Shown here: piece by piece, positions 1 to 64,000 of the stretch
How positions within the stretch are numbered: position 1 is the stretch's first letter
Layout of the letters: each line of letters opens with the position of its first letter
DNA from: Octopus sinensis
Taxonomy: Eukaryota
NCBI RefSeq assembly: GCF_006345805.1
Contig: NC_043005.1
Span: 96,348,001 to 96,412,000 of the forward strand
Direction of reading: 5' to 3'
DNA: 64,000 nt
Program-made: the position numbers and the translations under genes
Notes under the pieces: model-generated
The model's input: only the letters and a program-made list of their open reading frames with translations
Databases searched by the model: none
What the model was told of the DNA's origin: nothing

Positions 1-42
1 GGAGGAAAAGAACTACTTTAACATCTTGAATATAAATGCTAG
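1..42 (+). CDS. NPRL3: Candidate 3' end of an upstream NPRL3 coding exon (EEKNYFNILNINA-R)
   Basis: Open frame from position 2 ending AG|GTAACC at 42/43. Phase 2 matches the acceptor at 1356. Homology is weak and the exon is cut by the window edge. Confidence 0.4.
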
Positions 43-331
43 GTAACCTTGTAAACTAAAGGTTTGTGGGTTCAAATCCTGCAACATTTATTTTATTGCA
101 GCTTAGGGAAAGGACAGCAATCAATTAGTTCCTGTCTTCAACAATCATTTTGTTGTAATATTGAACAAACACACCACTTTTTTTGGAAAAATTGTTTAAT
201 GGCTTAATTAGAGGAGGAATATAGCATCCCTGGCCCTTTTGCAGGGTGGGATTGTGGGTTAGAGATGAAGTTATCTTCAACCAGAACCCTGGCCTAAATG
301 TTTGCTATCATGTCAATGTTCTGCTAATATT

Positions 332-553
332 TATTTCTTTATTACCCACAAGGGACTAAACATAGAAGGGACAGACAAAGGTATTAAGTCAATTACATCG
401 ACCCCAGTGCGTAACTGGTACTTAATTTATCGACCCCGAAAGGATGAAAGGCAAAGTCGACCTTGGCGGAATTTGAACTCAGAACGTAACGGCAGACGAA
501 ATACCGCAAAGCATTTTACCCAGCGCACTAACGTTTCTGCCAGCTCGCTGCCT
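332..553 (-). mobile_element. tRNA-derived SINE family 1 (GGCGGCGAGCTGGCAGAAAC...)
   Basis: A-box/B-box-like head (TGGCAGAAACGTTAG, GAGTTCAAATT) and A-rich end. Copies at 15426-15652 (-), 20768-20998 (+), 49314-49540 (+); decayed copies near 16000, 26222, 26476, 36170. Confidence 0.85.
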
Positions 554-995
554 TCTGCTAATATTGTTGTGTTGCATGCAATTTACATGTTTATATAAGA
601 CTATTTAAAGTGGCTACTAGTTCAATGTCAGAATTGGCTGTTCAGTTGAACAAAGCTTCTAGAGATCATGTACATCTATGGCATTATTTGGTTAAACACT
701 GTATAACATGACATTGGGATTGCTAGTTAATCATAACAAACTCCCACTTGATGACCAGATATGACAGAGGCTTTGCTGCTAGAGCAAGAATGAAAGAACC
801 TCTGAATATTGGCGCTAGCATGAAAGCCAGCAATCTTGGTTTATGATGTCAGCAAAGAGGTACTTGAACAACTAATGTGAATGGAAAGGTTTTATCAAGA
901 ATGCTTTCGCAAGACATTCATACTGTATTATTATTGTCAATAACACTAACCACAGCTGAAACTAGTAAAAAACTAAAAGAACAAAGAATTTTTTT

Positions 996-1223
996 TTAAC
1001 CCTTTTGTTACCAACCCGGCTGAAACCGGCTCTGGTTCTGAGTACAAATGTCTTGTTTTTATAAGTTATGAATTAAAATCTTCCACCAAACCTTAGTCAC
1101 AATTTATGTTCCTAACACTAGCTCAATGATAACTATGTTATTTTACTAAATTCTTTGTTGTATTTTAAGTAATTGAAAGAAACAAAGAACATCTCAAAAT
1201 AAATACAGTAACGAAAGGGTTAA
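996..1223. mobile_element. piggyBac-type MITE (about 220 bp), copy 1
   Basis: TTAA|CCCTTTTGTTAC...GTAACGAAAGGG|TTAA. Confidence 0.88.
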
Positions 1224-1355
1224 GTGACCTTTGATGTTTGAAACTTGTATTACCAAACTGGGCATTGAAAGAATGTGATTTTAATCTACAAATTTTTTCT
1301 ACTATTTTCTGTTCCTCGTTTCTTTATTTCTTTCAAGTAATTTTTTTTTTTCCAG

Positions 1356-1548
1356 GAGCCACAATATTGTGGGTTTCAATTTTCAGAACCTTGGTACTTT
1401 ACTTGCTGCTGATACCATCCTCTGTGGGAAACGGTTTGATGTTAAAATTAAAGATGTCCGTTTTGTTGGCTATCCACTCCATCTCAACAACCCAAACAGC
1501 AAACATGTACAGACTATACAGTCCTTTAATGTGGTCATTGTTTTAAAA
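1356..1548 (+). CDS. NPRL3: NPRL3 exon (SHNIVGFNFQNLGTLLAADTILCGKRFDVKIKDVRFVGYP...FNVVIVLK)
   Basis: Poly-T/CCAG acceptor, AAA|GT donor. Matches human NPRL3 CGQKFELKIDNVRFVGHP...FNVVFALR. Confidence 0.95.
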
Positions 1549-2214
1549 GTAAATACTTTTGTGTCAATATTTTTCTATGCTACTTCTTAATATTCTCTAC
1601 TAATATTATCTGCAATATGCGTCCAACTCTCTCCATTCTTCTCTCTTTGTTTCATCTCTGTTTCGTTAAAATGCTGGAAGGTTGTTTAATTGGCTGAATG
1701 AGTAGACGTTCATAGTAAGTTTAACTGTCCATGTATGAAATTGTATGGAATAATATATATATATGTATATTTTATCATTTATTTATTATTGGCCTAATTT
1801 GACAGTGAGACACCAATGGATATGGCTCTATATATTTATTAACATAACCCACATTGTATTGGTAATTGAGTAATTAGCATTTTATAGGACTTTAATTCAA
1901 CCCCACTGCAGGCCTCTCTTTATATTTCAAGTAAATCATTTAATCTTACTCTTTTCAGTTTTTGCTGAACCCCAGGTCGGTCCTGTTTTGAGCAAACTTG
2001 TTATTGGGGAGTTTCAGACATAGCATATCTAGGACTGCTTTATTAATTGGGTCTTTTCTAAGGGAAATCTAGAAGCTTCTTATATCGGGGACTGATGCTC
2101 ACTTATACCAGTTCATCTTACTGGTAGGAACAGATACTAAACCTGAGAGATATCACATTGAAACAAAGATATCTGTCTTTCATGTGGAATGAATTAAGCA
2201 CTAACCTTTTGAAA

Positions 2215-2530
2215 TCATCATCATCATCATTTAACGTCCGTTTTCCACGCTAGCATGGATTGAACAGTTCGACCGGGGTCTGGGAAGCCAGGACGCTGCA
2301 CCAGGATCCAGTCTAATCTGGCAGAGTTTCTACAGCTGGATGCCCTTCCTAACGCCAACCACTCCGTGAGTGTAGTGGGTGTTTTTTACGTGCCACCAGC
2401 ACAGGGGCCAGAGCAGGCTGACAAACGGCCACCATTGGTTGGTGCTTTTACGTGTCACCGACACGGACGCTAGTCAGGCGGCGCTGGCATCTGCCACGTT
2501 CGGACAGTGCTTTTTACCTGTCACTGGCAT
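2215..2530 (-). mobile_element. RTE-tailed SINE/short RTE 3' copy (representative of about 18 copies)
   Basis: CATCATCAT-TTAACGTCCG-TTTCCA-GCTAGCATGG...GGATGCCCTTCCTAACGCCAACC. Other copies near 5023, 13010, 17432, 18700, 20553, 21975, 33205, 43344, 43973, 44828, 48460, 56272, 58995. Confidence 0.85.
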
Positions 2531-2783
2531 GTCTTAACTACAATTTGCATGGGTGTCTTACTTTGTAAAATATTAGCAACCATTTGTATATGCATTCCAT
2601 TAGTGGTACCATTTCATTTTTTTTGTCTCAAATTGGTGCTTCTAATGTCAAGCATCAATTGTATTAAGGTCTTAACTGTTATTTCATCATTTGTAAATAT
2701 ACTCAAGCAATAATAATGTCCAAATGAAGAATTCTCTCCCATTACAGTTTTATAGCAACTGATACTTATTTTTTTTTCAAAAG

Positions 2784-2934
2784 GCATGTGTTGATACGAC
2801 AGTAGTGAACTATTACCAGGATCTTGCAAAGCAAATCACTGTTGCTATTCGTCATGAAGAATGCCGCTGTAATTACTTGGCTCAGCAAGCCAAAGCGATG
2901 CAACAAGTCCATGATGAATCACCTTTCAGTGAAG
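2784..2934 (+). CDS. NPRL3: NPRL3 exon (ACVDTTVVNYYQDLAKQITVAIRHEECRCNYLAQQAKAM...SPFSE)
   Basis: AAAG| acceptor, GAAG|GTAACT donor, 151 nt, phase 0 to 1. Matches human LQHEERRCQYLTREAK. Confidence 0.95.
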
Positions 2935-5755
2935 GTAACTCTATTTTTACTTATTCAAACCATAACTGTCTGCAAGTGCTGTAGGACAGGCAAGCCCCCA
3001 GTATTGGTGCTACAAATTGGTTTCAATTTCTGGGTATATCTATTTCACTATTTTTTTAATCCTTTTTTGTTATTATTTGGCAGTAAGCTCATAGAATCCT
3101 TACAGTGTCAGAAATATTGCTTTGCATTATTTCTTCCTGCTCCATACTTGCTGATTTTAAAATCCTGCTGATTTCAGCTTTGCCTTTCGTTCTTTTGGGG
3201 CTGAGAAAATAAAATACCAGTTAAATAATGGAAATGATGGGATCAACTAATCCCCTCCTCGGAATTTCAGGCTTTGTATCTTATTTAGAAACAATTATTA
3301 TTTGACAGAATTGGTAGAACATCAAGAGAAACTACCTTGCAGTATTTAAAGCAGCTCAGAGGTTAACTTAGCTTTTTATCCTTTCAGAGCTAAAAGAATA
3401 AAGTACTGGAGTGAATGATATTGACAAACACTCTGCCCACTCCCACTCCTTGCTAAAATTTCAGCCTTTCTAAGTTAAAAGACTTATTCGTAGTTATTAT
3501 ACAGTTACTTATAATTATTATATAAAAACAGTTAAAAGAAGAGAAGCAGGGTTAATGCTGTTATTGTCAGTTTGAATCACATCAGATGATGGCTGAGCAT
3601 AAGTTCTACAGAGTTGCAATTTTGAGATGAAATGTATAGTGAAGTAAATCTCATGTAATGAATGCAAAAACTAATTTCTGTCTGTCAGTGTGTCACACTT
3701 CAGCCTCCTCTCTCACTATTCATTGACACTTTTACTATTGCTCATACTGGGGTGAGAGTAATAGTAGGTATAGAGATGGTGAGGGTATTGGCAAAGACAG
3801 ACAGGGGGAGAGAGAGAAAGAAAAAGAGAGACAAAGAAATTTAGGGAGAGTTGATGTTTTTATTAAAATTAGTAGTGTTGATGGTGGCAGTTGGAGTAAT
3901 AATAAGAGAGAGAGAAAGAGGGACTGAACACTGAACCAGCATGGTGAACTAACATACTGAACACTGATGGTAATGTGTATGAGCTGTAGTTGTGATAGAG
4001 GCAGAGATGGTGGTGGTAGTAGCGGAGGCTGTTAGGGATGACTGAGAGTAAGTGATGTGAAAGACAGTGGTGATGGTGGTGGAGGGGAAGGCGGCGAAGT
4101 CAAAGGTATTGATGGTGGTGGCGTCAGAAGTTTGAATGGTATGTGTGTATGGCAGATGTGGTGGCGGTACTGTTGTTTATCATACAGCTTTGCAATAAAT
4201 TCCAAGTCAACAAATTATTTCATTGTTTTGATGAAAATTGTTCATTGCTTGAAAAATATTGTTCAAGTTTAATAAAATTTGATATGTACTCAATGCATGA
4301 AGTGTCATTGTTGAGTCCAAGGCCCAATGAAGGGCCTTCCACAGGAGCTAGCTTAAAAGCCACCCAAATAGGGCAGCTTTTAAGCTAGTGCTAACATGTT
4401 TGTGGCAAGACTAACTTTAATTAATCAATTAAACTATAGCAGTGTCTAAAAGTAAATGAAAGGTAAGGGAGGCAACTCGGAAGAAAAAAAAAAGAGGAAA
4501 ATTTTAAATGATTTGATGGTCCAGAGACCACAACTTCCAGTTCATTGAAATTGGAAATAGGTAATATGGAGGCGTGGCTGTGTGGATAGGCATGACTGTG
4601 TGGTAAGACGTTTGCTTCCCAACCACATGGTTCTGGGTTCAGTCCCACTGTGTGACATCGTGAGCAAGTGTCTTCTACTATAACACCAGGCCAGCCAAAG
4701 TCTTGTGACTGGATTGGATAGATGGAAACTGAGAGGAGCCCATTGTGTGTATATATGTGTGGTGTATCTCCTTGACATTGTGAGATAGTTGTGAATAAGT
4801 GTCACTGACGTACCAGCAGTGTCATTCATCTCCAATATTCTGTGTGAACCTGTTTGGCCATGAGGAAATATTACCTTGCTTGGGATCAGGTGACAGATAG
4901 GATCCAGCAATCCATGAAAGCATGGAAAAGTGAATAGTATCTAATAATGATGATGAGTGACAACTCCAAACATGTATTTGTCTGATTCTTCAGCATAGTA
5001 TAATCTTTAACATGTGGCTATATCATCATCATCATCGTCTAATGTCCACTTTCCATGTTAGCATAGGTTGGACAATTTAACTGAGGGCTGGCGAACCAGA
5101 CGGCTGCACCAGGCTCCAATCTTGATCTGGCAGAGTTTCTACAGCTGGATGCCCTTCCAAACACCAAGATGCCCTTCCTAACGCCAGGATGCCCTTCCTA
5201 ACGCCAGGATGTCCTTCCTAACACCAGGATGCCCTATGGAATCAGAGAAATATTTCTGCATGCTGGTATAGCAAATTAACATTTGCTAATGGCTTCAAAG
5301 AATGTTGGAAGTGAATATCACAAATTTCCTTTTTAACTTCTGAAATCAATTGAGTCAGCTACTCATTGATTGATTCCCCTCATTCTGTGATCACGTTATC
5401 CATTGTTTCCATTTTCTTTAGGTCTGTAGGTTATGGCTTGACTACTATATCTAGCAGGTTGATTGACCATATAGCAGTTGTCTTCCATGGCACTTTAGGC
5501 GTGGCTCTGTGGTAAGAAGCTTGCTTCCCAACCACATGGTTCTGAGCTCAGTCCCACTGCATGGCACCTTGGGCACGTGTCTTCTACTATGGTTTTGGGC
5601 TGACCAAAGTCTTGTGAGTGGATTTGGTAGGCAGAAACTCAAAAGAAGCTCATTGTGTGTGTGTGTGTATATATATGTATATATATATATATATATATAT
5701 AGTGAATTGAAGAAATGGAGTTGAACGAAGATTGAACAGAAATCGTTTTATTGCA

Positions 5756-5835
5756 TTCTACACGTGTTTCGAAAGGCACAATTTACCAAATTCCGATTGA
5801 ATAAGGAGACCATATTGTGTCTTTCTCTTCAGGAA
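5756..5835 (-). ncRNA. Mirror copy of family A hammerhead
   Basis: Exact reverse complement of 5999-6078 in the left arm of the palindrome. Confidence 0.75.
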
Positions 5836-5998
5836 GAAATAGGAAATCCGTTGGAAAAAACAAAAACAGAACAGAGGCGGAGCAAAACAAATCGAACGAG
5901 GCTCCTAAAGTTTGGCCATGGGCTCTTAGGAGCCTCGTTCGATTTGTTTTGCTCTGCCTCTGTTCTGTTTTTGTTTTTTCCAACGGATTTCCTATTTC

Positions 5999-6078
5999 TT
6001 CCTGAAGAGAAAGACACAATATGGTCTCCTTATTCAATCGGAATTTGGTAAATTGTGCCTTTCGAAACACGTGTAGAA
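5999..6078 (+). ncRNA. Type I hammerhead ribozyme motif, family A
   Basis: UUC-CUGAAGA-[GAAAGACACAAU/AUUGUGCCUUUC stem II]-GAAA-CACGUG-UA-GAA. Palindromic ACACGUGU stem III. AATAAA follows at 6082. Confidence 0.75.
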
Positions 6079-6332
6079 TGCAATAAAACGATTTCTGTTC
6101 AATCTTCGTTCAACTCCATTTCTTCAATTCACTAATAATATTAAAATTCAATTATCCGCACCAACGCACGGTTGCAACACCATAGGGTTGTACCTCCAAC
6201 CGTGCTGTCTTCTGCTGTGATTTTTGCTACCAAGGTATCGGTTAAACTTTTGATTAATCTGCAACAAGATTATTCATCTTTCTATTTCACAAAATATATA
6301 TATATATATATATATATTTATTATATAGAAGG

Positions 6333-6383
6333 AGCTTCTACAGGACTAGAACTGTTTCATTCAAGAGAAATCTTCAGGAAGCT
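6333..6383 (-). ncRNA. Mirror copy of family B hammerhead
   Basis: Identical reverse complement of 9957-10007. Confidence 0.8.
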
Positions 6384-6964
6384 AGTTAACAAGAATTGTA
6401 TTGGCATTTATACATTTAGGCAGGTTTAAAGGGGTGTTGGTGGGGGACTTTTTGGGGGTAGGCATAGCGCAAAATATCATACTTGGGGGAGTGGTCAAGG
6501 AGTCAGTGTTAAATTAGATAGAAGAATAAATAAAAAAATAAAAAAATCTATATATAAAAAAAAGGGGAATAGAGTTTTAGGTAAATAAGGAGATTCTCAC
6601 TTATACCTATGCACACATGTATACATACATACACACACATACAAACATATATACATATACATACACACATACATACACACATATATATATATATATATAT
6701 ACACTTACACATACACATACATATACATATCTACACATACACATATATGTATACATACACACACTCACATGCATACACGTATACACACATGTATATATAC
6801 ACACACGACCACACATACATATACGCACAGAAAATATATATACACATACACACACATACTCACATACACGCATACACACACATATCCACACACACACATG
6901 CACACACAGCACACTAGTCCCTATATACACATACACACACATATACACACACATACATACATAT

Positions 6965-6995
<31 letters not shown>

Positions 6996-7407
6996 CATAT
7001 GTGTACCTATGCATACCTACACATACACACATATATATACACATACAAATACAGACCCATTCCCTAATTTTAATTTTATTATCTTCGTTTATTACTTTTG
7101 TTATCTTTGGCCGCTTGGTCACAAACATCTTGGCTATGACAGCCAGTCCATTTATCTGTCTACTGGAAAACAAGCACTCATTCACTCACGCACACTCTTT
7201 TGCACGTATACTCACTCATTCGTACACTCATACACATACACGCACGCACGCGTTATATTCATACATACATACATCTACATACATTCACGTATATACACAT
7301 ACGTACGCGTACCTACAGATTCATGTCTACACTCTTAGAAGGCTAGTCTATATATATACACCAATAAATATAAATACACACACATACATATACACCTACA
7401 TACAAAT

Positions 7408-7438
<31 letters not shown>

Positions 7439-7531
7439 AAATATTATTAGAGACAAAACCACTATTTTGCAAAACAAACAAGGAAAGACTTAATCAATAC
7501 ATAAAATTTTAATAAATAGTCAAAAAAACCG

Positions 7532-7574
7532 CCACTACAATCGTTTCTTGTCTTGATCGACAATCTTCAGGTGG
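7532..7574 (-). ncRNA. Mirror copy of family C hammerhead
   Basis: Exact reverse complement of 7609-7651. Confidence 0.8.
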
Positions 7575-7608
7575 ACTTCCAATAAGTCAGTTTCGACTTA
7601 TTGGAAGT

Positions 7609-7651
7609 CCACCTGAAGATTGTCGATCAAGACAAGAAACGATTGTAGTGG
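7609..7651 (+). ncRNA. Minimal type I hammerhead ribozyme motif, family C
   Basis: CCAC-CUGAAGA-UUGUC gaucaa GACAA-GAAA-CGAUUG-UA-GUGG. ACGAUUGU is self-complementary with G.U pairs. Confidence 0.8.
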
Positions 7652-8193
7652 CGGTTTTTTTGACTATTTATTAAAATTTTATGTATTGATTAAGTCTTTC
7701 CTTGTTTGTTTTGCAAAATAGTGGTTTTGTCTCTAATAATATTTTATAATATTTTACTATAAAATTGGATTTAATCCTAAATCTGATTTTTTCCCTGTAA
7801 ATTTGGATTTATTCCCTAATATTTATTATATATATATATATATATATATATATTCACATATATATACACATATATATATATATATATATACACACACATA
7901 CGCATACACACACATATACATATATATACACTACACGCACATACACATGTACATGCGTACCCATACACACACATGCGTAAATTAATACATATATCTATGC
8001 TTACACATACACACGCACACACACACGCGCCTCCTTATATTCATACTTACATGCATACTCAAAAAATAAGTAAATAGTAAAATATATATACGCGCAGTTA
8101 TTCGTACATGCATACTCAAAAAATAAATAATAAATATTAAGTATATGTACGTGCAGTTACCTATTATATAGACGGATACATACATATAAACTT

Positions 8194-8264
<71 letters not shown>

Positions 8265-8741
8265 CATATATACGCACACACATACACACACACATATACA
8301 TACATATATATATACACACATACACATACATATATACATATATATACATACTTACACACATGTACATATAAATACACACATAGATAACTCTACGTACCTA
8401 CATATACATAAACACACGAGCGTATGCGTATATGTACATATACACATACACATACATACGCATATGTATACATACATACATACACATACACACAAGTATA
8501 CACACACACACATATACACATATATATACATACACGTATACATACATATATATATATATATACATATATATATACACATATACATATACATATGCACATA
8601 CACACACATATATACATGTGTGCAAACATACATACATTCTCATACAAGCACACACACTTACATTTACATATATACACACACTTACACACATATATACATA
8701 CACATATACATACATACATACATACATACGTATATGCATAC

Positions 8742-8774
<33 letters not shown>

Positions 8775-9149
8775 CATACATACATACACATACACATACC
8801 CATACATATATATACACACATATACACATACACATGCACATACTTATATCTCTACATACTCGCATATACATATATATATATATATATATATACATATACA
8901 CACACATACATATACCTATATACATGTATATATACACATACATATATATACACATCTACAATTTGTATCTACACTCACATACCTGCACAAACACATAACT
9001 CTACATACCTACATATACATCGACATACTCACGTACACTCATATATATACACATATATACATATACACACACACATACATATACATATACATACATATAC
9101 ATAAACATACACATACATAATACACATATACACACACATACATATATGC

Positions 9150-9217
<68 letters not shown>

Positions 9218-9956
9218 ATACATACATACATACACATATACATACATACACATATACATACATGTACATATACACATACACACACATATATATACACACA
9301 CACACATACATATATCAACAATTGAGGGTAAAGTTAATTAGTTATTAATCAATTTCACCAAGTATTCAGTATGTAAAAGGACCATTATTTTTATGAGTAA
9401 ACAATGTCTGAGGGAAAATATTCTCTAAGTAGTGGAAGAGGCTAAAAAACTTTTTTGGCTGCTATTTCTAGAAAGTTCAGTATGTGGCAAAGTAATTTAT
9501 TTTACTAAGCCCTAATTATATAATATTTTATACATACATACACATACATACACACATACATATACACATACATATGCATACACACATATATACATATATA
9601 CATATATACATACATACATCTATACATAGATACATACACACACACACACAGACGCACATACATATATATATATATATTTTTACATACATACACGCACACA
9701 CACACATAATACATGCGTATATTCCTACTATACCCATACATTTCTATACATATATACGATACACATATACAAGCGTGCACATAGATTTTTTTATTTTTTT
9801 ATTTTTTTATTTATTCTTCTATCTAATTTAACACTGACTCCTTGACCACTCCCCCAAGTATGATATTTTGCGCTATGCCTACCCCCAAAAAGTCCCCCAC
9901 CAACACCCCTTTAAACCTGCCTAAATGTATAAATGCCAATACAATTCTTGTTAACT

Positions 9957-10007
9957 AGCTTCCTGAAGATTTCTCTTGAATGAAACAGTTCTAGTCCTGT
10001 AGAAGCT
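9957..10007 (+). ncRNA. Type I hammerhead ribozyme motif, family B
   Basis: AGCUUC-CUGAAGA-U[UUC ucuu GAA]U-GAAA-CAG uucuaguc CUG-UA-GAAGCU. 6-bp stem I. AATAAA follows. Confidence 0.8.
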
Positions 10008-10121
10008 CCTTCTATATAATAAATTAATTTTACTCTGCTATGTATTGAGTACCTTATTTACTGTGGTTAACCCCGAATCAACCCGGGACCTACATATATA
10101 TATATATATGTATATATATAT

Positions 10122-11042
10122 GTATATTGCACTGGTATGGTCATGCAGTGAGAATGGATGAAGATAGGTGTGTGAGAAAGGGCCAATCCCTAGCAGTTGA
10201 GGGAGCCCGTGGAAGAGGTAGACCCAGGAAAACCTGGGACGAGGTGGTGAAGCACGACCTTCGTACTTTAGGCCTCACTGAGGAAATGACCAGCGACCGA
10301 GACCTCTGGAAGTATGCTGTACGTGAGAAGACCAGGCAGGACAAGTGAGCCCAGCCCACTTATGAATGCCTTTCCTCCCTTGGACACAAAGACTTGTTGA
10401 GGCAAGCGAAGTTGATATAGAACCTCATCCGACGACAGGCACCCATGCCAACCCCCTTTGCTTGCGAAGATATGTTGGGGCAAGCGAAATCGAAATCGAA
10501 TTGAACCAGCCAGGATCCCTGGTCTGGTGGTACGTAAAAAGCACTATCCGACTCGTGGCCGATGCCAGTGCCGCTCCACTGGCTTCCGTGCCGGTGGCAC
10601 GTAAAATACACCAATCCGACCGTACGACAGGCACCCATGCCAACCCCCCTTTGCTTGCGAAGACATGTTGGGGCAAGCGAAAGCGAAATCGAATTGAACC
10701 AGCCAGGATCCCTGGTCTGGTGGTACGTAAAAAGCACTATCCGACTCGTGGCCGATGCCAGCGCCGCCTCGACTGGCTTCCGTGCCGGTGGCACATAAAA
10801 TACACCAATCCGACCGTGGCCGTTTGCCAGCCTCGCCTGGCACCTGTGCAGGTGGCACGTAAAAAGCACCCACTACACTCACGGAGTGGTTGGCGTTAGG
10901 AAGGGCATCCAGCTGTAGAAACATTGCCAGTTAAGACTGGAGCCTGGTGCAGCCTTCTGGCTTCCCAGATCCCCGGTCGAACCGTCCAACCCATGCTAGC
11001 ATGGAGAACGGACGTTAAACGATGATGATGATGATGATGATG
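10122..11042 (+). mobile_element. RTE-type element 3' end with (GAT)n tail and internal 192-bp tandem duplication
   Basis: LHWYGHAVRMDEDRCV..GRGRPRKTWDEVVKHDL..DRDLW. Duplicated units start at 10432 and 10624. Similar long copies at 26680-27388 and 32090-32820. Confidence 0.85.
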
Positions 11043-11058
11043 TATATATATCTCTCTC

Positions 11059-11435
11059 TATATAAACGGCAGTTTGTCTGTGCGTGTTTCTGTGTGTCTG
11101 TTTTCTCGTACCCTCACCCTGACCACGGCTTTCAACCGATTCTGATGAAACTTGACACATACATAGCCCAATGTCATAATTCAAAACTAACGCAGCGAAA
11201 ATTTTGAAAAGTTCCCCCAGTTCTGAAAAAAATCGATAAATTCGACATAGGGTCGAGAATAAAAAAAACAAACCACAGACTGTCTAGGGGACGCAACTCA
11301 ACCTTTTTTTACTCTCAAAAAAAAATTACCATCATTTTTTTCCATTTTTTTTGCTATTTTTTGGCTATAACTCTCTAAAAATGCTTTATAGTTATTTCCC
11401 TTCAAACCTGAGCAACGCCGGGCGATACTGCTAGT
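11059..11435 (+). mobile_element. Non-autonomous Helentron/DINE-1-like element, copy 1
   Basis: TATATAAA start, (GTCT/GT)n, ACCGATTCTGATGAAACTT core, end GAGCAACGCCGGGCGATACTGCTAGT. Confidence 0.65.
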
Positions 11436-11982
11436 GTATATATATATATGTATATGTATATGTATACATATATATATATTTATATATATATATATATATA
11501 TATATAGTCCAACCCATGCTAGCATGGAAAACGGACATTAAATGATGATGATATATGCATGTGTGTCTGTGTTTGTCACTTGACAACCGATGTTGGTGTG
11601 TTTATGTCCCCATCGCCTAGTGGTTATAACCCATAGAAAAGTACTAGGCTTACAAAGAATAAGTTCCGGTGTTGATTTCTTTGACTAAAATCCTTTAAGG
11701 CGGTGCTCCAGCATGGCTGAAATCAAATGACTGAAACCAACAAAAGAATATTCCAAGTGTAGCACCTGGTCCTCAGGTGTCTTTACTGGAGTTCTCTCTG
11801 ATTTCTCAGAGGCACTGGAAAGGATCTTGGATGCAACCATTCTTCCATAGAAACCTGAAGCACTGTTGTTGTTGTTATTGTTTTTAAGGCCCAAATGAAC
11901 AATAGTATTCCAATCATGACCATCCTATCTTTTTGTATGTCCATAATTATATCAGCAAATATGTACCTTTTTTTTAATACAT

Positions 11983-12199
11983 TTAACCCTTTCGTTACTA
12001 TATTTATTTTGAGATGCTGTGTTTCTTTCAATTACTTTAAATATAACAAAGAATTTAGTAAAATAACTTAGTTAACATTAAACAAGTGTTAGGAACATAA
12101 ATTGCGACTAAGGTTTGGTGGAAGATTTTAATGCAAAACTTATGAAAACAAGACATTTGTACTACAGAGCCAGAGCCGGATTGGTAACGAAAGGGTTAA
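11983..12199. mobile_element. piggyBac-type MITE, copy 2 (opposite orientation)
   Basis: TTAA|CCCTTTCGTTAC...GTAACGAAAGGG|TTAA; internal sequence matches copy 1. Confidence 0.88.
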
Positions 12200-12606
12200 G
12201 ACAGTAGGATGAGATTTGAGAGAGATTTGCCTGCTATTTCTAACAGACCAAATAACTATATACAGGATCCCCTGTTCACTGCAGAGGTACTGTATAATTG
12301 AGAAGAATTTAAGTATTTGACAAAGCTGAGATCAAATGCTTGCTTGTTTATATCTTGGAGCAGTACTATCCACTAGTAAATAAGGCAGATTGGTTTTTGA
12401 TTATCTCTGATTAGAAAATTCAGGATTGGCATTATTTATCACAATATTGTGAGACAAATGAAAAGTGATTAGTTGATTAATTAAGGTTATTAAAATAGAA
12501 TATTGAAAAAATAGTCATTTAAACTGATCATTTCTCTAAAAATTATATTGAAATGTTTTTGTTTTTTAATTTTTAAATTTTTATTTTTTCTTTGTTTCAG
12601 TTTCAG

Positions 12607-12673
12607 AATGTCCTTACAAGATGATTTTAAGACACAGCCAGTTGGCACGGGAACTGAAATATGTTTATGATAG
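12607..12673 (+). CDS. NPRL3: NPRL3 exon (ECPYKMILRHSQLARELKYVYDS)
   Basis: TTTCAG acceptor, AG|GTATGT donor, 67 nt, phase 1 to 2. Matches human [22 protein letters not shown]. Confidence 0.92.
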
Positions 12674-14864
12674 GTATGTTCAATATTAATGGATATCAGC
12701 TCAGTTTGAAGGCTGAGTAAGTGGTCCAGTTATTTGATCAGTGGAACTATATACTCAATCTATGGTAGAGTGACTATAGAGTAAGGGACTGAATATTCCA
12801 CAGAAAATATGTATCCCTAATGGAATTCTCAGACAGAATCAGCATGGCACTGTGTGTGTGTGTGTGTGTGGCAAAGCTGGTCTTTTTGAATTACATGAAC
12901 AGTCCATGGCACCCAGACTTTCACCCAATTTCACAAGATTTGGATGGAAACCAAAAGAAGCCTAAGGACCCATCAAGCCAAGTGCACCCATGCTGGTGGC
13001 ACATAAAGAACATCTTTTGAATGTTGGGCCTGACGGAGGCAAAGTGGCTGAGTTCCTTTTGTCCCATTAAGCCAAGCAAAATCACAGTCATGATAGATAC
13101 TAGTGTCATGCAAATTGGCATGTAAACGCACCCTGGTGTTATGCAAATAGCACCCGTGCCAGTGGCATGTAAAAGCACCCATTACACTCTCAGTGTGGTT
13201 AGCATTAGGAAGGGCATCCAGCCATAGAAAACCATGCCAAATCAGACTGGTGCAGCCTTCCAGCATGCCAGCCCAGTCAAACTGTCCAACCCATGCCAGC
13301 ATGGGCAACAGATGTTAAATGATGATGATGTGTGTGTGTGTTTGTGTACATCCTTGTCTTGACAACATGTGTTGGTAGTAAATAAGCATCACAATCATAC
13401 AAGCAATGTTGGTCATTTCCAGTCTGCTGTGTAACATGTCTGACCAGGGGAAATATCTCCTGCTTGGAAACAGATGAGGGTTAACGACAGAAAGGATATC
13501 TGACCATAGAAAATCTGCTACAACAAATTTCATCTGATCTATGCAAGAATGGAAAAATGGACATCAAATGATGATAATGTATCATCATCATTTCTTGTGG
13601 CACAAGTACTACTGGCCTCTCTTTGTAACTGGCAAGACTAAGACCCCTTTTGGCTGAATGGAACTACAGAAGAGAGGAAGGCAGTTTTATGCTAGGTGTT
13701 ATATATGTGTGTATGTATGGAAAACTAATATATATGTGTGTGGATGTTCTGCGTGTGTATATATATATCTCTCTCTATATATATACATATGTGTGTGTGT
13801 ATGTATCAACCAAAAGATATTCACAACCATAGCTAAGATGGTATTAAAAAGTATAAAAACAAAATTGTAACAAAATCTTAAAAATGTACATTGTATATAT
13901 CTCTTAAATGCTAAAGGGAATCTGAATCAACTTATATATCATGCCTGAGGATTAGAAAAATATTGATAATCGTTTCTGTCTGTCTACCTGCACAGGTGTA
14001 TTTGTGTGTAGTGTATATTTCTTGTGAACCTTGCTAGAGAACCTGGTTCATATATCAATTTTGGCTGTTTCTCTTGCCTCGTTTATGTTCTTGGGAAAAT
14101 CATGAATATCGCAACTCCTGTTTCTTTTGTAAAGGCAATAGAACTGATCCCTTGTTGGATATGTCTTATTCTAAGAATGTCCATTATCCTTTAACATCTG
14201 TGTTTCCAGGATGACGGCAGTATATCACCACTTGTTTCAGTCTTTGTTATCTGAGGCACACAATCACAGAGAAAATAGCCAATTTTTGTCAGTTGTTATC
14301 TCTTGTGATTTTAGCATGATCTTACAGTAGGGACTCGGTGCAATTTGCATTTTATCATGTCACTATCACTAGAAAGATTGTTTGCCAAGACTGAAGAATC
14401 TTCTTTATCCTGTATCAGATATAACTAAGAGTAGCTGCCCTTTTGAGTGGGATGCTTTCACTGAAGTACACAATATACATAAAAGGTAAATGGGTTACTG
14501 GTGGTTTTGAGAATAAGTATGTAGTTATTTGATCAATTGAACTACTTGTTCATTGAATTAGTGTGTAAGTCAATGAAGTATTCTACAGACATGTACAGTC
14601 TTTAAAGTAATTCTTTGGTGAAATCAATGAGACATTGTGATAAAACTAAACCTTTAAATTACTAGTATAATCCATCCAGTATGTCTCCACACAGTTATTG
14701 CCTACCCAGTTTCACTCACAAACCATGGGTCAACCTATGGCTATTGGTAAAAGACATTTGCCCAAGATCCCACACGTTTAAAATCAATCTCTTGTTCATC
14801 ACTCCTTATTACAATGTGCTTGGAGGCACACACACACACACAAACACACAAACACACACACAGC

Positions 14865-15155
14865 CTTGTGGGGAGAAAAAAGGTGTTCCAGCAACCCATT
14901 GAAACCCAGATCTAGAGCAAGAAATGGGGATTGGCTTGGACATAGCCTGCGGAAACCTGTCTTCAAAATTACAAATCAAGCCTTCTGCTGGACACTCAAA
15001 GGTGACAGACTGAAAAAAAACCTGGTCCACAGAAACTGAAGCACTGACAGGAGGCGGTGACACCCAGATCCAAATGTGATGCATTGCCAAAGATCAAGGC
15101 AAATGGTGATCTCTTGTTGGTACCCTGTGCTCCACAAGGAGCCAACGGAATTAGC
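14865..15155 (+). mobile_element. RTE LINE 3' fragment
   Basis: Frameshifted WIGHSLRKP..NQAFCWTLKG..W.SLVGTLCSTRSQRN. Confidence 0.65.
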
Positions 15156-15236
15156 AAACACACGCACACACGAATAAATCCATGTATTTATTTGCTTATA
15201 AATTTGTTGCTGATTCTCTAAACTGTTTCCTTCCAG

Positions 15237-15345
15237 TCTTTGCAAAAATGGAATTGTTCATTTGTATGTCAACCACTGGGTTATGGTCAACTTCTGCTTA
15301 CCTCACAGAGTCCACTTAAATTCTCTCAACAACAAAGCATTAAAG
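15237..15345 (+). CDS. NPRL3: NPRL3 exon (LCKNGIVHLYVNHWVMVNFCLPHRVHLNSLNNKALK)
   Basis: TTCCAG acceptor, AAG|GTAAT donor, 109 nt, phase 2 to 0. Matches human [26 protein letters not shown]. Confidence 0.93.
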
Positions 15346-16953
15346 GTAATTAATTATTCCACTAATACAGTAGCTAAGTTGTAATGACACAGAGCCATTT
15401 GCCCTGATGTCATTACTTCATTTATTTATTTCTTTATTGCCCACAAGGGGCTAAACATAGAGGGGACAAACAAGGACAGGCGAAGGGGTTAAGTCGATTA
15501 CATCAACCCCAGTGCATAACTAGTACTTAATTTATCACCCTGAAAGGATGAAAGGCGACCTCAGCTGAATTTGAACTCAGAACGTAACGACAGACGAAAT
15601 ACGGCTACGCATTTCGCCCACCGTATTAACGTTTCTGCCAGCTCGCCGCCTTACTTCATTTATTACTGTTGATATGATACTGTATCTTTAAGCAAAGTTC
15701 ACGTCTCTGTATGACCCTAATCATCATCATTTAATGTCCACTTTTCCATGCTTGCATGGGTCAGATGCAGATGTTCTATGGTCAGGTGACCTTTCTTGTC
15801 ATCGACCCTTACCTGTTGAAGGCTGGAAACAAACAACATTGCTTACTCTGTGGAGTGGTTGGCATTTCCTACCCATGCCAGCTGGAAAGCAGACATTAAA
15901 TGAATAATAATAATAATGGTGATTGGGTAGAAAGTTGTGAGCTGGCAGAATCATTAGCATGCCAGGCAAAATGCTTTGTGGCATTTTGTCCCACTTTATG
16001 TTCTGGGCTCAAATTTTTCTGAGGTCAACTTTGCCCTCCATCCTTTCAGTGTCAACAAGATAAGTTCTAATTGAAGCACTGGATTGATTTAATCATCTTA
16101 CTCCCTCCCCAAAATTGCTGGCTTTGTGTCAAAATTTGAAAACATTACATTCTGAATTTGAATGCTATCAAGGTCATCTATGCCTTTCATCCTTTTGAGG
16201 TTGATAAAATAAGTACCTGTGGATCATTGGGTTCAATGTAATTGACTTATCCCTTTCCCCCAAATTTTAGGCTTTTTGCCTAAAGTTGCAAGAATTGTTT
16301 GTTCTGGGTTTTTTTTTAATGTTCTGAGTTCAAATCCTGCCGTGATCATTTCATCTTTCAAACTTTGAGGATCAGTCAAATACTTTAAACTGATTAAACC
16401 TTGATGTCAATATGATCAACTTTTCCACTTTCCACAAATTTCCAGTCTTGTGCTTCTGTTGAAATTCTTTATTATTAAAACTATTATATCACTGGTTTAG
16501 AGAAATTGTAGAACTTGTTATTTGTTAAAAATACTTAATCGTGTAATTATTATTTTCTGATATGATATGTGTAAAAGCACATGGCCTTCTGGTTAGGGTG
16601 TTGCATTTAGGGTTGCAAGGTTGTACTTTGATTCCCAAACTGGAGATGCATTGTGTTCTTGAGCAAAACACTTCGTGTTGTTCCTGTGAATGGGTAATCT
16701 TGGTGTGGACTGGCATTCTGTCCTGTAGGGAATGTTGGCTTGCTTGCCTAACCATTGAGGTGACGTCATTTGAAGGTTATAACAATGCAATGAAGCACAT
16801 TATGACAAGCAATGCATAATCACATTTGATAGTCTTGTTGATATAGTGATATGAATTATATTCATTATATCCAGTGTTATTTAATTTAGGTCAGCCCTAA
16901 TCAAACAGACGTCAGTGACATATAGTTGACTTTTTTTTTTTGTATAATTTCAG

Positions 16954-16988
16954 CCTGAAGCAATTGACAAATGTTTAGAATCCCTAAG
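16954..16988 (+). CDS. NPRL3: NPRL3 35-nt mini-exon (PEAIDKCLESLR)
   Basis: Poly-T...TTTCAG acceptor, AAG|GTAAAT donor. Required to restore phase 0 to 2. Matches human PEAIERSLKAIR. Confidence 0.9.
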
Positions 16989-17779
16989 GTAAATATCTTG
17001 TTTCTCAATTATTAGTACCATTTTTTTTCCAGCATGCAAGTCAATGTAGTGTATTTGCCAACATTCAAAACATTGTCACTATCTTTGCAAATCCTGTTGC
17101 ATTTCACATGGAATTTGTGGTCCTCCAAAGTCATCTTGGTGTATAAGTTGTCTTCCCATTTTTGGCTGGGAAATTGGGTCTGAAAAATTCAACTTGTAGG
17201 CTAAAAAGTACAGTAAATATTTTGATATCTGATTGTTTGTTAATCCTTTAGTTTTCCTAATGCTCTGATGTTAGACATCTTTTACTTATTTCAGTTACTA
17301 GACTATGGTCATGCTGGAGTACCACCTTGAATTTTTAGTCAAATGAATCAACCCCCAGTACTTTCTTTTATAAGAAGTGATACATATTGTATCTTTCTCT
17401 TTTGCCAAACTACTAAGTTACACATCAACATCAGTTGTGCTGCTTTGACTGGCTATGCCAGTGCCGTCTTGACTGGCTTCCATGCCGGTGGCACATAAAA
17501 AGCACCAACCGATCGTGGCCGCTGCCAGCCTCCCCTGGCACCTGTGCTGGTGGCACGTAAAAAGCACACACTATACTCACGGAGTGGTTGGCGTCAGGAA
17601 GGGCACCCAGCAGTAGAAACACTGCCAGATCAGACTGGAGCCTAGTGCAGCCTCCTGGCTTCCCAGACCCCGATCGAACCATCCAACCCGTGTTAACATG
17701 GAAAACGGACGTTAAACGATGATGATGATGATAATATATATATATACATACATATACACGCACACACACGCACACACAC

Positions 17780-17858
<79 letters not shown>

Positions 17859-19126
17859 CCATGCTAGCATGGAAAACGGACGTTAAACGATGATGATGAT
17901 ATATGATGAGCTTCTTTCAGTTTCTGTCTACCAAATCCACTCACAAGGCTTTGGTTGGCCCGAGGACATAGCAGAAGACACTTGCCCAAGGTGCCACGCA
18001 GTGGGACTGAACCGGGAACCATGTGGTTGGGAAGCAAGCTTCTTGTTGATATATTCATATAAAGTTAGATTTATTTGAATTTTTATTGTTTAGCATTCTT
18101 CATGCTGGTGCTTTATGATATATTGATGTGCTCATAGCTGTTGTATTTAACATTTTACTAGTCATAGGATATCATGGTTGCTTTGACAGGTTAGACAGAG
18201 TTTATTGAGATAGATTTCTTTATGATCAGGTGCCCTTTCTGTCACCAACCTTTACCTGTTTCCAAGCAGACAGATTGATGTGATTGCAACAGCAGTCAAA
18301 ATGTAATTAGCTGCTAGTGCCGGTGTTACTGTTCTTTCGTTGTTTAGCATCTGTCATCTTGGCTCAGCTGCTGTTCACAGTCTTTTTTCTGTCTGTCTTA
18401 AGTAGCCAAAGTGTGCTGAATTTTTATTGAAAGAAGCTTGCCAAAAGATGAAATTGTTGTTGGTGCTTGTTCTATGAGAAATCGTGATTGGTCAGATTTT
18501 CTTTTTTTTTTTATGTTGGTAATATTCTAATGAATTGTGGCATTGGATATAATAATCTGATTGCTAACATTCCTGCTACAATAACATCAATAGAATTGGA
18601 TGTTGATATATTGATGTCAAAATATGTGAATTTCATCTCTCCATGTTCATTATATACAACATAAATGTAATGCATCTAATCTAAAGTATAGTTCTTTAGT
18701 ATTCATAGTTATAAACATCAACATCAAAAAATCAAATGGAAATTGTAGTTGTGATACCTGTGCCGGTGGCATGTAAAAAGTGCCATCCGAATGTGGCCGA
18801 TGCCAGCGCCGCTTTGACTGGCTTCCGTGCCAGTTGCACATAAAAAGCACCAACTGATCGTGGCCGTTGCCAGCCTCGCCTGGCATGTAAAAAGCACCCA
18901 CTACACTCACGGAGTGGTTGGCGTTGGGAAGGGCATCCAGCTGTAGAAACACTGCCAGATCAGACTGGAGCCTGGTGCAGCCTCCTGGCTTCCCAGACCC
19001 CGGTCAAACCGTCCAACCCATGCTAGCATGGAAAACGGACGTTAAACGATGGTGATGATGATAAACTTGTTAGATATATTAAAATTCAGTGATTTCTTGT
19101 TATATGTTTTGTTCCCTTTGTTGTAG

Positions 19127-19283
19127 GCCCTATCATGGTATACTACTTCTGGTTGACTGTGACACTCTTCTGAAATCCTTACCGATTGACTGTTCTCCAA
19201 CTTTAGTTAGACTTATCAGCTGTGTAAACCCTACAAAGAACCTTCAGACTCTCTCTTTAGATGCTGATCTCAGTTTGTCTCAG
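19127..19283 (+). CDS. NPRL3: NPRL3 exon ([30 protein letters not shown]...[16 protein letters not shown])
   Basis: TGTAG acceptor, CAG|GTAATG donor, 157 nt. Matches human PYHALLLL...LPIDCSPALVRVI...KNLQQLAQDADLALLQ. Confidence 0.96.
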
Positions 19284-19834
19284 GTAATGAGTTCTTCAGT
19301 TCTTTTTTTACCGTTTGTAGCCATTTTATTCATCTTTTTTTTCATGCTTGCATTAACTGAGTAGTTTATTTGTTGAAAAAATTGTTTTCATTGCAACTAT
19401 GTGCCTTCTTACTGCTAACTTACACAACTGTGGAGTAGGAGTAAAGCATGTTCATAAGAATGTTATAATTTGCTTGAAACATTGCAGACAATATAAAAAC
19501 AATATAAAAACAGTGATGCTGAGAGCAACAACAATGCAGTTTGATGAAAATTAAATATGAATAAGAACAAGAACATAGATTGAGCTTTTACTTTGAGAAA
19601 AAATTTATAATCTTTATATTTTGTGTAAAAATGCCTCTTATCAAAGTATGAAATGAATAAGAGGATGTCTGGTTTGTTTGTTGTGTCTGGTTTGGTAAGA
19701 GATTTTTTTACCTGAAATAAAAGGATTAAGATAAAATTTCAACTTTTCTTATATCCAATTGTCCTCCATTTGCATCACATTTTTATATAAATTGATTTAT
19801 CAAATAAATTCATATTGGTGTATTTTTTCACTAG

Positions 19835-19941
19835 GTTTTCCGTTTGGTCAGCCATTTAGTTTACTGGGCTAAAGCAATGATCATTTACCCTCTTTGTGAA
19901 AATAATATGTATGTCTTGTCTCCTCATACAAACCCTATTAG
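19835..19941 (+). CDS. NPRL3: NPRL3 exon ([35 protein letters not shown])
   Basis: CTAG acceptor, AG|GTAAGT donor, 107 nt. Matches human [24 protein letters not shown]. Confidence 0.96.
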
Positions 19942-21236
19942 GTAAGTCTTTTATCTTGTATTTGAGAGATTATTTTTTAAAATTATATTTATTTATTAAT
20001 TTAATATTGCATTTGGTGAGCAATAGTGTTATTGACTGTTTCTGCAACTCAAGTAAAGCAAATACAGTTCAGGATGTTTCTGGTTTTAAAAGCACCATTT
20101 TTGTTTTTGCTGACGTTTATTTATATACACGTACAGGCTCAGGTGTGGCTGCACAGTTGCATGGTACGAAGTTTGCTTCTTAACCACATGATAGCCAGTT
20201 CAGTCCCATTGCTTGGCACCTAGGAAAAATGTCTTCTAATATAGCCTTGGACCAACTAAAGCCTTGTTAGTGGATTTGGCAGATGGAAACTGAAAGAACA
20301 CTTTATATATATATATATACCTATGTGTGTGTGTGTCTGTCCCCCACTACACTGCTTGACAACCGGTGTTGGTGTGTTTACATCCCCATAAATTAATGGT
20401 TTGGCAAGGAGACCGATAGAAGAAGTACCAGGTTTAAAAAAAGAAGTACTGGGTCAGTTCATTTGACTAAAAATTCTTAGGTGCAGTGCCCCAGCATGGT
20501 CACAGTCTAATGACTGAAACAAGTAAAAGATAATAGAAAATGTACACATATCGCTGTGCTGGCGGCACGTAAAATAGCACCCACTACACTCATGGAGTGG
20601 TTGGTGTTAGGAAGGGCATCCAGCTGTAGAAACAATGCCAGGTCAGACTGGATCCTGGTGCAGCGTCCTGGCTTCCCAGACCCCGGTCGAACCGTCCAAC
20701 CCATGCTAGCATGGAAAACGGACATTAAACGATGATGATATCGTGTGTACATGATATGTACACTCTAAGGCGGCGAGCTGGCAGGAACGTTAGCACACCG
20801 GGCGAAATGCTTAGCGGTATTGCATCTGTTGTTGCGTTCTGAGTTCAAATTCCGCCGAGGTCGACTTTGTCTTTCATCCTTTTGGGGTCGATAAATTAAG
20901 TACCAGTTACGCACTGGGGTCGATGTAATTGACTTAATCCGTTTGTCTGTCCTTGTTTGTCCCCTCTATGTGTAGCCCCTTGTGGGCAATAAAGAAACAG
21001 ATATGTACACTCATATACATATTTATGCTTCTTAGAAAGGAGCGAGAGAGAGAGAGAGAGAGATTCAGCTTGTGTTGAAACCAGCATTGCATGGTTCCAA
21101 ACCATTCAGCCATGCTTTTGTCAATGGCATGTTTTTATTTTCATTGTTGTTACCATTGAACATCCAATTCTTCATATACTGCACTTACATGTTATTTTCT
21201 GTCGTTTATTCTGTGAACCGATTTCTTTTTTGGCAG

Positions 21237-21366
21237 CAATGTACATTTGGTTGAGCTGTTTGAGAGAGATTTTCCGAATGAAAGTTTACCAGTTGTTCTT
21301 TCCAAATATTCCCTCCCAATTCGGATGAATGAATATCGAGATGCTCTGGACACATCGCAGAAACAG
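21237..21366 (+). CDS. NPRL3: NPRL3 exon (NVHLVELFERDFPNESLPVVLSKYSLPIRMNEYRDALDTSQKQ)
   Basis: GGCAG acceptor, CAG|GTAAAT donor, 130 nt. Matches human [28 protein letters not shown]. Confidence 0.92.
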
Positions 21367-21561
21367 GTAAATTCATCCTTTTAAATTAATCTTTTACAGC
21401 ATTAAAAAACTTTTTTTCTCCTAAAGAATTTAAATTGGCTGTTATCATTCATTTATTCTACATCTCGCTCACAGTAATGTTTGTTGTTGTTGTAATAGTA
21501 ATTTGTCTTCCTCCTCCTCCTTCTCCTCCTATTTAGCATTTCCACCATTTTGTTGTTACAG

Positions 21562-21796
21562 AGTCAGAAGTGTAAACTGGTCGTATGGATGCTGCAACAC
21601 CAGATATTGATCCAGCTCCACACGTACATCTTCTTGTCTGTGCCCACGCAAAAGAGCAAGAAGAAGAAACTAACAGATTCCCTCTTGTCGTCCACACCAC
21701 TGTCACAGTGTCTCCTCGGTAGGAGCATCCCTGATGTCACCATTGATGAAAACTGCGTGCTAGAGAGGACTCAGAGTTCTTCAGATATTGCATCAG
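21562..21796 (+). CDS. NPRL3: NPRL3 exon (SQKCKLVVWMLQHQILIQLHTYIFL...SSSDIAS)
   Basis: TACAG acceptor, CAG|GTATGA donor, 235 nt, phase 0 to 1. Matches human MVVWMLQRRLLIQLHTYV. Confidence 0.93.
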
Positions 21797-22522
21797 GTAT
21801 GAACAGGGATGCTATAGCCATAACTCTCTCTCCCTCATACACACATCTATACATATGAGTCTGGCGTCTTTGCTGCATTCGTTTAGCTTCCTTTAGTGTT
21901 TTCCTGGACGGACATTATTTTTCCCTATCAAAATAAAATTCAAATGTTTTATAAAATAGGGTAGTATAAAGCACTCATGTTGGTGCCATTTAAAAGTGCC
22001 TGTGTGATACCACGTAAAAAGTGCCATCGTGGTACCATGTAAAAGCACGCAGCACACTCTGTAAAGTGGTTGGTGTTAGGAAGGGCATCCAGCCATAGAA
22101 ACGATCTCAAATCAGACTTGAGTCTGGTGCAGCTCCCCAGCTTGTCAGCTCTGGCCAAACTGTCCAACCCATGCTGGCATGGAGAACAAATGTTAAATGA
22201 TGATGATGATGGTGAAAGTAGATTATTTATATTAACTTCATTTTCAATTGAAGAGTACAATAAATTCATGAATCTGACAACAAATACTCTTACAAAGCAT
22301 TATGCTAAGCTTTCATTACACACACATGTAAATCTGTGTATATGTATGTGGTCACACACACGACTGTGTGTACATTTATGCATTCACAAATATGATTGTA
22401 CTTACATTATTTACAATTGACGGATATTTGTCCTCATCTTGTTTGTTGTTAACACAATCTTTCGGCTGATATACCCTCCAGCTTTCATTAGGTATCTTAG
22501 TGAATTTCAAAATTTCCCCGAG

Positions 22523-22566
22523 GCACCTGATGAAGGCTGGTGGGTATATTAGCCGAAACATTGTGT
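22523..22566 (+). ncRNA. Minimal hammerhead motif, family D (probably decayed)
   Basis: GCAC-CUGAUGA-A-GGCU..AGCC-GAAA-CA-UU-GUGU. Right arm of an imperfect palindrome (about 22400-22615). Confidence 0.6.
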
Positions 22567-22989
22567 TAACAACAAACAAGATGACAAATATCTGTCAATT
22601 GTAAATAATGTACATAATTCCTCATCTCTTTAGAACTGATTGTATTTGTGCATTCACTTACACACTTAGTGTTGGATGCTAACATTCACTTTTTCATGCT
22701 TGCATTGGTCAGACAAGGTTTATTAAGGCAGATTTTCTATGGCTGGATGCTCTTCCTGTTGACAACCATCACCTGTTTCCAAGCAAGATATTTCCCCATG
22801 GACCTACATATTTTCACAGAAATGACCATATAATGGTTTCTTCATTCACTCATTGCCTAGATGTCTAGAATTTTGATCATGCATGTGTGTTGCTGTTGTA
22901 GAGCCAAGATCAACTTTGATGAACAAACCTATGGCATGTAGACAGTCAAATGAATAATGAGGCATGACCCACAAACTTATTGTGTCAGA

Positions 22990-23520
22990 TACAGAGTACA
23001 TTCCAGAAGTTTTCAGACTTTTTCGGGAGTGACATTTATTAATTTCAAGGAAGTACAAAACCCAAATCTCCTTCAAAGTAGGATCCTCTGACTGCAATGC
23101 ACTTTTAGCACTCAGCTGTTTCATAAACATCACTCAGTACTTTGGGAACAGACTTTGCACATGTTCAGATCTTCAGGAACAATTCTGTGTACAGTTGCCA
23201 CATCCACTTCAATCTGGATGCTTATTGCTTTTATAAAGACATAGGAGTTTGCATCTTGAAAATTGTTCCTTTTCTTAACCAGCTCTACTGTTCTGGTGTT
23301 CCTCTCCCTTCTACACATCATCATATCTCACCTCATCCCTACCATCCTTGCACCTTGTGCCCACAAAAAAGTTCATCCATTAGAGTATGGAGCATTTCAT
23401 AAATTTCCACAGCATTTTTGCCCAGTTTAGCACAAAACTTTATTGCATATCAAGCTTCTAAATGTCCTGGTTGCATTCTGCAAACTGGTTAGCGCTTCAC
23501 AAGCAGTGTTTAGTAGGGTG
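22990..23520 (-). mobile_element. Internally deleted mariner/Tc1 relic
   Basis: VATVHRIVPEDLNMCKVCS (HTH region leading to WVP) joined almost directly to KCIAVRGSYFEGD (mariner C-terminus). Confidence 0.6.
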
Positions 23521-23949
23521 TGTTCAAAGTGTTGTTGCAGCCATCTCCTTCATTCTGGAATAACCAAAATTGTTAGGTCAGCTTATTAGATGTATTGTAA
23601 TGATATACTAAAATTACAATAATCTAGGCCAGTTATAACTGCCTCTCCTAAACAAGTCTTAAACCTTCTGGAATACACCTCAAATACCATGTCTTTGCTC
23701 AGATGTAGTCTACACCGCTAACTTTCACGTACAGTAGTTAATCATAAAGAGTGTGATCTAATAGCCACCACTGTCTATTATTCTCTTTTCACCAGTTGCA
23801 CTCTCTCCATGAGCTGCTCTCTCTCTCTCTCTTTTTCTATTCCTCCACACCCCTCTCTGGATGTCTGGCTTCAAGCAGCAGCAAATTAACTGATAAAAGA
23901 AAAGATTCATAGACTCTAGTTCAAAGTCACAAACACCTTGCATTTTGTT

Positions 23950-24468
23950 TGAATAAAATCAGTGGTAGCTGCAGCAGACAGGCAGGCTTTGTTGTCATGC
24001 AACAGGATAGTGTTGTGGTAGTGTTCTGATGTATGTATATGTTTTACACACACACACACAAACAAACAAGTTACTATGTTGAATGTAGAGAATGACTGAG
24101 ATAAAGGGAGTGTCTAGCAGTATGGTAGAGAAGGCAATTAAAAACTTGAAAACTGGGAAAGCCCTTGGTCCATCTGGAATCACAGTAAGGTAGGATTTGG
24201 GCTGGTCACCTGTATAGTTAATCAGGTCATTCAGGAAGGTGTAATACCCAGTGACTGGCAGAGCAGTATAATTGTTAGCTGCTATTATAGAGGCATCAAA
24301 CTCCTAGATCAGGTGATGAAAATCATGGAAAGAATTATTGCTCAATTAATTAGGAGCAGAATTAGGCTAGATGAAATGCAGTTCGGCTTTGTCTAGGGAA
24401 GAAGTACTACTGACACTATTTCATAGTCAGGTAACTGTAAGAGAAGTACTTAGCTAAGAATAAACATG
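23950..24468 (+). mobile_element. RTE-clade LINE RT fragment
   Basis: GKALGPSGI..VIPSDWQSSIIV..YRGIKLLDQVMKIMERII..LDEMQFGF..GRSTTDTI, with stops. Confidence 0.8.
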
Positions 24469-25543
24469 CATATTTAGGAGTGATTGCATTTGTAAAGGCA
24501 GGGATTGCATGGGTGGGCTGGAATTTGCTGAGGCAAGAAAGTATCTTCCTCCTGTGTTATTTTTGGTGCTTATATATTTGTTATTGTTTAAATATAAGTG
24601 CATCATTTGCAGTGGGGCACCACATGCTTGTTTTTTCAAAATTACTCAACAAAAACCTTGATTTTAATAGGATCAACTAAGAACCATAAATTTATTGATA
24701 CACAGTGTCTTATGATTGTGGAAGACATTTTAGTAAAAAAAAAATTAAAATAACCCAAAGCTATCTTCTGTAAACAGTGAAGCACAAAAAACAAATATTC
24801 AAGGCTTTACAACTGTAGCTTCTCAGGTTACCTTTGAATTCTGTTTATCAAGCAGACTATAAGGCCAAACAACATGAAGTAAGAACAACTTCAAACCCAA
24901 AAATGCAGATGTGGATTTTAAACCAGGTCATAATAATGAGTGGAAAACATTTAAAGCATAGACATTTTAGTAATATAATATGAAGCTACAGATAGAAGAT
25001 ATATTCCTGCTTAGAACAGACCATACTTGGCAGAACTACTCCCCATTTATATAAATTAAATATTTCAAACTAACAACTTCAGCAGTCCTCTTCTCTGAGT
25101 AAGTTGAACACTCTTGAACAAAAGAGAAAGTATTATGTAATGTTGGGTTTCTCAACTTACAAATGTGCTCTACTAGCTTAGAACTGAGTGCTCTCATCTT
25201 TATGCAACCTATATCATCTGTTCATTTGTTTTATATTTGTTTTCCCATTTTTCTTGTGCTAGAAAATATAAGTACCATCATCATCATTTAACATCCATGC
25301 TGGCATGTTAATATATTTATTTATGTGACTTTGTGTGTGTGGAACCATTAATCCCAATGTTTTTTTCTCTCTCTCCATTTCTTTTTTCTGTTGAAGTGTG
25401 TAGGCTTGAAACGTCAAAGACTTTTCCATTTTTCATGACCTTCAAACTAATATACCTTGCTTGTTGTTCCTTCATCTGTCTCTGTCTTTTGTTTTTTGGT
25501 CATTTGAACAACACACACATATATTTATCTTTTATGTTTTCAG

Positions 25544-25742
25544 TAAACAGTGATGAAAGTGTTAACTTGGGTATTCCTCATTCAACATCATCTCAGTTAT
25601 CGAAATCTCCATCCCTTGATATACTCCACTTAGAAGATAGTACTCGTGATTCTTTGCTGAAGATTCTCACCCCAGAAGAATATGATGCTGTTGCACGGTT
25701 GCCTGCTGCTCGCAATGCTGATGACCTGAAACTTTTCTCTAA
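25544..25742 (+). CDS. NPRL3: NPRL3 exon (VNSDESVNLG...LTPEEYDAVARLPAARNADDLKLFSK)
   Basis: TTTCAG acceptor, AA|GTATAT donor, 199 nt, phase 1 to 2. Matches human [26 protein letters not shown]. Confidence 0.92.
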
Positions 25743-25838
25743 GTATATAATCTAGTTTTTCTTTTCAACAATGCCAAATAATGTATTTTTCTTTTTTTCC
25801 TCAGAAAGGATGAGTGAATTTTAATGAGTTACACACAC

Positions 25839-25876
<38 letters not shown>

Positions 25877-26428
25877 ATGTGAGGGAATATTATTCCAAAC
25901 TTACAGGGAAAAATTCAATTTAGAAATACTAAATCAAATTTATATTATAAATCTATTATATGTAATTTTCTAGATGGTTTGATTTAATTTTTCATTTTGA
26001 ATTGATAAAAGGTGTTTTTTTTCTAATATATATATATATATATATACTAGATACTATTCTGGCTGTTTATGTTCTGAGTTCAAAATCCACTGAAGTCAGC
26101 TTTGCTTTTCATCCTTTCAGGGTTGATAAAATAAAGTAAGAGTCAAGTACTGGGGTTTGTGTAATCAACCAATTCCCCTCCCTTCAAAATCAGAAACCAT
26201 TATTATTATTATTATTTAAAGAGGAGAGCTGGCAGAATTGTTAGCATGCTGGATGAAACGTTTAATGGTATTTTGCCCATCTTTACATTCTGAGCTCATA
26301 TTCCACTGAGGTGGACTTTGCCTTTCATCCTTTCAGCGATAAGTTAAGTACCAGTAAAACATTGGGGTCTATGTAATTGACTTGTCTCTTCTCACCAAAT
26401 TTCAGGCCTTGTTCCTTTAGTAGAAAGG

Positions 26429-26469
<41 letters not shown>

Positions 26470-27700
26470 TATTTAAGGCAGCGAGCTGGCAGAGTTGTTA
26501 GCATGCTGGATGAAATACTTAGCAGTATTTCGCCCATTGCTATGTTCTGAGTTCAAATTCTACTGAGGTCGACTTTGCCTGTCATCCTTTCAGGGTTGAT
26601 AAATTAAGCCTTCTGAGTGGATTTGGTAGATGGAAACTGAAAGACGCCTATCATGTGTATATGTATATATATGTGGATGTGGCGTGCAAGAGAGACGTCT
26701 GCACTGGTATGGTCATGTACTATGGATGGATGAGGGGAGATGTGTGAAGAAGTGCCACTCCCAAGCACTTGAAGGAATCTGGGGTAGAGGTAGACCCAGG
26801 AAGACATGGGCTGAGGTGGTCAAGTATGACCTTTGAACGTTGGGTCTCACAGAAGCAATGATGAAAGACTGAGACCGCTGGAGATATGCTGTGACTGCGA
26901 AGACCCGACAAATAACGTGAGTTCATGGCTGTTTCCTGCACCAGCTTCACATAGAAGCCCCAGCCCTTCCAAAGTGCCTTGGATCGCAGGACGGCTTGCT
27001 GTGCTTGAGGAGACCTATTGAGTGAAGTACATCAACATCAAAAAATCAAATGGAAATTGTAGTTGTGATACCTCTGCCGGTGGCACATTAAAAGCACCGT
27101 CCGTACATGGCTGATGCCAGCGTCACCGTGACTGGCTTCCGTGCTGGTGGCATGTAAAAAGCACCAACCAATCGTGGCCGTTGCCAGCCTCCCCTGGCAC
27201 CTGTGCTGGTAGCATGTAAAAAGCACCCATTACACTCTCAGAGTGTTTGGCGTAAGGAAGGGCATCCAGCCATAGAAACACTGCCAGATCAGACTGGAGC
27301 CTGGTGCAGCCTCCTGGTTTCCCAGACCCCGGTCAAACCGTCCAACCCATGCTAGCATGGAAAATGGACATTAAACGATGATGATGATATGTGTGTCCCC
27401 TCCATTACTGCTTGACAACTGGTATTGGTTTGTTTACATTTCCATAACTAATATGACCAACAAAAATAGACCATAGAGTAAGTACCAGGCTTTAAAAAAA
27501 AGACTTGGGGTCAGTTCATTTGACTAGAAATTCTTCAAGGCAGTGCCCCAGCATGGCCATAGTCTAATGACTGAAATAAGTAAAGGATATAAAAGATAAA
27601 AGCACCTATTTCTACAGGGATTGTTTCTGATTTCAAACTCCACATTCGGGCTATTTCTTTTTTCCTCTCATTATCATGTTTATCCTCATTATCATTCCAG

Positions 27701-27857
27701 ACTCTGCTGTTACTTTAATGGAAAACATCATCTTGAAGAAATCATGTATTATGAAGACTTGCGCCGCTCTCAAGTTGTTGCAATACTGGATAAGTTCCGT
27801 GATATTCTTGAAACCTGTACCCATGAAGATCCAGTTACATCCATCTATGTACGGTAG
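27701..27857 (+). CDS. NPRL3: NPRL3 terminal coding exon ([51 protein letters not shown])
   Basis: TTCCAG acceptor, TAG stop. Matches human [22 protein letters not shown]...DKFRSVLVVTTHEDP. The 11 exons sum to 1540 nt in one frame. Confidence 0.96.
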
Positions 27858-28345
27858 CACCCATCTGACACAGAAACTATTTCTGTAGCTTCTTTGCTAC
27901 ACATGCTGTAACAGTTTTATAGGTTCCATTAATTGTGTGAAAGTTTGATAATTGTCTTGACAACCAATTAAAACAAATGAAAGTGGAGGAGAAAAAAAAA
28001 ATATAAAACAATTTCAATTAGTTACATTGATTGATTTCTCCAATTTTTAAATTTACCATTAAATTATTCTTATTTATATATTTATTTCCTTTTCACCATC
28101 CCAAATATTTCAGTTTGGTTCCTATGCTTGTTAAATTTTAAAGCATGACAAGAAAACAGCGTGTGTGTGTGTGTGTGTGTGTGCATGCGCATGCAAAACA
28201 CATCTATCTAAGGAAGATAATCACGCAATTTTTCTTTTACTGTTACACGATTGGTATTATTTATTCAAATGACAATCTTACCATCTGCCTCTCTTCTTAT
28301 CAATTAGTTATGAGAGACATGTAAAAACTAAAGAACCATTGTTTG

Positions 28346-28378
<33 letters not shown>

Positions 28379-28559
28379 TGCAGGTGTGGCATAGGTGCAG
28401 GCATGGCCGTGTGGTAAGAAGCTTGCTTCTCAACCACATGGTTCTGGGTTCAGTCCCACTGCGTGGCATCTTGGGCAAGTCTCTCCTACTATAGCTTTGG
28501 GCTGACCAAACCCTTGTGAGTGAATTTGATAGATGAAACCTGAGAGAGGCCTGTTGTAC

Positions 28560-28593
<34 letters not shown>

Positions 28594-31500
28594 CCATGTT
28601 TGTCTCCCCACCATCACTTGACAACCGATGTTGGTGTGTTTACATCCCCATAATTTAGCGGTTCAGCAAAAGAGACCGATAGAATAAGTACTAGGCTTTC
28701 AATTTGTTTGACTAAAGGCAGTGCACCAGCATGGCCACAAATGACTGAAACAAATAAAAGAATATATACACGTATACTGTATAGTATATATATATACTGT
28801 ATAATATATATATATATATCACGTGATCACATGACCGACCGGGCTATCAGATGTTGCTACACATCGCTGGTCACAATGCGCTTCACATTGCTTTAGCCTT
28901 CAAAAGATGCCACCCTGCTGGCTAAGCGAGCAGGCCAATATATATATATATATATGTATATGTATATACTGTATTATATTTATATATATATAATATACAT
29001 ATACTGTGTTATGTATATACTGTATTATATTTATATATATATAATATACATATACTGTGTTATGTATATACTGTATAATATATTTATGCATGTATGTATG
29101 TATTGTGCAGTGTATTTATAATATATAGAGGTATATATTATGTGTATGTCATAATTTTAATCTGTAATGATGTTTGATTCATGAATGAGAACATTAACTA
29201 TAATGGACAAAATTTTTCTGAATTGGTGGTTAATGCTTGTCACATCACAACACAGAATTCAAAATCGAATCTAAAAAGAATGAGATTTGATAAGTGACTT
29301 TGGTGGTGAAAATATATTGGGATTAGAAAGGAAATATTGTCTCAGGATGATCAAAAAATTATCAAGATATTAATGTTTGACGTAAGGCCAACCCATTTTA
29401 TTTTGCTGATGATGGAATGCTCTAATGTGAACCAGGATTTTGTGTCATGTCACAAAGGATAGTTACTAGTATTGATAGGTTAGCAATGATCTGAAACATC
29501 AGTGTCCGCTTCATCATATGATTTGCAACCATACACTTTTTCAGATTGTATCATGTTAGCTCAGTCTGGAAATTGGTGCTAATCAGAAATAAATTCTGTA
29601 ATAAAACTATAGCAACAATTGTTAGCCATAAGTGTGAATTGATAAACTTCTCTGCTTTCCTCCATTGTTTTCAAGTTAGTGTGGGTTGAATGATTTTGTA
29701 AATTCATACATTTGCAAGTATTAGTGGATTTTTGCTAACCACTCAATTAAGAAGTGTGAATTTGAGACGCTATATTATTCTCTTCTATATTAACTGAATC
29801 TTTAAATCTCAATGGAATGCTTGAAACTGCCATCTTTGATTTGGTAATCACTCAATTTCCATTCTCAATAACAATAATGATAATTATTGCTATATCTGAT
29901 TTATATGTATTTAAGTTTTATTCATATCTTTGGCATATTTTAATTATTCCGGTTGTGAAGTTAACATGTTAGGTTACTGACCACATGGTAATGAATTCTT
30001 ATGACACTTGAATATTGCACACGAACTTGCTCCTGTTCAACTGGCCAATAGTAGGTTCTGCTCCCTAATTTATTATTGAGTGGTGACCCATGGGCATAGA
30101 GTCTGTTTGAGCAGAACTGACTAGGGACTCCTCAGTTACATCAACAGCCTTTGAGTTAATGATATCATATACATAAGTACAAGTTATGTAAGGGGAGCCT
30201 CTACATGATCACTTAATCTGTTAGAAATAGCAATCACATATCCCTCTAATCATACTCTCTGTCTTAAAAGTGATAGGACATATTGGACAGTGCGGTCCTG
30301 GCTATACAAAAGGACAAGATGGTCAGAGCAATCAAACCAACCCTATTGTCTTAAAAAGAAAAGCATAACAACGTAATCTTAAACACCCATTTATCTGGAG
30401 AAAAAAATGAGGATCACTGCTGGAATACCTTTGCTCATTTGATCATGGGTCTGCTCAATCAGGGCTGGTTTAGGGTTAAACAATAATATATATTAGCACT
30501 TGAAACCATTGTGTAGTTTTAGTATACCCACATGACTGATAACACTATATTAGTTTAGTACACAAGAAATGCATAGTGTAATAGTTTTTAATAGATCAGT
30601 AAATTTGATGATGTATTTTGTTTCAATATGCTATAACTGTATAATTCTAACATAATGATGATGTTTTTGACTTTTTATGGTCTAAATATTATTAAATATT
30701 ATTGAAAAAAAAATCACTCCTCATTATTCATTTTGATACTAATGATGAATTTAAGAAATAATTTCACGTAACTTAGATACAATTTAGACAAGTGTTTCAT
30801 CACCTTGAATTGTGAATTTCTGCCAGAATCCTGCCTTATAGTAACAATCTTCAGATCTCAACACTTTTTTTTACATGGTCTTATGTACTTTTTGAAAAAC
30901 CTGTTGTCATTTTTTTCTTCCATTGTATCATTATAAACCCAGGATGAGTATTTTAAAATTGTTATGCTTTTATATTTTATCTTATTATTTTATTTTTTTG
31001 ATTAGCTGCTAAATTAGAAGGCATAAATTGAAATGAAATTAGTGGTTATACTCATTGGGAAAATATTCTGTTATGTCTGTTGTTAGATTTGCAAACAAAG
31101 CCCTTGTTTGTAGCTTGAAAACTGTTATTAGGTCAGCACTATAGAAAAGCCTGTAGCAAGAGAATCACTTGTGACATTGTATTCAGTCAGTAAGGAGAGG
31201 TTGTACCTTATGAGTAACAAACACTGCACTTAGTCTACCTAACTGTAATTAAGATGCACAGCGGGGTAGTTTTCAGTACTGTATACCAATGCTGAGCTCC
31301 AATCCTCTCATGGGCCTGGAGAAGGCAACATGAAGCTGTTACTGTGCATCTTTTCCAAAATACAGACATATCCTCCTCAGAAATAAATAGGGCTGATCAT
31401 TCATCAATGGATAACTCTGCTTAGAAATGCTAATATTTTATTTGTAATACTTTTTTTATAACTTAATTGTAATATGAAACAATTAGAGAAAAAAAATGTA

Positions 31501-31750
31501 CAAAACAAATTCACACACACGTACATAAGCAAAACATCTAATTTATATGTTGTTTATTAATTTTGTTTATCTTTTGTTTTTATTTTTGTATATTGGCTGT
31601 GAAATTGTTATTGATTTCTTCCACATTTCTTAATTGGCTTGAATATTTTAATTACTGAGTTCCTGGCCAATTTGTTTCCATCATTAAAACTGTAATTTAT
31701 CATTACAGTCATATAAAGAAAAAAAAAATTTTTTAATCTATTTTGTCTTA

Positions 31751-31800
31751 AATAAAAGAAAAATATTGTATTCCTTGTTGTTTTAGTGTTTTGTAAAGAG
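31751..31800 (+). terminator. Candidate NPRL3 polyadenylation signal
   Basis: AATAAA at 31751-31756 followed by a GT/T-rich tract (TTGTTGTTTTAGTGTTTTGT), at the end of a repeat-poor stretch. Confidence 0.35.
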
Positions 31801-33831
31801 TCAACAACTTAGTAAGAAGTTGTGTGTATATCATCATCATCACCACCATTGTCATCATCACCATCATCAATATCACTTGGTACATGCATCAAAGAAAAAA
31901 ATTTTTGTTGTGTCTTGCTCTTTTGGCATTCTTATCATTAACCATTTTACATCTCAAACTGGATGCATTTTATTGTGCAACCAACACTAGAGAATCTATC
32001 TGGGACAGAATTAAAGAATCTCTGTAACATGTATCCATATCTGCTGGATGTGTAATGCCAGTGTGCACACACAACAGAGTATAAGTGCCCTGTGAAGAGA
32101 GTTGGACCTAAGAAGCATCAGATGTGTTGTGCAAGAGAGATGACTGTGCTGGTATGGTCATCTGTTACGTATGGATGAGGAGAACTGAGTAGAGGGAACC
32201 TGTGGAAGAGGTAGGCCCAGGAAGACCTGGGATAAGGTGGTGAAGCATGACCTTTAAACGTTAGGTCTCATTAAAGCGATGATAAGAACTGAGACCTTTG
32301 GAGATATGCTGTGCTTGCGAAGACCTGGCAAGCCAAGTGAGACTGTAACTGTGGCCTATGCCAGGGCAGCATAACCAGCCCACTTAAGAGTACCCTTCAA
32401 TCATTGGGCAAGAAACTGCACTTGTGAAGATCTGTTGAGGCATGTGAAGTTGTCATGGCCGATGACAGTACAACCTGATTGGCACATAAAGAGCACTGTT
32501 TGAGCGTGGTCGATGCCAGTGCTGGTGGCACGTAAAAAGCACCATTTGAACGTGATCGTTGCTAGTGCCACCTGACTGGCTCCCCTGCCGTAAAAAGCAT
32601 CATTCGAGCATGGTTGATGCCAATGCCAGCTGACTGGTCCCGTGCTGGTGGCATGTAAAAAACACCCATTGCACTCTTGGAGTTAAGAAGGGCATCCAGC
32701 TGTAGAAATTTTGCCAGATCAGATTGGAGCCGGATGCAGCCTTCTGGCTTACCAGCCCTGTCTAACCATCCAACGCATGCCAGCAGGGAAAGCGGATGTT
32801 AAATGATGGTGGTGATGATGATATATATATATATATGTGTGTGTGTGTGACAGACTTCTTTCAGTTTCTGTCTACCAAATCCACTCACAAGGTTTTGGTC
32901 AGCCTGGGGCTATGTTAGAAGGCACATGCTCAAGGTGCTATGCAGTGGGACTGAACCCAAAACCATGTGGTTGGGAAGCAAGCTTCTTTGCACACAACTA
33001 TGCATTTCATTTTTCTTTCTTAGTTGATTTTATCTTTACACATGCATTTACTCAGATATTTCCTTTTAATTTCCATTAGCTGAATTTTTTTTATTAACAA
33101 CTTCCTGTTTCATTCCTCAAATTTCATACAAACATCAGAGGGATGAAACTTAATCATGAAATTCAAAGTTGCAGTATCAAATACATACATACATATATAT
33201 ATATATATCATCATCATCAGTTAATGTCTGTTTTGCATGGCTCAGATTGTTTGGCTACAGCTGGCAAACTGCACCAGATTCTAGTTGTCTATTTTGGCTT
33301 GGTTCCTATGACTGGATGCTGTTCCTAATGCCAACCACTTTACAGAGTGTACTGGGTGCTTTTTATGTAGAATCAATATGGGTTCTTTTTATGTGACACA
33401 AACACAGGGGTTGTGCTACACCAAATTCTCTGTCATTGAACTTGCTTATGTCACGGTTACATTTTCAGTTATAACATTGTAGAACGATAGTGAACTTTTC
33501 ATGGTAGTGGATTGTATTTGAAGAATATGAAGAATACGTTGCAAGTAAGAGAGATCAACCTCATGCTAGAATATGAAGAATTTTTTACAAATTTAATGTG
33601 CCAACCAACCAACCTTTAAATCTAGTGTCCATAAGATGAAACCTTGAAACGATTACTCAACCTGCTAGAAAAAGCAGCTAAATCTTTCCCATCCCATCCT
33701 CTAAGACTGAAGAAAACATTGGATAATATAATTCTAAACATATTTTGATTGAAAAATAGTAATAAAAAAAGATGAGATAGCTTCAATTATGCCTTTAATC
33801 ATAAGTCTTCTCAATCATGGCTGACCTGGAG

Positions 33832-34060
33832 TTAACCATTTCGTTACTGTATTTATTTTGAGATGCTCTGTGTTTCTTCTAATTATTTTAAATATAAGAA
33901 AGAATTTAGTAAAATAACATCGTTATCATTGAGCTAGTGTTAGGAACATAAATTGTGACTAAGATTTGGTGGAAATTTTGAATTCAAAACTTATGAAAAC
34001 AAGACATTTACACTAAAGAGCCAGAGCCGGTTTCAGCCGGGTTGGTAACAAAAGGGTTAA
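33832..34060. mobile_element. piggyBac-type MITE, copy 3
   Basis: TTAA|CCATTTCGTTAC...GTAACAAAAGGG|TTAA. Confidence 0.85.
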
Positions 34061-34799
34061 ACAACATTAACGATAATAACTAATGAAGTAGTTTTTATAT
34101 GGACATTCAATTAGCTAGAAACAGTAATCAAATTTCCTTTAAATTATATTCTACCATCTTTAAAAAATTAAAGTATGTGTCAAATAGTATAGTCTTAGAT
34201 ACAATGCCTGAAAAATAAAATGAGATAGTCAAGGCTGGAATACCTTTGATAATAGAACAATAAAAACTGGTTATAAGTGGAGTAAAATGATCCCGAGCAT
34301 AAGTGAAGAACTTGACTGACAGGAAGCTTCTTACATGACCATTAATGTTAAAAGTAAAGAATATTACTAAAAGAATAGGGTATGTGTATGCTTGTACAAT
34401 GTGATAGTAATAAAATACACAAGGCAGAAGTGTGAAAGGAAATGGAATAAAGTGAATAAAAATAACAGAAATATGTGTCACATGAAGAACACATCAGTGG
34501 GATTAAAAGTATCAAATATTTGTGTAGCTAAAGACAAAAAGAAAGCTTCATTGTAAATTCCTCGAGTTGAATAACAGTAAGTCAACACTAATTTATCTAG
34601 ATAGAAATCATGTAATATTTTTGATGGCAGAACACAGCTGGACTCTTGGTAGAGTCAATTGATAAAATCATATTTTTTAGCAGAATTTGTGTAGATTGGT
34701 TGTTAAGTATTTGAAGAGAATTTTTGTCAGTGAAATAAAGTGAATCAGAGAATGAGAAATGTTACAATGTGGCGGTGTTCTTGAATTGCTTTAAATAAA

Positions 34800-36090
34800 A
34801 ATAATATAATAATAATGAAATTATTGTATACAGTGCTCAGGTGCACCACAACTTGTCAGAAAGTGCGTATAAAGCATATGCAGTAATGTACAAATGTCTG
34901 GGAAGCGAACAGTGTATGAGTCAGATACATGCTTGCTTGTGTATATGGAAGGGAGAAAATCAAGTGTAGTGTTGGCGAATCTCGAGAAGCATGGAAGCTT
35001 TGAAGGATGCAGTGCTCCGACAACTAACAACTGATGCCCGCAGTCTGTTCCATGCTTCAGCAACTCTTAGCATGAAAAAATGTTTCAGAAAGTCATGGGA
35101 GCTGTGCTGTTTTCTGACTTTGTAAATATGTCCACGAGTGTTAGACGGGTGGAGTTTGATGAGGTGCTCAGAGTTATTGTTTGTAAGATGGTTAATAATT
35201 TTATGGGTGTCTGCCAAGTCAGCTGCCAGACGGAGTTTCAATGTGTCCATGCCCAGGGAAGTAAGGCATTCAGAATATGGCAAATGCCTGATGGAGAGTA
35301 TTCTTTTGGTTGCACGTTGTTGAACGGCTTCCAGACGATTAATATCCTGGGCAAGATAGGGGGTTCCAGACCGGTGATGCAAATTTCAGGTGAGGTCTTA
35401 CCATAGCTATATAAAGCCGGAGAGCAGTTCACAAAGGACTTGGTGAGTGATGCCAAGACACCCTCAGCCTTCTTGGCAATTTTAACGATGTTTTGTCCAA
35501 CGCAAATCGCTGTCGACAATAACACCCAGGTCATGTTCACACAAAGACTTTTTGAGATTTGTGTTGTGGAGGGAGTAAGTGGACGTTGGGTTTCTCCTCC
35601 CAAAATGCATGGTGGTACATTTGTCCACAGCCAGCTTGAGTTGCCAGTCCATGATCCACTGTTGCATTGTGTCCAGGTCTGATTGCAATAAAGATCTGTA
35701 GTGTACAGGATCTGTCCTCTTTATTTCGAGGTACTGCTTGATGTCATCTGCATATTTCAGCACTGTGGCATTCTTTAAGTTGGCATCTATGTCATTAACA
35801 TATGCAACAAATAAAAGGGGGCCAAGAACAGATCCCTGTGGTACACCAGATGTCATCTCATAGGGTGAAGAGTGCTGTCCTAGAACTGTGACAACCTCTT
35901 TTCGGTCGAAAATAAAGGACTTCATCCAGTTATGGAGTTCGTCTCTTACGCCCAACGCAGAGAGTTTCACCATAAGTCTTTTGTGTGGCACAGAGTTAAA
36001 AGCCTTAGCAAAGTCCAGGTAAACAACATCCACCCAGGATCCGCGATCAGTGATTTGGGTAATGTCCTCAAGAAACTCCTTGAGTTTCTT
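34800..36090 (-). mobile_element. 5'-truncated CR1-clade LINE (RT + 3' end)
   Basis: VYLDFAKAFNSVPH, GVPQGSVLGPLLF, YADD. Frameshifted C-terminus; (ATT)n-like tail near 34800. Confidence 0.9.
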
Positions 36091-36489
36091 GAGGACATTA
36101 CTTGAATCACTGATAATCCTTTCTAATTCCGGTACAAAGTCAGCAGTTTTGGTGGGAGTAGAAGTCAATTACATGAACCCCAGTGCTCAACTGGTACTTA
36201 CTTTATCAAACCTGGAAGGATGAAAAGCAAAGTCCACCTTGGCAGCATTAAACTCAGAATGTAAAGAGCCAGAAATAGATTTGAATTTTGGTACAAAGCC
36301 AGCAATTTTTAGGGTAAGGGTAGACGATTACATCAATACCACTACATGACCTTGGAACATAAAGAGCCAGAAGGGAAATGCTGCAAAGTGTTTTGTCTGA
36401 CCTGCTAATGATTCTGCCAGATTGCTATCTTGAACTTGCTTTAAAATTATAATCCCAATTTAACCTTTGAAATATTGTAATACAAGGTT

Positions 36490-37815
36490 TTCCTTTCAGC
36501 TAACAGCAGCAGCAACAACAACAACCACCACCTTTCTAGACCTAGTCCTACATGCTCTATTTTGGCTACCTTCACTAGGAATATATTGGATCTCCTCTGA
36601 GGATCCACTTCTATGCAGAGCATCTTTATAGCATGGGATGGCATTGTGAAAAGCTACTTCATCCGAAGATAATGATGAAACCTGCTCCCCTATATTATTG
36701 ACCATATTTTTAAGTATGACAGGTGGGTGATTAGACCCTTTGTCGATATAGCATAGCTTTTCATTGGGTTTATGAAAGGGCTTAGAGCTATTAGATCCTA
36801 AATCTAAATTGATGTCTAGAAAATTGACATTTTTTAGGTTTGTGTCTATCATAATTATCCAGCTTTTTCTTTGGAAGAATGCAATGAGATTCTTTCTGAG
36901 GCCATCAAGTTCATATTATGGGTGACTATAAGGCCATCATCCCTATATAACCCTATGTTTAACGAAGGAAATTCAGTTTTTTAAACTATATAAAATGTGA
37001 ATGCTTATTAACATGCACAATTCTGCTCTGACATATGTCCATTCTTTTTTACTCAGGTCAAAAAAAGTAGAGATTTCCTGGCATTTTACATGGTACATAC
37101 TCTTTGGCAAAATCTAGTGCTCTGAGAAGTATAAGTCTGGATATAGATGGGTAAAAGTCTACTATGTAAAACAGTGTAAATTTACAGGTGTTCTTATCTC
37201 TGATGCCTTTAAAACCAGTCTGTAATCAACCCATGATTATCCCAAAGATGTAAATTGAAGGCCCTACTTAATTTATCTAGAATTGAATCTATTTCTGTTT
37301 TTGTTGGGTTAATCAACCTACATTTAGGGTTTCTATTAAAATTATTTTTATAGTCTTTAAGGGTGATAAAAGGGGAAGGGATTCTACTCTGTCACTAACA
37401 TTAAGGTCGGAAGCGATTCTTCTTGCTTCAATGTTCACCTCTCTGTATAAATTATTTGTTTTTTGTACGTATCTGTGATGCTATTTAATAAGAGCCTGTT
37501 ATGAAGATTTTTGTTGATTGCATATAAATTTTTTGCTTTGTCTGATTTCACAAAAATGTTGTCTGTTTTTAATATTATTAATTTTTCTTGCATAGTTTTT
37601 TTGTACTAGATCTGTGATTTTTCTAAATTTAATTCTCCTTGCCAGTTTAAACAGATCCCTTTCAAAAGGCTCTATTTCTTTGATAGCTGGTGGGTTTCTT
37701 CTGGACTTAAATCTGTATTTGTTTGTGTTTTCTTGTTTTTTTTTTATCAAAGAAATACACACAACATCTAATTTTGCAGATGAACTCCTCTGTTTTTTCT
37801 GTGAGGCTTTTTAAA
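36490..37815 (-). mobile_element. Second, more decayed Penelope-like ORF (related subfamily)
   Basis: KYRFKSRRNPPAIKEIEPFERDL (N-terminal region) and NFLDINLDL..KPFHKPNEKLCYIDKGSNHPP (RT thumb). Alignable to the 40-41 kb copy. Confidence 0.8.
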
Positions 37816-38350
37816 TATTGCTTATTCACATGCACACACACACACACACACATATAAAACAAGTAACAAGGATTTCTGATATCCACATGAGGTTAAAAAT
37901 TAGCAGAGGAGGGTAACCTAACACACAATTGACATTCTGTTACTGATGAAGACAGAGTTGAATGCATTTAATCTGTGATGCTATGATTTCTGGCAAGTCA
38001 CTATTTATAAGTAGTAAATAATTAATTTGCTTAGCATTAGACACTGAAAAACCCGTTAGTAACAGTGGTGAGTGAAATGCTATCAATAACATTACAGGAA
38101 AAAAAAAAGGAAAAAAGAAAGAAAAAAAGAATTTAAAATCACCATGGTTTATATAGATATTTGTATGTTACAGAAGAGTGGTGAGTCCCTGTAGAACAAT
38201 GACGAGTCTCTGTAGAAGGCCTTATAAAACAAAGGCCAGTTCTTGGAGAGATAACTCTAAAATATATTGGATTCTTTGGTGAGTTCTTACTCACGCACAT
38301 ACATACATATATATATACTTTATTTAAAGCAGCAGAAAATTCAACAAAAC

Positions 38351-38388
38351 CTGTTACTCTGAGTTTCCCGTTGCTGTTCATCGGACAG
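38351..38388 (-). ncRNA. Hammerhead-like motif with CCGAUGA core
   Basis: CUGU-CCGAUGA-acagcaacgg-GAAA-CUCAGAG-UA-ACAG. Stems I and III pair; stem II is weak. Confidence 0.5.
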
Positions 38389-38536
38389 TTTTTGCTAGAA
38401 TGGAACCAATATGTCAATTCTATCCAGACTATTACAAACGCTACACCTTCAAAAAATGGACTTGTTTGATTGGCCCTTTAGAAATAACGGTCAATTTTCG
38501 GGCGATAAACAAAAATGAGCTCAAAAAAATATATAT

Positions 38537-39182
38537 GTTAGTTAGTTAGTTAATTTGGCTCAAAAGCAAATAGCAAGGCCATGTAGGGGGACATCGAGTT
38601 AAGTACAGGGTGGTGTTCATGTAAAGAGTTCAGGCCACTTGAGGTCAAGGGAGGCTTTGAACAAAGCGGTCATTGGCATCTTCATCATCTCGTCTGGCAG
38701 CTTGTTCCACGGATCCGCAACCCGGACGGAGAAAGCTCCTCTCCTTCGATTGAGATGAAATCGTCGCAGGTAGAGCTTTTTGGAATGACCCCGCAGCCGA
38801 CGCTCTGGAGCAGGAGTGAAGAACAGCTCTTTCGAGAGGTTACACTTTCCGCTTATGATGTTGTGGGCGAGAATGAGATCACCACGGCAGCGGCGTTTTT
38901 CTAGAGAATAAAGGTCGAGCGTCCTCAGCCTTTCTTCATAGGACAAATTTTTGAGACCATGAACCATGCGGGTAGCCAGCTTCTGGACTCTTTTGAGATG
39001 CTGTATGTCTTTGAGGAGATAAGGAGAAGAGGCTTGAATCCCGTACTCCAATATGGGTCTCACCAGCATGACATAGAGTGGTAGGAATATGGCTGCTGTG
39101 AGCATTCCGAATGACCGTCGAATCAAGAACAGAATTCCGCGTGCTTTGTTGGCAGCATGGACGCACTGGGCCGAAGGCAAAG
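38537..39182 (-). mobile_element. 5'-truncated CR1-clade LINE 3' fragment
   Basis: Uninterrupted 187-aa ORF (LVRPILEYG..RVQKLATRMV..LSYEERL..LDLYSLEKRR.RGDLI) ending in a (TAAC)n tail. Confidence 0.9.
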
Positions 39183-39529
39183 TTTAAGACATGAGTAAGG
39201 GAGGGGGGACGTAAAGTTGCATGACTCTATACAAGTATCGTATAGGTAGAGAAAAAAACGAAAGAAAGAGAGAGAAAAAAGAAAAAAAGAAGAAAAAAAG
39301 GAGAGGTGGGGAAAAAAACGAAATAAGAAAAATTACATATACAAGCTGTGTAACCACGTATATTGACATATATATAGAGACAAGTACACAAACACACGAG
39401 TTCAAGTGGATACATACACATATGATTATGTATGTGTGTGCTTAAGTACAAACATATGCTCACTTACACATACACAGAGATGTATGCTTACAAATACATA
39501 TTCGTGGCTATACACATATTTACATCAAA

Positions 39530-41610
39530 ATTCTAATTTTTGACAACATTGCTTTTAAAAAAATGAAAATTATACGAAAGACATGTAAAATATAACACCC
39601 TATTTCGGATCATCTATAAATTAAAAATCAAAGTAAGCCTATACAATATAATAACATGAAATAAACTAAGCCGAAGGTTTTTCCTAAGGAATATGTAGAA
39701 ATATAAACAAAATAAACAAAATATATGCATGAGACTTTGCTATACGGAATGAAATCTGCATAGCGCGAAACAAATCCATCGTTGCGTTTACATACTAGTC
39801 CAAGAATCAAAATCAAAGTTTCAAAACTCAAAAATACAAAATATATACTCAATCCATATGGTATATTTATGTTTGACATTTTAAATTTGGTTGCGTGCCT
39901 GCATAAGTTCATCAGCTCACTTCTTTGATTCAAAGAATTATTGTCTTTGAATAAAATATAAAGTTTCTCTAACAAGCAAAGATTGCATCTAAAATTATTC
40001 TTGTGTGCTCCATGCCTGTATGGTGCCGCTCTGTCCAGAATGCTTCATGTCACGTTGAAAGGTGGGGTTTCCTTTTCTTTTAGTTCTCAGACATATTTTG
40101 CTAGGCTGGTCCTCTTCCTATTATCTGGGTATTTAAATGAATTTTTATGCGAATAAAATTGCGTTTTAAACAAATTTTCCGAAGCCCCTGTATATGTCTT
40201 GTATTCCGATGAGCCTTCTATTTGTACCTTGGCTCTATAAACTACCCCTTTTACTAGACATTTCCCTTCTAACGGACAGGAGGATTCATTTATGCAATTG
40301 CATTTCTTAATGGGCTCGGCACCATGTTTAATCTCAATCAGATTCCTATTATGCTGGCTAATGTAAGAGGCAAAATTTCTCCAACAAGAATAGCTAACCT
40401 TCAGGGTTCTTCTATTAAATATCCTATAGAATTTATGGTCCTGCTTAAAATGCCTAGAGACTAATTTCAAAAATTCCTTACCTATATTAGTCTTTACGGC
40501 CAAATTGAAAGCCGGGTTGAACCACAAAACTTTCCTGGTCCTAGTTCTTCGCGCAGCATTATTATCAGCATTAAGCTGGTTGTACTGGATCTTCTCAGAG
40601 AATCCACTATTCCTTAATGCGCTATCGTAATAAGGTGCAGCATTATGGAATGCTGCCTCGTCCGAAGAAATTGAAGATATTCTTCTACCTACATTGCTGA
40701 CTAAGTTCCTAAGGATAACTGGTGGATGGTTCGAATCTTTGATAATAAACGATAGTTTTTCATTGGGCTTACGGTAAGGTTTAAATCTATCCGACCTTAC
40801 ATTAAAATTTACGTCTAAAAAAATCTACACTATTCAGGTTAGTATCTATTGTAACCCGTAAGCCCATCCTTTGAAAGAAAGCTATAAGGTCCTTCCTACG
40901 TCTATCTGATTCATGGCCGTTTAAATTATGGGTGGCTATAAGGCCATAATCCCTATATAAACCTGCATCTATAAACGGGAATTCTATTTTTAGATTATGA
41001 AGAATAAAGGCTCCTATGAGCATACATAACTCAGCCCCGTCATATGCCCCATCGGTACATCGAAAAGAGAATCCTCACTCTTCTTAATCTAGGTGGAATC
41101 CTCAAAAAAAAGAAGTGATTTCCTCGCATGCATGATAATATCAATTTCCGAGCTATCGATGCCGACATACTGCTTGGCGAAGTCCAATGCCCTTAGGAGT
41201 AACGTCCTAGATATTGACGGGTAAAAGTCAATAATATCGAATTGTGTAAAACTGCAATTATTCTTATAGCTAATACCTTTAAACCACTCTATGACAGACT
41301 TACTATTCTTCCAAATTCTCAAGTCTACTTCACTATCTAACTTAGTTAAAATACGGTCCAAAATATTTTTGCTAATAATGCCTATCTCAGTTTTAGCCGG
41401 ATTTATCAATCTACAATTGGGGTTTCTATTAAAATTGGCTTTATGGTCTTTTAGTGTAATAAAAGCTGGCCGTGGGGAAAGATATTCAATCCTATCACTA
41501 ATCTTAAGATTGTTAGCTATTCCTCTTGCTTCCAAATTCACCTCTTTGTATATATTTGTGTTATCTTTTTTGTATGTATCTGTGACACTATTCGAAATCA
41601 GGCGCTTATA
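39530..41610 (-). mobile_element. Penelope-like retroelement, decayed RT + C-terminal GIY-YIG ORF
   Basis: LKDHKANF, FDIIDFYPSI, FDVPMG/AYDGAELC, YRD(Y)GL, WFNPAF, CNC..CPL.GKC..VVYRA..YTG, LNQRSELMNLCRH. Contains stops and frameshifts. Confidence 0.9.
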
Positions 41611-41625
41611 TATATATATGGGTTA

Positions 41626-41670
<45 letters not shown>

Positions 41671-41692
41671 GGCTTTGTATTATTCCTGCTTA

Positions 41693-41915
41693 GCCCTTTA
41701 GCATTTGGATTACTCTGTCAAATATGAGTGCTTGTTTATTCCCATTGTTTCGAATTAATCCTTCATTATCGCATGACTGACATTTCCATGATGTGATTGT
41801 TTATTTTAGAATAACATTGTAGGATAGGTGTGAGAGGCCATATCTAGTCAGTTTGAACATAAAACAGGAAGAATATTTAGGCCCAATGTGGATGGTTTAA
41901 GTGCCAAAGGGGTTT
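41693..41915. mobile_element. Decayed MITE with CCCTTT-AGCATT termini in the presumed MPG 3' UTR
   Basis: Imperfect terminal inverted repeats CCCTTTTAGCATT / AGTGCCAAAGGG. Confidence 0.45.
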
Positions 41916-41990
41916 TACATTACATGAAAGCCAAAAATGTTCAGAGATTATCTTCTAAGACATTAAAACATTCTCATTTTTCATTTCATT

Positions 41991-42337
41991 TCAGTTGGCA
42001 TTTTTCACTGATACATATGGATTATATTTTATGAAAAATCGAAGTGGTTTATTAACCCATATTTCATCCCCAGTTATATTAATTCTTTTGGAAATGTCAA
42101 TCTCAGAATCTTCCACAGTATCTCCACTTGATAACCATAAACGGTTGCTGGTTATCAAATCTTCTTTGTTGAATGTTTCCTTAGTGACATCAAGAGCCTG
42201 ACAAAGTTTAGAAGGCCCACTACATAAGTTCTTCTCTTTTATTGGTTTCAAAGGGTTCTTTTTTGAACGCAAACTTTGCATTTTCTCAAGCCCTGATATG
42301 GGTTGAAGTGCTCGTATCAAAACAGCACAGCCATCTC
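41991..42337 (-). CDS. MPG: MPG coding exon 2 (GDGCAVLIRALQP...LCSGPSKLCQAL...KPLRFFIKYNPYVSVKNAN*)
   Basis: CTGCAG acceptor in phase 1, 347 nt to TGA. The joined CDS is 738 nt = 245 aa. Confidence 0.96.
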
Positions 42338-43168
42338 CTGCAGAAAACGAATTTTAATTTCAATTAAAAAAAATATTTCTATTGAGGTTTTTATCTTATA
42401 AATATGTCTGGTAAAATAGTCAACAATAAAAAATTAACTATTTTGAAATCAACGACATACAGAAAACATATATTAAGACCAAAATTTACAACTAAAAATG
42501 GTAGGTCAACTTACACAGTAAAATGACTTTGGAGGACTAAAAATTCCATATGAAATGGAATCCCTAAGTAGGGAGAAGGAGAGAGAGAGAACCATCAGTG
42601 TTCCCCACTGCCACTCATTTTGTTAAGTAACAATTAATTGAGTTGAGGTAGTTAACAAAAGAACAAAAAAACAATAACAAAGAATTATCACAAATCCAAT
42701 TAACATTTACAAGCAGTTTAGTTACAAACTACCATTATCAAGCTTTGCTGCCTATTTCATTAATAGTTTATAAATGTAATGACATATAAGAGAATTATTT
42801 TTAAACTGCCTCAGGTCAATTCTTAATCAACAAAATAAACTGTTGTTTAATTGACATTTAATGTTTATTAAGATTCAATTACATATTAACATGATTTTTT
42901 GAAAGTTTCTTTTGTAAGAGTTTAATTTTCTTTTTCTCTGGTTTATGACTTTATACCCAAGTCACAAGCAAGAGTGCTACACACAGTGTGGTGAATCTTC
43001 ATGTGGAGCTGAAATAACTTTTAGTTTTAAAAGTCAATCATAAAATAAGTCACAATACTTAGTGACAGAACAAACTGGCTATAGAGGCGATTCATTGGGT
43101 GAGATATTTCTATAATATATACAAGTGTTATATACTTCAGTAATATATGATATGCCTATAATTTATCA

Positions 43169-43875
43169 TAGGCGTAGGAGTGGCTGTGTGGTAAGTAGCT
43201 TGCTTATGAATCACATGGTTCCGGGTTCAGTCCCACTGTGTGGCACGTTGGGCACGTGTCTTCTACTATAGTCTCGGGCAGACCAAAGCCTTGTGAGTGG
43301 ATTTGGTAGACGGAAACTGAAAGAAGCCCGTCGTATATATGTATCATCATCATCATTTAGCGTCCGCTTTCCATGCTAGCATGGGTTGGACGGTTCAACT
43401 GGGGTCTGTGAAGCCGGAAGGCTTCATCAGGCCCAGTCAGATCTGGCAGTGTTTCTACGGCTAGATGCCCTTCCTAACGCCAACCACTCCGTGAGTGTAG
43501 GGGGTGCTTTTTACGTGCCACCTGCACAGGTGCCAGACAGAGCTGGCAAACGGCCACGAACGGATGGTGCTTTTACGTGCCACTGGTACGGAGGCCAGGC
43601 GAGGCAGGCAACGGACACAAATGGATGGTGCTTTTACGTGCCACCGGCACGGGGGCCAGGCGAGTGCGTGTTTGTGTGTGTTTGTCCCCCCAACATCGCT
43701 TGACAACCAATGCTGGTGTGTTTACGTCCCTGTAACTTAGCGGTTCAGCAAAAAACACCGATAGAATAAGTACTAGGCTTACAAAGAATAAGTCCTGGGG
43801 TCAATTTGGTCGACTAAAAGGTGGTGCTCCAGTATGGCCACAGTCAAATGACAAACAAATAAAAGAGTAAAGAGT
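43169..43875 (+). mobile_element. tRNA-derived SINE family 2 (GGCGTAGGAGTGGCTGTGTGGTAAG...) with a nested RTE-tailed SINE
   Basis: tRNA-like head, GGTTCAGTCCC B-box, internal microsatellite. Other copies near 4568, 5497, 11555, 17905 (-), 20139, 27390, 28392, 32850 (-). Confidence 0.85.
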
Positions 43876-45795
43876 ATAATATATTATGATAATATTCTAG
43901 CTTCGTTCAGTATAACTGTATACTGAATGGTTTAGCATAATGCTAATGAGAATAGTATTAAATTAGTATATGTTATCATCATCATCATCTGTTTTCCATG
44001 CTAGCATGGGTTGGACAGTTCGACCGGGGTCTGGTAAGCCATGGAGGCTGCACCGGGCTGCAGTCTGGCTTGGCAACCACTCCATGAATGTAGTGGGTGT
44101 TTTTTACGTGCCACCGGCACAGGGGCCAGAGGAGGCTGGCAAACGGCCACTATAGCACTATTCAGTATAACTATATACTGAATGTTTTGTTATAATGCTA
44201 ATGAGAATAGTCTTAAACAGGATTAAAATACCTTAAAATACCTTAACTAGTATACTGTCTGATAGAAATAGTAAGGTCTAAATATGTAAAAGAAAATAAT
44301 ATCAAGTTGTTGAGATTTATTTTTATTGTAGTAGCAAACAGGTTTAATTCTTGAAAAATTTGAATACAGTCATATTCTCTGAGTAAGGAAAATTCCAATT
44401 TTTGAAGTTCATATGGAATTAGTCTACCTACAGCTTTTTCAGACCCTGTGAGACCTATTCCTCTTGAACTCTACATGCTGATGGCTGTAGATAAAACATG
44501 AACAATGATGAAATTCCAGAAGTTATGGAGAGGAAATGGTTAGTGTATAGCTTGGAATGCATGGGGGGGGGGAGTGGGTGTCTTGCTTTCTTTCATCTGA
44601 CACAACATGGATGTAGAGAAAGAAACAAGAAAGTCAGGTGGTCCTGACACAAAGCAATGAAGTTGGAACAATGGTACAGGTTTAATTTTCATTTGCAATG
44701 AAGGAAGAATACAACAATGGTTTCAGTTTACAAATAATTGTGAGATTATCATAGTTTTTACTTGTCCTTTTATTTCTGTATTCCATAGGAAAGTAAAATA
44801 TTTGTACTAAATTGATGGTGATACAACAACATCATCATCATTGTATAACGTCCGTTTTCCATGCTGGCATGGGTTGGACGGTTCGACCAGGGTCTGGGAA
44901 GCCAGGAGGCTGCACCAGGCTCCAGTCTGATCTTGCAGTGTTTCTACAGTTGGATGCCCTTCCTAACACCAACCACTCCGTGAATGTAGTGGGTGCTTTT
45001 TACGTGCCACTGGCACAGGTGCCAGGGGAGGCTGGCAGTGGCCACGATTGGAACACATCTATATAATTAGTCATTGGGTAAATATTGCAGTGTAGGCAGA
45101 TAATCTCTGGGAAATTCAAGCCCAAAACTTGATTTCAAGTCTTAGTTATTTCACATAGCTAAAGAATTTGTTAAAGGGATAAGCATAACGCAATAGAATT
45201 TTCAATCTCTCCCACATCTATAAACTTAATATCTACATGGAGAGAAGTTAGTTAAATTCTATCCAGTAAGTCAGGCATTTTCTTTCTCTCTTCTTCACAA
45301 TCCGAATGCACTTCAGTTTAGAATGTCTGTAAACTAAATCTATATGAAATAAAAATTTACTTTGCATTCACAAACCCTTGGCATATTTTACTCCCCACTC
45401 CTTCATTTCAACTCTCAGACACACAATCAAGAGAAACATTTGTAATTCATAGATGTCTTTAATCAGTTAACTATTCAGGACCCCTAGTGAAACCACTGAG
45501 CACCCCTGTCACACTGCCAAATTCTGTTCTAAATAAAAAAAGGTTTGTCTATATTTCATCTCATGGTATGTTTGAAACCCTTACGTGATCACTTGGCCAC
45601 CAAGAAATAGCAGCTAAATCACATCCTACCATTTTAGAAAAGCAAAGACGCTGTAGCTAGTGTAGTTATAGAGTCCTAGATATACTATGCCTGAAACTGA
45701 AATAGGATTTTCTTGCCTGGAATTCCTTTGATCAGTAATATGTTAAATGAGAGCTAACCTGGAAATAAACAACATCAATAGGAAGGAAATCTTAC

Positions 45796-46186
45796 CAGAA
45801 CTTGAGATATTCATACAACTGTACATACCATATATGGTATACACATAAAGAGTTCCTGGAGGCATGAACATAGCTTCAGTCCGTTTTGTTCTTCTATTGT
45901 TGTAAGAATGGGAACATGCATCTTCAATGCCACAGTATGCTTCTGTTTCCACTATTTTACCACAAACCTGAGAGCCATCATCGAATGCTCGTACAATATA
46001 CTTGCCAAGAAGAGCTCTGCTAAGTTCTACACATTCTTTTTGGTAGAAAGTGCCTATAAGCCTAAGGCATGGATCAAACAGTTTTTCAATGCTTGAAGAA
46101 CTTTCCTCCTTGTTTTGTTTGGCAAAATATTTACAAGTGGTTATTTCAGAATCTTTATGCTCAGCTTGTCTCTTTTTTGGTGCCAT
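45796..46186 (-). CDS. MPG: DNA-3-methyladenine glycosylase (MPG/AAG) coding exon 1
   Basis: ATG at 46186 with an in-frame TGA 15 nt upstream. Motifs GKIVETEAY, SHS and YVYTIYGMYSCMNISS. G|GTAAG donor, 391 nt, phase 1. Confidence 0.96.
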
Positions 46187-46201
46187 ATTTCTTTGCTTTC
46201 A

Positions 46202-46260
46202 CTAAAGACAGCGAGAGATGAAAAGAAAGATATGAGAAAAATGTGAAAGAGAGCGATTGG
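46202..46260 (-). promoter_or_regulatory. Splice acceptor upstream of the MPG ATG (5' UTR intron)
   Basis: Long pyrimidine tract on the - strand ending TGTCTTTAG, 15 nt before the ATG. Implies an upstream non-coding exon. Confidence 0.6.
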
Positions 46261-46566
46261 GAGGAGATGAAAAAGTAGTGAAGACAGATACACACACATA
46301 GGTAATATATGATATATCGTTTATTTTTGACAAGTTTTAGCCATTGGACTGAAGCTATGCAGGGGCACTGCCTTGAACAGTTTTAGTTGAACAAGCTGAC
46401 ACCAGTACTAAATTTTTTAAGACAAATATATATTCTATCACTCCACTTTTGCTGAACCACTAAGTTATGGGTTACAGGGATATAAACCAAAATTGGTTGT
46501 TACGTGGTGGTGGACAGGGTAAACACAAACACTAAGACACACTCACATATGTATTATATATATATG

Positions 46567-47065
46567 ACTAGACTACCTGTGGCCTGTTGGATCACCAATA
46601 GTTAAAGATACCCCAAAAAAGTGTATCTTGGGAGCCCATGGTCCGATTCATGGAAAACTTGTTTTATTCCATTTGTATTCACATTTCTATGGTACCTTAC
46701 TTTCAAAGCATTTTCCCCATTATGCGCTGGTTTAACTATTTATAAAGGTATCCGAAAAAACTGTGTATCTCGGGAACCTATGGTCTGATTTACGCGAAAT
46801 GTGTTTTATTCTGTTTGTATTCACATTTCAATGGTACCCTACTTTCAAAGTATTTTCCCATTATGTGCCGGTTTAGCTGTATTAAATTACGGACAAGTGT
46901 GCATGCAAGCAAGTAAGCAGTCATAAAGGTGCCCCCCAAAAGTGCGTATCTCAGGAACCAGTGGTCTGATTTATACGAAACTTATCTTATTCCGTTTGTA
47001 CTCCCATTTCAGGGGCACCTTACTTTCAGAGTATTTTCCCATTATGTGTTGGTTTAACTATAGAA
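46567..47065. repeat. Three diverged tandem units (about 140-180 bp), DINE/Helentron-like internal repeats
   Basis: GTGTATCTCGGGAACC..GGTCTGATTT..TTATTC..TTTGTATTCACATTT..TACTTTCAAAG..TTTTCCC.ATTATG repeated near 46620, 46760 and 46940. Confidence 0.7.
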
Positions 47066-47243
47066 ACTATCTTAATTTTGTTAAATATAGCTATTTGTCT
47101 GTTCCATTATCAATCCTTACAATGTTCCTTCCTTATATAAAATATGACAATGAGTGTCATTGCCATACAAGTGATCTTTGCTTCCAATCTTCTGTCTGAC
47201 CCATGCAATTATGTATTATTTAAGGGAAAGAAATTTTTAGCTG

Positions 47244-48311
<1,068 letters not shown>

Positions 48312-48919
48312 GAATAAGTAGAAAACAAGAAATCTTCCATTAGCAATTTATCTGAAGAATTGCTAATGGGAGATTTCTTATAAGTTTTTCTACATGTATA
48401 TCAATCTAACTCATATTGGTGAAGAAACATACGTAATATGGAATAAACATTATTATTTTGACTGGCATTCGTTGCTAGTGGAGCGCTAAGAGTACCATAG
48501 GAGTGAGATCGTTGCCAGAGCAACAAGCTGGCCTCTGTGCCGATGGCATGTTAAACACACCATTTGAGGGTGATTGTTACCTGCGTCACCTTACTAGCAC
48601 TTGTGTTGGTGGCACGTGGAAAAAAAAAAACATTCGAGCGAGGTTGTTGCCAGTGCCGCTGGACTGGCTCCTGTGCAGGTGGCACATAAAAAGCACTATT
48701 TGAGTGTGGCTGTTACCAGTACCACCAAACTGGCCCTCGTGCCGGTGGCACATAAAAGCACCCACTACACTCTCAGAGTAGTTGGCGTTAGAAGGGCAAT
48801 CAGCTGTAGAAACTCTGCCAGATCAGATTGGAGTCTGGTTCGCCAGACCTCAGTCAAATCGTCCAACCCATGCTAGCATGGAAAGCGGATGTTAAATGGT
48901 GATGATTATGGCTTGGTTC

Positions 48920-49900
48920 CATCCCAGGCCACAATAACAAAGTCCACCTGTCACACTTCTCAGTCCATCATCATTGCCTTGAGGTCCCAGATACATTCCA
49001 GGCCAGTGTCTGCAATCAAGTTGTTGATGTGTGATGATGCTTCCCTCTTCTTACATCACCATGAAGTGGGTTCCACAAGAATAATTTGGATGCTTCCAGC
49101 AGAGGATGGCACACACAGTGACCTGATAGTCACAGCTGTGTTTGCCCAATCTTCTCATTAACTTTTTGCAGGTCTCTATAAAAGCAACCTATTTCTTTAC
49201 TACCCACAAGGGGCTAAACATAGAGTGGACAAATAAGGACAGACAAAGGGATTAAGCCAATTACATCGACCCCAGTGCGTAACTGGTACTTAACTTATCG
49301 ACCCTGATAAATTAAGGCGGCAAGCTGGCAGAAACGTTAGCACGCCGGGCGAAATGCGTAGCCGTATTTCGTCTGCCGTTACGTTCTGAGTTCAAATTTC
49401 ACCGACGTCGCCTTTGCCTTTCAGGGGTCGATAAATTAAGTACCAGTTACGCACTGGGGTCGATGTAATCGACTTAATCCATTTGTCTGTCCTTGTTTGT
49501 CCCCTCTGTGTTTAGCCCCTTGTGGGTAGTAAAGAAATAGGTACTTAATTTATCAACCCCGAAAGGATGAAAAGCAAAGTCGACCTCGGCGGAATTTGAA
49601 CTCAGAACGTAACGGCAGACGAAATACATCTACGCATTTCGCCTGGTGTGCTAACGTTTCTGCCAGCTTGCCGCCATCTCTATAAAAGCAATCATTTATC
49701 ATATGCTGCTGCCATTTCACATTTAGGGTCATATGTAACATCCTTGTGTAACATCCATTTAGTCTGTTTGATAATTTCTGTCTCAGTGTCCATGTTTTAC
49801 TGTCACATAATAGCACTGATTTGATTGTAGCAAATTTTCCAGTTTTCTCTTTTAATACGCAATTACTTTGCAAAAAGTACTTTCTAGTATTTAACAGCAT
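48920..49900 (-). mobile_element. RTE/RTEX LINE 3' fragment interrupted by SINEs
   Basis: FATIKSVLLCDSKTWTL..LNGCYTRMLHMTLNVKWQQH and LIADTGL..LKAMM. SINE cluster at 49189-49676 lies inside it. Confidence 0.75.
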
Positions 49901-50103
49901 TCTTCAATGTTTCCAACTTTGATATGGATCATAACATCTACGGATATACTTTGGAGAACTAGAAAATGCAGATATGCTTCATGAGAGCACAACTTGCACT
50001 ATAACTCTATCTACATACTATATATAATACTAGCAGAAATACCCGGCATTGCTCGGGATTACAATGGCATAGTTTGTATATATATTACAATTATGTTGAA
50101 ACA

Positions 50104-50404
50104 GTGGAGGCGCAATGGCCCAGTGGTTAGGGCAGCGGACTCATGATCACAGTTTCGATTCCCAGACCGGGCGTTGTGTGTGTTTATTGAGTGAAAACAC
50201 CTAAAAGCTCCACGAGGCTCTGGCAGGGTGTGGTGGCAACCCCTGTTGTACTCTTTCGCCCCAACTTTCTCTCACCCTTTCTTCCTGTTTCTTGAGTAAT
50301 GCTGCGATGGACTGGCATCCCATCCAGCTGGGAGGAACACACATGCCACAGAAACCGGGCCCATGAGCCTGGCTAGGCTTGAAAAGGGCACATAAATATA
50401 AAAA
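50104..50404 (+). mobile_element. tRNA-derived SINE family 3 with 12-bp TSD
   Basis: Head GGCGCAATGGCCCAGTGGTTAGGGC..GTTTCGATTCCC. Central GCGATGGACTGGCATCCCATCCAG resembles V-SINE-type cores. TATGTTGAAACA occurs at 50092-50103 and 50405-50416. Confidence 0.85.
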
Positions 50405-51295
50405 ATATGTTGAAACAAGTGATGTAGGAAAGTGAAGCATTGACGAGAAAACATTTGTGGAGTAAATGATGGGCTCTGTTTGGAGGAATTCAGGCCCTAA
50501 TCTGTCATGGAAAATTGGAGTTGTGGGGTAAGTGATTTTTGAATGCATTGAAAAGCTGTCAGTGGATATACTCTCCTTTGTGACGGTTGGGACTGCATCT
50601 AGCATGACCCATCGCATGGTTGACAGTCGAATGAATGTAGGTGTACATTCCGCAAATGGGCTACAATGGGAGATGGCAACGGGAAAGTGAACTGTTGCAG
50701 AAAGCGAAGGGTTGACATTGGATTGCTGGTGTGGCTGTGGAATAAGAAACATAAACTGAGCCACAGACAAACATTCATATACAAAATGTGATGATACTCT
50801 CATACATATAGTAAGACAGACATACATAGCTTTTCACCTCACTGGTAGTGGTGGTATAAAATGTCCTTTACTATCGTGTACATATTGAATGTGCAAACAC
50901 ACACACAGACACATACACACTCATATAAAATGTCCTGTACTATAGTTGACAAGAAAGATTATTTCTATGAAATGAAAAAAAAATATCATATGTTGACATA
51001 TATATGATTTATAATTCTCCTTTGACATAAAACAATGGAACCTTTGTAAGGTGCAGCATTAAATTTTGTTTCGAATATCTGTTCTTTAATATTATTATAT
51101 TTGATTTGATGGAAGGATGTTTTTTGACTTCCAAACATTTCCAGTGAATAAAAAAAAAGGTATGTCATGAAGGTCTAATAGGGTAAAAAAAAGTTATTAA
51201 TAATGTGGCAGCAGTCTTCTGAGAATTTATACAGAAATACATGACCCTTGTTAACTGGTCTGGAACCAAGAATGCTGGAAAATTGGTTGTGTGCC

Positions 51296-51328
<33 letters not shown>

Positions 51329-52221
51329 TGACTGTACAGACAGCGTGTGTGTAGATAAATTGTAAGTTCACAAACATTGTAGTCTTGCTGCGTAAATAAC
51401 CAGTTTCGAGTGTTCACTGGTTTAGGCCTTCAGAGAGAAGCAACAGTTTAGAGTAATGAGCAACGAATGAGCAGTTTAGAGTAATGGTCATAATCCCTGG
51501 TTGCCATTAGCGGAGTTCAATCTGTTTCAAACAATCGGACAAGTTCTACTAGTCATTTCTTTCTTTATTACCCACTAGGGGCCACGAAGAGGGAACATTA
51601 CAAAACATGGGGGACATAAAACAATGCGATTAAAATTATGATTAAATGAATGTTAAAATGAAAAAATGATAACATGAAAGCGATGCTAACGGCCCCCTCC
51701 TCCAGCATCACTTACCTTTCCGTTTCCTATCACGATTCCAAAGTCTTCACCTCACCTTTCATTTCTCTCTCATACCTCTCATCATATCATCCTTCATATA
51801 TGCTGAAAAACAATTTATACGTAGTTCATTACACTTGCTCATCAAAGAGCCCATAAGTTCAAAATCGAACACCGCATAGCTTCCGTCCTCATACTCCTGC
51901 CATACATTGTCTTCAAAAAGCCTTCTTGCGTTCTCTGTATCCCCCTTCCTCACAACACATAAAAAGTAGGACTAGGGCTTTTGTATGTTCTGTGTGTCTG
52001 TTTTCGTTTTTCTTGTAGGCGGGGAGTGGGTGGGATTGCTGTTTGCAGGGGCATGTTCTACTAGTCATTGTGGCGCTGAAAAATGGTCCATGAAGTTGTT
52101 TTTTTTAATTTTTAACGACCATATTAAGACGTTGAGCATGTTTTTTTTCTATCTATTTACATATATATATGGAGCAATAAACGGAAATTTGACTCTCTCT
52201 CTCTCTCTCTTCTCCATACAA

Positions 52222-52259
<38 letters not shown>

Positions 52260-53767
52260 TACAGTCAAATTAAATGGACAGTAGTCAAGTAGATGTAGGA
52301 TATCGTGAAATGAGTCAGTGAGAGAGCAACTACTTGTCCGTTATGCTAGAAATAGCAGCTAAATCTTCCTCGAATCCAGCACTTATATTAAAAAAGGGAT
52401 ACATTGAATAGCCTAGTCGTATTATTGAAAGGGGAATGTCAGCTGTAAATGTTTCGATTAAGGGCATGCCCAGTCACAGAATGACAGTTGACATCGGGTT
52501 AAAAAAAACAAACAAATGTATTAGAAGCAGTACTCAACAATCGTCTTAAGAATAGTAGTTATTGTAGCGGCAGTTGTAGTAGTGGATGTAGAAGCAGTAA
52601 TATTGGAACTTGCATGTCAATGAGAGCCCATTGCTGTCCTGAGATGAATAGATAGTGGGAGGGAGGGTGAGAGAGAGAGAGAGAGAGACTGAAAGAGAAA
52701 GAGAGGGTGGGCGGAGGTGAGAGAGAGAGAGAGAGAGAGTGAAATAAACAAGGCGTCACTATTTCCTCGTTAGAAACCCAGTAATGGTTGCTTGCTCTTG
52801 TTCACAGCACATTAGATACCTGTTCTAATTAAAGAAAAAAGAAAAAAAAAAAGGGATAATATTTTTCTCGTCTTTCGCAGAGGTAAGTCTATTGTCTTTC
52901 GTTTCCACCCAAATTACTTTCTAATGTCCCGATTTATCACAAATCTTTCATTATTACCTTAGTTGAATTAAATAGCGGTAAACTTTCCTTCACTGCCTTT
53001 GTTATAATTGATAAAGGTAAACTTCCTTAAAATGTTTTAGTTACTGATAGAAGTATAAATCAGACTTTTTATGTTTTAGATACCATATCTGGAAATGTGC
53101 AGGTGAGCTTAGGAGATATTACAATAATTAGAAACGACCTTTTTAGAGTTGAAATACCTGATTTCTCCCCCACTTCCTCTTTACATGTATCAACAAAACC
53201 CTCTTGGCTTGGATATACTTTTTAACTAAAGGCCGATTTATTAAATGACCAGTAATTATCTCGGTCATTCTTTCTCATGTATAAATTGAAACCAATAAGT
53301 AATTAATAAATTACTTAAATTGTATTAGTTTCGGTTCTTCATACCAATGTATATCTAGTTTTTCTCCAGGTTGCTAGCTTATTTTCATTTAGTCCTAGGC
53401 CAGCTCTAATTGACGAAACGTATGATCAATGGTGAGCCTGCCAATCGTGCCCATCCCATTTTAGCAATAGAGGTAAACATTAAAGTAAACCGAACAATTA
53501 CCCCTAAATTGTTTACTAATAGCGGCCTCTCCATTTTGGATAATGATAGAGGCAAACTTTCCTCTCCTCACATGATAGATTTCTTTAAAACATGGTATCT
53601 TATTAAACTCATCCACTGATCACATAAGCACAAAACATATATCGCCACACAACCTAAAGAATGTTGGATTTCCTTACTCATCTCTACTCTTTTCTTTCTC
53701 TCTCTATGTGTACAAATACATTGATACATACATACATACATACACACTTACGTGTGTATGTATCCAG

Positions 53768-53807
<40 letters not shown>

Positions 53808-53965
53808 AATGCATATATTTTTTTTATTAATCGAGATCGGATTGTTTCATGTACTGGAACGAAACTCTCGACCTTTGAGTCACCGTAACGTCTACTGATT
53901 ATTAATAAACATCAATATATATATTCTCATGTTTTGAATCATTTTCCTGTTTGCATCACCAAACA

Positions 53966-54004
<39 letters not shown>

Positions 54005-54125
54005 CATGTATGTTTTTATGTTCAGTTATATATATATATAACAAAAAACAATTTTTCATTAATCAGAAGGGTTACTCTATACTTTTGTAGAGTACAAATT
54101 TAATTATTCTTAATATTAATTGGAT

Positions 54126-54166
54126 AGTGACTTCGAAGTTTCGGCCAGCTAAATCATCGTCGGACT
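54126..54166 (-). ncRNA. Hammerhead-like motif with CCGACGA core
   Basis: AGU-CCGACGA-ugauuuagcuggcc-GAAA-CUUCGAAG-UC-ACU. Perfect palindromic ACUUCGAAGU stem III and GUC cleavage triplet; stem II degenerate. Confidence 0.5.
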
Positions 54167-54689
54167 GTATAATAATATTGAGGGTGAGGAGTGAATGAGC
54201 GCACAAAAGCGAGAAACTCCAAGTAGCACCAAAGTGAATCATCAACTTCTGTGTCTTTGTGTGTGCAAATAAATACTCACATACATACATATGCCTCACA
54301 TCTCTCTCTAACACACACACACACACTTACACACATGTATGTATGTGTGTATATATATATACATACACATTTGAAAAAAACATTTTGAAGTGGTGTATTT
54401 TTGAGTGGGGTGCAAAAGGAAGTCTTGTCATATATATATAGTTGGTGATATCATATAGTAAGTAGGTGGAAAATTTAATCAAGCGAAAGAAAGTTTTTTA
54501 GTACTGATAGGTAAGAATGAAATTAATATTTAATACAAAGTTGAGTGTAAGTTGCCACTCGGAGTCCCCCGTTCGCGATTCTCAGGCGACTTGTTACTTG
54601 AGGGTTTGGGATTGTGTGTGTATGTAGGTGTATTTTTTAAACATCGCGAAATTTGAAAATAAGTTCTTTCACGAAGTTGCTCAAATACA

Positions 54690-55010
54690 TATATACATAC
54701 ATACATGCACACACACATACATACACACGTACATACACACATACATACATATACACATACATACACACATGCATTCATTCACACATACATACATACATTC
54801 ACACATACATACGTTCATACACACGCACATACACACATACATGCATACATACACACATACATGCATTCACACATACATATATACATTCATACATACATAC
54901 ATACATACATACATTCACACATACATACATACACACGTACATACACACATACATACACACATACATACACACATACACGCATTCACACATACATACATGG
55001 ATACATGCAA
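54690..55010. repeat. CATA/CACA mosaic microsatellite
   Basis: Low-complexity tract generating spurious H/T/Y/I ORFs. Confidence 0.9.
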
Positions 55011-56509
55011 GTTTACAAAATTAAAATTTGTTACATTCATATTTGAAATCGCCAGACCGAATTCGTAGTCTAAGACACTGCGTCATGATATTGAGTCCTT
55101 TATTTAGTTCCGCTACCTTTGTTCCCACGAACATGTGCACCATCCTTTATATTTATTTCTAAAGCTATGGTATCGTAAACAACACATAACTTAATATATA
55201 ATAAACTTGAAGGGCGTACTTCACTTAATTAAACTTAATTTCTAAAATGGAACATGTCTGGGGAAAAGGAAAAGACGTGCGTATGTTAGGTATTACTTTC
55301 ATGAAAAGGTTCCTCCAGAATCGTGGATCAGTTGCCTGCATATAGATATACATAGCTGTGTATGACTTCATACATTGTATATATCCAATATATGAATATG
55401 CTTATGTGCACAATGATTATTTTAAACTCTAAAAGGCTTCCTGTTTTCAAATATGTATTTTCCTTTGACCATTTCTACTGTATATATTCACAAAATTCTG
55501 TTTTACACACATAACCCCCGCCCATCCCCGATTAGCCGATGTTACATCATTTACATCCATGCTATAAATATTTTGATCATGACATGTGAGCCTTGTCACG
55601 GCTCTTTAGTTTATTCCAACAACCATTGTGGATATTTGACCATGCTATAGCAATGTTTTGTGTTGGTGTTCGTATTTGTTTTACAAAATGTATCGGTGAC
55701 TCAGCTTGTTGCCTTTTTCATTGAAGACATGCATCAATAATGTCTGAGTATAAACGGATCCAAAGATATTACAAACCGTTTCTTAATGAATCATACAAAT
55801 GTCTTTTCTCTCTTTCTTGATTTACCAATATGTATTTCCCGAAAATAATCTCTGACAGTTTCAAATATAATTAATTAATTATTTAAACCAAAACTAATTC
55901 TAATTAACTACACAATAAATTAAAACCTTGCAAAAATATACAACATAAACATAATTACCTCACTTAGCGTCTAATTACTTGGCCTGTTAAATTCATTTAT
56001 AATGTTTATATAAAAATGTGCATGACAAGTATTCATTTCATATATGTATGTATTTTATACAATGTCCAATACTTGTGTGTGTGTATGTGTATGTATATAG
56101 TCGTTTAAGAATCCATAAGTCAGGACAAAGGCACTCGTTTGTGGATATATTTAATCAACGTATATTTATTTTCCATTCTGCCATTTCTGAGAAGCAGTTA
56201 TTAGAAATTTGTCTGATTATCTAATATCAAGTGTGAAACCAATTGCTTAATGGATCTTAAGACTGTATACACCATTTAACGTCCGTTTTCCACGCTGGCC
56301 TGGGTTGGACAGTTTGACAGGAGCCGGTAAGACTGGGGGCTGCACCAGGTTCTGTTGTCTGTTCTGGCATGGTTTTCTACGGCTGGATGCCCTTCTTAAT
56401 GTCAACTACTTTACAGAGTTCACTGGGTGCTTTTTACATGGCACCGGCAGCAGTGCTTTTTATGTGGCACCATACACTGATTATATTATATATGTATATA
56501 TATATATAT

Positions 56510-56855
56510 AAACCACCTTTTATCAATTCAAAATGAATAATTAAATTACACCATCTAGAAAATTACAAATAATAGAAAAGTTAAAATTAAAATAACAATT
56601 AAAAAGTAAAGATTAAGTAAATTACAAGAATAATATAATATATATAATTGGTACTTTTTAATTGTTATTTTAATTTTAACTTTTCTATTATATGTAATTT
56701 TCTAGATGGTGTAATTTAATTATTCATTTTGAATTGATAAAAGGTGGTTTTTTTCTAATATTCTATATATATTATATTGTGTGGAATTTAATTTAGTATT
56801 TCTAAATTGAATTCTTTTTCCTTGTAAGTTTGGATTTTATTCCCTCAAATAATGA
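56510..56855. repeat. AT-rich palindrome (about 100-bp arms) plus conserved tail
   Basis: About 56510-56609 is the reverse complement of about 56652-56750. The tail TTCC(C/T)TGTAAGTTTGGA..TATTCCCTC is shared with 25872-25945 (inverted) and related to 7790-7820. Confidence 0.85.
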
Positions 56856-56882
56856 TTATGTATAATATATATATATATCTGT

Positions 56883-56947
<65 letters not shown>

Positions 56948-57041
56948 GTATATCATATATATATATATATCTGTATATCATATATATATATCTGTATATC
57001 ATATATATATATCTGTATATCATATATATATATATCTGTAT

Positions 57042-57084
<43 letters not shown>

Positions 57085-57127
57085 GTATATCATATATCTG
57101 TATATCATATATATATATATATATATA

Positions 57128-57428
57128 TAGTTATCCGTATAATGAAGGGTAAATTAATTAATTTGGAAAAATTATCAATTACACCAAGTAGTCTTCGGCA
57201 TGTAAAAGCCTCATTCGAGGAAAATTTAGTAATACTAAGCAATAAGGGTTTAGCAACGAGTTGCCTTACCACATACCGAATTTAGAAATAGCAGTCAAAG
57301 GGTTATAGCTATTTCTTCTTCAAAGGGTTATAGCTATTTTAGTAGAAGAAATAGCTATAACCCTTTGATGCTATTTCTAAATCGGTATGTGGTAAGGCAA
57401 CTCGTTGCTAAACCCTATTGCTTAGTAT
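57128..57428. repeat. Palindrome (arms 57232-57319 / 57344-57428) with one-sided tail
   Basis: Reverse-complement arms with a few 1-nt indels. The spacer is a duplicate of CAAAGGGTTATAGCTATTT. Confidence 0.85.
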
Positions 57429-57535
57429 ATATATATATATACTGTATATCATATATATATATATACTATATCATATATATATATATATATATATATCTGT
57501 ATATCATATATATATATCTGTATATCATCTCTCTC

Positions 57536-57911
57536 TATATAAACGGCAGTTTGTCTGTGTGTGTTTCTGTGTGTCTGTTTGGTTGTACCCTCACCCTGAC
57601 CACTGCTTTCAACCGATTCTGATGAAACTTGACACACACATAGCCCAATGTCATAATTCAAAACTAACGCAGCGAAAATTTTGAAAAGTTCCCCCAGTTC
57701 TGAAAAAAATCGATAAATTCGACATGGGGTCGAGAATCAGAAACACAAACCACAGACTGTCTAGGGGACGCAACTCGACCTTTTTTAACTCAAAAAAAAT
57801 TTACCATCATTTTTTTCCCATTATTTTGCTATTTTTTGGCTATAACTCTCTAAAAATGCTTTATAGTTATTTCCCTTACAAACCTGAGCAACGCCGGGCG
57901 ATACTGCTAGT
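57536..57911 (+). mobile_element. Helentron/DINE-1-like element, copy 2
   Basis: Closely similar to 11059-11435 along its full length. A related inverted end (CTAGCAGAAATACCCGGCATTGCTCGGG) lies near 50030. Confidence 0.65.
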
Positions 57912-58293
57912 ATATATATATATATATATCTGTATATCATATATATATATATATCTGTATATCATATATATATATGATATACAGATGGCTTATCTGGAAA
58001 AGCAGCTTAGACCCTACTACATGTCTAAATACAAGGACAGAGGTTTTTGGATCATGCCCACATGTGACTAAGTTTCTGTTACGTTTTTGGTCCCCTAAAT
58101 AAAACAGATAGAACATGCTTTCTATGTTATGTCCCAAGAAGAATTTATATATTTTTATATATTTTTTATGTATTTTTATATAATTTTTATGACGAAAAAT
58201 GCGAGCGATGTATAAGTACGCAGGCAAGCAGAGTTATAACAGAGTAATTTTCCTTTATTTAACGGTATTTTTTCATAACGTTTTCAAATAGCC

Positions 58294-58356
58294 AGATAAC
58301 CGAAGAGATGGTGTTGTGGATTTCCACTTCGGCATCTGAAACTCAGAGTTTTATCT
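58294..58356 (+). ncRNA. Hammerhead-like motif with CCGAAGA core
   Basis: AGAUAA-CCGAAGA-GAUG..GUGG auuu CCAC..CAUC-U-GAAA-CUCAGAG-UU-UUAUCU. 6-bp stem I. Confidence 0.6.
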
Positions 58357-58484
58357 TGACTACCGAGTAATGTAACATATTGTATAGATAAATTTCCTCT
58401 ATTTACATAATATTGAGGTCTCTTTCTTTCTTTTGTTATCTTACCGTTTTATCAATATATATATATATATAATATCTGTATATC

Positions 58485-58531
<47 letters not shown>

Positions 58532-58889
58532 GTATATCATATATATATATATATATCTGTATATCATATATATATATATATATATATATCTGTATATCAT
58601 ATATATATATATCTGTATATCATATATATATATATATATATATGTATCATATATATATATATATATATATGTATATCATATATATATATATATATATGTA
58701 TATCATATATATATGTATATCATATATATATATATATATATATGTATATCATATATATATATATATATATGTATATCATATATATATATATATATATATA
58801 TGTATATCATATATATATATATATATATATAGTATATCATATATATATATATATATATCTGTAATTATATATATATATATATCTGTATA

Positions 58890-58944
<55 letters not shown>

Positions 58945-60499
58945 GTATATCTATCTATATATATATATATCTGTATATCATATATATATATATGCCTGGC
59001 CCTGTGCCGGTGACATGTAAAAGCACCATCCGTTCGTGGCCGTTTGCCAGCTCTGTCTGGCACCTGTGCAGGTGGCACGTAAAAAGCACCCACTACACTC
59101 ACGGAGTGGTTGGCGTTAGGAAGGGCATCCAGCCGTAGAAACACTGCCAGATCTGACTGGGCCTGATGAAGCCTTCCAGCTTCACAGACCCCAGTTGAAC
59201 CGTCCAACCCATGCTAGCATGGAGAACGGACGCTAAATGATGATGATGATGATGATGATATATATATATATATATATAATATATCTGTATATCATAGATA
59301 GATATATATATATATATATATATCTGTGTATCATATATATATATATATATATATATATCTGTATATCATATATATATACCTGTATATCATATATATGTGT
59401 ATGTGTGTGTGTGAATATGTGTCATACCTCACCTTTAACCGTCACTTATTATCTACGGTCAATTCCCCACACCCATCATGACTCAATTACTATAGCCACC
59501 ACTTCATACATCTGACTTCCATCTCTGTCTCCTTCCACTCTTCCACCCAGCACATCATCTCTCTATTTTCTGATCTATCTACAGGTTTATTATACTACTA
59601 CTACTACTACTCTACAACCCTTTCTGAACTGTCACTTAACTCGTATCCTCTCATACTTGAGCATCTCAAATCCTGACATCAAGCTACTTCTCCCTCGACT
59701 GCAATCCCATTCAGGCGAGGGAGTTTCTTTTACTTTGTATTGCAAGTTATATGGGGACCTCACTAACACCAATGTCATGAAGAAGAGCACCCAATACACA
59801 GTGTAAGAGACTAATGTTAAGAAGAGCATCCAGTCATAGAAACCATGTTAAAGCAGACATCGAAGCTTGACTGGCCTGCAGCTAAAATGATTCCTGTCAT
59901 ACCATCCAACCCATGTTAGCATGGAAGAATGGAGGATGTATATTAAATGATGATAATATGTATGTGGGTCTGTGTCTCTATATAATCAAATGAATAACAG
60001 ATGATAGATAATTGTCAGCTCATTACAGCTGTTTCTTATGCATATTTATATTGGCTGCTGCATAAATCTCAAAGGGTGCTTATGCAACGATTATTCATCT
60101 TTTAAATTAAGACATAGGGCTGGCAGGATGTCTCTAGCCACAAAAATTTGGGAGATTAAGGACGATAATGTTAAATTTGATAGAGTTGGGACATTATTAG
60201 GGTCACTAAACTGTTCTTAAACAGTAGATACAGATGCAGACTTTACTGCATGGGGCTTTTTGAAATTTTAAGGAGATCTAATAGTGAAAGTCTACTAAAT
60301 AATAAACTAGACCTTTATCTTTCCTGTATCCATAAAGCTACCTGCACATTTAAATACTTTAAGGACATTAAACAACCCCTATAATAGCCCCCAACCTAGG
60401 TCCAATCTAATTTACTCCCTCTTTTGCTGACCCTTTCGTTTATCGATTTACTCATTCATTTCTGAGTCCTTCTGGTCTCGTTTTCCCTTTACCTTTTAA

Positions 60500-61480
60500 C
60501 TGCTCTTACAATACATACATGGTATGCTACATTGAAGGAAGAACTAACCATTCTATCCGTGGTGTACCTGGTATTATGCAGTAGCAATGACAGTGATACT
60601 TAACCTCTGGTAGCAGCCTGCACACCCTAGCCAGTTTGTTTCCATTCCTACTAGGTATGTATTCCTTACATCAGCATACAGTCTTTTGAGCAGCATTTGT
60701 TAAATAGTAGATAGAACACACTATCCAAACCTCTCACCCACGACTATTGTTTCGAGTTGCTTTACCTAATTCACACAAAGGTAATTATACCAATCCAATT
60801 TTGATATCATCGCCACCTGTTTAACATTCCATATTGTTAATCATTAGACTACTGCCTACTGCTGGCTTTCCTTGATATCCGATCTGCTAATTCCTCAAAC
60901 TCTGTACTAAGTATAGTTCATTTAAGCTCCTTATTGATAGGTTGCACTCTACTATAACTTCAGTTCCATAAAAGTTAGATCTTGTTATTTGATTGCCTTT
61001 GTACCCTCCCCTTACTTTCAACCAATGTCCACTGAATACCCCTAAATCTTGTCTATCTCTGTCCCCCTCCCTTATATCACTAGCTAGAGATTCTTATACC
61101 CTGACCCTATTGCCTGATTGGCTTGTATGCTTTTACTTTTCATTTTTCCTTCACTCTTATGTTTGATTTATTTATCGTTTATTTTTTGCTTTATCCTTAA
61201 TTTATTTTATGACCTCTCCTTACTTCCCACTGCTCTAAGCCTACTATAATAAATTATCACCTACACCTCACTCCAGTCTGCCTATGATCTAGTCTAGCAG
61301 ACTCCTCCTCACCTCAATCACTGACCTTAGAGATCATATTACACCCTTTCAAGAACTATATTCTTAACCTGAAGGGCCAACATAGTTGGTCATTCTCCCA
61401 TATCATAGTTGATCTCCATAGACTCCATCCACACATCCCTCCTCTATTCTTGGAATATTCTTTTGTTTTGTAAAATTACT
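60500..61480 (-). mobile_element. Possible old LINE APE-endonuclease relic
   Basis: Frameshifted GCNMIS..D..GGGVC resembles the GYN..R.DR..GGGV motif. Heavily decayed. Confidence 0.3.
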
Positions 61481-61648
61481 TTTCATCTGATGATTACGGG
61501 CCTTTTATAATGGAGTAATGTTCTCATTCTACTATTAAAAAGTTATGTAAGAAACAGCTGTAATGAGCTGACAGTTATCCATCCTATGCTATTATTCATT
61601 TGATTATAATACACCAAGGAAATTTATGACTTGTCAGATACCCTAGAG

Positions 61649-64000
61649 CAGGGGTGGGCAACCTTTTTTGAGAGTGCTTGCCAAAACTGGCAAAATCTCT
61701 GACACAAAATTCTTGCACGTGCCAACCAAATTTTTTGGAGAACTACTTAAGAAAGTAGATGTGAAGAACTCTTTTAATAAATGATAAAAAAAATCATCAT
61801 AGGGTAGTAAAACACAGTATATAATGATGGGAAATGTATTCATTCACCTTCAAAGTTACATCTAAACAGCAATGAACTTTTGCCACTTTTAAAAGACATC
61901 AGATGAAATATCAGTCTGACAGAAAACTTGCAGACAACCTTTGCCACTTTCAAAAGAAAACATCAGTCAGATGAAATATCAGTTTGACAGAAAACTTGCT
62001 GACTCCTTTCACTATACATGTATATATACAGTATTATCAGTGGGTCTTCTGCTGCTGCATCACTGATGACACAGATTTTGTATCGGGGTTTATATTTCAT
62101 AACCTTCAGAGATATGCATGTCCTACTAGTTTCATCTGTCAGGTTACTCCTATTACAAGACTTAACAAATTTGATCACTGAGAACAAGGATTCAGAGGAA
62201 TATGTTGATAAAAACATGGAAGTTTGTGCTGTTGCAAATTTTTTTTAACTGGAAAAATTTTCTGGAATGGCATCCCAAGTTCTTAATAATTTGTTTTCCA
62301 CACTCCTCTCTGGTACTCCTGTCACTAATCGCTTTTCTTCACTATTTTTTAAGTCCACTCTAAGATCAATAAATTTTTGCTTCCAAATTGAGCTACTTTG
62401 AAATTCAATCAACTGCATTTCAAAAGCAACCATTTCTATCCATGAAATCATTTGTATGTTTAGTTCTTCCAGTTTGATAATGTCTGGGAACTTCATGAAT
62501 TTTGGTGTTTCTTCCAGTTCCCTGAATTTAGCAAACCTTGTAAAATACTGCTCAAAAAGTTGACATTGTAATGTTCTGTCATCTTTTGAGAGATCATTGA
62601 TGTATCTCTTTAGGTTTGGGAAGTATCTAAATCTCTCATTGTCCATATCCTTCTTAAAAACTTCTACCTTCATTTCAAAAGCCTTTATGTAACCAAACAT
62701 AACATCAAGTGTAATTTAACATTGAAGTCATTCAAATGTTCACAAAAATCTGCAAAAAACACCAGTTTACAAACCTACACGATGTCAGACAGTTCTTGAT
62801 GAGAAACATGTTGGTCATTCAAAAAAAGCTTTATCTCATTTATGCATTCAACAATCGTTTCAGAACCAAACCTCAGCTAAGCCATCAAACATTGTTGTAC
62901 ATTTTCAGTCCTTTATACACCGATTCTACCTCATTCAGTAAAACGTGACATTATTTAAAGCCTGAGCAGAAATGTAATTCACAACCTTGGTAACAGTCTG
63001 CATCATTTCCTGAAGTTCCTTCGGGCCCGCTTTTGCACATAAAACCTCCTCGTGTAAGATGCAATGAAAACCCATCAGTGTGGGGACCCAACCTAGGCCC
63101 CCATATCTACGGCGTTCGCTGCTGGAATAAAGAGTGGTTGGAGATCACGCGGTCGTTAGCCTCAAATTGCCAGGTCTGGTCGGTGTTTGTGAGAGATGCA
63201 ACATTGAGGATGAATGAAGCCAGCTCAACCCAGGTGAATGCTGTCTCAAGTCAAGTCAATCAGTGTGTGACCAACTTCTTTTGCAAACAGGTTTATAAAT
63301 CCTACCTTCTCACCAGTCATGCTGGGAGCACCGTCTGTTGTGATGGATACTACTTTTGAAATGTTAGTTTGTTGAGAAGAGAATTCGTTCACTGCTTCTT
63401 TACATATTTCAGCCCCAGTAGTATGCTCAGGCAGTGTTAGAAGGGCAACCGTCTCTTCACATATTTCATCACCATCACAAAATCGAGAAAAAGTGGCTAA
63501 CCTAGCTGATGATGTAATGGCCGTACTCTGAACTTTCATCAATACAAATAGAAAAAACCTACATGAAGTCAAATCTTTTGTCAATTGTTCAGAAGTGTTC
63601 TTCTCCAACTTAAGTATTCTATACTTAACCGTTTTCCTACTTACAGACAATTCTTTAATGCACTGAATAATCTTTTCCTTTTCTGTAAAATTGTCAAAAA
63701 GGAAATTTGCACACTCTAGCCAAGCTCCTTTAATATTCTCCTCATTACTGAGTGGCTTTCCATGCTGAGCAATTACTTTTGAAACCTCAAGACTAGCAGC
63801 AGCTAAGTTGGAACTGGTTTTACCCGAGATAAAGCTTATAAAAGTATCAGTCTGTTTTTTTGTTTTGCTGAGTTCAGGAGAAAATAATTCTCCTTGTTCC
63901 TCTTCAGTTTAATTGCTTAAGTTCTTATGAACACTTTGAAAATGCTTTTTTTACAGAAGGAGTTCTATAAACAACAGTTTTGGAACAGGAAATACATAAT
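61649..64000 (-). mobile_element. Decayed hAT (Buster/Charlie/SPIN, GTF2IRD2-like) transposon, continues past the window
   Basis: TIR CAGGGGTGGGCAACC at 61649, next to an 8-mer CCCTAGAG (nnnTAnnn). ITTDGAPSMTG and STYSSESLFS..KS..RSNLTD motifs; frameshifted. Confidence 0.88.
63017..63260 (+). mobile_element. RTE-type LINE 3' fragment inserted into the hAT
   Basis: LASNCQVWSVFVRDA-like C-terminus with a (TCAAG)n tail. Interrupts the hAT ORF between VGH and LQEMMQTV. Confidence 0.65.

Follow-up and report, generated by a model that had tools for sequence, protein, structure and literature searches.

In Octopus sinensis, NPRL3, a gene of growth control, and MPG, a gene of DNA repair, are convergent neighbours, and comparison with other animals suggests that they belong to a block, in which MPG adjoins iRhom head-to-head and NPRL3 tail-to-tail, that was present in the protostome-deuterostome ancestor. 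Our preferred reading (probability of about 0.6) is that the window, i.e. the whole 64,000-nucleotide stretch of chromosome CM016867.1 that we analyzed, holds the octopus copy of this ancestral bilaterian block (its MPG/NPRL3 part only), which would have persisted through interlocked transcription units.

Gene models and intergenic gap in O. sinensis

NPRL3 is encoded on the + strand. Its 11 coding exons in the window (Table 1) specify residues 73-586 and, once joined, form a single open frame (514 codons and a stop). All 10 introns between them are GT-AG, and an AG acceptor is found ahead of the first exon. The translation matches the annotated Octopus NPRL3 (label P0128, 586 aa) from residue 73 to residue 586 with 0 mismatches. 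Residues 1-72 have no tblastn match in the window, so the gene is incomplete there and its 5′ end lies upstream of position 1; exon sequence in the window begins at position 1356, which is not where the gene starts. A slightly different preliminary model gave an end-to-end alignment to human NPRL3 (PDB 6ces_M residues 68-564, E=8.5e-115). When single exons were searched against Pfam, the HTH_NPRL3 match was clear (E=5.9e-14) and the NPR3 N-terminal match was weak, and NPRL3 matches from across animals bear PF03666 and PF24064. The protein displays the features of an NPRL3 orthologue, a GATOR1 subunit, namely NPR3 and C-terminal HTH_NPRL3 domains and full-length collinear similarity.

MPG, on the - strand, is complete in the window, with two exons separated by a GT-AG intron and a translation identical to the annotated 245-aa O. 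sinensis MPG (label P0008). Together, the exons span the whole Pur_DNA_glyco domain (Pfam PF02245). The protein aligns to structures of human AAG, the alkyladenine DNA glycosylase (E=1.2e-56), and is identical at 6/6 positions aligned to human E125, Y127, H136, Y159, N169, and R182, which we take to be the active-site residues of AAG. As assessed by tblastn of the loci, the intron, at octopus residue 131, has a position common to molluscs, nemertean, and lizard, which supports orthology. Taken together, these results show that MPG and the part of NPRL3 within the window are intact orthologues, as judged by their sequences.

The initial annotation had placed the stop codons of the two convergent genes 14.1 kb apart with no intervening gene, and both statements hold. 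On the exact gene models, 14,133 bp separate the end of the NPRL3 stop (27857) from the start of the MPG stop codon (41991). The O. sinensis annotation, in which the locus is 100% identical to the window, lists no gene besides MPG in 31991-56186. ORFs of at least 70 aa in the gap are only a reverse-transcriptase fragment, members of a dispersed repeat family, and low-complexity or unassigned pieces (between 34 and 41.6 kb, all either retroelement-type or unassigned), and the check for intervening genes found no Rfam families or tRNAs. The ORF at 34963-35385, which has no Pfam match, is presumably the C-terminal piece of the adjacent reverse transcriptase, by motif resemblance, and we take the ORF at 38620-39183 to resemble the C-terminal part of a LINE reverse transcriptase. 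The dispersed family found next to MPG, whose full-length members have ~700-720 aa and no Pfam domain, is probably a retroelement. One block in the gap is conserved between octopus and Argonauta and has no second copy elsewhere in the window. It lies 3.9 kb past the NPRL3 stop in octopus and 4.7 kb past it in Argonauta, and is a probable end of a 3.9-kb NPRL3 3′UTR. This conserved AATAAA block suggests that octopod NPRL3 genes have long 3′UTRs, which would occupy much of the gap.

Table 1. Coding exons of NPRL3 and MPG and features of the gap between them (positions in the window)
Feature	Position	Strand	Evidence
NPRL3 coding exon, first in window, begins at residue 73	1356..1548	+	AG acceptor, GT donor, weak Pfam NPR3 N-terminal match, exact match to annotated protein
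NPRL3 coding exon	2784..2934	+	exact match to annotated protein
NPRL3 coding exon	12601..12673	+	exact match to annotated protein
NPRL3 coding exon	15237..15345	+	exact match to annotated protein
NPRL3 35-nt micro-exon (PEAIDKCLESL)	16954..16988	+	placed via annotated protein; AG/GT flanks
NPRL3 coding exon	19127..19283	+	exact match to annotated protein
NPRL3 coding exon	19835..19941	+	exact match to annotated protein
NPRL3 coding exon	21237..21366	+	exact match to annotated protein
NPRL3 coding exon	21562..21796	+	exact match to annotated protein
NPRL3 coding exon	25544..25742	+	exact match to annotated protein
NPRL3 last coding exon, C-terminal HTH domain, stop 27855-27857	27701..27857	+	Pfam HTH_NPRL3 E=5.9e-14; aligns to human NPRL3 residues 514-564
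Block conserved octopus-Argonauta, conserved AATAAA on NPRL3 strand	31544..31775	+	blastn and alignment with Argonauta locus L001 ~14250-14480
Retroelement fragment (reverse-transcriptase ORF 35482-36168 and ORF 34963-35385)	34963..36168	-	Pfam RVT_1 E=4.9e-25 for 35482-36168
Degraded copy of the dispersed ORF family seen at 40090-41622	36499..37810	-	similar ORF translations; no Pfam match
ORF	38620..39183	-	no Pfam match
ORFs of a very large dispersed family, immediately downstream of MPG	40090..41622	-	8,067 50%-identity clusters match at E<=1e-3
MPG coding exon 2, stop codon 41991-41993	41991..42337	-	Pfam Pur_DNA_glyco profile positions 90-181; exact match to annotated protein
MPG coding exon 1, ATG 46186-46184	45796..46186	-	Pfam Pur_DNA_glyco profile positions 2-82; exact match to annotated protein

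Conservation of the pair among bilaterians

The initial annotation had proposed that the pair is older than the protostome-deuterostome split and endured in the rearranged cephalopod genome, had called for a microsynteny survey, and had named as contrary evidence a pair unlinked in other lophotrochozoans and non-vertebrate deuterostomes. We surveyed 10-kb flanks in one species from each of ten bilaterian lineages, with the lizard Varanus as vertebrate control. NPRL3 and MPG are adjacent in Argonauta, a second octopod, in the chiton Liolophura, the abalone Haliotis, and the clam Mya, in the nemertean Lineus, and in Varanus, i.e. in 4 mollusc classes, Nemertea, and Vertebrata. They are convergent in every positive locus, where exons of both were confirmed by tblastn. 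The coding ends are 6.8 kb apart in Argonauta, 1.7 kb in Liolophura, 2.8 kb in Haliotis, 6.5 kb in Mya, and 1.0 kb in Lineus. In Varanus the annotated ranges overlap, to which annotation may contribute, as the product has 635 aa and the conserved last exon is found 1.5 kb past the MPG end. On the other hand, the two genes are not adjacent within 10 kb in the annelid Owenia, the acorn worm Ptychodera, the amphioxus Branchiostoma lanceolatum, or the spider Nephila, so that the pair was absent, at this distance, from both non-vertebrate deuterostomes sampled and from the one ecdysozoan. Where NPRL3 anchored the survey (seven invertebrate loci), MPG lies downstream in five, whereas the upstream neighbour, which served as internal control, differs in all seven (0/7 conserved).

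A check for iRhom (RHBDF) head-to-head with MPG, also suggested by the initial annotation, found it in Argonauta, Liolophura, and Varanus, which is the vertebrate RHBDF1-MPG-NPRL3 layout; an iRhom first-exon motif is conserved between Argonauta and the chiton. In Lineus, an arrestin gene stands in iRhom's place, and MPG-NPRL3 is kept. We thus found orthologues adjacent on both sides of the protostome-deuterostome split, in the same orientation and with a further common neighbour, as in an ancient microsynteny, and the adjacency in a second octopod, three other mollusc classes, a nemertean, and a vertebrate supports the age and the survival in cephalopods that had been proposed. Non-adjacency in Owenia, Ptychodera, Branchiostoma, and Nephila implies that losses or insertions occurred independently at least three or four times, and the block would have been broken or interrupted independently in these four lineages.

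Pairs and blocks of adjacent non-paralogous genes that date back to the bilaterian ancestor and withstood genome reorganisation in cephalopods have been described as ancient metazoan microsyntenies (Irimia et al. 2012, PMC3514665; Schmidbaur et al. 2022, PMC9023564), and the octopus block is one more example. Neither the MPG-NPRL3 pair nor the triplet is named in the main texts of these two papers or in the part of the Schmidbaur et al. supplements consulted, and we found no explicit published report of the pairing outside vertebrates.

Possible causes of persistence

We consider interlocked transcription units to be the likeliest cause of persistence. MPG, a small gene, would sit tightly between the 5′ region of iRhom and a long NPRL3 3′ end. 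A breakpoint in a compact genome would have only ~1-3 kb or less in which to fall harmlessly, and separating rearrangements would therefore usually damage a UTR or promoter. The spacing of coding ends in Lineus, chiton, and abalone (1.0-2.8 kb) is consistent with such interlocking, as are the overlapping annotated ranges in Varanus and the conserved poly(A)-signal block 3.9-4.7 kb past the octopod NPRL3 stop. In octopus, retroelement insertions would have inflated the gap later, with the pair unbroken; the 14-kb transposon-filled gap indicates that tight spacing is not required in this species.

It is possible, although on the whole unlikely, that the genes are instead held together by a long-range cis-regulatory constraint of the genomic-regulatory-block/bystander type. 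Enhancers of a neighbour, which could be iRhom or a further gene, would lie in NPRL3 introns or span MPG, and selection would act on enhancer-promoter contacts, NPRL3 introns having been an enhancer harbour before globins arrived. In vertebrates, these introns do carry enhancers of the neighbouring gene cluster (PMC11414744, PMC11933693), and metazoan microsyntenies surviving in cephalopods tend to co-expression and a central TAD position (PMC9023564). Retention of the pair though the octopus gap reached 14 kb, and the unusual stability indicated by the flank control, also fit such a constraint. However, the sole conserved intergenic block resembles a 3′UTR end (the Argonauta locus included 3 kb of NPRL3), and the pair is intact in Lineus, where arrestin replaces iRhom. 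Moreover, iRhom, MPG, and NPRL3 are generally regarded as broadly expressed and not as classic developmental targets, which counts against regulatory constraint.

We find it quite improbable that an ancestral block lasted without selection on adjacency, by luck and because the genomes of molluscs, nemerteans, and vertebrates rearrange slowly. Hundreds of ancient microsyntenies do persist, e.g. 275 metazoan blocks in Euprymna and 216 in scallop (PMC9023564), and the pair was lost in 4/10 lineages sampled. Yet it was kept in both octopods, whose genomes are reported to be extensively reorganised (PMC9023564), and neutral survival sits poorly with the difference, in the same genomes, between the NPRL3 upstream neighbour and MPG.

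That the pair is missing from the amphioxus, acorn worm, annelid, and spider loci examined could be read as a sign of coincidental, independent re-association in lophotrochozoans and vertebrates. However, a specified convergent neighbour is expected by chance with p ~3e-5 per genome (~15,000 genes, random order), the expectation is far lower for the triplet order and orientation seen in Argonauta, chiton, and lizard, and the common position of the MPG intron is a further argument against it. Considering the convergent adjacency in distant lineages and the head-to-head iRhom, independent re-association is very unlikely, and common ancestry is far more likely than coincidence. An assembly or annotation artefact has next to no probability, since both genes match independently annotated proteins without mismatch and the independent Argonauta assembly has the same arrangement; the window is repeat-rich, but nothing specific points to an error.

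Relation to the vertebrate alpha-globin locus

The vertebrate order rhbdf1-mpg-nprl3-globin is documented in fishes and coelacanth (PMC4259306), and globin enhancers sit in Nprl3 introns (PMC11414744). The initial annotation had stated both the tail-to-tail genes beside globins and the intronic enhancers correctly, and we saw the convergence in the Varanus control. The block resembles the vertebrate alpha-globin flank (human 16p13.3) in its three orthologous genes, their order, and their relative orientations, as checked in Varanus. The differences are that all seven invertebrate loci with NPRL3 as anchor lack a called globin gene within 10 kb upstream of it, and that intergenic distances are much larger in octopus. 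There, a search of the 17.8 kb of the window upstream of MPG turned up no first coding exon of iRhom.

The NPRL3-alpha-globin linkage has been kept for >500 million years, which was explained by erythroid co-regulation (Preston et al. 2025, PMC11933693). In both cases NPRL3 is the anchor of a long-maintained linkage, with globins and enhancers in vertebrates, but with MPG (and iRhom) in the block described here. A pair inherited from an early bilaterian ancestor would be older than any globin link, and our findings indicate that the NPRL3-MPG(-iRhom) linkage predates the NPRL3-globin linkage and is independent of globins. The globin cluster and the enhancers in NPRL3 introns would have joined the block later, in vertebrates. 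The constraint unrelated to globins that the initial annotation had put forward is partly upheld: the lack of called globins in the invertebrate loci and the unusual stability of the pair (MPG 5/7, upstream neighbour 0/7) speak for it, but no mechanism has been demonstrated. The adjacency may be under selective constraint. There is also a slim chance that iRhom-MPG-NPRL3 is a bilaterian-age regulatory unit in which NPRL3 introns were already an enhancer platform, and that alpha-globin enhancers were recruited into or evolved from it. If true, this would explain why globins settled beside NPRL3 and stayed.

The alpha-globin flank is among the most studied regulatory landscapes in biology, and the NPRL3-globin linkage was recently given a red-blood-cell-specific functional explanation (PMC11933693). 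Our analysis indicates that an iRhom-MPG-NPRL3 backbone existed in the bilaterian ancestor and persists where no adjacent globin gene is called, and therefore that the cohesion of these housekeeping genes and the arrival of globins beside them are two separate questions. The block is a concrete, easily assayed metazoan microsynteny that outlived cephalopod genome reorganisation, and may be used for testing whether regulatory contacts or interlocked transcript ends are the holding force.

Gene models of NPRL3 and MPG

The sequence of the window is AT-rich and laden with repeats, and contains spliced eukaryotic genes. The NPRL3 exon model, obtained by splice-site refinement and then amended to fit the annotated protein of Octopus (P0128, 586 aa), comprises 11 coding exons, including a 35-nt micro-exon (16954-16988). 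All 10 introns within the window have GT-AG boundaries, an AG acceptor precedes the first exon, and translation of the model reproduces residues 73-586 of P0128 with no mismatches. Residues 1-72 have no match anywhere in the 64-kb window, and the 5' end and promoter of NPRL3 therefore lie upstream of it. Position 1356, at which the initial annotation had begun the gene, is thus a genuine exon boundary but not the gene start. Human NPRL3 (PDB 6ces_M, residues 68-564) is collinear with an earlier, slightly different octopus model (E=8.5e-115), and Pfam places the HTH_NPRL3 domain in the last exon. NPRL3 intron 2 also harbors a near-perfect palindrome (5693-6141), with arms of 216 nt each that are 98% complementary and spaced by 17 nt. 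It is flanked by (TA)n, encodes nearly the same 95-aa ORF on both strands, and may represent either a foldback element or an artefact of the assembly.

MPG has two coding exons, and its product is identical to the O. sinensis protein P0008 (245 aa). This protein contains the Pfam Pur_DNA_glyco domain and aligns with structures of human AAG with E=1e-56. In this alignment, the equivalents of human residues E125, Y127, H136, Y159, N169, and R182 are all conserved, and octopus MPG looks like a functional glycosylase.

Coding exons, retroelement-like sequences and example copies of the SINE-like repeat in the window
Feature	Positions	Strand	Remarks
NPRL3 coding exons (11)	1356-1548, 2784-2934, 12601-12673, 15237-15345, 16954-16988, 19127-19283, 19835-19941, 21237-21366, 21562-21796, 25544-25742, 27701-27857	+	P0128 match
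MPG coding exons (2)	46186-45796, 42337-41991	-	intron GT-AG; product identical to P0008
Reverse-transcriptase fragment	35482-36168		Pfam RVT_1, E=4.9e-25
Diverged copies (2 sets) of one dispersed, retroelement-like ORF family	36499-37810, 40090-41622	-	assigned by similarity
SINE-like repeat, example copies	2216-2502, 10756-11033, 17456-17730, 18756-19062, 27109-27388	mixed	
SINE-like repeat, further examples	32519-32817, 43343-43536, 44831-45025, 58996-59251	mixed	

The intergenic region and the repeats

The stop codons of NPRL3 (27857) and MPG (41991) are separated by 14,133 bp, in agreement with the 14.1 kb first reported. A 24,196-bp locus of O. sinensis MPG (GCA_006345805.1, CM016867.1) is 100% identical to window positions 31991-56186, and its NCBI annotation lists no gene besides MPG in that stretch. 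Gap ORFs of at least 70 aa include the reverse-transcriptase fragment and both sets of the dispersed ORF family. The ORF at 40090-40824 matches 8,067 50%-identity clusters (E<=1e-3), whose full-length members are ~700-720 aa long. Neither this fragment nor its full-length relatives have a Pfam domain; by a resemblance of motifs, the ORF may be Penelope-like. The remaining gap ORFs are low-complexity or SINE-like pieces and others with no assignment, none of which has a Pfam match, and scans of the window found no Rfam families or tRNAs. Annotation, Pfam, Rfam, and tRNA scans therefore agree that, as initially proposed, no gene intervenes between NPRL3 and MPG.

A single block that is neither repeat nor exon is conserved between the intergenic regions of the octopus (31544-31775) and Argonauta hians (~14250-14480 of its locus, L001). 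Its core of ~45 nt is near-identical to Argonauta, an AATAAA on the NPRL3 strand is conserved as well, and the block probably marks where a long NPRL3 3'UTR ends, after 3.9 kb in the octopus and 4.7 kb in Argonauta. Much of the 14-kb gap would thus appear to be UTR and transposon debris.

Elsewhere, a SINE-like interspersed repeat of 200-300 bp is present in ~14 copies on both strands, several of them within NPRL3 introns and the MPG intron; ARAGORN identifies no tRNA-like gene in the window. Multi-kilobase microsatellite-like tracts (~6600-9800 and ~54500-59500) contain long spurious ORFs composed of Y/I/H/T or C/V/M/Y, and at 8-10 kb of the window GC content drops to 0.28 and GC skew reaches -0.58. 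On the reverse strand at 62245-63650, a 151-aa and a 134-aa ORF have no Pfam match and resemble hAT-transposase-derived proteins; they may be either a gene or a transposon remnant.

The pair and its neighbors in other animals

We surveyed annotated contigs with 10-kb flanks, one species per lineage, with distances taken between annotated coding ends. NPRL3 and MPG are convergent immediate neighbors in Argonauta hians (6.8 kb apart), the chiton Liolophura sinensis (1.7 kb), the abalone Haliotis cracherodii (2.8 kb), the clam Mya arenaria (6.5 kb), and the nemertean Lineus longissimus (1.0 kb). As assessed by tblastn with the octopus proteins, MPG and NPRL3 exons are confirmed in the positive loci, and an intron at octopus residue 131 is common to MPG of the molluscs, the nemertean, and the lizard. 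In the vertebrate control, the lizard Varanus komodoensis, the order and orientation of iRhom, MPG, and NPRL3 match those in Argonauta and the chiton. The annotated ranges of these three lizard genes (L009) mutually overlap, with an NPRL3 product of 635 aa. The conserved last NPRL3 exon lies ~1.5 kb past the end of MPG, and the overlap may therefore partly reflect annotation extension. In Haliotis, an NPRL3 intron (L005 14562-16043) contains ~20 tandem units of ~71 bp each that translate like NPRL3 residues 129-157; judged by this translation, it is an exon-derived tandem array directly upstream of the real exon.

The RHBDF/iRhom gene anticipated head-to-head with MPG is found so placed in Argonauta (a 780-aa Rhomboid-domain gene, 7.8 kb away), in the chiton (5.2 kb away), and in Varanus, but not in Lineus, where an arrestin gene lies beyond MPG. 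The first coding exons of Argonauta and chiton iRhom have a conserved motif in common; the short flanks available for Haliotis and Mya lack it. Searches of window positions 46187-64000 for iRhom exons, with the iRhom regions of Argonauta, the chiton, and Varanus and with the first-exon motif as queries, returned only low-complexity or repeat matches. If linked at all, octopus iRhom and the 5' neighbor of NPRL3 lie outside the window.

MPG and NPRL3 are not adjacent within 10 kb in four other lineages. Downstream of NPRL3 there is an NDK/Dpy-30 gene in the annelid Owenia fusiformis, a 502-aa sulfatase gene in Branchiostoma lanceolatum (amphioxus MPG does exist, P0107), and no gene called within 10 kb in the acorn worm Ptychodera flava, where tblastn of the locus likewise detects no MPG. 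In the spider Nephila pilipes, the 10-kb flanks of MPG contain no NPRL3. The spider MPG (L008 10001-10780) is intronless, with a single tblastn HSP; its loss of synteny would be explained if it is a retrocopy that has moved, as it may be.

As a control, we compared both sides of NPRL3 in the seven invertebrate loci anchored on this gene. The upstream gene differs in every one (a carboxylesterase, a kinase, MEI1, an ankyrin protein, a PDPK1-like kinase, a Sox gene, and a DDX21-like helicase), whereas MPG lies downstream in five, which points to above-average stability of the pair. No globin is among these upstream genes, and the pair therefore exists in these animals with no globin gene called within 10 kb. 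This lends support to the initial suggestion of a constraint unrelated to globins. Upstream of NPRL3, Lineus has a Sox gene that encodes a Sox_N domain (L010 6179-9024), and Branchiostoma has a kinase whose PH domain is of the PDK1 type, with the sulfatase on the other side (L007 1-4763 and 26534-34082). Human SOX8 and PDPK1 also lie on 16p13.3, and these neighbors hint at conserved macrosynteny around the block.

Ancestry and persistence of the block

The computed chance of a specified convergent neighbor is ~3 in 100,000 genomes, and the three-gene order and orientation arising by chance in octopods, chiton, and vertebrate is far less likely again. Such low odds of a shared order argue for descent from the protostome-deuterostome ancestor and, on the gene orders compared, inheritance of the pair or block from that ancestor is the only reasonable reading. 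The initial claim that the pair predates this split is borne out by its convergent arrangement in octopods, chiton, abalone, clam, nemertean, and lizard. The negative lineages (Owenia, Ptychodera, Branchiostoma, and Nephila) would then represent secondary breaks or insertions, either of which fits the 10-kb flanks.

For the persistence of the pair, we favor local interlocking of transcription units as the cause. The small MPG gene would be hemmed in by the 5' region of iRhom on one side and the long 3' end of NPRL3 on the other, which in compact genomes would leave only about one kilobase for a harmless breakpoint. The chief alternative is that long-range regulation constrains the block and holds it together, as has been proposed for other microsyntenies of metazoans that cephalopods retain (PMC9023564). 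The pair may also have survived neutrally, without selection. Tight 3' overlap as a universal constraint is ruled out for the octopus by its 14-kb transposon-laden gap.

Vertebrates have the well-documented order rhbdf1-mpg-nprl3-globins (PMC4259306), alpha-globin enhancers sit within Nprl3 introns (PMC11414744), and the linkage of NPRL3 to globins for >500 million years has been attributed to erythroid co-regulation (PMC11933693). Argonauta and the chiton resemble this vertebrate flank in their iRhom-MPG-NPRL3 order; unlike in that flank, no globin is called in the 10 kb upstream of NPRL3 in the seven invertebrate loci anchored on this gene. A full-text literature search found no paper that mentions both NPRL3 and MPG for an invertebrate. 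Neither gene is named in the main text of Irimia et al. 2012, or in the main text and those supplements examined of Schmidbaur et al. 2022. The block may be present but unremarked in microsynteny catalogues, and we therefore regard iRhom-MPG-NPRL3 as an instance of ancient bilaterian microsynteny, not as a feature that is new in kind.
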